A DNA stretch of 64,000 nucleotides from a virus. Lineage: Duplodnaviria > Caudoviricetes. This document shows, in pieces, positions 1-64,000 of this stretch. The stretch spans positions 1-64,000 of IMG/VR virus record IMGVR_UViG_3300037127_000056. One strand, 5' to 3'. The notes under the pieces were generated by a model. That model ran no database searches. It saw only the letters and a list, made by a program, of their open reading frames with translations, and was not told where the DNA came from. A program made the position numbers and the translations under genes. Each line of letters opens with the position of its first letter. Within the stretch, counting starts at the first letter, position 1.

Positions 1-313
1 ATCGCCCATACCATCGCCATGCGTTGTTCAAGTCATTCGTCAACCGCCAGATGTCGGACACCGGTGCGCTCGCCTCAATGAGACGTACCACATTGTCTAG
101 TACTGATACTTCACCAATGACGTCGTATGTCTCCCACGCCACCCACGACAAGAACCATGATGGTACATCAACTACCCCGAGTTCATACTCGTCGCCAGAT
201 TCTTCAAGTATTACGCATACATAGCCCTGTTCAGGAACCGCGGTCAAGCGTACGTTCTTCCACTCCTTTCTGCACCGAATAATGCAGTCGGCCAGCTCCA
301 TCAGGAAGTTCAT
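1..313 (-). CDS. Family A small Trp-rich paralog (runs off window start)
   Basis: Manual translation from ATG 313: MNFLMELADCIIR...VDVPSWFL...NDLNNAWRWYGR. Carries the VPxW and AxxWY motifs of the 2.7-7.0 kb array. TATGGT lies 5 nt upstream of the ATG. Confidence 0.7.
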   Translation of the reverse strand, partial: MNFLMELADCIIRCRKEWKNVRLTAVPEQGYVCVILEESGDEYELGVVDVPSWFLSWVAWETYDVIGEVSVLDNVVRLIEASAPVSDIWRLTNDLNNAWRWYGR

Positions 314-350
314 GCCCCACCATACACCATCGCCCGCCCGTCAAGCAACC

Positions 351-1004
351 CTACCGCCGCGTCGCTCGCTTCCCGACTTGCAGCTCACCTAAGGTTCGCG
401 GTAGCAGCCCCGCCTTCTCCATCGACAGCAGGGACCACATACACACCCGGGCGTCCTGAAGTGCCCGGTGGTTGGACTCCAGCTTGATGTCGAACCGCTT
501 GGCCACCGTCGGCAGCTTGTGGTTGGACAGGCCACGGACGTACCTCCGAGCGAGTTGCATGGTATCGATCCAGGTGAATTCCGGGTCAGCCGCCGGGCAC
601 CGCGTCAACTCGATGCGACACCTCCGTAGCTCCGACACGATGAGCCGCTTGTCGAACCCCGCGTTGTGGGCGATGGGGACGGCGTAACGGAGGTGGGGTT
701 CGAGGTCCCGCACGATCTCGGCGAAGGTCGGGGCATCGGCGACATCGGCGTCCGAGATACCATGCACCCGCGTAGAATCCGGCGGTATCGGGATGCCGGG
801 GTTGACAAGGGACTCCCACTCATCGACGACTTGCCCGCGATCGATGTTGATGACGCCAATCTCGACGATCCTGGCGTTGCGATCGAGCCCCGTTGTCTCG
901 ATGTCGATGACCGCGAGGGGATGATGTAGCCATGGCCAGTCATTGGGCAACGCGGCGGCGGAGTCGCGGAGACGATCGATCTGTGCGAGGATGTCGGCCT
1001 TCAT
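351..1004 (-). CDS. DEDDh 3'-5' exonuclease (DnaQ/Pol III epsilon-like)
   Basis: ExoI DIETTG, ExoII AHNAGFD, ExoIII HRALQDA. Start placed at ATG 1004 (TATATC 7 nt upstream; avoids overlap with the upstream gene). Confidence 0.92.
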   Translation of the reverse strand: MKADILAQIDRLRDSAAALPNDWPWLHHPLAVIDIETTGLDRNARIVEIGVINIDRGQVVDEWESLVNPGIPIPPDSTRVHGISDADVADAPTFAEIVRDLEPHLRYAVPIAHNAGFDKRLIVSELRRCRIELTRCPAADPEFTWIDTMQLARRYVRGLSNHKLPTVAKRFDIKLESNHRALQDARVCMWSLLSMEKAGLLPRTLGELQVGKRATRR

Positions 1005-1030
1005 ATGAGCCGATATAGACCACGAGAGTT

Positions 1031-1930
1031 TCAGTCCCGAATGAGACTCAAGCGCGCAAACACCATCTGCGATGCGGTGTTGTCGCGGTCTTCGAGGTGG
1101 TAGCGCTGGTTGATCTTCCATCGTCCCGGCGTGACCTGCGCTGTCCCATCAACCTGATATGTCTCGTGACCAGCATTCTCCAACTCGTCCAAGACTTGGA
1201 CATCTGCCAGGGTCCACCACCAGAGATCGGTACATATACCCCCCACCTGAGAGAATCCTGGAATGGGAATATCTTCATTGGTCTCCTCAACGTACGCGCC
1301 GGCACCAATGAGGATCTCATCCTTGGCGTCGGACACCCATACCCCGGGACACGTGTTACCGCAGAACCCGTACCCGATGTTGACCGTCCCGGCGTTCATC
1401 GTCGCCACCCGAGCCCACTCGATGCCGCGGTCGGCTCCAGGCTCTTTCATGGGATGATCGATGAGTACATCCGCGAACGCCACAACCCCACTGGGAATCT
1501 CGATGACGGGCCCGTACTCCGGGAACCCATCGGGGTATGGGCATCGCTGGTAGTCCGGAGCTGGGATCTCCTTTTTGTACAAACTCTCGGTACCTATCGC
1601 CGCCGCCCGTACACAGGTGCCGTCGTAGAACATCATGAGGTAGTTGGTACATTCATTGCACACCATACGGTGTTCGAACCCGGTGATCGCGACCGGGGAC
1701 TCCGGGCTGGCAGCCTCGACCCTATCGACAAAGCCCGGCTCCTTGCTTCCAAAGATCCACCGAATGTCGATGGCGGCATACACCTGATGTTCGAGGTAGT
1801 CCATGGAATCACGGTCATCCGTGGGAAACGAACGGTTGCGGTGATGGCCGTTCCAGTCGATGGGGATGTCCCCCGATTTGATGCCGGCAATGATAGCCGA
1901 TGTGAGTTCATGTAGACGATCGGTGGGCAT
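1031..1930 (-). CDS. hypothetical phage protein
   Basis: 299-aa ORF with protein-like composition; TAGGTT 7 nt before the ATG. Confidence 0.75.
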   Translation of the reverse strand: MPTDRLHELTSAIIAGIKSGDIPIDWNGHHRNRSFPTDDRDSMDYLEHQVYAAIDIRWIFGSKEPGFVDRVEAASPESPVAITGFEHRMVCNECTNYLMMFYDGTCVRAAAIGTESLYKKEIPAPDYQRCPYPDGFPEYGPVIEIPSGVVAFADVLIDHPMKEPGADRGIEWARVATMNAGTVNIGYGFCGNTCPGVWVSDAKDEILIGAGAYVEETNEDIPIPGFSQVGGICTDLWWWTLADVQVLDELENAGHETYQVDGTAQVTPGRWKINQRYHLEDRDNTASQMVFARLSLIRD

Positions 1931-1958
1931 GTTGTAGAACCTAGCACAATGGGCGCTG

Positions 1959-2483
1959 TCACCTCACCCAGCCATGTTCCGAGAACTCGACCCGTGATCC
2001 CAAGATGGGCCACCCCGGTCCTGTTCCGGTGGTGACGACCTGATTGATGAGGCCGGCTGCCATTCCCCCGACGACGTGGATGCGAGCACTGTCACCTCGG
2101 TGCAAGGTCTCGATTACGACGCCGTGGGTTACATCTGGCGGCACTTGAACCCGATCATGCAACGCCTGCCCACGGGCTGGGTATGCGTACACGTCGCGAA
2201 TGCCGACTGAGATGGTGTCGGCGATCTCGGCCAAAGTACATTTGGCCGAGAATACCGTGCGTTGAACCGCCCCACCATTGACTCTGATCTCAAGGCTGTA
2301 CGTCGCCGGGTTGTTGCTGTATGCCCACCCAAAGCCCGTCATCGCGGTGCGCGCCGGTTGAGACGTATTGTCGGGTGGTGTCCCCGTGTAGAACCGGAGC
2401 ACATCGTCGTCGCAGTGAACGAACACGCGGCGTGACAACGGATCGATGTATACCACGGAGCCGCTGTGAATGATTGATGACAT
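1959..2483 (-). CDS. hypothetical protein
   Basis: ORF fills the gap between neighbours; TATGTT 8 nt upstream of ATG 2483. Confidence 0.6.
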   Translation of the reverse strand: MSSIIHSGSVVYIDPLSRRVFVHCDDDVLRFYTGTPPDNTSQPARTAMTGFGWAYSNNPATYSLEIRVNGGAVQRTVFSAKCTLAEIADTISVGIRDVYAYPARGQALHDRVQVPPDVTHGVVIETLHRGDSARIHVVGGMAAGLINQVVTTGTGPGWPILGSRVEFSEHGWVR

Positions 2484-2545
2484 ATGGGGGCAACATACCA
2501 CATCGTGTGCTTGCGTTCTACCTACGGGCACGCTACATCGTTGGT

Positions 2546-2785
2546 ATGCATGATCTCACCGCATCCGACTACGCCGCCATGGCCGATCCCGTGCTGCGGG
2601 CCTTGGCATTCTACATCGATACCCTTGACCAAGATGTCGTCGTGTTCCGCGATGGCCGGACCGGTGATCCCATCACCGCGAGTGAAATGGCTGAGATGAT
2701 CCGGGCCCGCGATCCCCGTGCGGTGTCGTACCTCGACGAGGTCTATGGCGCGGCGGTGCGGGCGGTTCGTGTACGCGCCAAGTGA
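2546..2785 (+). CDS. hypothetical protein
   Basis: TTGCGT-17-TACATC-6-ATG promoter; 79 aa. Confidence 0.6.
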   Translation: MHDLTASDYAAMADPVLRALAFYIDTLDQDVVVFRDGRTGDPITASEMAEMIRARDPRAVSYLDEVYGAAVRAVRVRAK

Positions 2786-3171
2786 TCTCGAACCAACGCG
2801 TCGTGAGCGAGCCAAATCCGCCAGGCACCGATGGTGTATCGGCACCGTCGCCCCCAACAATTGTTGTCGGTGTACCACGTGAACGTTGTATCCAGGGCGT
2901 GCTCCAATGCATCGTGATCCGTGTGTGCGCTCAAAACAAGCAAGCGCGCGAAGTCGGCGCGCTTGCCCTTACCGATCATGTGCCGAGCGACATGCATGAA
3001 CCATGGGGGGACATGAACGTCTACATATGCGTTGGACGCCTCTCCGTGTATTCGCCGATCCAAGACTCGAATGGTGAAGTTGCCGGTGGTCGGGTTCATC
3101 GTTACGCGGACACCCCAAGCTATTCGTGAATGCTCTTCGGCGGACTCGCCCAGCGTCTTCAAAAAGCTCAT
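2743..3171 (-). CDS. Family A paralog
   Basis: VPPWF...LEHALDTTFTWY...WRIWLAHDAL; ATGA overlap with the upstream gene. Confidence 0.8.
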   Translation of the reverse strand: MSFLKTLGESAEEHSRIAWGVRVTMNPTTGNFTIRVLDRRIHGEASNAYVDVHVPPWFMHVARHMIGKGKRADFARLLVLSAHTDHDALEHALDTTFTWYTDNNCWGRRCRYTIGAWRIWLAHDALVRDHLARTRTARTAAP

Positions 3172-3554
3172 GGGGACCACCTCGCCCGGTGCTCTTGCAA
3201 GCGACGTGTCGCCAGCCACAGCTGCCAGAACTTGATCAACTCCATGGGACGGTCGCGATCGGCTCGGTACCAGTCATCCGCGGCGATGAGAGCCGGCTCC
3301 AACTCATCGCAGTAGGGCTCAGAGGCGATGATGAGCTGGACGAATTCGTCCATGCGCTTGGCGTTCTGCATACGGGACGTGATGTTGAAGAACCATAGCG
3401 GGACGAAATTGAACAGACCGTTCGTACCATTTGGGCTCCGTCCTATTTGCACGCTTGTCCAAAAACCAGCATACGTGTTGAGATACACCGAACGGATAGT
3501 AGGTAGGTATTTGCACCTCTTGATAATTTGGGCCATCTCGCCGAGAACGGTCAT
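3168..3554 (-). CDS. Family A paralog
   Basis: VPLWF...LEPALIAADDWY...FWQLWLATRRL; ATGA overlap. Confidence 0.8.
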   Translation of the reverse strand: MTVLGEMAQIIKRCKYLPTIRSVYLNTYAGFWTSVQIGRSPNGTNGLFNFVPLWFFNITSRMQNAKRMDEFVQLIIASEPYCDELEPALIAADDWYRADRDRPMELIKFWQLWLATRRLQEHRARWSP

Positions 3555-3943
3555 CTCATCTCCCCAGTTTCCCGCCGGCGGGAAAGCTCTTGCGTCGCCA
3601 ACCAGATCTCCCAACACGACAGGATCGGCGCGTCGGCGTAGAACCGCCAGTGCGTCCAGTACCAATACGATACATCTCTGATGAACTCGTCCGCGCCGAC
3701 GAATTGGCGAGAGCGCACCACGAGGTCAGTGAGCCTGTGGAGTTCGTTTTTGACGTCCCACACGATTTGCTCAAACCAAATTGGAACAATTACGGCACCG
3801 CGGGTGCTACCCGTCGTCGTCTCAATAAGACCGATTGCGGGACAGTCGGCCCATACAGTTGGCGAGACGTGGACATTCACCCCCTGACGGGCCCACCCAA
3901 CGATGGTCGAACCCAATGGGCCTATGAACGGGACGCTACCCAT
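3551..3943 (-). CDS. Family A paralog
   Basis: VPIWF...SYWY...WEIWLATQEL; TAGGGT-6-ATG. Confidence 0.75.
   Translation of the reverse strand: MGSVPFIGPLGSTIVGWARQGVNVHVSPTVWADCPAIGLIETTTGSTRGAVIVPIWFEQIVWDVKNELHRLTDLVVRSRQFVGADEFIRDVSYWYWTHWRFYADAPILSCWEIWLATQELSRRRETGEMR
3568..3585. repeat. dispersed palindrome copy 1
   Basis: TTTCCCGCCGGCGGGAAA; at the 3' end of one ORF, just upstream of start 3554. Confidence 0.95.
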
Positions 3944-3952
3944 GACCACACC

Positions 3953-4429
3953 CTACTCCATCTCATCGTAGCGATCAAGCATCATCTCGATGAGCGCCGG
4001 CAGCTGCAATTCCCACCATGCTTCCAGGTCGGCCGCGGTATCGAGGTACTCCTCATCATCGGGGGTCCGTGCCACGAATGCCGGCAGCTCAGCACCGGTG
4101 ATGACTTGCACCTCCGTCCAGGGCCACTCCGTCGCCATCTCTTCCGGCTCCCCGGTCTCGGGGTCGGTCTGTACGAGGCGCACCGCGAATGCCGTAGGAT
4201 CGTCTGTAGCGCGCTGTACCAGCGTCCAATCACCGCGGCTTACCTGCATGACTCCTACGGTCATCTCGGCGACGACGCGGCGGATGACGGCGATTCCGTG
4301 GGCAAGGGTGCGGGCGTCGCGGTCGCGGATGTCTTGGATCCGCTTCATCTCTCGATCGATGGTTCCGATCCAATGCGTCGCAGGGGAGACCACGATCGTC
4401 TGAGCCGCTTGGGGGCGCCGGTGACTCAC
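3953..4429 (-). CDS. hypothetical protein
   Basis: 158-aa ORF with a 4-nt overlap with the upstream gene; lacks the family A motifs. Confidence 0.7.
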   Translation of the reverse strand: MSHRRPQAAQTIVVSPATHWIGTIDREMKRIQDIRDRDARTLAHGIAVIRRVVAEMTVGVMQVSRGDWTLVQRATDDPTAFAVRLVQTDPETGEPEEMATEWPWTEVQVITGAELPAFVARTPDDEEYLDTAADLEAWWELQLPALIEMMLDRYDEME

Positions 4430-5046
4430 GTCGCTTGCACCTCTCGCATCGCGACCAAGGTTTCCCAGAATCGACGGAAGTCCTTGACCAGGGCATCGGC
4501 GGTTGTCTTGCTGTCGCGGTGATTCATCACTGATGAGAAAACATCGACCCCGGCGTAGTACTCGATGGCGTCCGTTTGATGGTTACACTCATTGAAATCA
4601 TCGGTATGTAGCCCGATGAGACGTCCTATGTCGGAACTCAGCCGCTCCGTAACGAATGCCTGGTAGCCATCTCCCCGGTGTCCGATCCGATACGCCACGT
4701 TGATAAGATACCACACCCACGCAGCCTCCAGCGCGAGCCAATCCGTGGTGACCAAGATGTCGGAGCGACGGAATAGGTCGATGGTGTGTCGATCGACGTT
4801 GAGATCATTGTCCGAGTACCCTGCGATACCAACCTGAGACGCCCAGATGGGTAGCCGTGTGCCTGGTGTAAATGACCAGCTTATTGGTGCGGTCTCCAGT
4901 TTGATCGAAAGTACCCATCGCGTTATGAAACAATCATTCCGCAAGGTGCCGTTGCGCGGGCGAAGCACGACGTGTTCATGTACCGTACCGTACTTCGCGA
5001 TCCTCTCACACACTCCGCGGAGTCGTGGTATGTGGCCATCAGACAT
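4426..5046 (-). CDS. Family A-related protein (longer variant)
   Basis: LPIWA...LEAAWVWY...RFWETLVAMRE. Confidence 0.7.
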   Translation of the reverse strand: MSDGHIPRLRGVCERIAKYGTVHEHVVLRPRNGTLRNDCFITRWVLSIKLETAPISWSFTPGTRLPIWASQVGIAGYSDNDLNVDRHTIDLFRRSDILVTTDWLALEAAWVWYLINVAYRIGHRGDGYQAFVTERLSSDIGRLIGLHTDDFNECNHQTDAIEYYAGVDVFSSVMNHRDSKTTADALVKDFRRFWETLVAMREVQAT

Positions 5047-5052
5047 CGGTGG

Positions 5053-5469
5053 TCAACCTAGAACGTTTCCCGCCGGCGGGACATCGTGTCGGTGACGTAA
5101 CTCGTGGTTCGCGATGGCAACTTTCCAAAATTGGACCATTGGACGAAAACGCGACTCAGCGAGCGCAACATGTAGACCATACCACTTGTAGGCTTGGTAC
5201 AGTTCTTGCTCAATTCGATTGGCCCATAACCGGCTTCGTCGGAACAGCTCTTTGAGCGTATTCTGCTGCCACGGATAGTCCATATAACATACGACGAGAT
5301 ATAGCCATGGAACAACCCCGACGTGTTTTATCTCGCTATGAAACCCGTCGTTCCTTGCCCGGATAAGGCGCACGGGCCCACCATACGCGTTGACCATAAT
5401 AGTCTCATCAGGATGACACCGAGACTCCATTTCGTGCAAGATCGTGCTGATGGCGTAGATGCTAGACAT
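5053..5469 (-). CDS. Family A paralog
   Basis: VVPWL...IEQELYQAYKWY...FWKVAIANHEL. Confidence 0.75.
   Translation of the reverse strand: MSSIYAISTILHEMESRCHPDETIMVNAYGGPVRLIRARNDGFHSEIKHVGVVPWLYLVVCYMDYPWQQNTLKELFRRSRLWANRIEQELYQAYKWYGLHVALAESRFRPMVQFWKVAIANHELRHRHDVPPAGNVLG
5068..5081. repeat. dispersed palindrome copy 2
   Basis: TCCCGCCGGCGGGA; just upstream of TAGGTT-8-ATG(5046). Confidence 0.95.
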
Positions 5470-5470
5470 C

Positions 5471-5866
5471 TCACCAACCATTGCACAACAATGCGTCGCG
5501 TGCAAGCCAAATCTTCCAGAATCTGAAGAGCATCTTCATCCCACCTTCAGGCAACGCCCCTCGATCTGGGCAATCGTACCGCTCTGAGTACCACTCAAAC
5601 GCCGCCCTCAATGCCGGCTCTGTGTCATCGGTCATCGTGGCCGCGACAAGAAAAACGAACACTTCACCCATGTCGAGGGTTGTGACTGTACTTATCAGGT
5701 CGGCGAGCCACAGTGGTACTGACGATACCGTAGCGAGGTGGTAAAAGTCGCGAATGTAGACGACATAGTTTGTTGGCGTGGACTCCGAGCGGAGAATGTC
5801 AACACGTATAGCCGCGAACCCTTGGTACCGTCGAACGGCACGCCCGATCTCAGCCAGAGCACTCAT
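5471..5866 (-). CDS. Family A paralog
   Basis: VPLWL...TEPALRAAFEWY...FRFWKIWLARDAL. Confidence 0.8.
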   Translation of the reverse strand: MSALAEIGRAVRRYQGFAAIRVDILRSESTPTNYVVYIRDFYHLATVSSVPLWLADLISTVTTLDMGEVFVFLVAATMTDDTEPALRAAFEWYSERYDCPDRGALPEGGMKMLFRFWKIWLARDALLCNGW

Positions 5867-6228
5867 GCCGTCCTCAGCTTATCGAGAGCGAGGCGGATAC
5901 GCCAGAACGTAAGTATGTCCCCCGCCGGGGTCGGTGTCATTTTCCGCCGACCCCACGCCCACGCATCCATGATGTCCTCTTCGATACGCGATATTGCGCC
6001 GGCACTCATATCAAGAAGCGACACGAGTCCGGCATGCATTCCCGCGCAATTAACGTGCCAAACTAGATCGCGTACTTTTTTTGAAACATGAACCTCCCTC
6101 GTTTCATGAAATGCCCAACGTACATGCACCGTATTGCTGGTCCATGGTACGAGACTTGGATCGTATAGACATACACCAGTTTCCCATACCACCGTTGCCA
6201 GCTTGACCAGCCCGTGATCTGATCTCAT
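5863..6228 (-). CDS. Family A paralog
   Basis: IEEDIMDAWAW...FWRIRLALDKL; ATGA overlaps at both ends. Confidence 0.75.
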   Translation of the reverse strand: MRSDHGLVKLATVVWETGVCLYDPSLVPWTSNTVHVRWAFHETREVHVSKKVRDLVWHVNCAGMHAGLVSLLDMSAGAISRIEEDIMDAWAWGRRKMTPTPAGDILTFWRIRLALDKLRTA

Positions 6229-6644
6229 CGGTTGGACCTCAACGCATCAAGGGCAAGCCAGGTTCGCCAGAATCTGAAGAACATCTCCATCACAGACAGA
6301 GACCTTCTTTCTGGATGTGCATGTGCATACCGCTTGCAGTACCACACGAACGCCGAGCCCAATGCCGGCTCCGCGTCGTCGGAATCCGTCAATGCGACGA
6401 GATGTATGAATTTTTCGTCCATACCGTTCGTCCCAATCATGTACACCATGTCAGCAAGCCATGCTGGAACGGTGTCGATCGTTGCAAGGTGACTCGAAAG
6501 ACCATCTTCTTGTAACGCGACGAGATAGATCACTGACGCCATCCCCCCATGCCTCCACCCAATATGAAACACCATACATGGTTGGGTGGCCATGTAATAC
6601 TGTACTACCTTTCCAAGTCGTGCGAGTGCCGTGTGTTGGCTCAT
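6225..6644 (-). CDS. Family A paralog
   Basis: VPAWL...AEPALGSAFVWY...FRFWRTWLALDALRS. Confidence 0.8.
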   Translation of the reverse strand: MSQHTALARLGKVVQYYMATQPCMVFHIGWRHGGMASVIYLVALQEDGLSSHLATIDTVPAWLADMVYMIGTNGMDEKFIHLVALTDSDDAEPALGSAFVWYCKRYAHAHPERRSLSVMEMFFRFWRTWLALDALRSNR

Positions 6645-7036
6645 CGGCTGGACCTCAGCGCGTCAAGAGCAAGCCAAGTACGCCAGAACTGGAACAGTCC
6701 GTCTAATCGTGCGCGACTACCCCTTGGGGAACAAGGGTTGAACCGGTACCACTTCATTGCAGCCATGATCTCACATTCGGCTCGCTCCATTACGGGCACT
6801 GTTCGCTTGAGCAGTACTTTGAGTTCAGCTTGTCGGCGATGTGCCATTGTGTATCGCACAAAGAAATAGAGCGGTGATGACACATGCACTCCTGGCACAT
6901 GGACACGCCACGTACCATGGTCGTTCCACGAGCCAATGCCGACATTGGTCGGCCCAAGGTCCACGAACACCCACTCGTCATCCATGGTTGCTACCACAGC
7001 AGCAATGTCGCGTAGCCCGCCGATGTAGTCGCTCAT
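6641..7036 (-). CDS. Family A paralog (first gene of array)
   Basis: AECEIMAAMKWY...FQFWRTWLALDALRS; promoter directly upstream. Confidence 0.8.
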   Translation of the reverse strand: MSDYIGGLRDIAAVVATMDDEWVFVDLGPTNVGIGSWNDHGTWRVHVPGVHVSSPLYFFVRYTMAHRRQAELKVLLKRTVPVMERAECEIMAAMKWYRFNPCSPRGSRARLDGLFQFWRTWLALDALRSSR

Positions 7037-7043
7037 GTCCCGA

Positions 7044-7072
7044 ACCCTAGCACGTCATCGCCTGAAACACAA
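7044..7072 (-). promoter_or_regulatory. leaderless sigma70-type promoter of the family A array
   Basis: TTGTGT-17-TAGGGT-7-ATG(7036); palindrome variant TTTCCCGGCGGGAA just upstream (7081-7094). Confidence 0.6.
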
Positions 7073-7110
7073 GTCTCGGGTTTCCCGGCGGGAATGTCAA
7101 CCGGATCAAG

Positions 7111-7377
7111 TCATCGGGACACCTTGGTCGCGACGGCGAAGTCATCGAGGTCATCGCGGATCCATGCTGTAGACAGGACCCCGCACCCCTCTTGCCAGCC
7201 GTCAAGGGTCTCCGCCCAGCACCACAACGCATCGGCGTCGTCCTCATCGAGGTGCAGTTCTTCGACCTCGCCGTCCACAAGCTCTTGCACATCCACCGGT
7301 GCCATGAAGTGGCAACGCAAGACGTGATACCACCACTCGGCGAATTCCGCGGACTCATTCTTTCTCACCCTGATCAT
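7111..7377 (-). CDS. small acidic hypothetical protein
   Basis: TATACC-7-ATG; D/E-rich, 88 aa. Confidence 0.6.
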   Translation of the reverse strand: MIRVRKNESAEFAEWWYHVLRCHFMAPVDVQELVDGEVEELHLDEDDADALWCWAETLDGWQEGCGVLSTAWIRDDLDDFAVATKVSR

Positions 7378-7455
7378 GTCTCCGGGTATACCGGCTCCGA
7401 GAATTGGTCCCATAGTTGCATATCCGATGGCTTGATGCTGTAAGGTGCTCCCATT

Positions 7456-10344
7456 CTAGGCCGCCCACATCGCGGTCATCTGCTCAGCAGACACGTCGCA
7501 CAGGTCACTCGCCCGGCCGCGTACCGACACCGCGGGGAAGCCACTCACCGCGCGATGCCTGCGAATCGCTCGGAAGTCTGGCAACCGGTGGCCCCATTTC
7601 GAGGTGATAGATGGGATCCCGGTACCTGCATCACCCATCGAACCCGTCCGAATCAGGGAATCAATCACACCCTTGGTGACACCGATGCGTTCGCGGAAGT
7701 CCTTCTCTGCCGTGAGAGCCGCTAGGATCGCCGCTGCGCTGTTGTCGATGGTTTCACGGGTCTCGGGTGCGGGCTTGCTTACAACGGCTTGTGGGGCGTC
7801 TGTGGCGCTCTCATAGGTTTCACCTACGGCCCGAAGCCCATGCTCGACACGGATAGCATTGACCCCCGGGACATCGACACCATAGCGAGCCGACCACATG
7901 CCGGTCCGATGCTTCTGTGTCTGGAGCATCACCCCGGCGTCGATAAGCGCGTCCCTTGCGGCGATGGCGATAGCGATGCGCTTCGTACACCCGTCTCTGT
8001 GGACGGTGACGCGCCCGGAATCGATTGCCTCCAGCCGTTTCGTGGTGAGGGTTTCCCCGGCGTGTAGGGCATCGAGGATGCTCGTGGCGCACGTCGTGAG
8101 TCGCTTGATGGTTGATGCTCGCATCGGCTTGTCCGACAGGGTGGCGAAATCGATACGACCGATGAGAGTCGAGATGATGCCGTCTCCGAGGGCACCCACG
8201 GGGACAAGCTCTTGACCCGCCCGGAATGCCTTGACCTCATGTACCCGACCGACTTGGGTCTCACGATGGGCGATGGACTTGACGATCATGGCCTTGATGG
8301 CGGTGGGATCATCAAACGCTTGAGTCGCCCATGTCATGAGCATCTGCTCCGACGTATCGGCATCAATCCCGCGGGCGAGCATGAGGTAGCTGGTGAGCTG
8401 GCGAGTGGTGTCCCATGCGCCGGTGGATCCGTGCTGAACGAGCCCCTTGACCATGGCGGTCTCGCACCATGACGTCCACGCCTGACCGTGTGTGTCCCGT
8501 GGCAGAGACTGCACTTCTCGCAATGGTTTCGCGGGCTTGCCCGAAAGGGATCCACATAACAGTCCTTCTCTTCTCTCGTCCTTCTTCTTCCCGTCGCTGC
8601 GCTCCGGCCCGTGGGCCATCGCCGTGGCCCCGGTGAGGTGGGTTCCCGTCTCGCGAGCCATGTCTTGTGAGCCACCGTTCTCACCTCCGACCCCATCACA
8701 CCCGGGCGCCCCCGGCGCCCCCGGCGCCCCCCGAAAGGGATCCACATAACAGTCCTTCTCTTCTCTCTCTTCTCCCCTCCCCTTGTCTCCACCGCCTTGA
8801 TCTGTCGTAGTCTTCCCCACCTCTGTCTGATCCACCTTGCACGCGCGAGCGTCCCTCACCTTGCGGGAGTTGGCCTTGACCTTGCGCCGGGGACCGTTAC
8901 CCCCTTTCTTGTTTGAACCATCATGACCGCGTCGGGGATCGTCAAGCGACCCCATCAAGTGGTCCCCCCATGCCGACACCGACGTTGCCATCGCTTCCAT
9001 GGAAGCGTCATCACGGGGACCAATCGTCGCGGCATCGAACATCGCGGGGACTCGGGTCAAGTACTCCGCGTCGTCAACGAACGGGATGTTGTGGCTACCG
9101 TCCCACGAGACGCCGTCAATCAAGCGCTGACGCGGTCCCAGGGGAAGTCGCACCCCTCTCCCCATGGGGAACGGAAAGAGGTCCACACCGGTTACAGGGA
9201 GTCCTAGGGCACGGGCGTTGGCATCGAGGATTTTTGCCGCCGACTCGCGGTCCACGGCTTGGGTGAAGAACATCCAGATGTGGTAGCCGCCTCCGGGGGA
9301 TGTCGAGATCAGGGGCAGCTTGTTCTGGGACTTGTTGGCCAGGGCTTGGTACCACGTCCATGCCGTGTCGCGGGCTCGCTGGAAGTCGTCGTCGTGGGCA
9401 TCGATGTCAACGCACACCGCGGCCGTCTCATCCGGGAAGATGAGACCCAAGGGCTGGGTGTTCCGTTCGAGGTGCCGGCGGACGTCGAAGCCGGTGGCAT
9501 GGGAGTCGAGAAATGTCCGCCATGAGCCCCGTGCCTTACGGATGACCCCTTGATGCGTGAGCCCGGGATCGATGCGGGACATGATGGTTGCCATGATGCT
9601 CGCGGTGGTGACATCAAGGGTGGGGTTCTCGTCGGCATCTATGAGGTTGCCCCAACGGCGGATGGAGGTTTCGCGCTCTTCCCGTCTTTCCCGCCGGCGG
9701 GACGCCGCGATCTCAAGTTGCCGACGGTTGGTGTTCCATCCCCGGGTGTCGGCCGCGATAGTGATGGCATCGGGATCGATCGCGGCGTCGAAGATGCGAG
9801 TCAAGAGGTCATCCGTTTCGGTGACGGCAACCGACCTCAGCGTCTGGGCGTCACGGAAGTCCTGATGGGTCACCGGCAGCGGGGTCGCCCATGGTTTGGC
9901 GCAAGGCCAGGCATCCCGGAGTTCTTCGGTCTCGGCGAGTCCACGGTCCGTGAGGTAGTCGCGCCACCACTTCACGGCGGCGGTTCGCTCCATGGGGGCC
10001 TTGGTGATGAGGTCAATGATCCATGTTTTGTCCCGCGCCCAGAACCGGACCACGGGTTCGGCGCCGAAGTCTTTGCGGATGCTGGCACAGATGGCGCGGG
10101 CCTTGTCTTGGGTGTCGGCGCTGTAGCTTAGCCATCGGAGGTGACTGCCCGCGGTTTCGATCAAGGGGCTTTGGCCCGGGAAGTGACAGATCTTGGGCCA
10201 CTGCTTCACCAGGGCGGCGGCGGACATTTCCACAGGCGACCACTTCCCATGAGTGTCCGGCTTGACGACAACGAGATTGTCGTCGAAGAAGCTGGACATC
10301 ACCGCGACCCATGTGCTTACGTTCATCGGAGATTCTTCTGACAT
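7456..10344 (-). CDS. archaeo-eukaryotic primase (AEP)-domain replication protein (Rep/primase)
   Basis: AEP motifs VCVDIDAHD, STSPGGGYHIWMFF and DLFP...VRLPLG, then a low-complexity linker, a helical PriCT-like region and a wHTH-like region. Start from TTGTGA-17-TACATG-6-ATG. Confidence 0.75.
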   Translation of the reverse strand: MSEESPMNVSTWVAVMSSFFDDNLVVVKPDTHGKWSPVEMSAAALVKQWPKICHFPGQSPLIETAGSHLRWLSYSADTQDKARAICASIRKDFGAEPVVRFWARDKTWIIDLITKAPMERTAAVKWWRDYLTDRGLAETEELRDAWPCAKPWATPLPVTHQDFRDAQTLRSVAVTETDDLLTRIFDAAIDPDAITIAADTRGWNTNRRQLEIAASRRRERREERETSIRRWGNLIDADENPTLDVTTASIMATIMSRIDPGLTHQGVIRKARGSWRTFLDSHATGFDVRRHLERNTQPLGLIFPDETAAVCVDIDAHDDDFQRARDTAWTWYQALANKSQNKLPLISTSPGGGYHIWMFFTQAVDRESAAKILDANARALGLPVTGVDLFPFPMGRGVRLPLGPRQRLIDGVSWDGSHNIPFVDDAEYLTRVPAMFDAATIGPRDDASMEAMATSVSAWGDHLMGSLDDPRRGHDGSNKKGGNGPRRKVKANSRKVRDARACKVDQTEVGKTTTDQGGGDKGRGEEREEKDCYVDPFRGAPGAPGAPGCDGVGGENGGSQDMARETGTHLTGATAMAHGPERSDGKKKDERREGLLCGSLSGKPAKPLREVQSLPRDTHGQAWTSWCETAMVKGLVQHGSTGAWDTTRQLTSYLMLARGIDADTSEQMLMTWATQAFDDPTAIKAMIVKSIAHRETQVGRVHEVKAFRAGQELVPVGALGDGIISTLIGRIDFATLSDKPMRASTIKRLTTCATSILDALHAGETLTTKRLEAIDSGRVTVHRDGCTKRIAIAIAARDALIDAGVMLQTQKHRTGMWSARYGVDVPGVNAIRVEHGLRAVGETYESATDAPQAVVSKPAPETRETIDNSAAAILAALTAEKDFRERIGVTKGVIDSLIRTGSMGDAGTGIPSITSKWGHRLPDFRAIRRHRAVSGFPAVSVRGRASDLCDVSAEQMTAMWAA
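8540..8767. repeat. 38-bp perfect direct repeat (8540-8577, 8730-8767) with (GGCGCCCCC)x3 between; origin-like element inside the Rep gene
   Basis: CCCGAAAGGGATCCACATAACAGTCCTTCTCTTCTCTC occurs twice, 190 bp apart, and is read in different protein frames. Confidence 0.9.
9689..9702. repeat. dispersed palindrome copy 3
   Basis: Inside the Rep gene (SRRRE). Confidence 0.95.
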
Positions 10345-10386
10345 ACCACCCATGTAGCTGGATGGTAGATGGATCACAACCGGGGC

Positions 10387-10415
10387 TTGCAAGCCGTGGA
10401 GGGTTCATGTATGGT
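10387..10415 (+). promoter_or_regulatory. leaderless sigma70-type promoter
   Basis: TTGCAA-17-TATGGT-7-ATG(10423). Confidence 0.65.
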
Positions 10416-10422
10416 ACTGAGG

Positions 10423-10611
10423 ATGAACCCTTTGACGAAACAAGCCATCGCTCGGTATGCTGCACAACGGGTGGTAGATGGTAATCCCGCAGGGTACGAT
10501 GAGCTTGGGGCGATAGTGAGACGATTGAGCGACCAAGTACCCAACCATTTCTCTATGGAACGCATCGCACGGGTAATCGTTGGTGTTTCATTTGCACGCC
10601 GGAGTCACTGA
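10423..10611 (+). CDS. Family B paralog
   Basis: N-terminus MNPLTKQAIARYAAQR. Confidence 0.65.
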   Translation: MNPLTKQAIARYAAQRVVDGNPAGYDELGAIVRRLSDQVPNHFSMERIARVIVGVSFARRSH

Positions 10612-10635
10612 AGTGACTGGCACGGATATTGTATC

Positions 10636-10860
10636 ATGCATGACGCTACAAGAATTGCGGTTGCGATGCGGGCTGCGCGTCGGTGTATTTGGTATCGACC
10701 ACGTGCCTATGATGAGATGGACGCGATCGTGAGATCCCATGTGTTTGCACAGGGCTGGATCGCGACTCACCATAGCCGACCCATGGGGCTCAAGATGGTC
10801 GCCGGAAATATATTGTTCCATTCAGGCCAAGTGTTGGCGGAAGCTCTATTGCCGTACTGA
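10636..10860 (+). CDS. Family B paralog
   Basis: N-terminus MHDATRIAVAMRAARR. Confidence 0.65.
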   Translation: MHDATRIAVAMRAARRCIWYRPRAYDEMDAIVRSHVFAQGWIATHHSRPMGLKMVAGNILFHSGQVLAEALLPY

Positions 10861-11054
10861 TGAGATGCAATGATACGTGGATGCTTGCGCAACGCTACAT
10901 GGACGTGGTATCTTATGGGCAGTGGAATCAGGCCCATACATTGGGGTCGGCAATCATCGAGCACGTTCAGGGCAGTTCTTTCTCACACGATTTAGTGGGG
11001 CTGCGGTACTTGGCGAGGCAGATCGTCACGGGTCGTCCAGGAGGCTACACGTAA
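10860..11054 (+). CDS. small hypothetical protein
   Basis: TGATG/TAATG coupling to both neighbours. Confidence 0.5.
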   Translation: MRCNDTWMLAQRYMDVVSYGQWNQAHTLGSAIIEHVQGSSFSHDLVGLRYLARQIVTGRPGGYT

Positions 11055-11470
11055 TGCACGATACGACCAAATGGGTCATCACACGCGAGGCCGCGCGTCG
11101 ATTTCGTGACATGCCCGCAACTGAGATTGCATGTCGTTTGTCAGAGGACATCGGGTGGATCGGGACGCCGGTGGAACAGCTTTGGGCGATCGTGAGACGA
11201 CGGGCGAACCGTGATGGGACGTCCGTGAACTATCTGGAGTGTTCGCCACATTTTGCGATCCCGTGGTTCGCCGCGATTGCACACTTTATCGTTATCGCGA
11301 CCAATTGTGAGACCGTCGCAAGAACGTACACGTCATTGAATCGCCACGGGCAGTATACGTCAGCCAGGATTACTGCTATCGTGCTCACCGAAATGCTTCA
11401 GAATGATACGTGGGACTTGAGTACCGACGAGTTGCTGGAGCTGGCGGAGAGACTGGCCAGTGATGAGTGA
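11054..11470 (+). CDS. Family B paralog
   Basis: MHDTTKWVITREAARRF...TEMLQNDTWDLSTDELLELA. Confidence 0.75.
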   Translation: MHDTTKWVITREAARRFRDMPATEIACRLSEDIGWIGTPVEQLWAIVRRRANRDGTSVNYLECSPHFAIPWFAAIAHFIVIATNCETVARTYTSLNRHGQYTSARITAIVLTEMLQNDTWDLSTDELLELAERLASDE

Positions 11471-11474
11471 GTGT

Positions 11475-11502
11475 GCGCATTTCCCGCCGGCGGGAAATGC
11501 GC
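11475..11502. repeat. dispersed palindrome copy 4 (28-bp perfect)
   Basis: GCGCATTTCCCGCCGGCGGGAAATGCGC abutting TAGAGT-7-ATG(11516). Confidence 0.95.
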
Positions 11503-11515
11503 TAGAGTGATCGCC

Positions 11516-11962
11516 ATGCATGACACCACCCGACGGGCAGTCACCCAGATCGCGGCCAGGCGACACGCCGATGGTGATACGGGATTCCTCGCGGTTTGCG
11601 AGTACAACGGCTTGACGGGAACCAACTTGATCGCCCGGTCCGCCCATTATTTCGCCGATCTTGCCGCTACTTTCAGCGACGACGTAGTGCCGGTTATCAT
11701 GTCCCTGTACCGGCTCAGCGCAAGGTACGGGTCGTGGGAGGCCGATCGCGAACGTTTCATGTTGTACCGTGCCTTTCTATGCGAATACCTCCAGGGCGAT
11801 TCGCGGTTGCTCTCGTTCCCACAGATCCTCACGTTGGCACGTCGTGTGCAAACATCTATCAACACTGGCACCCCCGTGCCGGAGCCGCCGTTCATAGGCA
11901 TCGAGAAAATGGACATCGGGTTTTCCCCTCACCAGGAAGCTATGATACGGTGGTGGTCATGA
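11516..11962 (+). CDS. Family B paralog
   Basis: MHDTTRRAVTQIAARR...LCEYLQGD; TAGAGT-7-ATG. Confidence 0.75.
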   Translation: MHDTTRRAVTQIAARRHADGDTGFLAVCEYNGLTGTNLIARSAHYFADLAATFSDDVVPVIMSLYRLSARYGSWEADRERFMLYRAFLCEYLQGDSRLLSFPQILTLARRVQTSINTGTPVPEPPFIGIEKMDIGFSPHQEAMIRWWS

Positions 11963-12333
11963 ATGACGCGACGAAGCGCGCGGTGACGCAACGGGCGGCA
12001 GAGAGATTCGATGAAGGTCGGACCGATGCACTGATCGCGATTTGTCCCGATCTTCCATGGGATGGCCTGGAGGCGGCGACACCGTGGTTGCGGGACATCA
12101 CTACATCGTCGCTTTCTGAAATCTTGGGCATGTTCTTCCATTGTCAATGCCCCGCTGGCTTCGCCGTGCTCTGTGAGCACCTTCAAGCCGATGCCCACAA
12201 ACTCAACGACAACGAACTACACTGTCTAGCAATCATGATGCACATCGCCATCAATCGGGGCATCAAGCCTCCACATCCACCATACAAGCAATACTCTCAA
12301 TCGAAGACAGAGGCCGACAATGACCCCAGATGA
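11959..12333 (+). CDS. Family B paralog
   Basis: MNDATKRAVTQRAAER...LCEHLQAD; ATGA overlap. Confidence 0.75.
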   Translation: MNDATKRAVTQRAAERFDEGRTDALIAICPDLPWDGLEAATPWLRDITTSSLSEILGMFFHCQCPAGFAVLCEHLQADAHKLNDNELHCLAIMMHIAINRGIKPPHPPYKQYSQSKTEADNDPR

Positions 12334-12769
12334 ACGCAGGGCACAACGTATCAGTTTCGCATACGGCAATCTCGCGATGAGCAACAGTGCGGCCACGAAG
12401 GCTCTTGTTACCCGCGAGGCGGACGCCATGGCCCCCAAGGGGACGGTGGTCACCAACTTCATGGAGTCCTATCGGCAGACGCCATTGACGCTCGCGTTGG
12501 AAGACAAGACGGTGCCACGGCGGATGAGCTTGATCGACGCCCGCCGCACGGCTCGGAGGTACGGTGAGGAGTTGTGGCTCGTGATGAGCGATGCCACCCA
12601 TCACGTGGACCGGAACGGCGCCTATGGCCTCGATGGGTATCACGGGTGGTCGGGACCGATTTGCGAAACGTGCGAGGAACCATGCCTCGAAGAGGATGCC
12701 GAGAGATGGTGGTGTGGACCATGCACCGGGTTGCGGGTGGCAAGCGATTCAACTACAGTGGGGCCATGA
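12320..12769 (+). CDS. hypothetical protein with C-terminal CxxC/CxxC zinc ribbon
   Basis: AQRISFAYGN N-terminus; CETC...CGPC. Confidence 0.65.
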   Translation: MTPDERRAQRISFAYGNLAMSNSAATKALVTREADAMAPKGTVVTNFMESYRQTPLTLALEDKTVPRRMSLIDARRTARRYGEELWLVMSDATHHVDRNGAYGLDGYHGWSGPICETCEEPCLEEDAERWWCGPCTGLRVASDSTTVGP

Positions 12770-12860
12770 CGTTGACCCCAGAGATCATTGATGCCGTTCT
12801 CGCATTGTGGGATGCCACCCCGATGATGATGCGCGTCGCTATCGCCAAAGGATGGGTGTG

Positions 12861-13406
12861 ATGACCAGGCTTCCTATCATCGGACTGTTCACCGCCCACG
12901 GGGCACCACCAGATCACCTGAGACACGCTCTGGCCGACGTCGTTGCGTACGTGATGGGTGTGGGTGCCGCTGGTGTTCATCGCGGCGACACAGCCGTACA
13001 TGCTATCTGGCGAGCCTATGACGACCGTGGGTTGAACTGGCAGAGTCAGGTCACCGGGCAAGCGTCCGCGGTTGCAGCACGGTGCCTGTGGGGGGAGTAC
13101 AGCTCGCCGGGAATCCCGTGGGTAGACGTTGACTTCTCGTGGCCCGAGACGCCGGCACACGCGGTGCAGCGATTCCGGTTGGCTCAACATGAGCATCGGA
13201 CGAATGTTGTGTTGACAGCGGCTAGGGCACATGGCTGGGTTGGCTCATCACCGACTCACGCTGAAGCGTTCCTCATCAGGACTGTTCCAGAATGGATCAT
13301 CGAAGCGACCCCAGGTCGCAGGTGCGGCCAGTACACCTACCGCACCGCCGCCGGAAACGTAGCGGTAACGACCGACATCGACGTATTCTTGGACGACATT
13401 GTGTGA
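12861..13406 (+). CDS. hypothetical protein
   Basis: Coupled ORF, 181 aa. Confidence 0.6.
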   Translation: MTRLPIIGLFTAHGAPPDHLRHALADVVAYVMGVGAAGVHRGDTAVHAIWRAYDDRGLNWQSQVTGQASAVAARCLWGEYSSPGIPWVDVDFSWPETPAHAVQRFRLAQHEHRTNVVLTAARAHGWVGSSPTHAEAFLIRTVPEWIIEATPGRRCGQYTYRTAAGNVAVTTDIDVFLDDIV

Positions 13407-13870
13407 GTCCAGACTTGAGATACATTCGTTTGTGCTGCTATTTCAACTCGGGATCGTTCGACCCATTGCGGCTGAAGCGAATGGGAAAGGACGCTCTCAT
13501 CGCAGAATGGGATCGTCTCGTAGAGTCGGGTCATATCGAATGCCCGATGATGACAGCGGATGAGAATGACAGCGCGTTCGTCGAGGTCACTTCAGAGATG
13601 GTCCGAGCCGGCATCACCGATACCGATGTTCACGCATGGCTGTTGCGAGCACCATCATACGACGCGATGGATCAACGGTTGGCACCTCGATGGGTGGTGC
13701 TGGATGCCGTGACCTCATGGCTCGGGTTGAGAGAACTTCTGAAGACCATGCCGGGATGGATTGATGCTGTCAAGGCTTACGCCGCTCGTGGCGTGATGAG
13801 GCCGATGAGCATCATTGCGCAAGCCGACGCCTACCGCTTCATCCGTGAGCGGTTCAGAGAATTTCGTTGA
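13403..13870 (+). CDS. hypothetical protein
   Basis: GTGA overlap with the previous stop. Confidence 0.6.
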   Translation: MSPDLRYIRLCCYFNSGSFDPLRLKRMGKDALIAEWDRLVESGHIECPMMTADENDSAFVEVTSEMVRAGITDTDVHAWLLRAPSYDAMDQRLAPRWVVLDAVTSWLGLRELLKTMPGWIDAVKAYAARGVMRPMSIIAQADAYRFIRERFREFR

Positions 13871-14030
13871 GCCATTCTTCGACGGCGGTGATCTCGTCCG
13901 CGGTCAAGTCGATGTCCGTGTCCACAACCTGTGCGCCGTCAAGGGTGTAGATGACATCGACGTTGAAGTACCCGTTGCCGCGGTCGATGACGTCGTAGGG
14001 GATGACTTCGATGAGTGGTGTCGTTTCCAT
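13854..14030 (-). CDS. small acidic protein
   Basis: METTPLIEVIPYDV...; TTGACC promoter upstream, divergent from the lysin gene. Confidence 0.55.
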   Translation of the reverse strand: METTPLIEVIPYDVIDRGNGYFNVDVIYTLDGAQVVDTDIDLTADEITAVEEWLNEIL

Positions 14031-14102
14031 GTCCTGTGTTGTACTACTTACACGAATGCGGGTCAAGACCTTTCCGCACAAATTCGTCATACACTCGAAT
14101 GT

Positions 14103-14957
14103 ATGACGACAGCAGCAGTCGAGTACAACAAGGGCAGGCCGTACACATCCGGTCTATGGGCGCGGATTCAGGAGGTCGTGGGGACAACGGCGGATGGAAT
14201 CCCAGGGAGCAAGACGGCGGCGGCGATCGAGAGCTACCAACGAGCGACCGGGTTGCCAGCGGACGGCAAGTGCGGGCGTAACACATTCTCGGCGATGTCG
14301 CTTCAAGACATGGATGGTGATCTCTTTTTGGGTCACATCGCTATTGACGCCGACGGCGCGCCGAACGCCTACAACCCAGAGAACACCGGGATCGATTACC
14401 TCGGGAATGCCGGGCGGCCAGGGAATTGGTGGGGCATCTCGACCGATGACGACGGCAATCCGTACACCCAGTGCAGGCACGATCCCAACCCCGGGTACTA
14501 CGTATCAACGACCGCACTCATCGACCCGGACTTTGATGAGACGGACACCGAGAGGTATGTCGATTCGACGGAAATTCCATACATCGCCTTGACGCGGAGC
14601 TGGCGGGACCTATCGACATCCCGCCCCTACAAGGGCGACCTCGCGATGGTCGTTCGAGTCTCAAACCTGGAGGTTCGGACATTCGCCATCTATGCCGACG
14701 TCGGGCCGTCAAAGAACGTCGGTGACACCATGGGAGAGCTGAGCATCGCGGCGGCACAGAACTTGGGTCACGACCCCTACCGGGTTCGAGATGGCATCCT
14801 CCGAGCAGACATCGGATCCAGTGCGGAGTTCGCCTACATCGTGTTCCCCGGCAGCGGCTACGGACGCCCGCTGAGTGCGGATGACATCAACGCCTATGGG
14901 TCGGCTGCATTTGACGCATGGGGTGGCGACGCCCGCCTCTACGGCTTGTTTGCCTGA
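14103..14957 (+). CDS. peptidoglycan-binding domain + GH75 (chitosanase-family) hydrolase; candidate endolysin
   Basis: PG_binding_1-like DGIPGSKT...YQRATGLPADGKCGRNT; GH75-like IDADG, VDSTEIPYIAL, GDLAMV, AIYADVGP, GELS; TACACT-7-ATG. Confidence 0.75.
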   Translation: MTTAAVEYNKGRPYTSGLWARIQEVVGTTADGIPGSKTAAAIESYQRATGLPADGKCGRNTFSAMSLQDMDGDLFLGHIAIDADGAPNAYNPENTGIDYLGNAGRPGNWWGISTDDDGNPYTQCRHDPNPGYYVSTTALIDPDFDETDTERYVDSTEIPYIALTRSWRDLSTSRPYKGDLAMVVRVSNLEVRTFAIYADVGPSKNVGDTMGELSIAAAQNLGHDPYRVRDGILRADIGSSAEFAYIVFPGSGYGRPLSADDINAYGSAAFDAWGGDARLYGLFA

Positions 14958-15256
14958 TCCTTGGCGAAGTAATGGGCCAGGGTGTGACAGCCGATGTCGG
15001 TGATGGCCCAACACATCGTCCGGTTGTCGGTGGCGAGACCAACTTCGACGACCTCGCCGTAGTCTTTCAGCTTGGCCAGCGCAAGTTTTTCGATACGAGA
15101 TCCGGCGTTGGTGGGCGTTTCTTCGAGGATGGTTTCCCGCAGCTGAGTGGTCGAAAGGTGTGTGTATTGAGACAAGAGTTCGAGGATCCGGCGTTGCCGC
15201 TTACCGATTGGCTTGTCGAGGTTCCGAGGCGTTATGTCTGTGCTTGGGTGCGTCAT
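14939..15256 (-). CDS. winged-helix DNA-binding protein (putative)
   Basis: QRRILELL...LSTTQL...LAKLKDYGEV...WAITDIG is a wHTH pattern; TTGACA-16-TATGAT-7-ATG. Confidence 0.55.
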   Translation of the reverse strand: MTHPSTDITPRNLDKPIGKRQRRILELLSQYTHLSTTQLRETILEETPTNAGSRIEKLALAKLKDYGEVVEVGLATDNRTMCWAITDIGCHTLAHYFAKDQANKP

Positions 15257-15351
15257 GGTCTGAATCATAGCTTAGCCACTTCGCGTGTCAAGGAAAACGT
15301 TCATAAAAATTTCCCTTGTGTTCGGTCTTGATGGCGTCTACATACCTCGGT

Positions 15352-16416
15352 ATGAGCGCAACAACGATCACACTAGACCATGTATCACTCAGCACCGCCC
15401 TCAGCATATGTGCGCCAGTAGCTGGAAAGTGGGAGCGCATCCATGGCCCCGCCGGCAACATCGCCATCGACTGGGATGGTGATTCAGCGACCGTCACAGC
15501 CTCCAGCAATGCGGTCACTGCAACGCATCGCGTGACCCTTGTTTCCGCTTTCCCGCCGGCGGGAAACATGATCGTCCCGGTTTCGGCGATCATGTCGGTC
15601 ATGGAATCGCGTGACATCACGATCACGACGGATGACGGTAGCAAGGCGACCATTCAGTCTGACCGCAACCGCAGGGCAGCGACGATATCGTCCAGGAACC
15701 TGGCACACATCGCATTGCCCATTGACACGTCGAACCGACCGGGCGATGTCAATGGGCAAGCTCTGTCCGATGCCATCACAGCGACGTCATGGGCGATGGG
15801 CAAGTCCGGTACCACCGTCGTCGAGTTCGGTCCCAACCCAACTGTAACGGCGTGTAACGGCGCCACCTTGGCTCAGGCTCGTGTCAGTGTCGTTGGCGCC
15901 TCTGATGGCCGCGTGCGGGTATCCAAAGATGACGCCAACACGTTGGGTACCGTGATGTCACGAATGGATCGAATGGGGATCCATTCCACGGACGAATACA
16001 CGTCGTTCGTGGGTGACGGCGCCCACATCAAGGTCGTATCGCTGGCACCTTCGTCGTACGAGTCGATGGTTGATATTCTCGATGAGACAACGACGGGCCC
16101 ATGTTCCGGCATCGATACCAAGACCCTTCAACAGGCACTGGCGCGGGTTGCTCCGTTCGCGACCAAGGGTGACTTCCACATCCAAGCGGCGGCCGATCGT
16201 TTGACCATCAAAGCGGTGTTGCCAGATGCCGGCGACGCCGAGACCTCGGTGGCGTGCCGTACCACGCGGGAATGGAAGGTCGGTGTCAACTTCGCGGCCT
16301 TGACCTCAGCTCTCAAGGCGTGTCACGAAGACGCGAGGCTTGCAAAGACGACATCGACGATCATGGTCTCGGCCCAAGACTATACGGCACACATCGGATT
16401 TTTTCTCGTGGAGTAG
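15352..16416 (+). CDS. dnaN: DNA polymerase III beta sliding clamp-like protein (divergent)
   Basis: 354 aa with the three-domain pattern; C-terminal LQQALARVAPFA...LTIKA...GDAETSVAC...VGVNFAALTSALK matches clamp domain III. Confidence 0.7.
   Translation: MSATTITLDHVSLSTALSICAPVAGKWERIHGPAGNIAIDWDGDSATVTASSNAVTATHRVTLVSAFPPAGNMIVPVSAIMSVMESRDITITTDDGSKATIQSDRNRRAATISSRNLAHIALPIDTSNRPGDVNGQALSDAITATSWAMGKSGTTVVEFGPNPTVTACNGATLAQARVSVVGASDGRVRVSKDDANTLGTVMSRMDRMGIHSTDEYTSFVGDGAHIKVVSLAPSSYESMVDILDETTTGPCSGIDTKTLQQALARVAPFATKGDFHIQAAADRLTIKAVLPDAGDAETSVACRTTREWKVGVNFAALTSALKACHEDARLAKTTSTIMVSAQDYTAHIGFFLVE
15549..15566. repeat. dispersed palindrome copy 5
   Basis: Inside the clamp gene (FPPAGN). 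Confidence 0.95.
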
Positions 16417-16479
16417 GCGTCTAGGGGCCATCATTTTCCTTGATAGCCTTCGGTTCGTATGCTAGCTTACGTATCAACT

Positions 16480-17895
16480 ATGAACGTAAGCATGATCACA
16501 ATCGCATCCGCCGCCGCATCACCACCCGATATTCTCAAAAAGATCCTATCAGGTGGAGTGTGTATTGATGACCCAATCCACCGCCCCGACCCGGCCGACC
16601 ACATCGAGATAGACTTTTCTCAAAAGAACAATCTCACGCGCCGGTACTTGCATTCGATCGAGAAAATTCCCGTCCTCGAACGGGATGACGAAACTGCCGT
16701 AGCACGGGCACTTGATGGTGCCAGCCGACGGAGACACGCCGCGATGTTGGTTCTCGGTACGCTACCGGCGATGGTCCTTGACTACGCCGTGATGGTCGAA
16801 GAAGGTCACATGGGCGCATCGCATTGGGTGGAGGCGGTTGATGGAACGGATGACGATTTCGAGCAACGGTTCGATGATGTTGTCACGGCGATGAGACGGG
16901 CTCGCCGCCGAGGGGACACCGCGACGGTGATACGGGAGTGTCTGCGATTCACCCTTCACGTGGATTTCTTGGAGCTGGCGGCCGAGAAGACCGCGATCAC
17001 TGTTCGCAAGCTTCGAACAGCTGCTGTTGCAGCTCGGAGTGGGTCCAACGCTGATCGATCGTTCGTCATGGCATGGACTCAAGCAACTGGCATGGACATT
17101 CACACCGCTCTTTCCTACGCCCGCGATTTCACCGACGCCGACGCCGACATGGTGGGGCCACGTTCCACCTTGATTCAAAGCAATCTCCGGTTGGTCGTGT
17201 CGCTTGCAAACAAGGCAGTGGCCAACAACATGCACATCCTTGATTTGGTTCAAGAAGGGAATCTTGGCCTCATCCGGGCGGTTCAGAAATTCAACTGGCG
17301 CTTGGGCTACAAGTTCTCGACATACGCGACGTGGTGGATCCGACAGGCTATAACGCGAGGCGTCAATGACGGGTCTCGCACGATCAGGCTACCCACACAT
17401 CTCATCGAAGAATACAAGGAACTCCGACACGCCATGCGGAACATCTTGGTCGAACAAGGCCGAGAGCCGACGATCGCAGAGATCGTGGAAGCCAGCGGCA
17501 TGGACGAAGATCGGGTGGTATTCCTTCTCAATATGGTCCGCGAACCGATTTCGTTGGAGTCCCCGGTGCCAGGAGACGATGGGGACATGTCCCGGCTCGG
17601 GGACTTCTTGCCCGATCCGAACGGAAAGGACCCTGGCACGGAAACCGCCGCGGTTCAAATGGCTGAGGGGATCCGCCGCGTGCTTTCGACGTTGCCACCG
17701 CGGTTGGAGCTAATCCTCCGCCGCCGGAATGGTATCGGAGTCACCGATTCCGAGACGCGCAACGCTATCGGTGACGATGTAGGTGTGTCGTTCGAACGGA
17801 TCCGACAGTTGGAACTTCGAGCGCTGGAGCTACTGCGGTCCCGCGACCGGGTGAAGTTTTTCCGTGAGATCCTCGGTGAGATCGACGACATCTAG
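16480..17895 (+). CDS. RpoD-like (group 1) sigma-70 factor
   Basis: Region 1.2 RRYLHSI; region 2 [42 protein letters not shown]; region 3 RTIRLP, PISLE; region 4 ERIRQLE. Confidence 0.95.
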
Positions 17896-18056
17896 GCTCG
17901 TTCATGAAGGGGGATTCCAAGCGTGGTCAGGAGGTCCCTCCAGCGCGCGAGCTGCGCGGACGTTTGGAATATGGCGTTGAGAACGTAGCCGGTATCCATT
18001 TGGACACAGACCTGTCCCGGGTAGTCCTTGCCCGGTTGCGAGTACCACGCGATCAT
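17892..18056 (-). CDS. small hypothetical protein
   Basis: ATGA overlap with the HAD gene. Confidence 0.45.
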
Positions 18057-18451
18057 GCGGCCTCCATACGAGGCACTTTGAATGCATCGCACAACATGGG
18101 CCCGGCGACGTCCCAATTGATGTACGGGCGGCCCGAGTCCGGTGTCACGAGCGGGGCTCCAAGGGCGGCGTCGTCGAGGTAGACGTGAGCATACACCTTC
18201 GGAGACGACGTCCAATGCTTCTGGGCGGGGTTGTTGTTGGCCCCATAGAGATCGATGCTGTTGTCATTGAGCCAGGTCACCGCGGCTTCGAGGTGAGGCC
18301 CGCTCCGCATGGTGTTGAGTACGATCTTGACGCCGTGCGCGCGAAGATGCTTGAGCCATGGGATGGCACCGATGTCACCGCCGACGTCGGGGTAGGCATG
18401 TCTCACCACGGTCCCGTCGAAGTCCAATCCGAGAATGTTCTTTCGTCGCAT
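18053..18451 (-). CDS. HAD-superfamily phosphatase (BT0820-like)
   Basis: LDFDGT motif I, NTMR motif II, K...YLDD motifs III/IV. Confidence 0.85.
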   Translation of the reverse strand: MRRKNILGLDFDGTVVRHAYPDVGGDIGAIPWLKHLRAHGVKIVLNTMRSGPHLEAAVTWLNDNSIDLYGANNNPAQKHWTSSPKVYAHVYLDDAALGAPLVTPDSGRPYINWDVAGPMLCDAFKVPRMEAA

Positions 18452-18547
18452 GGTGTTATGATACGGGACTGCGGTTTCCTTGTGATCTCATGACGTATCC
18501 GCTACATGCACGGATACAATCAAATCTCACCCCAAGCAGGAAGCCCG

Positions 18548-20686
18548 ATGCAAGATTTTTCGACATTCGCCCGCACGATATTCCAAGAACGGTACGCCCA
18601 CGACACCCCTGATGGTAAAGAGACGTGGGAGCAAACCGCGGCCCGCGTCGCCAAGCATGTCCTCGCCGCGGTTGACGCACCGCAGGATCTCGTCGATCGG
18701 GTCGCCGTTGCTATCGCGGAGCGGAGGTTCATCCCCGCCGGCCGCTACCTCTATTCGTCGGGCCACGACTACCATCAGGTCAACAATTGCCTACTCCTGA
18801 AGGCGGAAGACACCCGCGAGGGGTGGGGTGAGCTGGTACAGAAAGCCATGGTCGCCCAGATGACGGGCGCCGGCATCGGTGTCGATTACTCCGAGCTCCG
18901 CGCAGAGGGGGCACCGCTCAAGCGCAGTGGTGGGTGGTCGAGTGGCCCCATCGCGCTGGCTCAAGCCGTCAACGAACTCGGGCGGGCGGCGAAGCAAGGT
19001 GGCAACCGTCGCGGCGCCATCTGGGCGGGCCTGAACTGGAAGCACCCCGACATCTTCAAGTTCATCTCATCCAAGGACTGGAGCGCCGACATCCGTGCTC
19101 TGAAGGCCAAGGATTTCAATCAGCCCGCGACGTTGGACTACACCAACATCTCGGTGCAGCTCGACGACGAGTTCTTTGCCGCGTATCGGAATGAGCATCA
19201 TGGGCTTCACCAGCACGCCCGCGCCGTGTACTGGGATGTCATCCGGCACATGTTGGAGACCGGGGAGCCGGGGTTCAGCATTGACTGCGGCGAGAATGCC
19301 GGCGAGACGCTCAGGAACGCCCCTGTATGCGCCGAGACGCGGGTACTGACCCATGAGGGTTACAAGACCGTGGGTGAGCTTGTGGGCGTTCCTACGACGC
19401 TATGGACCGGTGCTCGGTGGGCAGAAGATTGCGTGTTCGAAAAGACCGGTTCCATGGTCCCAACGGTGCAAGTCGAGATGAGTAATGGTGTGTCTATCCG
19501 TTGTGATCCAACACATGAGTTTCTCACGACAACCATTGACCGTTCTCGGATAGGGAATGCGTATACCTACACTGATGTGACGAATGTTGCCGCGAAAGAT
19601 CTGACCCCCGGCACGGTTATTGCCAGGGGTGTGTCGGGAATAGTTCATCCAGTTGTGAGTGACCACGTCCGTGCTTGGGAACTACATCAGCGTACATTTG
19701 ATGATGCTGGGTCATACGTATCTGTGATCGCGGTTCGCGACGATGAGCCCGCCGATGTCTACTGCACCAACGTCGGCTACGATGAGCACAGCTTCATGGC
19801 TGAGGGTGTCCTGATCTCGAATTGCACCGAAATCACGTCCCGCGACGATTCCGACGTCTGCAATCTGGGGTCCATCAATGTCGCCCGCATCGAGAGCTTG
19901 GACCAGATGCGCGAGACCGTGGAGCTGGCCACGACTTTCCTGCTGGCGGGAACCCTCTACAGCCACGTCCCATACGAGAAGGTGCGGGAAGTGCGCGCCA
20001 AGAATCGCCGCCTCGGACTCGGCATCATGGGCGTCCATGAGTGGCTACTTGCGCGGGGACGGAAGTACGGACCTGATGCTGAGCTGGCGGAGTACCTCGA
20101 CATCTACGCCACGTCCGGCGACATCGCGAACCGGCTCGCCGACGAGTGGGGTATTAGTCGGCCGGTGAAGACGCGCAGCCTCCAGCCCACGGGCACGACA
20201 TCGATCGTGGCGGAGACGACATCCGGCATCGAACCCATCTTCTCGGCAGCTCACCGTCGGCGCTACCGGGTTGGCGACGAGTGGCGGGTGCAGTATGTCC
20301 TCGATCCCGTGGCGAAACGTCTCGTGGAGTCCGGCATCGATCCCGATGACATCGAGGACGCCTATTCCCTGGCCGGTGACATCGAACGTCGTGTCGTGAC
20401 CCAGGCATGGTTGCAGCGATGGGTGGACCACGGTATCAGCTCGACGATCAACTTGCCGGCGTGGGGCAGCACCGAGAACAACGAGTCACGGGTCGAGGAG
20501 TTCGGTGACATGTTGATGCAGTATCTCCCCTACCTCCGTGGCATCACCGTCTACCCCGATGGTGCCCGTGGCGGGCAGCCGCTGGAAGCCGTCCCCTACC
20601 GTGAGGCGGCGATGTATGAGGGGCAGACCATCATCGAGGCTGGGGACGTGTGTGATTTGCGGACGGGCGAGAGTTGTGGGAGCTAG
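18548..20686 (+). CDS. nrdJ: ribonucleotide reductase, probably class II (B12-dependent), intein-containing
   Basis: VNNC, NA|CTE split by an intein, CNLGS, RRLGLG, PTGT, TSGIEP, ISSTINLP, C-terminal Cys pair; no beta subunit in the window. Confidence 0.88.
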   Translation: MQDFSTFARTIFQERYAHDTPDGKETWEQTAARVAKHVLAAVDAPQDLVDRVAVAIAERRFIPAGRYLYSSGHDYHQVNNCLLLKAEDTREGWGELVQKAMVAQMTGAGIGVDYSELRAEGAPLKRSGGWSSGPIALAQAVNELGRAAKQGGNRRGAIWAGLNWKHPDIFKFISSKDWSADIRALKAKDFNQPATLDYTNISVQLDDEFFAAYRNEHHGLHQHARAVYWDVIRHMLETGEPGFSIDCGENAGETLRNAPVCAETRVLTHEGYKTVGELVGVPTTLWTGARWAEDCVFEKTGSMVPTVQVEMSNGVSIRCDPTHEFLTTTIDRSRIGNAYTYTDVTNVAAKDLTPGTVIARGVSGIVHPVVSDHVRAWELHQRTFDDAGSYVSVIAVRDDEPADVYCTNVGYDEHSFMAEGVLISNCTEITSRDDSDVCNLGSINVARIESLDQMRETVELATTFLLAGTLYSHVPYEKVREVRAKNRRLGLGIMGVHEWLLARGRKYGPDAELAEYLDIYATSGDIANRLADEWGISRPVKTRSLQPTGTTSIVAETTSGIEPIFSAAHRRRYRVGDEWRVQYVLDPVAKRLVESGIDPDDIEDAYSLAGDIERRVVTQAWLQRWVDHGISSTINLPAWGSTENNESRVEEFGDMLMQYLPYLRGITVYPDGARGGQPLEAVPYREAAMYEGQTIIEAGDVCDLRTGESCGS
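19322..19822 (+). mobile_element. 167-aa mini-intein with Pro1 and block-F Cys (class 3-like)
   Basis: PVCAETRVLT start, CDPTHEF block B, DVYC...HSF block F, ends ISN followed by Cys. Removal restores TLRNA-CTEIT. No endonuclease domain. Confidence 0.85.
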
Positions 20687-21168
20687 CGAGAATAATGAAC
20701 TTTATACGTACCTATTGAGAGTTCCGCCCACGTAGCTCCAGCGCGAATTTCAATACGAAAGCGTGTTGAATTTCCAGCAGATACTCTGTTCACTATTGTA
20801 GAGCTAACAGTGCTTCGAAGTTCGATGTCGCTTAACCGAACCGAGTTCCCGTTCACAATACGACCACTCAGATAAGTGGCCCCGTTTGACTTGAAAATCT
20901 TGGCATCGGTAACGAAAAGGTTTTGATACCCAATCCGCTGAATACTTTTTGGAGCATGAAACACTCGTTGTGGGTGAGCAGTTTCATACATAGACTGTAC
21001 GTCAGCAAGAGCCAGCTCGGCTGTTGTAAGGCGGTCCGTAAGGACATCTTGCCATACGGTGGCCGTTGCCGTGCTCTGGCAGTTTTCTGTAACATATGAC
21101 TTGACTTCGTCGTGTGACATGTAATTGCATGCCACTACAAATGGAAAGATCGCGATTGCTAGTTTCAT
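20683..21168 (-). CDS. putative lipoprotein in an AT-richer insert
   Basis: MKLAIAIFPFVVAC lipobox-like signal; DNA visibly less GC-rich than its flanks. Confidence 0.65.
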   Translation of the reverse strand: MKLAIAIFPFVVACNYMSHDEVKSYVTENCQSTATATVWQDVLTDRLTTAELALADVQSMYETAHPQRVFHAPKSIQRIGYQNLFVTDAKIFKSNGATYLSGRIVNGNSVRLSDIELRSTVSSTIVNRVSAGNSTRFRIEIRAGATWAELSIGTYKVHYSR

Positions 21169-21180
21169 GATTTCTGTATA

Positions 21181-21765
21181 CTACTCGGTGAGTAGGGTTG
21201 GCAAGCCTTCACGCAACTCGATGGTCCGTAGAATGGCGCGCGCGACGTCGGCCATCTCGTGACCGCCCTCGATGAGGGCATCGACGATCGCCCGCGCTTC
21301 ATCAAGATCAAAAGACGAACCGCCACCGGCGAAGTACAGCGCTTTGATCCAGAGCATGAACATCACACGGTCTGGGACGATCGGTACCCATCCCACTGAC
21401 ACCCCGAGCCGCTTCCAACCGAAGGCGCCGTAGACCCGGCCTCCGGCAATGACGCCGTTTTCAACTGCGGACATCAGCGGAGCCCGCGACATCGGAGCGG
21501 CGATCACTGAGCCGTCGTCCAACGTGTGAGCGAACCAATCGTAGGCATGGGAACCTACCCAACGAAGTGGTTGTCCGGGATCTGAGATTCTCTGAACGTA
21601 ACCAGTGATGAGTGCCGGGATCGGGATAGTGTCTTGTCTCAGGATGTTGTTGTTCCAGCCATACTTCGGTTGTGTATACGTTGGGCCGGATGCAAGAACC
21701 CGCACTCCGGCGACATCCATGTACTCGACACCGGCTGGCATATTCCAGTCATTGGCATTGTTCAT
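21181..21765 (-). CDS. hypothetical protein
   Basis: ATGA overlap with the upstream ORF. Confidence 0.65.
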   Translation of the reverse strand: MNNANDWNMPAGVEYMDVAGVRVLASGPTYTQPKYGWNNNILRQDTIPIPALITGYVQRISDPGQPLRWVGSHAYDWFAHTLDDGSVIAAPMSRAPLMSAVENGVIAGGRVYGAFGWKRLGVSVGWVPIVPDRVMFMLWIKALYFAGGGSSFDLDEARAIVDALIEGGHEMADVARAILRTIELREGLPTLLTE

Positions 21766-22133
21766 GCATCTTCCCTTTCCATAGGGATGCCGCTCAGTCC
21801 GGTACGCGAGCCCGACCGTAGGATGTCGGCGAGACACTCGGCTTCATCGGCGTTCAGCAGGCTCCACGTGTTTCCCAACGTACAGGTTGGGACAAAGTTT
21901 CCGGTCGGGATCTCCGGAGGTACTTTGAATGCACGAACAACGCAATAGCCTGCACTGTAGCGAGTTATCGCCACGCCTTGACATGAGCCGTTTCCAATCG
22001 CCTCGACGACCACACGTTGGGAGCCTGGAAACAACGGTTCGAAGCCACGGCGCCCTTCCTCGGATGGCCAATTCGGCCCCGTGGTGTCAGCCCATGTCAA
22101 GAGTTCAGAGAGTTCATCGGTCAAGGTGGTCAT
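21762..22133 (-). CDS. hypothetical protein
   Basis: Near-consensus promoter directly upstream. Confidence 0.65.
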   Translation of the reverse strand: MTTLTDELSELLTWADTTGPNWPSEEGRRGFEPLFPGSQRVVVEAIGNGSCQGVAITRYSAGYCVVRAFKVPPEIPTGNFVPTCTLGNTWSLLNADEAECLADILRSGSRTGLSGIPMEREDA

Positions 22134-22140
22134 GGCGGCG

Positions 22141-22169
22141 AGCATAGCTTACCACGGCCAGGATGTCAA
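22141..22169 (-). promoter_or_regulatory. leaderless sigma70 promoter
   Basis: TTGACA-17-TATGCT-7-ATG(22133). Confidence 0.8.
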
Positions 22170-22450
22170 TCTATTTCAGGAACTGATGAGCGGGCAGCAT
22201 CGAGTTGCTCGCGGATACCTCGAAGCCGATCCGCAGCACGTACGGGGTTGTGAGCCCGCAGAATCATCGACATCTCCGCCCACTGGCGTGGGAACACCAA
22301 GACGTGGAATTCGTCATAGGCGGCGTCTGAGGCGGCGTGACGGATACCGGTATCGAGCCCGCGGACCAGAACCGCGGTAACGGACGGTTCCGACGGGATG
22401 ATGTCCACGATCTCTCCGTGCGCGATCACGGTCACGACGTCACGCTTCAT
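22166..22450 (-). CDS. hypothetical protein (start uncertain)
   Basis: ORF coupled to the upstream gene. Confidence 0.5.
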   Translation of the reverse strand: MKRDVVTVIAHGEIVDIIPSEPSVTAVLVRGLDTGIRHAASDAAYDEFHVLVFPRQWAEMSMILRAHNPVRAADRLRGIREQLDAARSSVPEID

Positions 22451-22727
22451 CTGCCGCCTCGACATCATCGTGACCCAAGTGTGCAACGAGTTGATCGCGG
22501 AGCCAGTGTGCGCCCTCGACGAAGTCGGCCGAGAGGTTGTCGTCTCGCCGGAGCGTTGCCAAGAAACGATCCACGCCCGTCCAGATGCCATAGAGGGCGA
22601 GGGCGTCGCCGACTTGCTCGACGGTCAAGGATGGGTGCAAGACCTGCACTCGGGCAAGTCGTTCCCCGGTGGGGAGCACCAGCTCATGGACGGGAACGTC
22701 GTCGTCACTATCGGTATGGTCGGACAT
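22440..22727 (-). CDS. hypothetical protein
   Basis: TATATC-6-ATG; palindrome just upstream. Confidence 0.6.
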   Translation of the reverse strand: MSDHTDSDDDVPVHELVLPTGERLARVQVLHPSLTVEQVGDALALYGIWTGVDRFLATLRRDDNLSADFVEGAHWLRDQLVAHLGHDDVEAADEA

Positions 22728-22761
22728 GGTGATGATATAGCCGGCCCGGGATTTCGAAGGG

Positions 22762-22777
22762 TTCCCGCCGGCGGGAA
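22762..22777. repeat. dispersed palindrome copy 6
   Basis: Intergenic, upstream of start 22727. Confidence 0.95.
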
Positions 22778-22780
22778 ACC

Positions 22781-25700
22781 TCAATCCGACATCAAAGCGC
22801 GTCCCAACGACATTGCGACCACCGTGGACTCATCACCGGCCCCGACACTGCGCAGGGATTCCAGGGGATCATGACCGTCGGTGGACTGCGACGCCGCCGC
22901 CTTGCGGATCAGGAACTCGTGATGCTTGACCTGCAAGGTGTCCGCATAGACCATGGACACCAGCTCAGTCGGACGCGTCTGCCCCGGCCGATAGATACGC
23001 CCCCGAGTCTGCCGGAAGATGATCGGCTGAGACCCCGGACTTTCGAAGAACACCACCCGCGAGAAGTAGGTGAGGTTGTCGAGCCCCGTCCCGATCACCT
23101 TGGGGTGCGCGATCAAGACGTCGATGCCGGAACTCACGGCGTTGTCGATCCACTTCATCCGTTTCTTGGTGGCGACCTTCTGTGCTTCCAGGTAGCGGGC
23201 ATCGAGCCCCTGCGCGGTCAACAGAGATTCGATCCGCGAGGCGAGTCCCCGTTCCCGGTACTTCTCACCGAGCCCCGACGGCGTGCCGACATTCCAGAGA
23301 CATACGATGACCTTGTCCCCGGTGGCGACGTTTTCCCGGCAGTAGTCGATGAGAGCTTGTTCCTTCGGCATGATCCGTTCAGCGGGGTAGCCACCACACG
23401 TCGCTACGATGCCACCATCCTTCGGGTACTGCGCGACATAGTAGCCGTCCCCGGTGTTGCCGACATCGGACGTCATACGGTCCAAGGACGTTGGAGCCAT
23501 CGCCAGCGCGCCCAAGAGCTTACCAGACCTGGAGGTGCGGTAGTCTTGCTTCAACTGGTCACGGACGCGGCGGACAAGTCGCTTGTGTCCCAGTGCTTGG
23601 TCGGGATCTGGTGTGACCATGATGGTCCGCTCGCGGAACGGCGGCAAGATGAGGTTGTCACCAACGATGTCATCAATCGAGATCGTGGCCGTCACCGGTA
23701 GGAAGTCCCGGAGCACTGCGGTAGGCACAATCCCCGGCGCCGCACGACTGGTCTTGCGAGTACGGGTTTTGCGGTTCGAGGTCGCCCCATATTCTTTGAT
23801 GTCACCGTCGCTGTCACCATAGTCCACGACGCGGATGTTGTAGCCCCACGACTCCTGGTACGCCGCCGACTGCCCGTGGCGGTAGGTTTGACGGAGGTCA
23901 CGGTTGGCTTGCCAGAGAATCGGGAAGAGGCTCCGCGGGAATCCGTCCGATGTGGTGCCGGTCATGGCGATCCATTCACAGCCCATGTTGAACAGGACCT
24001 GTTCCGCCGCCGACTGCGCGGTGTCGCTATTTTTTCCCTCGTGAGCCTCATCCGAGATTGCGACGAGAATCTTTTTCCGGTAGCGGCGATGGATGTACTG
24101 AATCAGGGGGACACGCTTGAAGCGGGTGTGATCGGCTTGCCACAACGGTTCCCCACAGGTCGATGATTTCCATTCGCCGGCGGTCCAAAGAATCGTGAGA
24201 GCACGACCCATAGCGGCGACATTCCCCCGCGGCACGCCAAGACGGGGATCACCGGCGTTCCACGGCGGGCTCCATCGACCCTTGGGCCTCCACGGCGGGT
24301 CGATGCCGGCACAGCCCGCCGTGGTCTCATGCACCAACAATTCCGCGGCGAGTAACTCGGCCTCATCGAGGTTGTCTTTGTGGCAGTGCCATAGGATCCG
24401 AGGAAGGAATCCCAACACATCATCCCGATCTTCGTCAATCAATTCGAGGGCATAGGCGTGGGCTCGACGAATCCAGTCGAAGCGAACCCGATCGTCTGGG
24501 AACGCGTGGTGGAGATACACGATCGCATCATCGATGTCGTTTCCGATTAGAGGAATCATGCGGTCGAGGATCTGACTCACTGCCCCGCGGGTGAGCGATG
24601 TTACCCTTGGAGGCAACGATGATTCACCAAAGAACTTGACGACGATCTCGGATTGGGGCAACACGAGCCGCGAGATGCCCGCGAGTTCCATGCATAGGGA
24701 CGCGACGACATCAGGCGAACCGTCGTTCAAAGGCACAGGCCGGGTCTCCGCGGCGCATCGAATCTTGCGACGTTGCAGCGCCGCGGCATCGAACTCCGTG
24801 GATGTGCCACACTTCGGACACCGGGCGCGGAGGTGCTCGTCGGCGCGGTCGATGTCAGTGATCTCCCCGGCTTCTATCGCTGCTTCGATCCGCGGGTGTT
24901 CCCCCTCGATACCGGCTCGAAAGTAGCCGAGTTTGGCGAGTGAGCGGGCGAGGATACCGAACGACACGGCGCCGGGTTCCAGCTCGCGGGCCATCCACGC
25001 ATCGATATCGGTGATCGATTCGAGATTGGTCCAATCGACGTCGTGGCCGATGATGTCTGGCAACTGCTTTTCCCCCCACTGGCCGATCAAGTCTCGGGGG
25101 GCAATGATGAGGACGCGCCCCCCGCCACGTTCTTTGGCCCGGGTGTAGGCTGCGATCGATGAGATCGTGGTCTTGCCGGTACCCGTCTCACCGCTGATCT
25201 GGACACCACGACTGTGACGCCACCGCCAAGACCGGAGCACCGCTTGGCAGACGTGATGCTGGCGTTCAAAGGGAGTCCGCTTGACGGTTTCGACGGGCTC
25301 GCTATCCACGGCGGGGTCGAAGATGACATCGGTCCGGTCTCGAAACACCCGACGCATGGAGCTGCCGTAGAGTCGCAAGAGATCGCCACAGGACATCGCA
25401 GTGATGTCGTACTCACCGGCTTCATTGATGACGGGATCGATGGTCCGTGCCAGGGCGAACGCTTCTCCCGACGTGAGATCAATTGCTGAAATCGTGAGTT
25501 CCGGTACTTGTTGCTGCTGTTCGCCTACAAGCTCACCTTTCTTGTTCCGTCTCTCATCGGTCTTGACCCATACGCGGTCGTAGGAACCACGGATCGCCAG
25601 GACCGGCAGCCCATATTGTTGGTCGTCGGGTTGAAGAACGGCGCCGTCGAATGCGCCCGCGGCGACGGCAGCCGCGATGTGACTCGCCCGCGGCGGCATC

Positions 25701-26551
25701 AATGTCTTGAATCGAGGCTTCGCGACAAGCTCGGTACCAAGGGTTGCCACGGAGTTGGGGATCGTTTCGATGCCCCGTCGCGTTGGGGTCAACCAGGGTT
25801 GGTAGGTTGCCCGGATCTCGGTTTGGTCGAACTCACCGATCGTCCAGTTACTGAAGCGCATACCAGAATCTGCGATGACCATGTCTTGTAGCTGGTCTGG
25901 ATTCGGAAGGTCCAGCGGGGTGGCCGCGAGGGCGATGAGATCCGCCAGCTCTTGTGCCGCGGGTACTCGGTTCATGCACCGCCTCCCCATCAGCACGACT
26001 TGCTTGAAGGCGTCGTATTCTGCGCCCGGGAAGCGAGCGATCTGGACCTCGTGGAAGTGTCGGAGGAATGTCGGCGCGGCATCTTCCACGACATAGCTGG
26101 GGATCACGAACACCATGATCCCATTCAGGGAGACCATGGGACCGAACTTCGCGAGCCATTTGGTCTCCAAACGTCGCCACGTGGATCGGCTGCCAGCGAA
26201 ATCATAGGGCGGGTTCATGAAGAGGAGATCCACAGTGCCCTCGGGCTCGATACGGAACGCGTCCCCATTGACGACGTGCGATTCATATTCGGTTGCCCAG
26301 TCGCGCGCCTTGAGTTCGTTGAACCGCGTGACGTCCAGCTCAGCGGCGAAGATGCGCCGCTTCCAACGGCCAAGGGCCAACGCCCCGCATGCATCCGCGA
26401 ACGCCGTTAGAGCGGCTCCAGTCCCCGCACACGGGTCACACAAGGTGACGGTGCCGGTGTGTGCGATCTGAATCTTGCGCCCCACCGCCCGGACAATGTT
26501 GTCCGGAGTGGGGTAGAAGTAGGCTTTTTCGATTGCTTGTGGTCTGGCCAT
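22781..26551 (-). CDS. amino-methyltransferase (DUF6094-like) fused to SNF2-type helicase; DarB-like architecture
   Basis: FYPTP, DPCAGTG and NPPY (N6A/N4C MTase); GETGTGKT, DEAH, MTGT, TGLDNL and QTRGRIYRPGQ (SF2 helicase). Confidence 0.88.
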   Translation of the reverse strand: MARPQAIEKAYFYPTPDNIVRAVGRKIQIAHTGTVTLCDPCAGTGAALTAFADACGALALGRWKRRIFAAELDVTRFNELKARDWATEYESHVVNGDAFRIEPEGTVDLLFMNPPYDFAGSRSTWRRLETKWLAKFGPMVSLNGIMVFVIPSYVVEDAAPTFLRHFHEVQIARFPGAEYDAFKQVVLMGRRCMNRVPAAQELADLIALAATPLDLPNPDQLQDMVIADSGMRFSNWTIGEFDQTEIRATYQPWLTPTRRGIETIPNSVATLGTELVAKPRFKTLMPPRASHIAAAVAAGAFDGAVLQPDDQQYGLPVLAIRGSYDRVWVKTDERRNKKGELVGEQQQQVPELTISAIDLTSGEAFALARTIDPVINEAGEYDITAMSCGDLLRLYGSSMRRVFRDRTDVIFDPAVDSEPVETVKRTPFERQHHVCQAVLRSWRWRHSRGVQISGETGTGKTTISSIAAYTRAKERGGGRVLIIAPRDLIGQWGEKQLPDIIGHDVDWTNLESITDIDAWMARELEPGAVSFGILARSLAKLGYFRAGIEGEHPRIEAAIEAGEITDIDRADEHLRARCPKCGTSTEFDAAALQRRKIRCAAETRPVPLNDGSPDVVASLCMELAGISRLVLPQSEIVVKFFGESSLPPRVTSLTRGAVSQILDRMIPLIGNDIDDAIVYLHHAFPDDRVRFDWIRRAHAYALELIDEDRDDVLGFLPRILWHCHKDNLDEAELLAAELLVHETTAGCAGIDPPWRPKGRWSPPWNAGDPRLGVPRGNVAAMGRALTILWTAGEWKSSTCGEPLWQADHTRFKRVPLIQYIHRRYRKKILVAISDEAHEGKNSDTAQSAAEQVLFNMGCEWIAMTGTTSDGFPRSLFPILWQANRDLRQTYRHGQSAAYQESWGYNIRVVDYGDSDGDIKEYGATSNRKTRTRKTSRAAPGIVPTAVLRDFLPVTATISIDDIVGDNLILPPFRERTIMVTPDPDQALGHKRLVRRVRDQLKQDYRTSRSGKLLGALAMAPTSLDRMTSDVGNTGDGYYVAQYPKDGGIVATCGGYPAERIMPKEQALIDYCRENVATGDKVIVCLWNVGTPSGLGEKYRERGLASRIESLLTAQGLDARYLEAQKVATKKRMKWIDNAVSSGIDVLIAHPKVIGTGLDNLTYFSRVVFFESPGSQPIIFRQTRGRIYRPGQTRPTELVSMVYADTLQVKHHEFLIRKAAASQSTDGHDPLESLRSVGAGDESTVVAMSLGRALMSD

Positions 26552-35542: not shown

Positions 35543-37423
35543 ATGAGACCACAAGAACTGCTCACAACCGACGGTCCCCTCGCCGACATGATTCCCGGCT
35601 ACACTGAGCGTCGTTCTCAAATCGCGGCGGCGTCCACAATGTTCGATGCCATGACCCGCGGTGCCGAACTCATGATCAACGCCCCCACGGGAACCGGCAA
35701 GTCATTTGCGGCCGGCACCGCGGCGGTGAGCTATATCGCGGCACCTGGACCTCCCCGTCGTGTTCTCGTGGTCACCGGGTCCATCCCACTTATGGATCAG
35801 TACCTTCACACCGACCTTCCCGTCGTGCGTCGCATGGCCGCCGCTGTTGGCGTCCCCCTCGACATCGTTGCGATCAAGGGGTCCAACAACTACCTCTGCG
35901 CCGCGAAGCGGGCCACGTTGAAACGCAACGAAATCCCGCGGCGGGAACACAAGCGCCTCCGGGTGATTGAAGAATGGGCGGACACCACGAGGACCGGAGA
36001 CGTCGCGGAGCTGGAGACAGATCCGGGCCAACTGTGGGAGCATTTCAGCTTGGGACGGACCCCATGTCGAGGTCATGTTTGCCGTTACGCCGGTGCATGT
36101 AGTCTCTTGCATGCCAGGGCGAGGGCCCGGGATGCTCAGATCGTCGTGACGAACTACCACTACCTGTTGGCGCAGGCACGCCGAAGCCACAAGTGGATCG
36201 AAGGGTTCGACGCCATCATCTGCGATGAAGCTCATGTGATCGCCGACATCGCTCGGACCGCCCTGGGCTGGCAGATCGGGGAGCGACGGGTGGCCATTCT
36301 CTCACGATTCGCGGAACGATCGATATCGGACACTGCGGTACAAACCACGGCTGCGCTGAGCCGCATTCTAAAGCGCTTCGCCGGGGACTCCGCTACCCGT
36401 ATACCCGAGACAAGTACGGTACGCGTTGACGCGCTTGTGGGGGCCATACACGATGCATTGACATCGAGCCGCGATACCTTGGAAACGATCCCACCGACCA
36501 ACCGCGAGGCCCGCGCCGACGTCAACGCGGCAATCGCGGGCCTCGAAGATCTCATCAAGGAACTGTCGTCATTCTCACTTCAGGAGGATGGGTACGTTTT
36601 CTACGCCGAACCCGTCGGCAAAGGGGCGCGACTCTGTGCCGCGGTGGTGCAACCCGCGAGCCGGCTCCGCAATTTCGTCTGGCGTCACGTGGATTCCGTG
36701 GTGTGTATGTCCGCCACTCTGAGCCCCATGGACTTCGTGGCCCGCGAGATCGGCCTCACCGGTGCCCAAGAACTGTCGGTGTCGTCTCCGTTCGATTCAG
36801 AACGTCGGTTGTTCTACCTCCCCAATGCCCTGCCCTGGCCGACCCAACGGGATGCCTATCGTGAAGCCGCGGGCCGACACATCGTCAAGCTCATTCGTGG
36901 CGTCGGTGGGAAGGTGCTCAGCTTGCATACGTCCTACGCCGGGCTCAAAGCGGCATCGGAATCTCTTCGCCGCGCCCGGATCAAGCACCGATGTCAAGGG
37001 GATGCGAGCCGTGACGTTCTCGTTCGTTGGCTCCGCGAAACCGATGATGGTGTCCTTCTTGGGACGGAATCGTTCTGGACTGGGATTGATGTCCCCGGCA
37101 TGTCGTTGCTCGTGATTGACCGGCTGCCATTCACGCCACCCGGTGACCCCGTGGGAGACGCTCTCAAGGATAGATTCAAGGCTCGGTTCTTTCCGTTAGT
37201 GGCGCTACCTCAGATGCAAGTCAAGCTCTTGCAAGGCATCGGGCGGGCGCAACGCAAGGCCACGGATCGCCCAGTGGTGGCCATCTTGGATCCACGGATA
37301 TGCCCCGTCCCGCCGGCGGGAAAGAAGCGGGCCGGCTACGTGAAGCGGGTGCTCAAGGCGGCGGGGGTCACGAAATGGACCCCGGATCTGAAAAACGTGT
37401 TGAAGTGGGTTGGTGAGGGTTGA
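35543..37423 (+). CDS. DinG/YoaA-family Fe-S helicase
   Basis: APTGTGKS, KGSNNYLC plus further Cys, DEAH, SATL, FWTGIDVPG, RLPF, QGIGR. Confidence 0.92.
   Translation: MRPQELLTTDGPLADMIPGYTERRSQIAAASTMFDAMTRGAELMINAPTGTGKSFAAGTAAVSYIAAPGPPRRVLVVTGSIPLMDQYLHTDLPVVRRMAAAVGVPLDIVAIKGSNNYLCAAKRATLKRNEIPRREHKRLRVIEEWADTTRTGDVAELETDPGQLWEHFSLGRTPCRGHVCRYAGACSLLHARARARDAQIVVTNYHYLLAQARRSHKWIEGFDAIICDEAHVIADIARTALGWQIGERRVAILSRFAERSISDTAVQTTAALSRILKRFAGDSATRIPETSTVRVDALVGAIHDALTSSRDTLETIPPTNREARADVNAAIAGLEDLIKELSSFSLQEDGYVFYAEPVGKGARLCAAVVQPASRLRNFVWRHVDSVVCMSATLSPMDFVAREIGLTGAQELSVSSPFDSERRLFYLPNALPWPTQRDAYREAAGRHIVKLIRGVGGKVLSLHTSYAGLKAASESLRRARIKHRCQGDASRDVLVRWLRETDDGVLLGTESFWTGIDVPGMSLLVIDRLPFTPPGDPVGDALKDRFKARFFPLVALPQMQVKLLQGIGRAQRKATDRPVVAILDPRICPVPPAGKKRAGYVKRVLKAAGVTKWTPDLKNVLKWVGEG
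37308..37321. repeat. dispersed palindrome copy 10
   Basis: Near the 3' end of the DinG gene. Confidence 0.95.
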
Positions 37424-37435
37424 TGGCCGGCATCG

Positions 37436-38152
37436 TCACTGATCGCCGCCACCTTCACGCCGCTCGCGATCCCGCTTGAGGGCATCGTGGGTTTCCTGCA
37501 AGCGATGAAGGATGTCTTCCTCGCTCGTTGGGAGCCCGCCCATGGCCTGGACACCGATCACCTCATCGGGACCACCGAGTAGTTGCCGCTCCGCCTTCAG
37601 GAGCCGCTCCGCACTTGCCGTCGCCGCTTGATGGGCCTGGGTGAGCTTCCATATCACCGACGCCGCCTTCTCCGCCACGGCGATGTCGATGCCATCCTCG
37701 GAGTTCATGGACTGCGCGATCTCGAACGCCGCCCCATGAACGAGACCGGCTAGGGGTGCCATGCCCTCGATCAGCTCGTTCATGGAATCGATGAGGCCCA
37801 TGGCACCCCGACGCGCGCGCTGAACCATCCGGGTCTCTTCGATCTTTGTCGTTGCGGCATCGATGATGGCATCGTCGGCCGCCTCTTGCAACGCCTCACC
37901 GGCTTGCTTGAAGAGTGGGGTATCATCGGCTTGTGCCCGCCGGGCACGGGCGTCAATGACATCACCATCGGGCCACGACTGCAGCGGGGCCAACCCGGCA
38001 TCGGGGTTACCAAGTTCCCACGCGCGGGACGCGATGAGCTTTGATACTCCGGCTGCCCGTCCGAGTTTGACGATGAACCCCCGCTTCAAGGGATCCAGGG
38101 ACGGTAGAGCGTCACGCATCGCCGTCCATTCTGCAACACTCGGATATTTCAC
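37436..38152 (-). CDS. HTH-containing helical protein (possibly terminase small subunit-like)
   Basis: N-terminal LGRAAGVSKLIASRAW HTH; helical core; TATAAT-7-GTG. Confidence 0.45.
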   Translation of the reverse strand: MKYPSVAEWTAMRDALPSLDPLKRGFIVKLGRAAGVSKLIASRAWELGNPDAGLAPLQSWPDGDVIDARARRAQADDTPLFKQAGEALQEAADDAIIDAATTKIEETRMVQRARRGAMGLIDSMNELIEGMAPLAGLVHGAAFEIAQSMNSEDGIDIAVAEKAASVIWKLTQAHQAATASAERLLKAERQLLGGPDEVIGVQAMGGLPTSEEDILHRLQETHDALKRDRERREGGGDQ

Positions 38153-38182
38153 CGTAAGTATTATAGCACATACAATCACGGC

Positions 38183-38665
38183 ATGCCCATCGACCGCCGC
38201 GAGCTATCTGGTAAGAGTGTCGCTGAATCCCATGTCCCCAAGTTCTTGGATTTCATCGACACCCTAGAAAGTCGGCTCGAAGCCATTGAATCGTCGATTG
38301 GGACCGGTGTCATTACCATTCCAGAAGATCGATACTCGACCCTAGGATCGGTCACTGGCGGCACGACCGTTGCCGCCGGTTCGGTGCTTCCAGCAACAGG
38401 TGGCGTCGTAATCCCCGAGCCCGGAGCGACAACATGGATCAGAATTTCCGGTACCGATGCTCGAATCGGAGACGCGGTGTTTGCTGTGTACGAAGGGCGC
38501 CGAACCGCCCTGGATACGAACCCCGCGCAACGAATCCTTTCGGCCGCGGGCCCTGGGGCCCCGGGGGTCGATTCGATTCCTGCAGGCACGATCGAAATCG
38601 CCCTCAATTCTGCCAACACGGACCTCAACCGAGTGTTCTGGTTTTTGATGCGCGCCGCCGCATGA
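38183..38665 (+). CDS. putative virion protein
   Basis: G/T/A-rich beta composition; TACAAT-6-ATG; lies upstream of the tape measure gene. Confidence 0.55.
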   Translation: MPIDRRELSGKSVAESHVPKFLDFIDTLESRLEAIESSIGTGVITIPEDRYSTLGSVTGGTTVAAGSVLPATGGVVIPEPGATTWIRISGTDARIGDAVFAVYEGRRTALDTNPAQRILSAAGPGAPGVDSIPAGTIEIALNSANTDLNRVFWFLMRAAA

Positions 38666-38722
38666 TTCCGTAATGACTTTGTAAGGCACGGTACACTCAT
38701 GGCATGAGAAGGACGGTGGCGT

Positions 38723-39442
38723 ATGGCCGAACATGAGATCGGTGATCTGGTAGAATACTTCCCTTTCGGGGAACCTCCAAGGGTTGCCATTGTTGTAGAC
38801 AAGCAAACATCGAACCAGGGCACGATTCGAACCCTGGCTCCCAACCCGGCCGATGACGTCCCAGTCGGGCCAACAGGCTCATGGTCAACCAATCAGATCG
38901 CTGTCACGATCAACGACACCGCAAACCCGGGCACCGCAACCCTATCGGCGTCAAGCCGGCTCCCACAGGACCTCCGAGACAAAACAGACCGCTGGCAGGT
39001 TGCCGGCAACTTCGACGACCGGTTCTGGGAATCGTCCACGTCTGGGACTCCAGGCATCACAAGCCATACGATCGAATGTTCGAATTCCAATCGTGATACT
39101 TGGATTTGGCATGCCACCAAGACCGAATACACCGTGGTGACGGTTGAGGTGAAGCACCCGCTGGGTACGACGGTTCGAGCGGAGCTGTATGAATACGACG
39201 GGGTCGCCGTTACGGGCCCAAGTGGGTCGTTTGCGGATGTCATACGACCCACCCTCGGAGTCAACAGCGATTCGGACGACGCCAACTGGCAGGTCATCAC
39301 AATCAATACGAGCGCAACGTCATATCCGACTCCGGTCCTTGGACGTATCTACACACTACGTCTCATTACTGGAACCAATCAACCCGGTGCCCTGTGGGAG
39401 GCACGCAACATCGACGGCGAAGCTGGCCCGATTCTGGTGTAA
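38723..39442 (+). CDS. putative virion protein
   Basis: T/S/W-rich beta-type composition, 239 aa. Confidence 0.55.
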   Translation: MAEHEIGDLVEYFPFGEPPRVAIVVDKQTSNQGTIRTLAPNPADDVPVGPTGSWSTNQIAVTINDTANPGTATLSASSRLPQDLRDKTDRWQVAGNFDDRFWESSTSGTPGITSHTIECSNSNRDTWIWHATKTEYTVVTVEVKHPLGTTVRAELYEYDGVAVTGPSGSFADVIRPTLGVNSDSDDANWQVITINTSATSYPTPVLGRIYTLRLITGTNQPGALWEARNIDGEAGPILV

Positions 39443-39444
39443 CT

Positions 39445-39849
39445 ATGGCGAACTATGACTACTCTCCTCAAACCATCGTGGGCTTCCTGCAGAAGGGTGG
39501 CGGCAATCGCACGCGGCGAATCAATGCCGATATCGGTGGCGGGCTCTTGAATCTGCTGATCGATTTCCACCACCTCGGGCTGGCACAAGACGCCATCTCC
39601 CCCGGAGTACCCAGCGCGGCGATTGCAGCCGTTCCACAGGGCTTCCAGTTCCTGCCTCACCTCGTGAAAGGCGCCAAGATTCACCCCGACGATTCCGTGT
39701 CCCCAACGGATTGGGGTGGCGTCCGCCCCAATACATTCGATGACGACAAGTTCGAAAGCGTCGAAATCGAAGATCCGTCGTTTACGACTACGGAGCCGTC
39801 ACCGGTTCTTGCGGACTGGGCCACCAAACTCGGCGGTACCGTGGGTTGA
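39445..39849 (+). CDS. putative virion-associated protein
   Basis: Immediately upstream of the tape measure gene. Confidence 0.55.
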   Translation: MANYDYSPQTIVGFLQKGGGNRTRRINADIGGGLLNLLIDFHHLGLAQDAISPGVPSAAIAAVPQGFQFLPHLVKGAKIHPDDSVSPTDWGGVRPNTFDDDKFESVEIEDPSFTTTEPSPVLADWATKLGGTVG

Positions 39850-39867
39850 TTCCCGCCGGCGGGAATC
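39848..39867. repeat. dispersed palindrome copy 11 (20-bp perfect)
   Basis: GATTCCCGCCGGCGGGAATC over the -35 region of the tape-measure promoter (TACACT-7-ATG). Confidence 0.95.
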
Positions 39868-39897
39868 GTCTCGTCCCATAACCGTACACTCTAACCC

Positions 39898-42800
39898 ATG
39901 GCTCTCAATCAGCTCGGCCTGGGAATGCTCTTCACGGCGCGCGATGCGGCATCCGCGACCGTGGTAGGGCTAACCAAGAACGTCGCCGGCCTTGAGGGTC
40001 GCAGCAAAGCAACCGCGTCCGCACTTCAGACTGGTCTGGGTGGTGTCGCGGCCGTTGCCGTTGGTGCCGGGTTGTCCAAGTTGGTCAACCAGGCGGCGGA
40101 CTTCGAATTCGGCTTGGCAGCGGTCAAGAACATCGCGAACGCCACGGCGTCGGACATGGTAATCCTACGGGACGCGGCATTCGAAGCCGGGCTCAAAACG
40201 CAATTTTCGCCGACCCAAGCCGTCGAGGGTTTGCAGAACCTCGCCGCCGCGGGCTTCAGTGCAGCGAAATCGGCGCAACTCCTAGACCGGTCTCTGATCC
40301 TCGCACAGGCTGGACAGATCAGCGTCGCCCAATCCACGGCGACGATGGCTACCGCGATCAAGCTATTCAACCTCCAGGGCAAGGACCAAGAAACCCTGGT
40401 TGACAAGTTACTCAAAACGACATCGATGTTCAAGATCCATAGTGTCGATCTCGAACAAGGTCTCGCCAAAACGGCTGCCGCTGCCCTCTTGACCAACCAG
40501 TCTGTGGATGAGATGTTGCTCACCGTCGGTCTCATCAAGAACGTCTTCCCGGACGCTGGCGAGGCGGGTAACTCGGTGAGTCGAGCGATGCAGTCCCTTT
40601 CACAGAAAGCCGACAAAGTCAAAAAAGATTTTGGCGTTGATGTGCTGGATGCGAATGGTGCGTTCAAGCCAGCCCTGGATCTCTTTCTGGAACTAGATGA
40701 AGCGTCTGCTAAAGCATTTCCCAATGCCGCTAAACGCTCGGAAAAGTTGAGCAGACTCCTTGGTTCCTTCGGCATCAAAGGCTTTTCCGCGGCGGTGGGC
40801 TCGATCGACGAATTCGCGACGTCGAACAACTTGACGCGCAAGCAAGCCGCGGCACAGCTACGAGGGGACATTGCTGGTGCAGAAGGAACTGCCGATCAGT
40901 TCTTGGCGGGTCTCAATGCGACATTCAAGGGACAGAGCATCATCTTGGAAGGTGCCGTCCAGACCCTCGCCGTCGCCCTCGGGGAACCGCTCCTGAAAGT
41001 GTTGGTTCCAGCGGTCAAACGTGCCGCAGAATTCGTTGCCGACCTCGCCAGGGTTGTCAAAGATGCCAACCCTGAGTTCAAGCAAATGATCGCCCGCATC
41101 GCCCTCACGGCGTCGGCCGTCCTCGCATTCGGCGGCATCGTTGCGATCCTCCGTGTCGGTCTCGGCCTCTTGCTACCGGCCCTCAAAGCCGCTGCCATCG
41201 GGTTCGCTGGTACCATGCTCGCCGCCATCCCATTGATTGCGGTGATCGGCGGTGTCGCCCTTGTGGCCCGCGCCGCGGCGAAATCCATGGACACCAGCTT
41301 CGGGGACGCCAAGGCTGCGGTCACCGGGTTCTTCGAAGACGCCGTGCTCGCGGGGAAGGCGTTCGTCCAGCTCATGCGGACCGGTGAGTTCAGTGGGTCC
41401 GTCAAGCAAGAACTGAACCGGGCTGAGAACGCCGGCATCAAACGATTCGTCATCCGGCTCGGGATGTTTGCGCATCGGATCGAGAAATTCTTCGAAGGCG
41501 TCGCTGGCGGTATCAATGCAACCATGGGACGAGTCCAGCCCGCGCTCAAGAGAGCTGGGCAAAGTCTCATGGGCCTTGGCAAGGCCATGGGGTTTGTGTC
41601 TCAGAAAGGTGATGGTGTCGGTGACAGCCTTCCTGGTGCGTCTTTCTTCGAAGCAGGGGCATCCATTGGGCGCGCGCTTGCAAGTATATTCACTGGCGCC
41701 GTGGACGTGTTCGGTGTTGTGGTCGATGTTGCAGCTGGCTTTATCAGCCGCATGAAAGGAATTTTTGAGACATTCAGCTCCGTGTTCACCGGGCTGTTTG
41801 ACAACCTGACCGAACTCGGCAACGAGATCGGTGTAACTTTCATGACAGTTGGCCGATCTGTCAATGGCGGCGCTGGACCCGCTGTCAACGTTGGCAAGAC
41901 AATTGCAAACGCTATTGGCCTTGTCACGATCGCATTGGTCAAAGCTGCCTCCATTGCGACCAAGATTGCAACAAGCCTGTTGCAGGCATTCCGCCCAATC
42001 AGCTACGTTGTCTTACCGATCCTAAGATTCGTGGCTAACCATCTCACCGAGATCATCTTGATTTTGGTCGGTATCAAGATGGCACGTTCCCTCCGTAACC
42101 TGTCAAGTCTCGCGGAGGGATTTACGGCGATCAAAACTGCAGCATCGGGTGCCGCCGCTGCGAGTGCATCGTTTCTGAGGACTCAGAAGAAGGCTCAGCC
42201 GGGGCGTGACGAGTTTGGTCGGTTCCTCCCCAAGGGTGCTCAAGCACCTGGAGGGGCCCGCCGCGACGCGACTGGTAGATTCTTGCCAGCCGGGGGTGTC
42301 GCTACCGCCGCTGATAAGACGGAAAAAGCTCTTGGCAAACTCGCCGTTGCAGCCGAAGTTCTCAAAGTGGGCTTCATGGGTTTCGCTCTTGGTACTGTAT
42401 TGGATCAATGGCTTGATATCAGTGGGCAAGTTTCGGACATGCTTACCAACCGGTCTGGCCGTGGAGCGGGTACCGCCAAAGGGACGAAGTTTGATCCCAC
42501 GGGGCGGGCGGCCAACCTCCGTAAGTTCGCAAAGGATATCGAAACCGACATCCAAAAATCGCAAAAAACGATCCAAAGTCTTGCCGAAGCCAAGGTCGTT
42601 CTACCACAATTTCGTGCAACTGCGGAACGTGCCAAAACCGGACAACTGCAAGAATCGGACGTAGGGGTGCTGCGAAAGATTGGTGGTTTCAAGGAAGAAG
42701 AAGCACTCATTACTCCAGACAAGTTGAACGCCGCGCAGGGTGAGATCCGGGACGCCCTCCGCGAAGCCGCCGCCATCGAAGCCGCGCAACGGGTTGCCCA

Positions 42801-43047
42801 ATCCGAGGACCTCGCGAAGGGCTTCGAGGCCATTGATCTCGAAGCGAAGTTCCGGGATGCTAGCATCGCCGCCAATGCCGTGGAGCGTGACAAGCTTGCG
42901 GCGATGCTGTCTCGCGAGATCAGCCAGCTCACAAATCGCCCCATCACCATACAGATCGATCAGGAAACCCTCGCCGTCGCGGTGTCCGAGGGCCAGCGAC
43001 AAGACGCGGCGCGCGGATTCCAGGCGGTGGGGCCAGGTGAGGGTTAG
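39898..43047 (+). CDS. tail tape measure protein
   Basis: 1049 aa, Ala/Gly-rich; TP901-type core (TQFSPTQAVEGLQNLAAAGF), hydrophobic segments, two RDxxGRF motifs. Confidence 0.92.
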   Translation: MALNQLGLGMLFTARDAASATVVGLTKNVAGLEGRSKATASALQTGLGGVAAVAVGAGLSKLVNQAADFEFGLAAVKNIANATASDMVILRDAAFEAGLKTQFSPTQAVEGLQNLAAAGFSAAKSAQLLDRSLILAQAGQISVAQSTATMATAIKLFNLQGKDQETLVDKLLKTTSMFKIHSVDLEQGLAKTAAAALLTNQSVDEMLLTVGLIKNVFPDAGEAGNSVSRAMQSLSQKADKVKKDFGVDVLDANGAFKPALDLFLELDEASAKAFPNAAKRSEKLSRLLGSFGIKGFSAAVGSIDEFATSNNLTRKQAAAQLRGDIAGAEGTADQFLAGLNATFKGQSIILEGAVQTLAVALGEPLLKVLVPAVKRAAEFVADLARVVKDANPEFKQMIARIALTASAVLAFGGIVAILRVGLGLLLPALKAAAIGFAGTMLAAIPLIAVIGGVALVARAAAKSMDTSFGDAKAAVTGFFEDAVLAGKAFVQLMRTGEFSGSVKQELNRAENAGIKRFVIRLGMFAHRIEKFFEGVAGGINATMGRVQPALKRAGQSLMGLGKAMGFVSQKGDGVGDSLPGASFFEAGASIGRALASIFTGAVDVFGVVVDVAAGFISRMKGIFETFSSVFTGLFDNLTELGNEIGVTFMTVGRSVNGGAGPAVNVGKTIANAIGLVTIALVKAASIATKIATSLLQAFRPISYVVLPILRFVANHLTEIILILVGIKMARSLRNLSSLAEGFTAIKTAASGAAAASASFLRTQKKAQPGRDEFGRFLPKGAQAPGGARRDATGRFLPAGGVATAADKTEKALGKLAVAAEVLKVGFMGFALGTVLDQWLDISGQVSDMLTNRSGRGAGTAKGTKFDPTGRAANLRKFAKDIETDIQKSQKTIQSLAEAKVVLPQFRATAERAKTGQLQESDVGVLRKIGGFKEEEALITPDKLNAAQGEIRDALREAAAIEAAQRVAQSEDLAKGFEAIDLEAKFRDASIAANAVERDKLAAMLSREISQLTNRPITIQIDQETLAVAVSEGQRQDAARGFQAVGPGEG

Positions 43048-43523
43048 CCCATGATGTCTTTGGTCACCCATTCTTCGTTGAACTTGGTGAGCCTGGATAC
43101 AATGGGGGACCAATCAACATCGAACGTGGTGTAGTTTGCCCGGCACCGTAGCACTTCGAGTGCCGTCATGTAGGCGGCACGCTTTGCGGTGACTTGGCCC
43201 ATCAGTGCGCGGATCGAACGGGCGATCACCCATGGTGCATTGGTTTCGATCTTGGATGCGTGCGCGCGGCGTACCGTGTCGGTCGCCGCTGCATCGGCCG
43301 CCTTTATGGCGGCATCCACCTTTTCGCGAGGCATCTTTCCTCGAATGTACAGCTCAGCGACATCTATTACATCGGTTGTTCGGAGGTCATGTACGTACTC
43401 TGTCAAGAGCTTGAGACACCAACATGCGAAAAGTTTGACGTCCCGAACAGGGATGTGGGTAAGAAGATTCCACACCATATCGGTGGGATGCGAATCATCG
43501 TTGGGCATTTGCGTACGATTCAT
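43044..43523 (-). CDS. Imm5-like helical protein
   Basis: LFACWC...D.R...IDVAELYIRG...AAIKAADAAA pattern; TTGCAT-18-TAGTGT-6-ATG. Confidence 0.55.
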   Translation of the reverse strand: MNRTQMPNDDSHPTDMVWNLLTHIPVRDVKLFACWCLKLLTEYVHDLRTTDVIDVAELYIRGKMPREKVDAAIKAADAAATDTVRRAHASKIETNAPWVIARSIRALMGQVTAKRAAYMTALEVLRCRANYTTFDVDWSPIVSRLTKFNEEWVTKDIMG

Positions 43524-43647
43524 GGCACAACACTACATCACTTGGTTGACTCAATGCAAGGAAGTCCGTACACAATCTCGGATTCCCGCCAGCGGGAATC
43601 CTGTTACCCTCCTTGCACCTCACCCCACGCCATGCTAAATCCATGGG

Positions 43648-44388
43648 ATGCTTACATCGATCATCCTAGGAATCACTGCGGTTTGTTCTGTAAATTCAGC
43701 AACTTACGTCACCGCCAACACGACATTCTATTGGGTGGCAGAAGAACGCCACGAGTCCGAATCCGTCCCCTTGATGGACAAATCGTGCCAACCCATTGCA
43801 TCTGTGGGCCCCGAGTTTCGCGATGACCTCCGTCGCGAGGGGACCGGGCGCGCCAACGACGGCTCCACCTACAACGTCTCCGGCCAGTGTAGCTGCCTCC
43901 CCGACCACGACTACTGCTACCACCGGGTCAAGCATCGCTGGGGCACAGGAGCCGGCTCAGCGCCACTGAAGCCATTCCGTTCCGTTGCCGTGGATCCCCA
44001 GGTCATCCCCATCGGGTCTCGAATCTACATTGCTTCCCTCGCGGGGCTTGCCGTTCGTGCGGGGAATCGCACCACTACCCACGATGGTTGGGTCACAGCA
44101 ATTGACACCGGTGGTGGCGTCCACGGGTTTCAGATCGACATCTTCACGGGGTCTAAGGGGGCGTATCATCGGACGTGGCGTCGGATTGCTCCGACACCTG
44201 GCGTTGACGTCGCGATCTATCCACCGCATCGTACACCGGGATCAGAGCTTCAGTGCCACCCAACTCATACGCACGAACGAGCCGACGGATTTGACCCGGT
44301 GTCCATTCTTGGACGTGCAATTTCACGTATAGAGGCAGCGGCTCGACAAGCGCTCCGAAGAATTCGGGATCACAGGCACCCAACGTGA
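43648..44388 (+). CDS. 3D-domain (MltA-like) cell-wall hydrolase with signal peptide
   Basis: SVAVDPQVIPIGSRIYI...AIDTGGGV...IDIFTG; hydrophobic N-terminus. Confidence 0.85.
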   Translation: MLTSIILGITAVCSVNSATYVTANTTFYWVAEERHESESVPLMDKSCQPIASVGPEFRDDLRREGTGRANDGSTYNVSGQCSCLPDHDYCYHRVKHRWGTGAGSAPLKPFRSVAVDPQVIPIGSRIYIASLAGLAVRAGNRTTTHDGWVTAIDTGGGVHGFQIDIFTGSKGAYHRTWRRIAPTPGVDVAIYPPHRTPGSELQCHPTHTHERADGFDPVSILGRAISRIEAAARQALRRIRDHRHPT

Positions 44389-45127
44389 TCTCAGCGCCAA
44401 CCCGATTCAGGGCGCCGGGATGACCATAAGGAACGCACACAGCGACGGCTCCGGACGCGTGGATGGCGTCCAGCACAACATCGGTGACATCGCCTTCAAT
44501 GACCACGACATCGGGTTGAAGAATCGACACGATGTCGTGGTCAAACCCGGTGTGGAAGACCAATGGCCGAGCTATTGTATGAGCAGCTGCCCGTGCCGCC
44601 GACGACTTTCCAACACCCGGTGGGCCAAACAGTGCAACGCTACACCCGGCGGCGACCCAATCGCAGATCTCATTGGTCGCCTGGGACGCAATGACCTCCG
44701 ATCCGTCTGGACACTGTGCGGGTTCTACTCGCAGTTCGAAGTCGTGCGAGCCCACGGGATAGACACCGATCGCTACAAACTCCGTCCATAGGTCTGCAAC
44801 CAGCCCGTCCAATACGTCGCCGTGTGAGACGTTGTCGTCGTACACGATCTCGTGGCCCACGACAACGGGGTCTCCATCCATCTCAATGACAACCTCGCCG
44901 TGACGCTCTGTTGCAAGCGTTTCTTCGACAACATCGACGAACCACGGAGGCACCTTCAACCGCGGCCGGTTGGATGATGTCGATTCGAGAATCCCGGTTA
45001 CTGCACCCGCCGCAGTTCCAACCAACCTGATGGGGCTGTGGTCCCGCGACAGTTCGTCCGCAATCCGCACGATCCCGCCGATGATTTGCGCGCCTTGGTA
45101 CAGCGCCGACTTCCATTTGTGTCGCAT
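44153..45127 (-). CDS. divergent AAA+ ATPase
   Basis: Walker A GPPGVGKS; Walker B degenerate (VVVIEGD); lid-like WTPGQIRRLV. Confidence 0.6.
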   Translation of the reverse strand: MRHKWKSALYQGAQIIGGIVRIADELSRDHSPIRLVGTAAGAVTGILESTSSNRPRLKVPPWFVDVVEETLATERHGEVVIEMDGDPVVVGHEIVYDDNVSHGDVLDGLVADLWTEFVAIGVYPVGSHDFELRVEPAQCPDGSEVIASQATNEICDWVAAGCSVALFGPPGVGKSSAARAAAHTIARPLVFHTGFDHDIVSILQPDVVVIEGDVTDVVLDAIHASGAVAVCVPYGHPGALNRVGAEITLGACDPEFFGALVEPLPLYVKLHVQEWTPGQIRRLVRAYELGGTEALIPVYDAVDRSRRQRQVSEQSDATSDDTPP

Positions 45128-45131
45128 CGTC

Positions 45132-45698
45132 CTACTCGATCGTCACTCGGAGGTCACCAGGACCTTCGACGGTGAGAGTATTCCCATCGACGCGTAGTCG
45201 CCAATTGGGTACCAACGCGATGTCACCATCCCATTCAAGACTCATCGCCCACTTGATGACGGCGGCACGAGCATGATGCACGGCAGTCTCGGCATCGATA
45301 TCGAAAGCAACGCCATCGATGACTTGAACCCATGCCTTGGCCCCTTCGTTGATCGCCGCGAAGACTGTGAGCCACCCATCGTTGATCCGGTCGGTCCAGA
45401 TCACGTGCGCGGTGGTCTTTGTGATCACCGCGATGAAATCTGGTACGGTCCCCTGCGGGCCGCTTTCACTTCGTTCCGTGATTGCGTGACGAAGGTCCAC
45501 GCATACCGACGCCCAGTTGTTTTGGTTGGCATGGGGCTTGAATGCGTTGTAGCATGAATACCACGACCAATGTGGTGACAGCGACTTGATGTTCTTCAAC
45601 CATCGTTGGACGGCGACTCTGGGGACCGTCGCAACTGGATACCCGGAGTGGTGAATTTCACCTGTGGCCCGATTTTGGGAAAATGGATCTCGTGGCAT
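45132..45698 (-). CDS. hypothetical protein
   Basis: Own promoter directly upstream. Confidence 0.65.
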   Translation of the reverse strand: MPRDPFSQNRATGEIHHSGYPVATVPRVAVQRWLKNIKSLSPHWSWYSCYNAFKPHANQNNWASVCVDLRHAITERSESGPQGTVPDFIAVITKTTAHVIWTDRINDGWLTVFAAINEGAKAWVQVIDGVAFDIDAETAVHHARAAVIKWAMSLEWDGDIALVPNWRLRVDGNTLTVEGPGDLRVTIE

Positions 45699-45704
45699 GG
45701 TGTG

Positions 45705-45734
45705 AACCTAGCACACGGTCGGCAGGGCTGTCAA
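45705..45734 (-). promoter_or_regulatory. leaderless sigma70 promoter
   Basis: TTGACA-18-TAGGTT-6-ATG(45698). Confidence 0.75.
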
Positions 45735-46150
45735 TCTTTGTTCACGCACACCGGACCAAGACCGAGTTCAAGGGACATCGGGACGGTGAGGGTACGGCGG
45801 CAGCGCCCACACTTGCCGTCGTGATGAACTTCCGACGATCCCAAGCCGTGACCGGCATTGAGGTGAGCCCACATCCAAGCGAACACCTTGAACGACGACG
45901 CATCGGGGCTCGGGCTCTTGCGGGTCGCGATGAAATCGCCTCGCCGACCGATGAGACCGATGTACTTGAAATCACTGGTGTTACTGGGGCCGTTGAGGAC
46001 ACTGACGAAGAACGCGGCACCATCATCCGCAGCGACGACGCGGTAGGTGAAGTGTGCGCCAGTCTTCCCGCTCTTGACGGTGGCAATGCTCCGGCCCGCG
46101 GTGAGATAGGGGATGATGGCGTCGGCGGCGAGCTTGGTGTTCGTGTTCAT
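45731..46150 (-). CDS. DUF6011-like zinc-binding phage protein
   Basis: C-terminal GKCGRCRRTLTVPMSLELGLGPVC; leadered, with AAGGA SD. Confidence 0.75.
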   Translation of the reverse strand: MNTNTKLAADAIIPYLTAGRSIATVKSGKTGAHFTYRVVAADDGAAFFVSVLNGPSNTSDFKYIGLIGRRGDFIATRKSPSPDASSFKVFAWMWAHLNAGHGLGSSEVHHDGKCGRCRRTLTVPMSLELGLGPVCVNKD

Positions 46151-46217
46151 CGGGATGTCCTTGCTTGGTGAAGCCGTTATACGATGACCGGCCTCCGCAT
46201 GCAAGGAAAATCGACGA

Positions 46218-46763
46218 CTATTTCGTGATACTCGTATCCGCGTCGAGATCTCGGGTGCTGCCCTGCGCGGTCCCTTGGTCCGTACTCGACGTATCGGTCA
46301 CCGCCGCCTTGTTGTTGTTCTGATTCGAGACATTGGTTTCCGATGCCGGGCCGCGCATGAATGCGATGGACATGATGACCACGAATGCCAAGGCCATCAC
46401 TACAGCGGCCCCCCACTTCATGGCGCGGAACATGCGCTCCAACGACTTCTCCATGTGCTGGACGCTGGTATGAGTCGCGGCGGTGGTGACCTTGAGATCC
46501 GCTAGCTTGCCATCGGTCTCCCCGAGTTGGGTCGTGAGCTTGTCCACCGCGGTACGCAGAGTCCTCGATTGCTCCGACACCGTGGCCACGTCGGCGACGA
46601 GTCGGTCTATCCGCTCGTTTGCCGCCCGCCGGTGATCGCGAAAATCGGACTGCATCAAGCGAACCTGTTGCCGGAGGTCGCTGAAAAGCGTTGCATAACC
46701 ATGGTCGTGACTCCGTCCATTGGACGGAATGGGATCGGAGGTCGGGGCGCGGGAAGGGTCCAT
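46218..46763 (-). CDS. coiled-coil protein with C-terminal TM helix
   Basis: Heptad region followed by WGAAVVMALAFVVIMSIAF; TTGCGA-17-TACACT-6-ATG. Confidence 0.65.
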   Translation of the reverse strand: MDPSRAPTSDPIPSNGRSHDHGYATLFSDLRQQVRLMQSDFRDHRRAANERIDRLVADVATVSEQSRTLRTAVDKLTTQLGETDGKLADLKVTTAATHTSVQHMEKSLERMFRAMKWGAAVVMALAFVVIMSIAFMRGPASETNVSNQNNNKAAVTDTSSTDQGTAQGSTRDLDADTSITK

Positions 46764-46856
46764 GGTGTGAGTGTACCGCGGGGCGCCCGATCTCGCAAGG
46801 GAAATCTTCGGTGCTCTTAGCTTGCGCTCGTGTTGGAGATGCTGTACGCTGGGGCT

Positions 46857-47285
46857 ATGTCTGATAGGACCGAATTGAAGCCGTGTCCGGTATGTAGTTC
46901 GGCCCCTACATGTGGGGACGATTTTATCGAATGCCGATGCGGGATATATTTCGACGGCAATATGGTCGAGCCAACATTCCCGATGTTGGCAAAGTTGTGG
47001 AATGACCTCCCACGGCCGTGGGAAGTTGTCTCACACCTCGCCCACGCCTTGTTCGGGTCCGATGATCTCCCCAAGACTCGCGCCGACTGGGACGCCCGTA
47101 TCGACGCTCTCATCGAGTCCGGGGAGATCGGCGAGAAGCTTGCGGCGGAACGGCTGCATCGGCTCGGAACACAAGCGGCTCAGTTTCGAAAGATGCGTGA
47201 CGAGCTGTATGATGTCTACACCACTAGCGAGTCTCCTTGTCAAGTTGCAACGATCGCGCGGGTTTTGAAAAAGTACTCATCATGA
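46857..47285 (+). CDS. Lar-like zinc-finger protein, family C
   Basis: ELKPCPVC...CRC...LWN; DALIESGEIGEKLA. Confidence 0.7.
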   Translation: MSDRTELKPCPVCSSAPTCGDDFIECRCGIYFDGNMVEPTFPMLAKLWNDLPRPWEVVSHLAHALFGSDDLPKTRADWDARIDALIESGEIGEKLAAERLHRLGTQAAQFRKMRDELYDVYTTSESPCQVATIARVLKKYSS

Positions 47286-47638
47286 GCACGCCATCCCCCA
47301 TCACATGCACGTTCTGCCGGCAAGAAGTACATCCCACGACAATACATTACGGCATCGGCTACCGGACTTCCATCCACTGCCACGACTGTGGCATCCTGTG
47401 CTACTCCACCGACATGGCGCCCGGCGTGGCAACTCAAAAAGCCCGTACCCAATGGTCTCGAATTCAGGCCACCGTAAATGAACGTGCGTTGTTCAAGCAT
47501 GTCGCCGACGCGCTCTTCGATGGTCCCATTTCAGACATCGATGCATGGAACGCCGCAATCGATGCGAAAATCGAAGCCGGCGAACTCGGAGACGCCTTGG
47601 CGAGCGCTCGCGTCAAGAAGTTGATGAGCAACGTATGA
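47282..47638 (+). CDS. Lar-like zinc-finger protein, family C
   Basis: CTFC...CHDC...QW; DAKIEAGELGDALA. Confidence 0.7.
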   Translation: MSTPSPITCTFCRQEVHPTTIHYGIGYRTSIHCHDCGILCYSTDMAPGVATQKARTQWSRIQATVNERALFKHVADALFDGPISDIDAWNAAIDAKIEAGELGDALASARVKKLMSNV

Positions 47639-48234
47639 CCCTCCAACCATGCCCATTCTGCGAGACGAGCGATGGCCTCGTACGTTCCGCAAGTTCAGCA
47701 ATCCGGATCCAATGCACGTCGTGTGATATCACCTTCGCGCCGCACCATGTAGGTGACTCGCTCGCTCACGTCGAGAATGAATGGAACTTCATGGTCGAAC
47801 GGATGACGCAACGGCGAGAGCTTGCAGACGCCATCACACAGGCCGTCTTCGGTGACCGCACCTTTGCCACCACCAACGAATGGGTCGTCGCCCTCGACGC
47901 TCTCATCGAATCTGGTGAGATTGGAGAACGCTTGGCAGACGCTCGACTCGCGGAACCGGAGCACGGGCTGGTGAGCCACCTCATGTCAATCGAACAGATC
48001 CTGACGTCGTCCAACAGCCCCGACTTTTTGCAAAATGCATACCACGCGATAATGGCCCTCGCGGACACTGCGCTAACCCGCAAACGGGACATATCGATTC
48101 GGGTGATGGCCGACCATGTCCGATTCACCGGGACCGCCATGTCATCGTTGGTCACAGCCTTTCGACGTACCGGGGAAGCCATGGCACGTTTCGCGGCGGC
48201 CCTACCCGATGACGACTTCGACCCGCCGGAATGA
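47635..48234 (+). CDS. Lar-like zinc-finger protein, family C
   Basis: LQPCPFC...CTSC...EWN; DALIESGEIGERLA. Confidence 0.7.
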   Translation: MTLQPCPFCETSDGLVRSASSAIRIQCTSCDITFAPHHVGDSLAHVENEWNFMVERMTQRRELADAITQAVFGDRTFATTNEWVVALDALIESGEIGERLADARLAEPEHGLVSHLMSIEQILTSSNSPDFLQNAYHAIMALADTALTRKRDISIRVMADHVRFTGTAMSSLVTAFRRTGEAMARFAAALPDDDFDPPE

Positions 48235-48244
48235 TCTCTGCGGG

Positions 48245-48547
48245 CTAGTCCTCATCCCACGACAGTTCGCTGTTGCCGCCGCGACGAGTCTCGCGATTTC
48301 GAAGACGGTTCAGCAAGTGAAGGTAGTCAAGAGCTTCCACCAACGTAAGCTCCATCACTTCACCCATGCGGAACGTGAATCCGGAGCCACGACTCTGGTA
48401 GCAGAGGTTCCCGATGATCTCGGTGATGTCTTGCCGGCTCGGTATCGGGACGACACCGCCGACGATCAGTCCTTCATCTGGCCGCGGGTCTTGCGCTTGC
48501 GCTTCGTTGAATTCGGACGCCAGAAGCTGGACATTCCTCCCAAAGGG
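48245..48547 (-). CDS. -1 frameshift extension of the chaperone (gpGT analogue)
   Basis: Slippery C CCT TTG at 48547-48541; the -1 frame is open to TAG 48247-48245 and has no early ATG. Confidence 0.7.
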   Translation of the reverse strand, partial: PFGRNVQLLASEFNEAQAQDPRPDEGLIVGGVVPIPSRQDITEIIGNLCYQSRGSGFTFRMGEVMELTLVEALDYLHLLNRLRNRETRRGGNSELSWDED

Positions 48548-49344
48548 AGGTCCACCTCACCGGACCATCCGCAGTTGCGGTCGTTGCAAGACAGGAAGAT
48601 CGACGTCTCGATGCCGCCGTCGTAGTCATCCATGAGATCTTGCAGCTCGACGAGACGGTAGCTGAAATCGCCCTTTTTCAGGACCTCTGCAATCTCAGAT
48701 CGGGCATTCGAGGTGTACACGACATTCCCGTCGGGATCCCGCGTGACGCCGACATCTCCGAAGCTGATCATGCGCGCCGCCAGCGACCGCGTCACCATCT
48801 CACCCGGAGCCTCACCGACAAACCGCTGGACGCTGTCTTGATCGCGACCACGCATGAGGCGGAACCGTACAGGGATCCCTTCCCACTCGATCTCGAAGAC
48901 GTTGTCGCCATCTTGGATCTTCTTGCGAGACTCGTCCGGCAACGGGATAACCTCATCGGTGACGATCTTCTCCAGGTCGAGCGTCGCGACACCCATGCCG
49001 CCGATGGGCTCATCCGGCAGCTGGAGCTTCCCCCGGCACGGCGTCGGAAGGGCGCGGGGACACTGGTGATCGATGGGAAGCCATCGCCCCCACACTGGGA
49101 TCCGCGTCGCCAGAAGCGCGACACTGCGATCACAGATCAAGACGTCGTTCCAGTTCACGGTACCGTCCTTGATCTGATACGGACCCGGATCGATCACGGC
49201 CGTCGTGCATTCCGTGAGCAACGTGGTTTCCATCGACGCCGGGCTCATCCGGCTGCGGACTTGGTCATTGGCCCACTTGATGTTCCATCCTCGGAGCGAG
49301 ACGGTGAGGCCGCTGGGGAGTTCAATCTCGAATGTAGTCGCCAT
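48466..49344 (-). CDS. tail/baseplate assembly chaperone (T4 gp26-like, gpG analogue)
   Basis: IELPSG start, DR..LL..RI, two Cys pairs, C-terminal DLPL..FW. Confidence 0.7.
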   Translation of the reverse strand: MATTFEIELPSGLTVSLRGWNIKWANDQVRSRMSPASMETTLLTECTTAVIDPGPYQIKDGTVNWNDVLICDRSVALLATRIPVWGRWLPIDHQCPRALPTPCRGKLQLPDEPIGGMGVATLDLEKIVTDEVIPLPDESRKKIQDGDNVFEIEWEGIPVRFRLMRGRDQDSVQRFVGEAPGEMVTRSLAARMISFGDVGVTRDPDGNVVYTSNARSEIAEVLKKGDFSYRLVELQDLMDDYDGGIETSIFLSCNDRNCGWSGEVDLPLGGMSSFWRPNSTKRKRKTRGQMKD

Positions 49345-49368
49345 GGCATGGATATAGCCGTGGCGGAT

Positions 49369-49386
49369 TTTCCCGCCGGCGGGAAA
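49369..49386. repeat. dispersed palindrome copy 12
   Basis: Between divergent starts 49344 and 49407. Confidence 0.95.
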
Positions 49387-49406
49387 GCTCGGCCTAAAAT
49401 CCCACT

Positions 49407-50150
49407 ATGGCCCAAGCCGACTGGAATGTCCTCAACAACACCATCCCTCAAGCCAGCGTCGAACGCGGAAGTACCTCCGGCATCCCGCGACCCAACGGCG
49501 GCGGGCAGTTCGTCTATGGCTTCAACAGCTTGCAGAGTATCGCAAACGGTGCCAGTGCCCAGTACCTCAACCTCACGGACTTCAACCCCACGGCAAAGGG
49601 GGCCCGGATCGCCGCCGCGATCCAGCGAGGACTCGGTGCCAATGACACCGGCTTTTCGGCGTGGGTGTATGTATGCCTTCAGAGCAACGACACCAATGAT
49701 GTCGGGTACATGCTCGGACTCTCGGACGCGTCACCATCCCGGCTCATCCTCCGTAAGGGTGTGCTGAGTTCCGGCATCCCCGATGACACCCCCGACCCGG
49801 CGGAGAATGGCAACCTCCTGGCCAGCACCAACACCTACGCCAGGGGGACGTGGGTCCACGTGCAACTCACCGCGATCGTGCAAGACAACGGCGACGTCGT
49901 GCTCACCGCTGAGACCAATGACCTCGATGCCAATGCTGTGACGGCGCCGGTGTGGACAACCCCCGGCGGTATGGAAGGCCCGCAAGACGGGGTGGCCGAT
50001 GGTCCGATCACTGGGTTCGTCGATGATGCCTTGCAGGTCAACACCGGGACGGCACCCCTTGTATCGGGCTTCATGGGATTCGGAATGGCCGTCAATGGGG
50101 CCGCTCGGCGCAGCTTCTTCGACCACATCACCGCGGCACGACAGACCTGA
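49407..50150 (+). CDS. putative virion structural protein
   Basis: MAQADW...RPNGGGQFVYGFNSL, beta-rich; resembles proteins of myxobacterial prophage tail regions (recalled). Confidence 0.6.
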   Translation: MAQADWNVLNNTIPQASVERGSTSGIPRPNGGGQFVYGFNSLQSIANGASAQYLNLTDFNPTAKGARIAAAIQRGLGANDTGFSAWVYVCLQSNDTNDVGYMLGLSDASPSRLILRKGVLSSGIPDDTPDPAENGNLLASTNTYARGTWVHVQLTAIVQDNGDVVLTAETNDLDANAVTAPVWTTPGGMEGPQDGVADGPITGFVDDALQVNTGTAPLVSGFMGFGMAVNGAARRSFFDHITAARQT

Positions 50151-50744
50151 TCATCGTCGCCTACGCCGTCGTCGAGAGCCAACCTCGCGCGAGTTGGCGC
50201 CCGTATTCCGGCGTAGCTCTTCAAGTCGCCGCTCCATGGCAATCGCGTCTGCGCGCTCGCCGCAACGATTGCACCGCGTCGATAGCTCCGTCATCCCATT
50301 ATGACGACACGGGCCCGGCTCGAGGAACACCGCAAGCTCCGGGGCGTCCTTGATACCTCGGGCTTGGATCTCTTTGAGCATTTCCGGTAGTACCCCGCCC
50401 TGAAGCAACCCTAGTTCCCACCGCGAGAATCTTGTGTCGCTGGGGATGTTTCGCATCAACATCCGGGCGGTGTTGATGAGGTGGGAGTTGCCCATCTCCG
50501 GCACCGGAGTGACTCGCCCATCTTTGGTCGTCCATACATTGGTGACTGCCTTGGGACGTGTGTGTCGCATGAACGCCACACCATACGCGTTCGCGAGCGT
50601 CCCTTGATCGATGAGGGCATCGACGGCGGCTGTGAGGGACTCGACATCATCTGGCTCGACGTCTTTGCCGAGAACATCCCGAGCCAGCGCGCAGATGATG
50701 TGACTCAACTTGAGAAGATTCGATACACTGACCTCGGCACTCAT
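50151..50744 (-). CDS. hypothetical protein sharing the family C helical motif
   Basis: AVDALIDQGTLA; WTTKDG...MGNSHLIN; C-terminal CxxC. Confidence 0.65.
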   Translation of the reverse strand: MSAEVSVSNLLKLSHIICALARDVLGKDVEPDDVESLTAAVDALIDQGTLANAYGVAFMRHTRPKAVTNVWTTKDGRVTPVPEMGNSHLINTARMLMRNIPSDTRFSRWELGLLQGGVLPEMLKEIQARGIKDAPELAVFLEPGPCRHNGMTELSTRCNRCGERADAIAMERRLEELRRNTGANSREVGSRRRRRRR

Positions 50745-50810
50745 GGTTCCGGTGTACATCATCCGGCAACGGATCACAAGTCCCGCCGGTGGGAATCGTA
50801 CAATGACGGT

Positions 50811-51104
50811 ATGAGCACCACCAAGACAATCATCATCGTGGCACTTGTGTTCGTTGCATCGTTCGGGCTCACCGCCGCGCTCTCTAAGCCGAGTGACATG
50901 GGCTTCCGGCAGTTCCAGGTCGCCGACGACATCGGGAACACTGGGCACTACTCGGCGCCGGTCTCTGGCCATTCACCGAGCTATGGCAACCATGGCCACG
51001 GCAACAACGCCGATGGGGTGGACTCCAGCAACCCCGGTCGTGGTGGACCATCGAGTGATGAATCGTGTGATGGGACCGGCGAGTGCATCGACGACGAGTT
51101 GTGA
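50811..51104 (+). CDS. small exported protein
   Basis: Signal peptide/TM followed by a G/N/H/D-rich tail; TACAAT-6-ATG. Confidence 0.6.
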   Translation: MSTTKTIIIVALVFVASFGLTAALSKPSDMGFRQFQVADDIGNTGHYSAPVSGHSPSYGNHGHGNNADGVDSSNPGRGGPSSDESCDGTGECIDDEL

Positions 51105-51122
51105 TCCGTGCCTGCAATTCCG

Positions 51123-51152
51123 TTGACACTTGGGCACAATTCGTGCCATACT
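51123..51152 (+). promoter_or_regulatory. leaderless sigma70 promoter
   Basis: TTGACA-18-CATACT-7-ATG(51160). Confidence 0.7.
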
Positions 51153-51159
51153 TGGGAAT

Positions 51160-51594
51160 ATGAACGATGCAACTCAATGGAATCTTTGGGCATCTAATGG
51201 CTCCATCAGAACCGCGAGCAAGTTCCGGCTTCTTCCCGACACCTCCGGAACATCCCCGGGAGAGATGTGGCGTGTGGTCCGGACGTTCTATGCAGCGTCC
51301 AAGTCAAGTGCGATGTCCATTATGGAAGATGAAATCCGGTGTGCTGGCAACGAGCCGGTGTGGGATGACGGACCATATGAGCCCGCACCGGACGTCTTCA
51401 CTGGTAGGGTAGATGACGTTACCACAACCGATGCGGATCTCGCTAGAATGTGGTGTGTCGTAGATGTTTGTGGGCGTATGCATGTTCGGCCATGGGAACC
51501 CCATCTTCAATCACTTCGCTCAAAGCGATGGGCCGCACCGGTCTCCAGGGCACTTGCGCGGGAAACGTTGATTCCCGCCGGCGGGAATGGTTGA
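51160..51594 (+). CDS. hypothetical protein
   Basis: Own promoter. Confidence 0.6.
   Translation: MNDATQWNLWASNGSIRTASKFRLLPDTSGTSPGEMWRVVRTFYAASKSSAMSIMEDEIRCAGNEPVWDDGPYEPAPDVFTGRVDDVTTTDADLARMWCVVDVCGRMHVRPWEPHLQSLRSKRWAAPVSRALARETLIPAGGNG
51571..51588. repeat. dispersed palindrome copy 13
   Basis: ATTCCCGCCGGCGGGAAT, 2 nt before TTGACA. Confidence 0.95.
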
Positions 51595-51620
51595 CATCGC
51601 CTACTCCGGCGTGCCATAGT
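51591..51620 (+). promoter_or_regulatory. leaderless sigma70 promoter with the palindrome immediately upstream
   Basis: TTGACA-18-CATAGT-7-ATG(51628). Confidence 0.7.
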
Positions 51621-51627
51621 CGTGTCC

Positions 51628-51849
51628 ATGGACGAATCCGACGACACCTACATCTGGAACATATGGGGCGACGCCGATACCGTGGAAGCATCGACGGACA
51701 CCATACTCGTCCCCATCAATCACCCCGATGCTGCCCGCGCCGCGAAGCCGCCGGTGTCAGAGGTCGAACTGCATATCATCGCAACGTCCGGTATCGAGAT
51801 GACATACCCACAAGCCGTGGACTGGCTACACGACCTCAAGGGGTGGTGA
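51628..51849 (+). CDS. small hypothetical protein
   Basis: Own promoter; TGATG coupling to the next gene. Confidence 0.6.
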   Translation: MDESDDTYIWNIWGDADTVEASTDTILVPINHPDAARAAKPPVSEVELHIIATSGIEMTYPQAVDWLHDLKGW

Positions 51850-52193
51850 TGCGAATCGCGACGCGATGGGCCATTGTTGAGACGGTGGCGGTGCGGTTTT
51901 TCACCGCCATACGTGCGCGTGATATCTGGCTGTATTCTCAAGCCATCGCCGAAATCACCGCCATTGTAACCAACCATACGTTTACGAGCGTAGCAAGTTG
52001 CTCAGAAATTTGCCATAATTTCATCGGAATTCAAAAATTCCCCACAATATCAAGCACCCTCAAAACAATCTCACGTGGGTACCCACGCGGCGAAGACTAT
52101 GCACTCATCATCGAGCGGTTCGGCCTCTACGACATGTCTCGCGATGAGATCATCGATTTCGTTCGGAATGAGTTGGTGAGTGATGCGGATTGA
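51849..52193 (+). CDS. Family B paralog
   Basis: MRIATRWAIVETVAVRF...IIERFGLYDM. Confidence 0.7.
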   Translation: MRIATRWAIVETVAVRFFTAIRARDIWLYSQAIAEITAIVTNHTFTSVASCSEICHNFIGIQKFPTISSTLKTISRGYPRGEDYALIIERFGLYDMSRDEIIDFVRNELVSDAD

Positions 52194-52521
52194 GACACGT
52201 CGGGCGGTAACCAGAGAAGCGGCCCGCAGGTTTGTGATCTTGAGTGGTGGTGTGAACCAAGAGCTAATCGCCATTCTCCGATACCATGGCCCGTCCGGTT
52301 GCAGATACTTCAGTAACACCTATCCCAACCTCGGGCACGCCCTATTGGGTGTCAATGACCGTGAAATGATCGATAGGGGTGTCCGCATGGCCCGACAGTT
52401 GGGGCATGTCTTTACCAACCACGTGGTTCTTATCGTGGAGCACTTTGGTCTCTACCATATGGATTGGCAAGAGGTCGAAGACTTTGCCCATTCACTGCCA
52501 GAGAATTGGCATGAAACTTGA
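52183..52521 (+). CDS. Family B paralog
   Basis: MRIETRRAVTREAARRF...IVEHFGLYHM. Confidence 0.75.
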   Translation: MRIETRRAVTREAARRFVILSGGVNQELIAILRYHGPSGCRYFSNTYPNLGHALLGVNDREMIDRGVRMARQLGHVFTNHVVLIVEHFGLYHMDWQEVEDFAHSLPENWHET

Positions 52522-52975
52522 AACCCGCCACGCCATCGCCCGCGAGGTTGCCCGCCGGTGCATCGAGTTCATCGGCTCGCGGGACCTGAGCACCTACCCG
52601 GCCTGGCGGTATGTCTCAGATGTCAACAACTTCGTGGCGTTGATGAGTCATCATAGATCACTTCGAGACACATGGTCATCTAACGTCAAGACCGTGATGT
52701 TGCTCGCCGGAGTGATTTCGAAGCTGCCAACTTCTTTCGCCGAAGCCGACAACCTCGCGGATCACTATGGGCGATTACTTCTTGGGCGACAATCAACGCC
52801 CGTCTGGGACCCCCGCCCCACATGGCGCACCCGCATCGCCGAGTACTTCGGGCTCCATCACATGACCGCCGATGAAGTCACGACATGGGCCATGAAGTAT
52901 GCATTCGAAGAACACTTCTCTAAGCCTAGACGCCCGCTAAGCAATCCCCGGTACCCAACCACCGGGCGACCATAA
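52511..52975 (+). CDS. Family B paralog
   Basis: MKLETRHAIAREVARR...IAEYFGLHHM. Confidence 0.75.
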   Translation: MKLETRHAIAREVARRCIEFIGSRDLSTYPAWRYVSDVNNFVALMSHHRSLRDTWSSNVKTVMLLAGVISKLPTSFAEADNLADHYGRLLLGRQSTPVWDPRPTWRTRIAEYFGLHHMTADEVTTWAMKYAFEEHFSKPRRPLSNPRYPTTGRP

Positions 52976-53015
52976 AACGGCGCACACGGGCCGGCTCAGA
53001 ACGTCTCACGTGACA

Positions 53016-53510
53016 TCAACGACTTGCACCGATGTCGCGCGACCGGAAGTGCAGGAAGAAGAGGTTGCGGCGGGGGCGTCGGCCGAGTCCCCATCCCCGG
53101 GGGCGCAACTCATGGAGGTACAAGCCGGGTGACGACGACACGACAAGCATGGTCTCGCCCCCAAGGGTCTCCACGCGGGCGAGACGGTCTTGTTTTCCGA
53201 GAAGGGGTTGACCATCTGGGGCGATCAACCCCGCGGCCTTGAGCTGGCGTTCGTGCGTCGTGAGGTCCATGAACGAGACCGGGGAGTCGCCGTTGCTCAC
53301 TTGGCGGAGCCGCTCGAAGTCTTCATCGAGCATCTGGACCTTGACCTTGATCTCGGTGCTCTCGACGCGTTGGACGGTGCCGGTGCTGTCGAACAGGTCG
53401 TAGGGGAGTACCGACGGCTCCCGCAGCTCATCGTCATAGGGGATGGCGGACGTCTCGATGCGTGCGATAACGGCGTTGAACTTGAAGATCAGACGGTTCC
53501 CAGGAGGCAT
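53016..53510 (-). CDS. putative neck/head-tail connector-type virion protein
   Basis: RLIFKF...YDDELREP...HERQLKAAGL...DRL pattern (recalled from deltaproteobacterial prophages); TACAAT-6-ATG. Confidence 0.5.
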   Translation of the reverse strand: MPPGNRLIFKFNAVIARIETSAIPYDDELREPSVLPYDLFDSTGTVQRVESTEIKVKVQMLDEDFERLRQVSNGDSPVSFMDLTTHERQLKAAGLIAPDGQPLLGKQDRLARVETLGGETMLVVSSSPGLYLHELRPRGWGLGRRPRRNLFFLHFRSRDIGASR

Positions 53511-53551
53511 GCCAAGATTGTACGTTTTCCCGTGTGATCCTCGTGGGTTAG

Positions 53552-53852
53552 CCGAAAGGGATCCACATAACAGTCCTTCTTCTTTCGTGTCTCTTCCCGT
53601 CCAGCCGCTGCGCTCCGACCCGAGGGCCATCGTTGTGGCCTCGGTGACATGGGTTCCCGTCTCATGTGACGCGTCTCGCGAGCCATGTCTTGTGAGCCCC
53701 TGTTCTCACCTCTATCCCTCATGCATCTACGCCATCACATCGAACGGCGCCACGCGCCGGAGACTGGACCGATCAAGGGTGAGGACAAGAGCTGAAATGA
53801 CGAAGGGAGAAAAAAGAAGAAGAAGAAGGACTGTTATGTGGATCCCTTTCGG
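53552..53852. repeat. 301-bp intergenic element bounded by 33-bp perfect inverted repeats; homologous to the repeat inside the Rep gene
   Basis: CCGAAAGGGATCCACATAACAGTCCTTCTTCTT at 53552-53584 and its reverse complement at 53820-53852; the interior aligns with 8578-8700. Confidence 0.9.
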
Positions 53853-53921
53853 GATGAGCCTTGCCCCATAAGGGTTTCCTGGGATTTGACACGCTCCCCG
53901 AAACCATGGCACGATGCGCCC

Positions 53922-54497
53922 ATGCATGAGCCAGTTCCCATCCGTTACGTCGCGCTGTTAGATCCCAAGATCGATCGTGTGAGGCCAACATTCGCCGCCG
54001 CCATTCTTGCCAATGATGCAGGTCATGGCGTCATCGTTCCGTCGGCTTCAAAGACCCGAGGGCAGCTCGATGCATTCTTCGAACGATGGGGACTCCCGAT
54101 TGGATGTACCTACAAGTGGGCCGCCATCGACCCGGGATGGGATACCCCGGTATGGATTGACGCGCCGGGAGTGTTTTCATCCATGGCGCTGGAGTTCATG
54201 AGTGTCCACCAGGCCCGGGTGTACGCGCCCCCCGCGAATTGGTTCACCGTGCTACGTATGCTAGAACCGGCATGCGTCAATCGCGCGTCCAAGAATGAGC
54301 GGTACAACGGTCTGATCCAATTGAGGAAAATCATGTACCCCGTGGTCATCCCGATGTGGTTGAACCGACACGCCGCCCGCATCGGGATATCGACTCGGAC
54401 CCGTGATTGGCAGACCGTTGTCATCGATGCGCTCTACGAGAGCGGATATTCGGTGCCGGAACAATGGGTGGCATGGCTCAACGAGAGACAGAGGTAG
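53922..54497 (+). CDS. hypothetical protein
   Basis: TTGACA-18-CACGAT-6-ATG. Confidence 0.65.
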   Translation: MHEPVPIRYVALLDPKIDRVRPTFAAAILANDAGHGVIVPSASKTRGQLDAFFERWGLPIGCTYKWAAIDPGWDTPVWIDAPGVFSSMALEFMSVHQARVYAPPANWFTVLRMLEPACVNRASKNERYNGLIQLRKIMYPVVIPMWLNRHAARIGISTRTRDWQTVVIDALYESGYSVPEQWVAWLNERQR

Positions 54498-55114
54498 ATC
54501 TCTGCAAGCGATTGATCGATGCCGCCGACGGGTGGACGGCTTACCCAGAGGTCGGACGATGGGACATCGTCCTGGAACGGGACGGTATCACCGTTGGGGT
54601 TCAAGCCAAGCTTCAGTGCTCGTGGCAACTCTTGGACCAGGTCACGCGTTCCCGCCGGCGGGAAATCCCCAACCATCGGACCATCTTGATCCCGAAGTTC
54701 AACAAGCGGTTCATGCGATTCGCGCGCCGACTCGGTGTCGGAACATACACCGCGAGTGGGCTGGCAACGATGGCCGGGTTCAAGCCGCGGGGCCCATATC
54801 AAGAATCGGACATATGGCTGCCCGATGTTCCATCCCCAACGCCGGCGGGATCGCCGTCGCCGTCATCGTTGACACCGTGGCGACAAGCGGCGATCCGTCT
54901 ATGCATCCTTCTCGACCGGCAAGGCTTCCTCAGCGGCGCTGACTTCGCCTCTCATGGCGTCAATCCTCAGCGGTGGGTTACCCGGGGGTGGCTTGTGAAA
55001 GACGGGTGGTGGGCGGCTGAGGGGCGGAGGTGGCGACGCTACACCCGCGGACCGGCGGAGACGATGCCGGACACCGGATGGGACGTGATCCGGGACCAAC
55101 TCACGCCGGCTTGA
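54473..55114 (+). CDS. PD-(D/E)xK-fold protein (DUF2161-like)
   Basis: YPEV..WDIV...VGVQAKL; C-terminal TPWRQAAIRL. Confidence 0.55.
   Translation: MAQRETEVDLCKRLIDAADGWTAYPEVGRWDIVLERDGITVGVQAKLQCSWQLLDQVTRSRRREIPNHRTILIPKFNKRFMRFARRLGVGTYTASGLATMAGFKPRGPYQESDIWLPDVPSPTPAGSPSPSSLTPWRQAAIRLCILLDRQGFLSGADFASHGVNPQRWVTRGWLVKDGWWAAEGRRWRRYTRGPAETMPDTGWDVIRDQLTPA
54649..54664. repeat. dispersed palindrome copy 14
   Basis: Inside the PD-(D/E)xK-like gene. Confidence 0.95.
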
Positions 55115-56492
55115 ACCGGACGCCATCCCACACGATGACGTCTCCGGCTGTCGCGTCAATTCCATTGATGAACGCGGGCGGAATGATCATCGGATCGTCG
55201 TTGCACTGAGCCCATTCGACCACGAGGCCGCCGGGGTATCCAAACACCTTTGGCAGTGTGAGCCGAACTCTGGCCTGTTCCCCGGGTTCTGTCTCGATGT
55301 TGGGTGACCATTCCTGCCAGCGGGAATTGAGTGCGTACAACCGTTCCACACTGGTACGGTAGATGTGTTCGGCGGCAACGTATTCCGCATCGAGCCCATC
55401 CGAATCTCTCGACGCATGGGTGCCGGGGAGTAGGGCACGGCTCAGAGAATAGGTCATCGTAGCTTCGAACGTGTACAGCTGCGCGAGGTCATCCCGTACC
55501 TGTGGGTCCTGTAGTGGGGCAGGATCATTGATGAATGTTTCTTGAACCATGTAGTGATCCAAATGGAGATGCTCCAACAGTTGGGGCCATGCCCCGATGT
55601 TCTTGACCCACTTGGCGTGCTCCCAGTCATTCACGTCGCAGGGCGGGGCGACAACACGCTCGGCGATGCGATCAAGCCGGGCGTGTTCGTTGGTACGGAA
55701 AGTGCGGGGGAAGTCGGGGGACGATAGGAGATCCCAGGTGTCCCGACGCACCCACGTGGCACTCAGGCGGGCCAAGACACCGAGCGCGAACTGTTGGTCT
55801 TCTGGAAAACCGAGATAGAATCCGGTGAGGTCTTTCCACCGTCGGCCGAAGTTTGCGACCCGGATGTGTGTGTGTACTTCATACCCATCACCACTTTGTC
55901 TCAAGACAAGTATGGCCCCCGCATCTGGGGTGGCATCACGGGTGAACCACTCTGAGAAGAATCTGTCGATTCCGGGATCTTCGTCACTGCCGGTGTAGGC
56001 GATGATGCGAAGGTCTTTCGATGATGGGTGTTGCCATACCGGTTTCCCGAGATATTGGCCAGCGGAAACAAACCCCAGGTCTGGGAGCCGGTCGAGTGTC
56101 GATGCCCGCGCCTCCCATGGTGGGGTCATGATGCTGCGCATGGCGTCGGAAAGTAGATAATCGGGGTAATCACCCAAGCCGTTGCTAGCGACCTTCACAA
56201 GCGATGCGACACCACTGAGGCCCAATTTTTTGGCGTATACCAACGCGGCGCCGGCTTCGTGGAATTCTTCCATGCCGTTGCAGCCGTTCCTACCAAAGCA
56301 TGGAACCACGGCGCGGTAGGGGACTGCGCTAGTCCATTCACCCGATGGCAACATGTCGCCAGGAGAGATCTTGACGGAACCCAGAGGATGCACCCGGTCA
56401 TCCATGGTAATTGGTCGAAGGATGATACAGACAGAGTCGTCCCCGGGGCGGATCGCCCCAAAGAGACAGTCATATTTGTTGAAAGTACCCAT
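55101..56492 (-). CDS. hypothetical phage protein
   Basis: 463-aa ORF; TTGACG-18-TACACA-6-ATG. Confidence 0.7.
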   Translation of the reverse strand: MGTFNKYDCLFGAIRPGDDSVCIILRPITMDDRVHPLGSVKISPGDMLPSGEWTSAVPYRAVVPCFGRNGCNGMEEFHEAGAALVYAKKLGLSGVASLVKVASNGLGDYPDYLLSDAMRSIMTPPWEARASTLDRLPDLGFVSAGQYLGKPVWQHPSSKDLRIIAYTGSDEDPGIDRFFSEWFTRDATPDAGAILVLRQSGDGYEVHTHIRVANFGRRWKDLTGFYLGFPEDQQFALGVLARLSATWVRRDTWDLLSSPDFPRTFRTNEHARLDRIAERVVAPPCDVNDWEHAKWVKNIGAWPQLLEHLHLDHYMVQETFINDPAPLQDPQVRDDLAQLYTFEATMTYSLSRALLPGTHASRDSDGLDAEYVAAEHIYRTSVERLYALNSRWQEWSPNIETEPGEQARVRLTLPKVFGYPGGLVVEWAQCNDDPMIIPPAFINGIDATAGDVIVWDGVRFKPA

Positions 56493-56598
56493 AGCAGCTG
56501 TGTAGCACGATTTTCGCGGACTCGTCAACGGGTGACGCGCGCAAAAATGTATGGCCCAAGCGTTGACATCCGGGGCGGCGTGTGTCAACGTTGTGAGC

Positions 56599-56919
56599 AT
56601 GAGCCACGAAACCGAGAACAGTCCATTCCCAATCGACATGTCTGATCCCATCGTGGGATGGTGTGTCGAACAGATTCAACACGCAGACCCCGATGCTATG
56701 AACCTCCCTCATGGACGGATAGCTGCCTTATTCATCCGCGCTATCCTTGGGGAAACCGATGATGCCCGCGCGCGCACAATCAACGCAATCACAGCTGGTG
56801 GCCTTTTCGAGACGTTCCGACGCAATCTTCGTGCCATTCTGACTAATCCAACGGTTCTTGACGATTCGGAAGATCTGATCGAGTACCTCCAGGATCAGGA
56901 AGACGCCGACTCGCTATGA
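56599..56919 (+). CDS. Family D paralog
   Basis: SPFP...W.EQI...PHGRIA...LG...GLFETF. Confidence 0.7.
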   Translation: MSHETENSPFPIDMSDPIVGWCVEQIQHADPDAMNLPHGRIAALFIRAILGETDDARARTINAITAGGLFETFRRNLRAILTNPTVLDDSEDLIEYLQDQEDADSL

Positions 56920-57332
56920 GTAATATGCATCTCTATGCAGTCAAAAATCTAGCTCTGGTTCAATTCGAGCTTCCCATCGACATCGACATCGACACCACGG
57001 GTCTGTCTGTCAAGAAGACGATATCGACTAAGCCGTCACACGAGGTTCCGAAGCAGAGTCTCATGACCATGTTAATGATGGCGCTTATGGGGGATTCATC
57101 CGATGCCGCTGTCTACAGGTGGATCCGCGCATTGGCGCCGCACCGAAGCTACGTCATTGAGTCCATCACGGAATACTTGCGCCTCGCGACACTAGCGGAC
57201 TCGCTTGGCCAGAACCAAGACCACAGCGAATGTGTTGTCGCACTGGTAGACAGATACGCCGAGACCGGGCACCCAATTTCGGCCATCATTGACGAGTTTT
57301 GGCACATCGATGATTTGTCACTTGACAAATGA
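56916..57332 (+). CDS. hypothetical protein
   Basis: ATGA coupling. Confidence 0.6.
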   Translation: MSNMHLYAVKNLALVQFELPIDIDIDTTGLSVKKTISTKPSHEVPKQSLMTMLMMALMGDSSDAAVYRWIRALAPHRSYVIESITEYLRLATLADSLGQNQDHSECVVALVDRYAETGHPISAIIDEFWHIDDLSLDK

Positions 57333-57396
57333 TGCCCGCGTGTGACACGATCCATATAACCCGGCGCAGTGATGCGCCCAAATCAAAGGAACGACA

Positions 57397-57741
57397 ATGA
57401 GTGACACAACGCCATTTCCAATGCCAAGCACCCCGACCGGACTGTGGGTCCAGCAAATCTTCCGCGATCGTGCTTCCCCCACCCTTGAAGCCCCTCATGA
57501 CCGAATCGCGGTGAAGTATATTTATGAGCTGCTCGGCGCCACCGAGGAGGAATGTACGGTGACGGCGGACACCATCATCGAAGAAGGACTGCGCGAGACG
57601 TTCGTCGATGCCGTGGAGTACGTTATTCGGAACGTCTTGCAGCTGAACTTGAAGCCAGAGGAATTCGTCGATCATCTGCGCCGGTACGCAAGCGACGGGA
57701 TTCCGAACGACCTCGACGAATCAGCTGATCGGGAGGATTGA
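57397..57741 (+). CDS. Family D paralog
   Basis: TPFP...WVQQI...PHDRIA...LG...GLRETF; AAGGA SD. Confidence 0.7.
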   Translation: MSDTTPFPMPSTPTGLWVQQIFRDRASPTLEAPHDRIAVKYIYELLGATEEECTVTADTIIEEGLRETFVDAVEYVIRNVLQLNLKPEEFVDHLRRYASDGIPNDLDESADRED

Positions 57742-58278
57742 CGTCAACACGTCGCGCCCATTGATCGTCACCACGGGGGCGTCGATGGTGATGCTGCCAC
57801 CCGCGGTGATCGATAGGTCTGCGGTGGCGCCGATGTCCACCTTCAACCCGTCGCGTGTGAGACGGAAGCCGCCACCGGTTTCACGATCGATCAATGCGGC
57901 GGTCTCGTTTTTGTCATCAAGTATGATGGCGTATCGCTTCCTGGCAATCACCCAGATCCGGGGTGACCCGCCTTCGGTTTCTGCAGGTACCGATGTCGTC
58001 GGCCACGAACCGCCGTAGTAGTAACCCTCATCGGGATTCCCGAGGAAGAATCTCACTACGACATCGGATCCCTTTTCGGGGACCATCCAAGCTCCGATAC
58101 CTGGCCCGGCACCCATCGCCGCTGGGTACAGCCATCCTGTCGCCGGCTGATCGACGATGCCATCAATCGTGGCACGGATACGACCAAGGCCGCGGGGATC
58201 TTCATTGTCGAACACGACGGCGGCGTAGTCACCGTTCAGATCGAGGCGGTCGCCTTGGTCATCGAATGTTGGTTCCAT
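57721..58278 (-). CDS. baseplate spike / gpV (gp5 OB-fold) protein
   Basis: AVVFDNEDPRGLGRIRA...W...VPEKGSDVVVRFFLGNPD..YYYG. Confidence 0.88.
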   Translation of the reverse strand: MEPTFDDQGDRLDLNGDYAAVVFDNEDPRGLGRIRATIDGIVDQPATGWLYPAAMGAGPGIGAWMVPEKGSDVVVRFFLGNPDEGYYYGGSWPTTSVPAETEGGSPRIWVIARKRYAIILDDKNETAALIDRETGGGFRLTRDGLKVDIGATADLSITAGGSITIDAPVVTINGRDVLTSILPIS

Positions 58279-58319
58279 ACATGAGATGATAGCAAATACC
58301 GTGCCGTAAACTCGTCATC

Positions 58320-58682
58320 ATGATCCGACTGACGAATGTACGGCGCCCTCCGGCACCGATCGAAATGGCGGGGCCGGCGACCACCGTCGTAAAGCGTCTC
58401 AGGTCGCAGGCTACCAAAACACAGTCCCGACAGAGGGCACTCTCTGGCCGTTCCGCAAAGCGGGGTGTCCGTCGAGAGCAAGTCCACGTCCCGGTGGGGA
58501 TCCGACTGAATCCCGGCGTGCCGGTCGAGGTACCCGACGAATGGCAGCACACCGCGGACTTCAAGCGGCTCGTGGTTCGCCTCCGTTGGGTGCGCGCAGA
58601 GTTCATCCCAGACGCGGATGATTCGGCTCCAAAGGCATCCCCGGTGAAGAAGTCTCGGAAGCGGAATAAGGGGGGCAACTGA
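58320..58682 (+). CDS. basic protein upstream of the sheath gene
   Basis: TAAACT-7-ATG; TGATG coupling to the sheath gene. Confidence 0.6.
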   Translation: MIRLTNVRRPPAPIEMAGPATTVVKRLRSQATKTQSRQRALSGRSAKRGVRREQVHVPVGIRLNPGVPVEVPDEWQHTADFKRLVVRLRWVRAEFIPDADDSAPKASPVKKSRKRNKGGN

Positions 58683-60886
58683 TGTCGAACCAATATCTTT
58701 CGCCTGGTGTCTACGCCAGGGAAGCTCAGCCGACACGGCGAGCATTCGATCCCGTCCAGACTTCGGTGGCCGGATTCGTCGGTGTCACGGAGCGCGGGCC
58801 TTTCACGCCCACCGAGGTCGTCGGTTTCGATGAGTTCGAGCGCATCTTCGGTGGGTTCATCACCGACAGCGAACTCCCACAATCGGTCCTGGCGTTCTTC
58901 CTCGGGGGCGGACAACGCGCCATCATCACTCGGGTGGTTCACTACACCGATGTTCTTGACCCGGCGACCAAGACGTCCGCAGCCGCTACCTTGAATCTGC
59001 TCACGGCAAGCGGTGCTCCCACGGCCGCCGTGATTGACGGAACCAATCCCGGACCATTCGACTTTGAACCCGGTGATCAGGTTGCGATTGATGTCGATGG
59101 TGGCGGTGCCGTTCTCGCAACGTTCGATGCCGCGCCCGGTGCCCAGACGTCGGTCAACTCCGAGGACTACGTCCTCGCCGATCTTCAGACCCTTGACGTA
59201 AGCGTTGACGGCGGTCTGGCGCAGACCATCACGTTCCTCACCGCGGAGTTCGCCAACATCGCGCTCGCGAAATCGGCCGAGGTCGCGGCGGTCATCAATG
59301 CCAAGATCTCGGGGGCGTTCGCCAGCGGTGCCGGTGGCGTCGTGACCATCACGTCGGATACTCGGGGCACGGCGTCAAGCGTCGAGATTACCGGTGGTAC
59401 CGCGGCGGCGGCGTTCGCATTCCCGGCGGGTGCTGCTGTTGGTACCGGTGACGTCGCGGATATCGATGCCGTGACGGGCGCTGAGGTCAAGACGGTCGTC
59501 GAAGCCGATGTTCCTGGTACCACTGTGACGGTCCTTGGTTCCGGGGCGGTGCGGCTGGAGAGCAACACCACGGGCCCGGCGTCCACGCTTCAGGTCGCCA
59601 GCTCCGCGATCCAGATCGCCTTGGGTTGGACCACCGCTACGGTAAGCGGGACGTCCGGTGCTGCGGCGCCAACGGTACAGATTGACGGCAAGACCGACGG
59701 TGAGTATGCCAACACCTTGCAGGTGCGCATCGAAGATGCCACCAACGGGGACGCCGAGTTCTTCAACCTCTCGGTGGAAGACAACGGGCTCGTTCTCGAA
59801 CGGTTCGCCAATCTCACCATGGACCCCCTGAATAGCGGGTTCGTTGAGGCGGCGCTTACCGCGAGCGACTACATCTCGGCGACTGACCTCGAACTGGCAG
59901 CGGCGGACACCCGCCCCGCCAACGGGTTGCTGGGACCACTCACCGGCGGTGATGATGGTCTCGTGGGTCTTGCCGATACCGACTTTCTCGGTGGTCGCAG
60001 CGCCAATGGTGCTACCGGTCTCCGGGTACTTGACCAGACTGTGACGTCCATCTTGTGTGTCCCTGGCCAGACGTCGGCGGTACTCCAGAATGGGATCGTC
60101 GAATACTGCGAGGTGATTCGAGGCGGCGCCATCTTCGGGATCTTGGATCCGCCGGCGGGTCTCAATGAGGATGAGGTCGTCACTCACTTCAAGGCGACCA
60201 ACGCCCTCACCGGGCTCAGCGAATTCGTGATCACCTACTGGCCGCGCCCGCTCATCATCAATCCCGATGAGGTGGTGTTTGGGAATGCCGCCAACATCGC
60301 GATCCCGGTGAGTGGTGCTGTTGCCGGGCGCTATGCCGCCACGGACAACCTGTTTCCCGGTGGCATCTACCAGTCCCCGGCGGGTGACAACGAGCGCGGG
60401 CAACTCCGGGGCGTCGTCGGCGTCGAGGAACCGCGGGTCCGCGAGCGGGCGGTTCAAGACAAGGTCTACCCCGAGCTGATCAACCCCATCACGATCAACG
60501 ACGACGGCGTCGTGTACATCAATGGGACGAAGACCTTGCGCGCCGATAGCAATTTCCCGCGGGTGGCTCAGCGTCGCGGGGCGATTTTCATCGAGCAAAC
60601 CATCATCAAGGGCTTGACCCCGTTCTTGCACTTCCCCAATGACCAAAGCCTCCGTATCGAGGTCACGCGGGTCGTGGAACAGTTCTTGCTTTCGCAGCTC
60701 AAGATCGATGCCTTCCGGAGCAAGGATCCATCCACCGCGTACATCGTCAACTTCGGGGAGGCACTCAACCCCCCGGACAAGATCGAGGCCGGCGAGTTGA
60801 ACGGCAAGATTGGCCTCGCGTTCGCCACACCCGCGGACTTCATCATCATCGAGTTCTCACGCTTGTCGGCGGACTCCACGATCTAA
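58682..60886 (+). CDS. contractile tail sheath protein
   Basis: YLSPGVY, AGFVGVTERGP, F...FGG, AFFLGGG, LTGGDDG, PVSGAVAG, INPI, FPND, PADFIIIEF. Confidence 0.95.
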   Translation: MSNQYLSPGVYAREAQPTRRAFDPVQTSVAGFVGVTERGPFTPTEVVGFDEFERIFGGFITDSELPQSVLAFFLGGGQRAIITRVVHYTDVLDPATKTSAAATLNLLTASGAPTAAVIDGTNPGPFDFEPGDQVAIDVDGGGAVLATFDAAPGAQTSVNSEDYVLADLQTLDVSVDGGLAQTITFLTAEFANIALAKSAEVAAVINAKISGAFASGAGGVVTITSDTRGTASSVEITGGTAAAAFAFPAGAAVGTGDVADIDAVTGAEVKTVVEADVPGTTVTVLGSGAVRLESNTTGPASTLQVASSAIQIALGWTTATVSGTSGAAAPTVQIDGKTDGEYANTLQVRIEDATNGDAEFFNLSVEDNGLVLERFANLTMDPLNSGFVEAALTASDYISATDLELAAADTRPANGLLGPLTGGDDGLVGLADTDFLGGRSANGATGLRVLDQTVTSILCVPGQTSAVLQNGIVEYCEVIRGGAIFGILDPPAGLNEDEVVTHFKATNALTGLSEFVITYWPRPLIINPDEVVFGNAANIAIPVSGAVAGRYAATDNLFPGGIYQSPAGDNERGQLRGVVGVEEPRVRERAVQDKVYPELINPITINDDGVVYINGTKTLRADSNFPRVAQRRGAIFIEQTIIKGLTPFLHFPNDQSLRIEVTRVVEQFLLSQLKIDAFRSKDPSTAYIVNFGEALNPPDKIEAGELNGKIGLAFATPADFIIIEFSRLSADSTI

Positions 60887-60893
60887 CCCCACG

Positions 60894-60913
60894 GTTTCCC
60901 GCCGGCGGGAAAC
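60894..60913. repeat. dispersed palindrome copy 15 (20-bp perfect)
   Basis: GTTTCCCGCCGGCGGGAAAC between the sheath and tube genes. Confidence 0.95.
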
Positions 60914-60934
60914 GCCACGGGGAGAGGAGACAAC

Positions 60935-61441
60935 ATGCCCATCACTTCACCTGGAGCCGCGACGACCTTCCACGATTCTTTCCGATTCATCGTGCAGATC
61001 GAAGGCGTGACGCGTGCGAAATTCCGTAGCGTGTCGGAAATCACAATGACCCACGAGGACATCGATCACTGGGAGGGCGGGCGCGCCATCGCGTACAAGT
61101 CCCCGGGCCGCGTGACCGTTGACGACGTTACCTTGGAGCGGGGGGTCATCGACAACGACGACGACCTCTACTTCTGGTTCATCACCACGACCGATGTCAA
61201 CGTCGATTCCCCGCTCGGTGCTGGCATCGGTACCGGTCTTGGTCTCGATGACGAAGCCTACAAGCGGGACGTCGATATCGTGCAGCTCAAGCGGGACGGC
61301 ACGCCGCGGAAGCGGATTCGTTTGGTCAACGCCTATCCCAAAACGGTGACTCTGGGGTCGATGAACAACGAAGAGGACGCCAAGACCATCGAGTCGGTCG
61401 TCCTGCGCTACGACTACCCCCGCGTCATTCCGGTTCAGTAG
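60935..61441 (+). CDS. tail tube protein (T4 gp19-like)
   Basis: FRFIVQIEG...F..VS...EGG...PGR...VTLERG...W...KRDV.I...NAYP...IESVVL.YD; GGAGAGGA SD. Confidence 0.93.
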   Translation: MPITSPGAATTFHDSFRFIVQIEGVTRAKFRSVSEITMTHEDIDHWEGGRAIAYKSPGRVTVDDVTLERGVIDNDDDLYFWFITTTDVNVDSPLGAGIGTGLGLDDEAYKRDVDIVQLKRDGTPRKRIRLVNAYPKTVTLGSMNNEEDAKTIESVVLRYDYPRVIPVQ

Positions 61442-61802
61442 CGGCGGGCTGCTGCGCGACAAGCCGCGCGAGGGCCACGACGTCATCGATGGTCTGCCAT
61501 CCTTGAACTTGGTCGAAGTGTCCTTGATACGAAACCCACGGCGCCTTGGTCGCCGGATCCCAGAACTTGCCACCGGGTAGTGTTACCGCAGTTTCCACGG
61601 TCACATCACCGCCAGTGTTTCGACCGACACTACTGTAGCTACCCCAGTGATACTGGATCGACAAGTGCATCCCGTTTTCGAACTCGACGATCATTCCGGT
61701 CGGTGAGCCGCAGCCCAACGAATCGGTCGGTGAGATGACGGAAGTGATACCCGCTTCCGCGATGCGGGTAGAGATGATCGTGTAGAGGTATTTTTTGTTC
61801 AT
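61425..61802 (-). CDS. hypothetical phage protein
   Basis: FENGMHLSIQ...YS...VETAV motif; consensus promoter upstream. Confidence 0.7.
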   Translation of the reverse strand: MNKKYLYTIISTRIAEAGITSVISPTDSLGCGSPTGMIVEFENGMHLSIQYHWGSYSSVGRNTGGDVTVETAVTLPGGKFWDPATKAPWVSYQGHFDQVQGWQTIDDVVALARLVAQQPAATEPE

Positions 61803-61811
61803 GGTGTAGCC

Positions 61812-61840
61812 ACTCTACATGAGCCACTTGGCCATGTCAA
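61812..61840 (-). promoter_or_regulatory. sigma70 promoter (near-leaderless)
   Basis: TTGACA-17-TAGAGT-9-ATG(61802). Confidence 0.75.
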
Positions 61841-61911
61841 GCCCGTCGAACACAAAAATCGAACATCGTCTGAGTTGATCTCACCGCGCCCGTTGTGGTA
61901 GGTTCGCCCCC

Positions 61912-62559
61912 ATGAATGATGACGCATTGATGGCCGGCATCTACGAGAGCATGGTTGATCTCCTGGGACTCTCAACGGACCCCTTTGACCCGAAGTCACC
62001 CAAGGCGCTGACGGACGCCCTAGCCCTTGCCCTCATACGGCCGGAGAAGCGTGCCAAGGCGGTCCTGGAGTCGGCTACGGATTGGCCTCTGCACATAGTC
62101 ATTCGGTACCTTGTCACGCATTCTCCGATATACGTTAGACCCACCGGATGGGGCACGTATGTCCCGGGATCGTCGAGATGGAACACACCGGACACGTTGG
62201 TCACCACATTCGACTGGCTCATCGATAACGGGCGGGATGACCTCGTACAAGACGCCATGCTCTGGGGTGAGACGCAATGGGCAGTTGGGTTGTATGCCGG
62301 CGATGACCTTCTGGGGCGATACAAAGTATCGCAATCATCCACCATGTTCTCGTATGGATATGTAAGGGACGCGTCGGTCCCTTCGGGAACACGGTCTCAA
62401 ATCATCGATGACGATTCTATTTATAGGACCATCGTCGTCACACATCGAGACACTGATGCCGACTACTCCGTCTATAGTATCGACACGGTCAAACAGATAC
62501 TTGTTAAAACGGCACATAGTCCGGTTTACAACTGCTCTTGGATTGACATCATCCACTGA
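61912..62559 (+). CDS. hypothetical protein
   Basis: TTGATC-18-TAGGTT-7-ATG. Confidence 0.65.
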   Translation: MNDDALMAGIYESMVDLLGLSTDPFDPKSPKALTDALALALIRPEKRAKAVLESATDWPLHIVIRYLVTHSPIYVRPTGWGTYVPGSSRWNTPDTLVTTFDWLIDNGRDDLVQDAMLWGETQWAVGLYAGDDLLGRYKVSQSSTMFSYGYVRDASVPSGTRSQIIDDDSIYRTIVVTHRDTDADYSVYSIDTVKQILVKTAHSPVYNCSWIDIIH

Positions 62560-63097
62560 GTCCTCCGTCGAGTACTCGTAGTCGGGGTCGCGCTTTTCGT
62601 TCCCGGAGCCACCGGTAGATCGTTGACTTGCTGGCCCCGAGGTGTTTGCCTCGGACGTCGTACCAATGCGCGACGGAGCCGTACTTTGCCTTCCCGGCGA
62701 TGGCGGCATCCACGATTTCCCGCCGGCGGGAATCACTGAATCGTCCTCCCCCATCAAGAACCACGTCGGTATCATCCAATTCGATAACCTCGGGGTCCGG
62801 CTCATCCCTCACCGAATGCATCACCGCGGCGACGAACTCACGGAACATCCATGGGTGCCGCTCAGATGCCGTTGACGGTCGCCTCCATGTACCGACCCTC
62901 TCTGGGTGCGGGACAACACGGGCGCCGGCTACGGCTCGCTCAAGCTCACTGACGCCATTGAACGTCGCGGCGACCATCATGGTTCCAGCCACGGACATCC
63001 GCAACACGATTCGCCCACCGACGAGAGTTTCGGTTGTGAACAGCCGGCCTCGCGAAGTCTTGAACCTATCACCGGGCTTGTACTTGTACACATGCAT
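62549..63097 (-). CDS. protein with C-terminal HTH
   Basis: KHLGASKSTIYRWLRE HTH; TTGCCC-17-TAGGCT-6-ATG. Confidence 0.6.
   Translation of the reverse strand: MHVYKYKPGDRFKTSRGRLFTTETLVGGRIVLRMSVAGTMMVAATFNGVSELERAVAGARVVPHPERVGTWRRPSTASERHPWMFREFVAAVMHSVRDEPDPEVIELDDTDVVLDGGGRFSDSRRREIVDAAIAGKAKYGSVAHWYDVRGKHLGASKSTIYRWLRERKARPRLRVLDGGLSG
62717..62732. repeat. dispersed palindrome copy 16
   Basis: Inside the HTH gene. Confidence 0.95.
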
Positions 63098-63153
63098 CCC
63101 GTAAGCCTATACGAATCCATCGTAAAGGGCAACCCTGAGCTACATTCATTGAT

Positions 63154-63738
63154 ATGTCGGATTGGGTATGTGGGTGCGGTGCCGACCGAATTTTGCTTGA
63201 CTTCAGGGGGCGGCCGTTCCGAGGATGTTCGAGGTACCCGGAGTGCAAGGACACGGCTCGCGGCACCCCATGGGATCGCGCAATCTCAGTCTACGCGAAG
63301 CGGGCGCCACGGCTTGCCAACGGTCGTGTCGTCGCCGGCCTGGACTACGGCTACACGGTGTGCAAGATTTTGCGCGCCGCGGAGTCTCGTCTCGTGATCG
63401 TGACATTTTCAATCGGCGATGATGGCATGGTTGATGCATTGGTGAACGATGCCATTGACCGCGGCGTTGATGTCGAAGTATGGGCCGGCGGTGTCGCCCG
63501 GAAACAAGGTCAACGGCTCAGTGATCTCGGCGCCCGCGTATGGTTACCGAAGCCGGGAACCAACTTGCATGCCAAGTTCATCGTCGCCGATGGTCTCGTC
63601 GCGGTCGTCGGTTCCGCGAACCTGGCGCAGACCAGTTTGACCCGCAACCTAGAGGTCGGCGTGATCTCGACCAAGGATGTCTCGATGTGGGCGGGGCAAT
63701 GGCGGCGCGACGCCGTCCGACGATTCCGCGTGCTTTGA
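63154..63738 (+). CDS. zinc-ribbon + single-HKD phospholipase D-family nuclease
   Basis: CGC...FRGCSRYPEC (topoisomerase-type Zn ribbon); HAKFIVAD...GSANL...NLE. Confidence 0.85.
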   Translation: MSDWVCGCGADRILLDFRGRPFRGCSRYPECKDTARGTPWDRAISVYAKRAPRLANGRVVAGLDYGYTVCKILRAAESRLVIVTFSIGDDGMVDALVNDAIDRGVDVEVWAGGVARKQGQRLSDLGARVWLPKPGTNLHAKFIVADGLVAVVGSANLAQTSLTRNLEVGVISTKDVSMWAGQWRRDAVRRFRVL

Positions 63739-63740
63739 CC

Positions 63741-63770
63741 TTGATTTCCCGCCGGCGGGAATGCTAGTGT
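63741..63770 (+). promoter_or_regulatory. promoter with the palindrome in the -35/-10 spacer
   Basis: TTGATT-tcccgccggcgggaatgc-TAGTGT-7-ATG(63778). Confidence 0.75.
63746..63761. repeat. dispersed palindrome copy 17
   Basis: In the promoter spacer of ORF 63778. Confidence 0.95.
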
Positions 63771-63777
63771 CGCCGGT

Positions 63778-64000
63778 ATGAGTAACAAACGCTACATCAA
63801 AGAGCGGGACCTTCCGGCAGAACTCGAACCCATCGACGCCGTCACGATCGGCTATGGTCCCCAACTGACGCGCGCCGCGGATGCGTTGGTCCGCGGCCAG
63901 CACGTCTTGATCTCAACGGACTTGATGGTCTCGACGTTCGTATCACAGATCATCTCGGACCGTCTCAAGAATCAAGACCAGAGTCTCGCGGACCGCATCC
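63778..64000 (+). CDS. partial ORF resembling the N-terminus of the AAA+ ATPase of FtsH ternary systems
   Basis: Manual translation MSNKRYIKERDLPAELEPIDAVTIGYGPQLTRAADALVRGQHVLISTD..., open to the window end; family recalled, not searched. Confidence 0.55.
   Translation, partial: MSNKRYIKERDLPAELEPIDAVTIGYGPQLTRAADALVRGQHVLISTDLMVSTFVSQIISDRLKNQDQSLADRI

Follow-up and report, generated by a model that had tools for sequence, protein, structure and literature searches.

What keeps one 14-bp palindrome, letter for letter, at site after site along a phage genome, and what kind of protein would read it? The dyad TCCCGCCGGCGGGA occurs as 17 exact copies in the window, by which we mean the whole 64,000-nt stretch of DNA analysed here, and as 28 copies in the complete 116,337-bp phage record. 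All 17 start coordinates given in a previous reading of the letters alone (the sequence-only reading) were correct, and the near-zero chance expectation estimated there held up: about zero copies are expected, and none appeared in 100 dinucleotide shuffles. Within coding sequence, 15 copies were observed compared with 0.14 in synonymous-codon shuffles, with all three reading frames used. Coding copies in the window encode SRRRE or PPAG, as had been read previously, and PAGG is found farther along the genome; SRRRE is encoded by the word 8 times, in unrelated proteins. A Logan assembly made independently from another run also contains the copy at 60897, indicating that the word is not an assembly artefact. 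The exact and degenerate copies in the window are as follows.

3570–3583: exact copy at a gene junction, in the final 19 nt of ORF 3551–3949 (minus strand; SRRRE) and 16 nt before the start of 3168–3554 (minus strand)
5068–5081: exact copy, intergenic; the −10 TAGGTT of a leaderless gene (start 5046, minus strand) lies 7 nt downstream
7082–7094: degenerate copy, TTCCCGGCGGGAA, with the central 2 nt (CC) deleted (previously placed at 7081)
9689–9702: exact copy deep in the 965-aa primase-like ORF 7456–10353 (minus strand; SRRRE)
11475–11502: 28-bp perfect palindrome built on the exact copy 11482–11495, which lies 11 nt past the stop of 11054–11470 (plus strand) and is followed 7 nt later by the −10 TAGAGT of a leaderless ATG at 11516
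15551–15564: exact copy in ORF 15331–16416 (plus strand; PPAG)
19938–19951: degenerate copy with 2 mismatches, within the ribonucleotide reductase gene
22763–22776: exact copy, intergenic, 4 nt past the stop of the DUF6094 methylase-helicase gene 22781–26551 (minus strand) and upstream of 22440–22727 (minus strand)
30159–30172: exact copy deep in the 1030-aa fvmX7-domain ORF 28274–31366 (minus strand; SRRRE)
32419–32432: exact copy in ORF 32244–33509 (minus strand; SRRRE)
34496–34509: exact copy forming the −35/−10 spacer of the MoxR ATPase promoter (minus strand; TTGATT, spacer, TAGCGT, 7 nt, ATG at 34477), 1 nt past the stop of 34511–35458 (minus strand)
35934–35946: degenerate copy, TCCCGCGGCGGGA, with a 1-nt deletion, within a helicase gene
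37308–37321: exact copy in the DEAD_2/Helicase_C_2 helicase ORF 35543–37423 (plus strand; PPAG)
39851–39864: exact copy 1 nt past the stop of 39445–39849 (plus strand), upstream of the leaderless tape-measure gene (ATG 39898) and 20 nt upstream of its −10 TACACT
43584–43597: degenerate copy with 1 mismatch, TCCCGCCAGCGGGA
49371–49384: exact copy in the 62-bp gap between divergent leaderless genes 48466–49344 (minus strand) and 49407–50150 (plus strand), a position that is not transcribed; a −10 TAAAAT lies 10 nt downstream
50781–50794: degenerate copy with 1 mismatch, TCCCGCCGGTGGGA
51573–51586: exact copy, intergenic; a TTGACA-18-CATAGT promoter serving a leaderless gene (start 51628, plus strand) lies 4 nt downstream
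54650–54663: exact copy in ORF 54464–55114 (plus strand; SRRRE)
55312–55325: degenerate copy with 2 mismatches, missing from the previous list
60897–60910: exact copy in the interval that separates the tail sheath gene (stop 60886) from the tail tube gene (Shine–Dalgarno-led start 60935)
62718–62731: exact copy in ORF 62549–63097 (minus strand; SRRRE), whose 182-aa product has a weak HTH match at its C terminus
63747–63760: exact copy 8 nt past the stop of the PLD-like nuclease gene 63154–63738 (plus strand), forming the promoter spacer of a 697-aa AAA ATPase (TTGATT, 17 nt, TAGTGT, 7 nt, ATG at 63778)

Our own gene calls put 7 of the exact copies deep in ORFs and 10 at junctions or in intergenic DNA, in agreement with the seven in-gene copies counted before. 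The 28-bp palindrome reported at 11475 is real, and the five near-variants listed with it all exist, although two had been misplaced by 2–4 nt (19936 and 43580, for 19938 and 43584).

The word behaves as an all-or-none dyad. Its core octamer CGCCGGCG falls within the full 14-mer at 28 of its 32 genomic occurrences, and half-sites of 7–11 nt outside dyads are not enriched, lying close to the Markov expectation in five genomes; on the latter ground we rejected a Chi-like recombination hotspot. The central 4 nt are themselves palindromic, and T..A flanks extend most of the 28 identical 14-mers to 16 bp (5′ T in 21 of 28 copies, 3′ A in 24 of 28), whereas other lineages prefer R..Y. Selection acting on the DNA itself keeps the word exact.

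The copies are placed where the genome tolerates the word, namely in intergenic DNA, gene ends and variable coding stretches. They are enriched at gene boundaries both in this phage (P = 9 × 10⁻⁵) and in the unrelated 43-kb siphovirus G002 (P = 2 × 10⁻³), and their spacing is more even than random, with smallest gaps of 1,029 bp here (P = 0.0003) and 1,184 bp in G002 (P = 0.005); copies in this phage average about one per 4 kb and are never less than 1 kb apart. TANNNT lies 6–8 nt upstream of 41 of the 151 called starts compared with 1 in the control, and a dyad sits 4–40 nt upstream of such a −10 in 12 strict cases and about 16 relaxed ones, at sigma-70-type promoters of leaderless genes. These counts bear out the previously claimed association with promoters and junctions. 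The distance from dyad to −10 varies over its whole range without helical phasing, so the promoter association may be only a by-product of a preference for intergenic DNA.

Seven tandem junctions carry a copy 1–13 nt past the upstream stop codon, and many copies in G002 and in R350, a relative of this phage, fall between a stop codon and the next Shine–Dalgarno sequence. Such positions, together with the extension of intergenic copies to 7–12-bp stems of −17 to −23 kcal/mol, are consistent with a hairpin acting in RNA, as a 3′-end stabiliser, terminator or REP-like processing signal between cistrons. We consider this quite improbable, as T-rich sequence precedes the dyad and A-rich sequence follows it, an arrangement opposite to that of a terminator and offering no U-tract whichever strand is read; intragenic copies fold no better than shuffles; the loop letters are palindromic in both words (TCCCGCCGGCGGGA here, TCCACGCGCGTGGA in R350), with no variants of the G–U type; structure alone would not require the same 14 letters in unrelated phages; and no Rfam family matches. 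In addition, five copies sit in gaps between divergent leaderless start sites and are therefore not transcribed, which argues for a site in DNA rather than an RNA hairpin. An intrinsic terminator was rejected on the T and A flank counts given above and on the absence of copies from all 30 convergent junctions in the phage.

The identical 14-mer is iterated in at least two phage lineages unrelated to this one: G002 carries 13 copies, and members of a ~47-kb family (G001, G010, G011 and G012) carry 4–6 each. BLASTP and profile searches found no shared proteins among the three lineages. Within family C, one site is identical in four genomes with flanks only 70–78% identical; it lies in an MT-A70 methylase gene, where it also encodes a conserved SRRRD peptide. 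Other family-C sites arise in place by substitution, with length unchanged, within homologous sequence. Of 24 family-C copies, 2 fall no more than 15 nt from the end of an alignment (1.4 expected), and on this count, close to expectation, we rejected a mosaic-boundary sequence marking homology breakpoints for module exchange.

Gain of copies in place could also reflect a self-spreading word with little function of its own, propagated like HIP1 through short-patch conversion or a biased repair process, either of the host or operating in co-infected cells. The all-or-none exactness of the copies fits such a process, as do amino-acid sequences bent to accommodate the word, SRRRE being the repeated case. 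We nevertheless regard it as distinctly unlikely: the even spacing and the enrichment at boundaries suggest that placement itself is selected, one copy has been conserved amid diverged flanks, neither a donor template nor an enzyme is known, and the sampled bacterial genomes hold no trace of such a drive. In about 690 of these genomes (401 Actinomycetota, 151 Myxococcota, 120 Bryobacterales and about 19 others), TCCCGCCGGCGGGA is at chance level, with at most 2 copies in each save one; the Actinomycetota count takes in four unpublished genomes (G020, G101, G167 and G286), with 1 copy each. The exceptional genome has 25 copies (20 checked), each within one identical repeated IS-like element. 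These counts, and the location of 15 of the 28 phage copies in ORFs, led us to reject a REP/RAYT element. A HIP1-like host genome rich in the word may still exist.

The explanation we favour, although we put it at somewhat less than an even chance, is that the dyad, usually as T-TCCCGCCGGCGGGA-A, is a putative double-stranded DNA site for a symmetric, probably dimeric protein, that it is operator-like, and that its reader is probably host-encoded or mobile. Unrelated phages that have no protein in common with this one iterate the identical word, so a phage protein specific to one lineage is most likely not the reader. The sequence-only reading had proposed an operator or genome-organising mark bound by a dimeric protein of the phage itself; a DNA-level dyad under selection, associated with junctions and promoters and spread evenly in a way that suits a dimeric reader with an operator and/or organising role, survives from that proposal, but the phage's own protein as reader finds no support, given at least two unrelated lineages with the same 14-mer and no detectable common protein. 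A host factor, or a factor on some other exchangeable element, exploited by several phages, is the more likely reader. A protein bound over the −35 or spacer, or just upstream of the −35, would occlude RNA polymerase. With about half of the copies at sigma-70-type promoters, some 15 transcription units would be co-regulated in this operator-like way; targets would include the MoxR, AAA-ATPase and tape-measure promoters plus several divergent pairs, and intragenic copies would act as extra anchoring or roadblock sites. Against this explanation, candidate small proteins adjoining sites gave no Pfam matches, 28 exact copies with very few graded variants would be unusual for a transcription-factor regulon, and even spacing is not expected of operators. 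Moreover, a host common to the motif-bearing phages is not assured, because gene starts are leaderless in this phage and Shine–Dalgarno-led in the others.

A regulator belonging to this phage lineage could also read the word, as a stoperator-like global operator, with the other lineages having an unrecognisably diverged reader or using the word differently. R350 has 8 copies in 41 kb of its different word, TCCACGCGCGTGGA, three of them at orthologous junctions, and the tape-measure junction (39851 here) also has a palindrome, of its own sequence, in a relative. The outer TCC...GGA common to both words, on partly orthologous junctions, fits co-evolution of site and reader; the lineage-dependent flanks and the many ORFans adjoining sites point the same way. 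A phage-encoded regulator is nonetheless unlikely, given the lack of any common protein by BLASTP or profile search among the three lineages with the identical 14-mer, and given that five other relatives have no iterated palindrome in homologous 22-kb regions.

The methylase genes near several copies raise a further alternative, in which the word is a target or control site of a phage DNA methyltransferase, another modification enzyme or a restriction-linked enzyme, with the copies marking or protecting the genome. The sole copy conserved across family C lies in the MT-A70 gene, another follows the stop of this phage's DUF6094 methylase-helicase gene by 4 nt, and the metagenome loci L428 and L430 have 3–4 copies with a 38-bp period directly after a 218-aa protein homologous to the N-terminal domain of the family-C methylase (34% identity, E = 1e-19). 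The core CGCCGGCG is also a type II recognition sequence in actinobacteria. We hold this alternative to be very doubtful. Different lineages carry methylases of different families, neither this phage nor G002 has a homologue of the family-C enzyme's N-terminal domain, and the SRRRD constraint may explain part of the conservation of the family-C copy; restriction targets are normally avoided by phages rather than enriched, and methylases are not known to have 14-bp specificity.

Perfect 14–16-bp palindromes that are evenly spread and, like chromosomal parS, also lie inside genes might suggest a centromere or packaging function, with parS- or pac-type sites bound by a partition or terminase protein. 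This is scarcely probable at all. ParB_N (PF02195) had no match in five motif-bearing phage genomes (G000, G002, G010, G011 and G001), while 11 of 14 control genomes scored, and the partition mark suggested previously finds no reader there. The copies are dispersed rather than clustered, a pac or cos site occupies one locus only, and nothing points to the packaging role that had also been raised.

Several known systems resemble this one in part. The KorB operators (OB) of the IncP plasmid RK2 are about a dozen identical 13-bp palindromes over a replicon of ~60 kb, some overlapping promoters and others distant or in genes, all read by a dimeric global regulator. The 28 identical 14-mers here are likewise perfect palindromes of 13–16 bp dispersed over a replicon, but KorB belongs to the ParB family and its gene is on the same replicon as its sites, whereas here there is no ParB_N domain and the word also occurs in unrelated phages sharing no protein. 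The stoperators of cluster A mycobacteriophages and the conserved inverted repeats (CIRs) of Streptomyces phage phiC31 are 20–30 near-identical sites for one silencing repressor and, as here, short sites scattered through a phage genome in promoters and between and inside genes. Stoperators are asymmetric and oriented with transcription, and stoperator and CIR phages are temperate and encode their own repressor; the word here is a perfect dyad without orientation, evenly spaced and crossing phage lineages, with no repressor or integrase among the approximately 45 proteins scanned of some 150 ORFs. REP and terminator hairpins share GC-rich palindromes just past stop codons, but here there is no U-tract, 15 of the 28 copies are in genes, five are in untranscribed promoter gaps, and the word is not abundant in the ~690 bacterial genomes searched.

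HIP1 (GCGATCGC), an 8-mer that saturates host chromosomes, is similarly an exact palindrome at high density in coding and non-coding DNA that bends protein sequences; the word here is a 14-mer, biased to junctions and promoters and spaced at about one per 4 kb, and of the genomes searched only those of phages had it. Finally, phi29-family phages carry several copies of the 16-bp parS palindrome of their host, whose chromosome holds few. There the host protein and chromosomal sites are known, and the word here differs from canonical parS, but the precedent indicates that phages can accumulate the site of a host factor.

The 14-bp palindrome TCCCGCCGGCGGGA (hereafter the word) occurs 17 times in the window and 28 times in the whole genome of this phage, a 116,337-bp virus record that is rated complete and whose first 64 kb make up the window. 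The 17 positions listed in the sequence-only reading, made before any database search, all proved exact. Dinucleotide shuffles contained no copy against the 17 in the window, and the called genes held 15 copies against 0.14 after synonymous-codon shuffling of the same genes; coding copies span three frames, specifying SRRRE or SRRRD eight times, PAGG five times and PPAG twice. Copies are all-or-none, in that the full 14-mer contains every CCCGCCGGCGGG 12-mer and 28 of the 32 CGCCGGCG octamers, with only six degenerate copies in the window. Flanking T (21/28) and A (24/28) extend it to a 16-bp dyad. Half-sites of 7–11 nt showed no enrichment outside the dyads, and the working unit is therefore the symmetric whole; a Chi-like half-site reading was rejected on the same grounds. 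Open reading frames traverse copies and an independent assembly is concordant, with the copy at 60897 recurring there, which rejects an assembly artefact. The iteration is real, and stronger than the sequence-only reading knew.

Judging by the structural proteins it encodes (portal, head protease, tail sheath, tail tube and tape-measure protein), we assign this phage as contractile-tailed. No close isolated phage was found; for its sheath protein, metagenomes yielded about 400 relatives at 45–55% identity, many of them on contigs of 100–120 kb. The phage also encodes a class II-type ribonucleotide reductase, helicases, a primase-like protein, a DUF6094 methylase–helicase fusion and a MoxR/fvmX7 'ternary system' module. 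Compared with colinear relatives, the structural genes are scrambled in order and orientation. The features with positions are as follows (genome coordinates).

16492-17895, plus strand: sigma-70-family factor of full length, regions 2, 3 and 4 all present; Myxococcota is the commonest phylum of its nearest Atlas clusters, which is weak as host evidence
27678-35458, and 63778 onward: MoxR AAA+ ATPase, 1030-aa fvmX7-domain protein and distant AAA ATPase, like bacterial 'ternary' conflict systems
39.9 kb: tape measure
58.8 kb: sheath and tube
76.7 kb: portal
80.8 kb: protease
93064-95586 (L346:9064-11586), minus strand: 840-aa protein with a weak homing-endonuclease (Hom_end) match at residues 215–299, which may be an intein
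8545, 8735, 53556 and 53839 (in the window), 71208, 71485, 90808, 91018 and 101577: second repeat family, in which a roughly 30-bp core, CCGAAAGGGATCCACATAACAGTCCTTCT, is invariant and a CT-rich tract comes after it; often in inverted pairs 210–290 bp apart in the largest intergenic gaps, with two copies inside the primase-like ORF

To place the copies we used our own gene calls, made from codon usage and comprising 151 called starts. Thirteen copies are centred in intergenic DNA, which makes up 12.8% of the genome (a six-fold enrichment), and for 16 of the 28 the nearest gene end is no more than 60 nt away (P = 9e-5). The copies avoid one another: the smallest gap is 1029 bp (P = 0.0003 if placement were random), and the coefficient of variation of the spacing is 0.63 (P = 0.009). 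At 41 of the 151 called starts TANNNT precedes the start codon by 6–8 nt, compared with one at a control offset, and these starts are predicted to belong to leaderless genes that each have a sigma-70-type promoter of their own. With about 41–55 leaderless genes and about 55 small leaderless transcription units, the architecture is unusual among phages; the genome has 61 strand switches (31 divergent and 30 convergent junctions). Between 4 and 40 nt upstream of the –10 box of a leaderless gene we counted 12 copies by strict and about 16 by relaxed criteria. The dyad forms the spacer of TTGATT-N17/18-TAGYGT-7-ATG in two predicted promoters, those of the MoxR gene (34477) and the AAA ATPase gene (63778), and elsewhere adjoins a TTGAC-type –35 element. 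The distance between dyad and promoter shows no phasing, a pattern more consistent with occlusion, or with plain co-location in short stretches of intergenic DNA, than with activation. Five copies sit between divergent leaderless starts and so cannot belong to either transcript.

The word could instead act as an RNA hairpin, which remains a rival given that intergenic copies are predicted to form hairpins of 7–12 bp. The flanks, however, are the reverse of those of an intrinsic terminator, being U-rich on the 5′ side and A-rich on the 3′ side, and none of the 30 convergent junctions carries a copy. Shuffled sequences fold at least as well as the intragenic copies, the would-be loop of four central letters is itself a palindrome, and an Rfam search returned no matching family, which rejects a known RNA family. 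Because of these five features, we conclude that the word would be read as duplex DNA, by something symmetric.

Scans of IMG/VR showed that TCCCGCCGGCGGGA is also iterated in further viral contigs. An unrelated 43-kb siphovirus of 69% GC with all genes on one strand (G002) has 13 copies; its terminase shares 55% identity with the terminases of Gordonia and Tsukamurella phages, and Gordonia phage Posh, the nearest isolated phage to its lineage (B), has none. A family of 46–50-kb phages with terminal repeats (G001, G010, G011, G012, G013, G014 and more; hereafter the 47-kb family) carries 2–6 copies each. In each of these genomes the word outnumbers every other 14-bp palindrome. G002 shows the same kind of boundary bias (P = 0.002) and even spacing, with a smallest gap of 1184 bp (P = 0.005). 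In G002 and the 47-kb family the preferred flanks are R..Y, often CG..CG, whereas in this phage they are T..A. Searching by BLASTP down to E = 0.5 and with profile HMMs of the 47-kb family, we found no DNA or protein common to this phage and either G002 or the 47-kb family except a tape-measure domain, which rejects a phage-encoded reader (the putative protein recognising the word) common to the lineages. A lineage-borne regulator remains a rival reader.

In the 47-kb family, four genomes have one intragenic copy in identical form although its flanks are only 70–78% identical. Other copies are lineage-specific, and at those places relatives have ordinary sequence of the same length; copies therefore arise by substitution rather than insertion, and a mobile insertion was rejected. 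Copies showed no enrichment at homology breakpoints, which rejects mosaic junctions as their source. Conversion as the force driving the word stays among the rivals.

The copy conserved in the 47-kb family lies inside an MT-A70 methylase gene and there specifies SRRRD, a conserved peptide in the N-terminal domain; in G010 and G011 copies also cluster around the methylase gene, within about 3 kb. Scanning metagenomes for two copies 4–34 nt apart yielded 12 heterogeneous loci, one pair of which appears eukaryotic, with flanking ORFs matching Myosin_head and Tudor_5. Only two of the 12 were informative (L428:10811-10900 and L430:2555-2682, on JGI contigs of 21 and 47 kb). In both, an iteron-like array of 3–4 copies of TTGTCCCGCCGGCGGGACAA with a 38-bp period comes directly after a DUF1016_N-like 218-aa gene; on its other side is an ORF of 1727 aa or more, which extends beyond the locus. 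The 218-aa protein matches DUF1016_N weakly and is homologous to the methylase N-terminal domain (142 residues aligned at 34% identity, E 1e-19). No homologue of this domain was found in this phage or G002, so it cannot be the common reader, and we treat it as a lead for the 47-kb family only. A further rival is that the word is itself a methylase target. The product of 62549-63097, which the sequence-only reading had named as a candidate binder, shows no homology to the L430 protein, and a ParB/parS-type system, also raised there, lost its reader, as no ParB_N domain was found in five phage genomes that carry the word. Separately, in two AT-richer ENA contigs (L419 and L422, 47–48% GC), TCCCGCCGGCGGGA stands at the head of a 35-bp unit that is repeated in tandem, with 3–4 copies.

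Among relatives of this phage, no iterated palindrome was found in 15–24 kb of homologous DNA from G009, its nearest IMG/VR relative (sheath 49% identical), or from four further relatives. A further relative, the NCBI contig JAXOUH010049625.1 (66% GC, with colinear structural genes led by Shine–Dalgarno sequences), has a second word, TCCACGCGCGTGGA, eight times in the 41.4 kb read, usually extended to CCAG...CTGG and with a smallest gap of 1311 bp. Most of these copies follow a stop codon and precede the next ribosome-binding site. The junctions of three of the eight are orthologous to ones that bear the word in this phage; one is upstream of the tape-measure gene, one is at the small gene that follows portal/MuF, and one is near the homologue of 49407-50150. 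TCCCGCCGGCGGGA and TCCACGCGCGTGGA are alike in length, in their outer TCC...GGA and in their central C|G. Iteration of TCCACGCGCGTGGA was not found in IMG/VR. It does occur 2–60 nt from the locus start in six IMG/VR viral contigs (L410, L401, L397, L383, L400 and L377), a hint that some group of phages has it as a terminal sequence.

Bacterial genomes carried the word at chance level, with 0–2 copies each in 401 Actinomycetota (including the unpublished G020, G101, G167 and G286, one copy each), 120–121 Bryobacterales and 151 Myxococcota, and 1–2 in about 19 others. A scan of the whole collection gave, among the matches listed, only single hits per 8-kb stretch. For the bacteria sampled, which may omit the phage's own host, these counts reject a host-genome signature; the chromosome of that host may still be rich in the word. 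One Bryobacterales MAG with 25 copies (0–2 in six congeners) was a red herring, as all 20 copies examined lie inside one identical repeated IS-like element. Among 120 bacterial hit loci no common neighbouring gene family was found, and a conserved regulon context was rejected, save for orthologous Streptomyces loci. There a 20-bp version, GTGTCCCGCCGGCGGGACAC, accompanied by further half-sites close by, lies in conserved intergenic DNA upstream of genes of one family (L130, L178, L190, L215 and L227, of which the first three are Streptomyces genome contigs), and may be a native operator.

The best-supported mechanism is that the word is a duplex-DNA site for a putative symmetric protein. Overlapping many promoters in this phage, it would act as an operator, and its even spread suggests a role needing regular coverage of the genome. 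As reader we favour a host-encoded or otherwise exchangeable factor, because the word crosses lineages that have no common protein and is absent above chance level from the sampled bacteria. The sequence-only reading had proposed a dimeric phage protein acting through a global operator or a genome-organising mark; its symmetric duplex-DNA site is supported and its phage-borne reader is not, the word-sharing lineages having no protein in common. A more specific reading, which we consider possible but rather unlikely, is that unrelated phages have each gathered the exact, evenly spaced word to recruit or titrate one dimeric DNA-binding protein, from the host or otherwise shared, that has few sites or none on bacterial chromosomes. 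The word would then be the virus's side of hijacking a host factor, and the sister words of sister phages (TCC-N8-GGA) suggest that they have followed different alleles of that factor.

If one factor reads the word across unrelated phages, it offers a compact and experimentally tractable handle on phage–host interaction: a 30-bp duplex could capture the reader, and the word could mark host linkage for uncultured phages. Its 12-mer core was found in no relevant paper among those searched by sequence, and a keyword search returned nothing relevant. Iterated operator-like sites can be common to several phage lineages: in known systems such sites are private to one repressor–phage pair, whereas here the word is common to phage lineages.

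What the first reader, a model, noticed from the sequence alone, without database searches (positions are those of the whole stretch)
63741..64000. Missing AAA partner of the MoxR cluster starts 29 kb away behind a near-identical palindrome-containing promoter
Seen: the MoxR promoter (34514-34485, minus) reads TTGATT-[18 nt holding the palindrome]-TAGCGT-7-ATG. The promoter here reads TTGATT-[18 nt holding the palindrome]-TAGTGT-7-ATG. The ORF that follows is absent from the supplied ORF track and begins IKERDLPAEL...AV..GY..QL.R.ADAL.RG..VLI. I recall this as the N-terminus of the ternary system's AAA+ ATPase. Inference: the system is split across the genome but co-regulated through the palindrome, which links the two top findings.
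Basis: partly seen in the sequence, partly recalled or inferred. Interest (0 to 1): 0.75.

Follow-up and report, generated by a model that had tools for sequence, protein, structure and literature searches.

The report
Detached FtsH partner of phage MoxR system
The gene starting at the window's end encodes the soluble FtsH-type ATPase-protease that a phage-borne MoxR-vWA gene cluster 29 kb away lacks, but the shared palindrome is a genome-wide repeat, so it does not show that the two are specifically co-regulated.

Summary
TTGATT-18-TAGCGT-7-ATG (34514-34475, minus) and TTGATT-18-TAGTGT-7-ATG (63741-63780, plus) both carry the palindrome in the spacer.

The window is the first 64 kb of a 116-kb tailed-phage record. 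The ORF runs 63778-65871 and encodes 697 aa: a degenerate AAA domain, an active FtsH-type AAA domain and an intact M41 zinc protease, with no membrane anchor. This is the architecture Kaur et al. 2020 give for the third component of the 'FtsH ternary system'. Full-length bacterial homologues (40-45% identity) sit inside operons of the form rSAM-fvmX6-fvmX5-FtsH-fvmX7-MoxR-vWA. The phage cluster at 27.7-35.5 kb holds every one of those parts except FtsH. The 'missing partner' reading is well supported.

The co-regulation reading is not shown:
- The 14-bp palindrome occurs 28 times in the genome.
- About 86 gene starts have the same leaderless-type design.
- At least five other starts also carry the palindrome in the spacer.
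- No close relative exists to test conservation.

Separation is not unusual either: 16 of 43 bacterial loci have no MoxR within 10 kb of FtsH.

This scan had already noted the same protein type on other DNA and this phage's cluster. A second viral contig also carries this FtsH type, without MoxR in the part held.

The parts
63741..63746 (+). -35-like hexamer TTGATT. It contains the in-frame TGA that fixes 63778 as the first possible start codon.
63747..63760 (.). 14-bp perfect palindrome TCCCGCCGGCGGGA inside the 18-nt spacer. It lies 9 nt after the stop codon of the upstream PLD-like gene.
63765..63770 (+). -10-like hexamer TAGTGT, 7 nt before the ATG. There is no Shine-Dalgarno sequence, so this is a leaderless-type start.
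63778..64000 (+). First 74 codons of the 697-aa FtsH-like ORF. It continues to base 65871 of the record (L004:3778-5871). Architecture: degenerate AAA domain (about 17-250), active AAA domain (about 295-515), Peptidase_M41 (520-680).
63154..63738 (+). Upstream co-directional gene encoding a 194-aa PLD-like (HKD) nuclease with a zinc ribbon. Its stop codon lies 2 nt before the TTGATT hexamer.
34509..34514 (-). -35-like hexamer TTGATT of the MoxR promoter. It overlaps the TGA stop codon of fvmX6.
34496..34509 (.). 14-bp palindrome in the MoxR promoter spacer.
34485..34490 (-). -10-like hexamer TAGCGT, 7 nt before the MoxR ATG. There is no Shine-Dalgarno sequence.
34511..35458 (-). fvmX6-domain protein (315 aa).
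   Evidence: PF20004, 5e-08
33506..34477 (-). MoxR AAA+ ATPase (323 aa; bpMoxR; P-loop GPPGTGKS).
32244..33509 (-). ivWA, the divergent vWA protein of FtsH ternary systems (421 aa).
   Evidence: PF19997, 3e-13
31629..32192 (-). fvmX5-domain protein (187 aa).
   Evidence: PF20003, 59.5 bits
31367..31627 (-). 86-aa ORF in the position that the fvmX3-analog holds in bacterial operons. No family match was found.
28274..31366 (-). fvmX7-domain giant protein (1030 aa).
   Evidence: PF20005, 3e-31
27678..28277 (-). Small radical SAM protein (199 aa; Fer4_12 and Radical_SAM).

Best explanation
The ORF at 63778-65871 encodes the FtsH component of a phage-borne 'FtsH ternary system' (vWA-MoxR subsystem 3 of Kaur et al. 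2020, simple radical-SAM subtype). It is a soluble protein in which a catalytically dead AAA domain replaces the membrane anchor of ordinary FtsH. An active FtsH-type AAA motor and an intact M41 zinc protease follow.

All other parts of the system (fvmX6, MoxR, ivWA, fvmX5, fvmX7, radical SAM) lie together on the opposite strand at 27.7-35.5 kb. The FtsH gene has been moved out of its usual slot between fvmX5 and fvmX7 into the tail-gene region.

Shown: the architecture, the family, the operon context of the bacterial homologues, and the completeness of the set in this phage.

Inferred: the seven or eight proteins still work together as one MoxR/vWA/FtsH chaperone-protease machine.

Expression (inferred): like most genes of this phage, both MoxR and FtsH have a -10-like TAnnnT 7 nt before an ATG that has no Shine-Dalgarno sequence. 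Each is probably transcribed as a leaderless mRNA from its own promoter.

Palindrome (inferred): it is a genome-wide 14-bp dyad with 28 copies, most simply the binding site of a dimeric phage or host DNA-binding protein. Where it fills the -35/-10 spacer, a bound protein would block RNA polymerase. That applies to MoxR, FtsH and at least five other genes, so the two motors may belong to one small regulon. This is a shared class, not a private link, and it is untested.
For: Identity of the protein:
- Pfam AAA (1.8e-39) and Peptidase_M41 (1.1e-32).
- Motifs GPPGTGKT, KFVG, FDEID, TTN, R420/R423, HEAGH and D607 are all present. The N-domain has no P-loop and no Walker B acidic pair.
- Full-length model pLDDT 86.8. 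FtsH 3kds aligns to residues 251-695 at Z 25.1. Tandem-AAA Rix7, NVL and p97 align to 17-513 with 435-457 residues at Z about 24.
- N-domain model pLDDT 89.9. All 50 top matches in two searches are AAA+ modules, at Z 10-13.3 over about 200 of 250 residues.

Family and context:
- Hundreds of ~700-aa bacterial homologues at 40-45% identity over 95-100% of the length.
- In 27 of 43 loci with full flanks the order is rSAM-(X6-X5)-FtsH-(X3a)-X7-MoxR-ivWA.
- Phage cluster parts identified.
- The family search for AAA (PF00004) finds only one FtsH-type AAA gene in the phage.
- Parallel divergence from bacterial counterparts: FtsH 42-45%, MoxR 45-46%, rSAM 45-52%, accessory proteins 23-34%.

Promoters:
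- TAnnnT at 6-7 nt from start codons, 86 cases against about 18-32 at other spacings.
- No SD motif, and both start codons are fixed by in-frame stops.

Palindrome:
- 28 exact 14-mers, about half intergenic against roughly 10-17% non-coding DNA, including sites between divergent starts that would not be transcribed.
Against: - The FtsH gene is 29.3 kb from the cluster, in a different module of the genome. No experiment or comparative datum links them functionally.
- A second virus (G002) has this FtsH type with no MoxR in the 113 kb held, so the protein might act alone.
- The phage proteins are equidistant from all bacterial copies, so common descent of the FtsH and MoxR genes could not be shown by congruence (rho = -0.11).
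- The two -10-like boxes match TATAAT at only 3 of 6 positions and fail a generic promoter scan.
- No binding protein for the palindrome is known, and about half the copies are inside genes.
- The function of FtsH ternary systems is itself only a computational prediction (PMC7159879; nothing further found).
Confidence: 0.78

Rival explanations
1. A palindrome-binding regulator specifically couples expression of the MoxR cluster and the distant FtsH gene, so that the split system is switched as one unit.
For: - Both promoters have the dyad in the spacer, the classic repressor position.
- Only 6-7 of about 86 candidate promoters do so. If placement were random, roughly 0.5% of gene pairs would both fall in this class.
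- Both share an exact TTGATT and TAGnGT.
Against: - The calculation is post hoc.
- At least five unrelated genes of unknown function share the design, including a 48-aa hydrophobic ORF with the identical TTGATT-palindrome junction.
- Other genes of the cluster (fvmX6, fvmX5, the 31591 ORF) have their own promoters without the palindrome.
- TTGATT also abuts the palindrome at 39852 and 51574, where it is not at -35 distance from any -10. Part of the '-35 identity' may therefore be the repeat's own extended arm.
- No relative exists to test conservation.
Confidence: 0.25
2. The promoter resemblance is incidental. The palindrome is a dispersed repeat whose role is not control of initiation at these promoters. 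It could be an RNA hairpin marking the 3' ends of upstream genes, a structural or packaging site, or a selfish repeat. It happens to lie next to generic leaderless promoters.
For: - Many intergenic copies lie 2-26 nt after the stop codon of a co-directional upstream gene: 34497, 39852, 60898, 63748, 74507, 78457.
- About half of the copies are inside genes.
- The register relative to the -10 box varies from 5 to more than 40 nt.
Against: - No U-tract follows the hairpin on either strand, since the flanks are T...A and only extend the stem. No intrinsic terminator is called there.
- Copies between divergent leaderless starts (49372, 95616, 111778) would not be transcribed, which argues for a role at DNA level.
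- Intragenic copies keep the full 14-18-bp dyad, which suggests selection.
Confidence: 0.35
3. The FtsH-like protein works independently of the MoxR cluster, as a stand-alone soluble phage protease (for example degrading host or phage regulators). Its presence in the same genome reflects separate acquisition.
For: - It is not in the cluster.
- Virus G002 carries the same protein type next to an unrelated radical SAM gene, with no MoxR or fvmX7 in 113 kb.
- 16 of 43 bacterial loci have no MoxR within 10 kb.
- Other large phages encode FtsH homologues.
Against: - The FtsH genes of other phages are the ordinary type and match only residues from about 155-258 onward.
- This type is tied to fvmX7 in 34 of 43 bacterial loci.
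- In the one split bacterial genome examined, the MoxR-ivWA pair is still present 39 kb away.
- The phage holds the complete set with exactly one copy of each part, at parallel divergence.
- G002 is only 55% complete.
Confidence: 0.12

Closest known systems
FtsH component of the 'FtsH ternary system' (vWA-MoxR subsystem 3; Kaur, Burroughs, Iyer, Aravind, eLife 2020, PMC7159879), simple radical-SAM subtype
   Same: - Tandem FtsH-type AAA domains with a dead first domain and an active second one.
- Full-length homology (40-45%) to proteins encoded inside rSAM-fvmX6-fvmX5-FtsH-fvmX7-MoxR-ivWA operons.
- All partner families are present in the same genome.
   Different: - It is encoded by a tailed phage, not by a myxobacterium, planctomycete or actinobacterium.
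- The FtsH gene is detached from fvmX5 and fvmX7 as well as from MoxR-vWA, 29 kb away on the other strand.
- The gene order in the remaining cluster is rearranged (X6-MoxR-ivWA-X5-orf86-X7-rSAM).
- The MoxR P-loop is the canonical GPPGTGKS, not the GxxxTAKS variant the paper says is often seen.
- The paper's section on this system does not mention the M41 protease domain, which is intact here and across the bacterial family.
Canonical membrane-bound FtsH / m-AAA / i-AAA proteases (e.g. PDB 3kds, 2dhr, 6nyy, 6az0)
   Same: AAA module plus M41 zinc protease, with a conserved pore loop, Walker motifs, arginine fingers and HEXXH. Structural match Z 23-25 over residues 251-695.
   Different: There are no N-terminal transmembrane helices or periplasmic domain. 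A 250-residue degenerate AAA domain takes their place, so the protein is predicted to be soluble with a two-tier, type-II AAA layout.
Type II (tandem) AAA ATPases Rix7/NVL/p97-Cdc48
   Same: D1 plus D2 layout. The model aligns over residues 17-513 with 435-457 aligned positions at Z about 24.
   Different: D1 here cannot bind or hydrolyse ATP. There is a C-terminal protease and no N-terminal substrate-adaptor domain.
Genome-wide operator repeats of actinobacteriophages (stoperators of Cluster A mycobacteriophages; 17-bp palindromes of Cluster O). Recalled from the literature, not checked here.
   Same: A short sequence repeated some 25-30 times across a phage genome, at promoters and inside or between genes.
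   Different: - This element is a perfect GC-rich dyad, not an asymmetric 13-mer.
- No repressor or integrase was identified.
- Its register relative to promoters is variable.

Membership tests
FtsH component of the FtsH ternary system (Kaur et al. 2020) | Two FtsH-type AAA+ domains in tandem | tested here: met
   Rix7, NVL and p97 D1-D2 align to model residues 17-513 (435-457 residues, Z about 24). The N-domain folded alone matches only AAA+ modules (Z 10-13.3). A sequence-profile comparison of the N-domain against the C-domain was not significant (probability 1.4%).
FtsH component of the FtsH ternary system (Kaur et al. 2020) | N-terminal AAA domain is inactive (P-loop and Walker B lost) | tested here: met
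   VLIS-TDLMVSTF stands at the P-loop position and IIMIPFLG at the Walker B position. The bacterial consensus is degenerate in the same way.
FtsH component of the FtsH ternary system (Kaur et al. 2020) | Second AAA domain has all the features of an active FtsH-type ATPase | tested here: met
   GPPGTGKT, FDEID, TTN sensor-1, R420/R423 and the KFVG pore loop are present. Pfam AAA 1.8e-39.
FtsH component of the FtsH ternary system (Kaur et al. 2020) | Orthology to proteins encoded within FtsH-vWA-MoxR operons | tested here: met
   40-45% identity over 95-100% of the length to proteins flanked by fvmX5, fvmX6, fvmX7, bpMoxR and ivWA.
FtsH ternary system (whole system) | MoxR, divergent vWA and FtsH all present in one genome | tested here: met
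   bpMoxR 2e-56, ivWA 3e-13, plus fvmX5, fvmX6, fvmX7 and rSAM at 27.7-35.5 kb, and FtsH at 63.8-65.9 kb.
FtsH ternary system (whole system) | Components encoded as one contiguous neighbourhood (typical, not universal) | tested here: not met
   FtsH lies 29.3 kb from MoxR on the other strand. I do not treat contiguity as defining: 16 of 43 bacterial loci lack MoxR within 10 kb, and in one genome the MoxR-ivWA pair is 39 kb away.
FtsH ternary system (whole system) | MoxR P-loop variant GxxxTAKS (described as frequent, not universal) | tested here: not met
   The phage MoxR has GPPGTGKS.
Canonical membrane FtsH | N-terminal transmembrane helices and periplasmic domain | tested here: not met
   The N-terminal 250 residues fold as a soluble AAA-like alpha/beta plus lid domain (pLDDT 89.9). 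The only hydrophobic stretch (residues 113-131) is the core beta-strand at the Walker B position. No dedicated transmembrane predictor was run.
Canonical membrane FtsH | AAA module followed by an M41 protease with an HEXXH zinc site | tested here: met
   Pfam Peptidase_M41 1.1e-32, with HEAGH and D607. 3kds aligns at Z 25.1.
Sigma-70-type promoter | Hexamers close to TTGACA/TATAAT at 16-18 nt spacing | tested here: not met
   TTGATT matches at 4 of 6 positions and TAGTGT/TAGCGT at 3 of 6. Neither site is called by the consensus scan.
Leaderless-mRNA promoter (TAnnnT -10 box 6-7 nt before the start codon, no SD) | -10 box at a fixed short distance from a start codon with no Shine-Dalgarno sequence | tested here: met
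   Both sites fit. As a class the design is enriched, 86 cases against about 18-32 at control spacings. No SD motif within 20 nt.
Leaderless-mRNA promoter (TAnnnT -10 box 6-7 nt before the start codon, no SD) | Transcription start at or next to the start codon | not testable with these tools
   This needs 5'-end mapping in the infected host.
Repressor operator | Dyad-symmetric site overlapping core promoter elements | tested here: met
   The 14-bp perfect dyad lies inside the spacer at both sites.
Repressor operator | A cognate DNA-binding protein and an effect on transcription | not testable with these tools
   No binding protein was identified. The HTH protein at 62549-63097 is only one candidate.

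The most novel reading that the evidence does not exclude
A tailed phage has taken over a complete bacterial FtsH-MoxR-vWA conflict machine and scattered its genes into separate genome modules. It keeps the two ATPase motors under one dyad-operator regulon, together with a few small unknown genes. The machine would then be switched on at a defined point of infection, for the phage's own ends: counter-defence, superinfection exclusion or host takeover.
Probability: 0.2. Interest if true: 0.7.

Novelty: new variant of a known kind. Interest (0 to 1): 0.5.

Why it matters
FtsH ternary systems are known only from a 2020 computational survey. I found no experimental work on them, and PADLOC has no models for them.

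This phage offers a compact and complete copy: seven identified parts plus one unassigned 86-aa ORF, each gene apparently with its own simple promoter. That makes it a tractable handle for finding out what the machine does. It also raises the question of why a virus would carry a system predicted to act against invaders.

Showing that the detached gene is the true FtsH component completes the parts list for any reconstitution. It also shows that the system tolerates physical separation of its genes, in phage and bacteria alike.

The co-regulation idea would matter only if the palindrome is shown to be an operator.

Tried and rejected
- **Profile-profile comparison of the N-domain against the active AAA domain (hhalign).** Probability was 1.4% and only the Walker B strand aligned, so sequence alone does not show the N-domain is AAA. 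Structure does.
- **Close relatives in known phages and viral contigs.** Only ordinary FtsH or AAA matches from residue ~155-258 onward. A search seeded from the N-domain found one virus, G002.
- **Relatives of the phage through the palindrome.** 32 viral contigs carry one copy each, which is about chance, so no relative with this repeat family exists there. The protein search found nothing above 49% identity in 5.8 billion proteins. Conservation of the promoters therefore cannot be tested now.
- **Congruence of FtsH and MoxR similarity across 37 bacterial loci.** rho = -0.11. The result is uninformative because the phage proteins are equidistant from all bacterial copies.
- **fvmX3-analog (PF20002) in the phage.** No match. 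The 86-aa ORF in its position has only a 24-residue similarity at E 0.001 in a single comparison.
- **PADLOC.** Only generic AAA models (IetA, TRIP13) hit the FtsH-like protein, and no ternary-system models exist there.
- **Intrinsic-terminator reading of the palindrome.** No T-tract follows, and the scan does not call it.
- **Host identification.** No tRNAs. The sigma factor leans weakly towards Actinomycetota. The sheath is only 23-27% identical to Streptomyces and Bacillus phages. The host remains open.
- **Pfam on the other palindrome-in-spacer genes.** No families, so the class cannot be characterised.

Full report
**Observation.** On the minus strand the sequence reads TTGATT (34514-34509), 18 nt, TAGCGT (34490-34485), 7 nt, ATG (34477). 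On the plus strand it reads TTGATT (63741-63746), 18 nt, TAGTGT (63765-63770), 7 nt, ATG (63778). Both spacers hold CCCGCCGGCGGG. An open frame begins at 63778 with MSNKRYIKERDLPAEL and runs off the window.

**Where the window lies.** The window is bases 1-64000 of a 116,337-bp IMG/VR virus record with 59% G+C. It is a tailed phage. It encodes a tail sheath (58682-60886), a T4 gp19-like tube protein (60935-61441), a tape measure protein (39898-43047), a portal protein (76688-78430), ribonucleotide reductase, helicases and a primary-like sigma factor (16459-17895). The nearest isolated phages are very distant: Streptomyces and Bacillus myoviruses at 23-27% sheath identity.

**The ORF.** Read from the whole record, the frame is 63778-65871 and encodes 697 aa.
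- Pfam finds AAA at residues 300-432 (1.8e-39) and Peptidase_M41 at 520-680 (1.1e-32), and nothing for residues 1-290.
- The second domain has every catalytic element: GPPGTGKT, the KFVG pore loop, FDEID, TTN, R420/R423, and HEAGH with D607.
- An AlphaFold model built on 41 family members is confident, with mean pLDDT 86.8.
- FtsH structures overlay residues 251-695 (3kds, Z 25.1, 415 residues).
- Tandem-AAA proteins overlay residues 17-513 across both their D1 and D2 domains (Rix7 7swl, 435 residues, Z 24.7; NVL 9bji, 454 residues, Z 23.9).
- Folded alone, the N-terminal 250 residues (pLDDT 89.9) match only AAA+ modules in a Foldseek-independent search of 48,161 chains and in Foldseek. Examples are RFC at Z 13.3, NSF-D2 at 12.7, p97-D1 at 12.0 and FtsHi at 11.9, each over roughly 200 residues covering the alpha/beta and lid subdomains.
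- This N-domain has no P-loop (VLIS-TDLMVSTF) and no Walker B acidic pair (IIMIPFLG), and the bacterial consensus is degenerate in the same way.
- A sequence-profile comparison of the N-domain and C-domain was not significant, so the AAA assignment of the first domain rests on structure.

The protein is therefore a dead AAA domain, an active FtsH-type AAA domain and an M41 protease, without the membrane anchor of ordinary FtsH.

**What it belongs to.** Kaur et al. 2020 (PMC7159879, section 21) define the third component of the 'FtsH ternary system' as a protein with two FtsH-type AAA+ domains, the first catalytically inactive and the second active. The phage protein fits.
- A search of 5.8 billion proteins finds hundreds of ~700-aa proteins at 41-45% identity over 89-100% of the query, most of them over 94%.
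- The 80 best reference-genome loci are from Myxococcota and Planctomycetota, plus MAGs labelled Proteobacteria.
- Their gene neighbourhoods are the canonical operon. In L007 the order is radical SAM, fvmX6, fvmX5, FtsH, fvmX3-analog, fvmX7, bpMoxR, ivWA.
- Among 43 loci with 10 kb on both sides, 27 carry MoxR 3.5-8.7 kb downstream on the same strand, and 34 carry fvmX7.

**The phage cluster.** On the minus strand the cluster holds:
- fvmX6 (34511-35458)
- bpMoxR (33506-34477)
- ivWA (32244-33509)
- fvmX5 (31629-32192)
- an 86-aa ORF in the position of the fvmX3-analog
- fvmX7 (28274-31366)
- a small radical SAM protein (27678-28277)

It lacks only FtsH, and the family search for AAA (PF00004) finds only one FtsH-type AAA gene in the phage. 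The phage proteins diverge from their bacterial counterparts in parallel: FtsH 42-45%, MoxR 45-46%, rSAM 45-52%, and the accessory proteins 23-34%.

**How unusual the split is.** It is less unusual than it looks.
- Sixteen of the 43 bacterial loci have no MoxR within 10 kb of FtsH.
- In one such genome the bpMoxR-ivWA pair lies about 39 kb from the rSAM-X6-X5-FtsH-X7 module, next to an unrelated DinB-type polymerase gene.
- What is particular to the phage is that FtsH alone has left, while fvmX5, fvmX6, fvmX7 and rSAM stay with MoxR-vWA. The order of the remaining genes is also rearranged.

**The promoters.** Both ATGs are the first possible start after an in-frame TGA that lies inside the TTGATT hexamer. 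Neither has a Shine-Dalgarno-like motif within 20 nt, whereas the tube gene has GGAGAGGAG. Across the genome, TAnnnT lies 6-7 nt before an ATG or GTG that opens a frame of at least 60 codons 86 times, against 18-32 at other spacings. Leaderless-type promoters thus precede most genes, including fvmX6, fvmX5 and the small ORF at 31591 inside the cluster. The design TTGAnn-17/18-TAnnnT-6/7-ATG is the phage's general one. A generic sigma-70 scan does not call either site, because TAGCGT and TAGTGT match TATAAT at 3 of 6 positions. Their promoter status is therefore a class-level inference.

**The palindrome.**
- All 28 exact copies of the 12-mer in the genome are the 14-mer TCCCGCCGGCGGGA.
- 17 of them extend to 16 bp and 7 to 18 bp, and 28 of the 32 occurrences of CGCCGGCG belong to the element.
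- In the window there are 20 matches with up to one mismatch, against 0.64 expected.
- About half of the copies are intergenic or at gene boundaries, against roughly 10-17% non-coding DNA. The rest are inside genes and keep the full dyad.
- Placement relative to promoters varies. It lies in the spacer at MoxR, FtsH, 5046(-), 11516(+), 50811(+), 105297(+) and 97934(-). It lies just upstream of a -35 at 51574, 92166 and 111778. It lies between divergent starts at 49372, 95616 and 111778. It lies a few nucleotides after stop codons at several sites.
- The 97953(-) site has exactly the MoxR design (TTGATT, palindrome, TATGGT, 7 nt, ATG) and drives a 48-aa hydrophobic ORF.
- TTGATT also abuts the palindrome at 39852 and 51574, where it is not at -35 distance from any -10. 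Part of the '-35 identity' may therefore be the repeat's own extended arm.
- The MoxR/FtsH pair is among the most similar promoter pairs (22 of 38 ungapped; mean 14.3, sd 2.3) but not the most similar.
- A DNA-binding dimer is the simplest reading, because copies between divergent leaderless starts would not be transcribed and no T-tract follows the hairpin.

If that reading is right, a bound protein at the spacer sites would block initiation, and MoxR and FtsH would share a regulon with at least five other genes. This is possible, and mildly favoured by the rarity of the spacer placement (6-7 of about 86 promoters). The argument is post hoc and nothing here tests it. No relative of the phage carries the repeat and no protein above 49% identity to the FtsH exists in the collection, so conservation cannot be used.

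**Other viruses.** Searches seeded from the AAA motifs found only ordinary FtsH-type matches starting at residue ~231 or later. A search seeded from the N-domain found one other viral contig, IMGVR_UViG_3300027811_000003 (113 kb, 55% complete, AT-rich, with a sheath-like gene).
- It encodes a full-length protein of this type, 40% identical to the phage's.
- That gene is followed directly by an unrelated 295-aa radical SAM gene.
- There is no MoxR or fvmX7 in the part held.

This shows that the phage is not the only virus with this FtsH type. It also keeps open a minority reading in which the protein can act without MoxR-vWA.

**Known or new.** The system and this protein type were described computationally in 2020. 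I found no experimental study and no report of a phage-borne copy in the held library, and PADLOC v2 has no models for it. Earlier notes of this scan describe the same protein type in bacteria and the cluster in this same phage. I treated those notes as leads and repeated the tests.

**Verdict.**
- The gene is a new member of a known protein family.
- The phage-borne, rearranged system with a detached FtsH is a new variant of a known kind.
- The identity claim is strong.
- The co-regulation claim is an untested hypothesis, weakened by the genome-wide spread of the palindrome.

Noticed in passing
L206:9989-13092 (IMGVR_UViG_3300027811_000003): A second, unrelated AT-rich virus (113 kb, 55% complete) encodes a full-length soluble tandem-AAA FtsH, 40% identical to the phage's. 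A 295-aa radical SAM gene follows it directly. The record holds no MoxR or fvmX7. Its FtsH start is also preceded by TACTAT-6-ATG.
   Followed up: partly
whole record; e.g. window 15256, 22133, 45698, 35458, 32192: Leaderless-type promoters are pervasive. TAnnnT lies 6-7 nt before 86 start codons, against about 18-32 at control spacings, often with TTGAC 17-18 nt upstream. Most genes seem to have their own promoter.
   Followed up: partly
record 97791-97970 (L006:1791-1970), minus strand: A third promoter with the exact TTGATT-palindrome-TAnnnT-7-ATG design drives a 48-aa hydrophobic ORF (MNKEAIVHFIHIATT...), possibly a small membrane protein.
   Followed up: partly
window 63154-63738 (+): The gene directly upstream of FtsH encodes a 194-aa PLD/HKD nuclease-like protein with an N-terminal zinc ribbon. 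It resembles DrmC of DISARM in PADLOC (6e-15) and has its own TACATT-7-ATG start. A 158-aa ORF with no family match follows FtsH 3 nt after its stop codon (65874-66350).
   Followed up: partly
window 16459-17895 (+): The phage encodes a 478-aa primary-like sigma factor (regions 2, 3 and 4), 45-47% identical over its C-terminal half to bacterial RpoD/SigA. Named hits lean towards Actinomycetota. It could be what reads the TTGAnn/TAnnnT promoters.
   Followed up: partly
G001 (JACKET010000001.1) about 597-600 kb and 628-650 kb; L025, L011: In a bacterial MAG the bpMoxR-ivWA pair lies about 39 kb from the rSAM-fvmX6-fvmX5-FtsH-fvmX7 module, next to a DinB-type polymerase gene. The same genome also holds a separate beta-propeller-type MoxR system (bpX6) at about 55 kb.
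   Followed up: partly
window 39852, 51574, 62719, and record 66684, 86040: The palindrome comes in two flank flavours, TTT...AAA and (G)ATT...AAT(C), the latter giving up to a 20-bp dyad GATTCCCGCCGGCGGGAATC. TTGATT next to it is therefore not always a -35 box.
   Followed up: no
P0002-P0014: Proteins of about 980 aa score higher than the 700-aa family but cover only 53-66% of the query. They carry many P-loop Pfam hits plus M41. They may be a related form with a longer or active first domain.
   Followed up: no
record 93064-95586 (L005:17064-19586), minus strand: An 840-aa protein behind a palindrome-bearing promoter has a weak homing-endonuclease (Hom_end) match at residues 215-299, which hints at an intein.
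   Followed up: no
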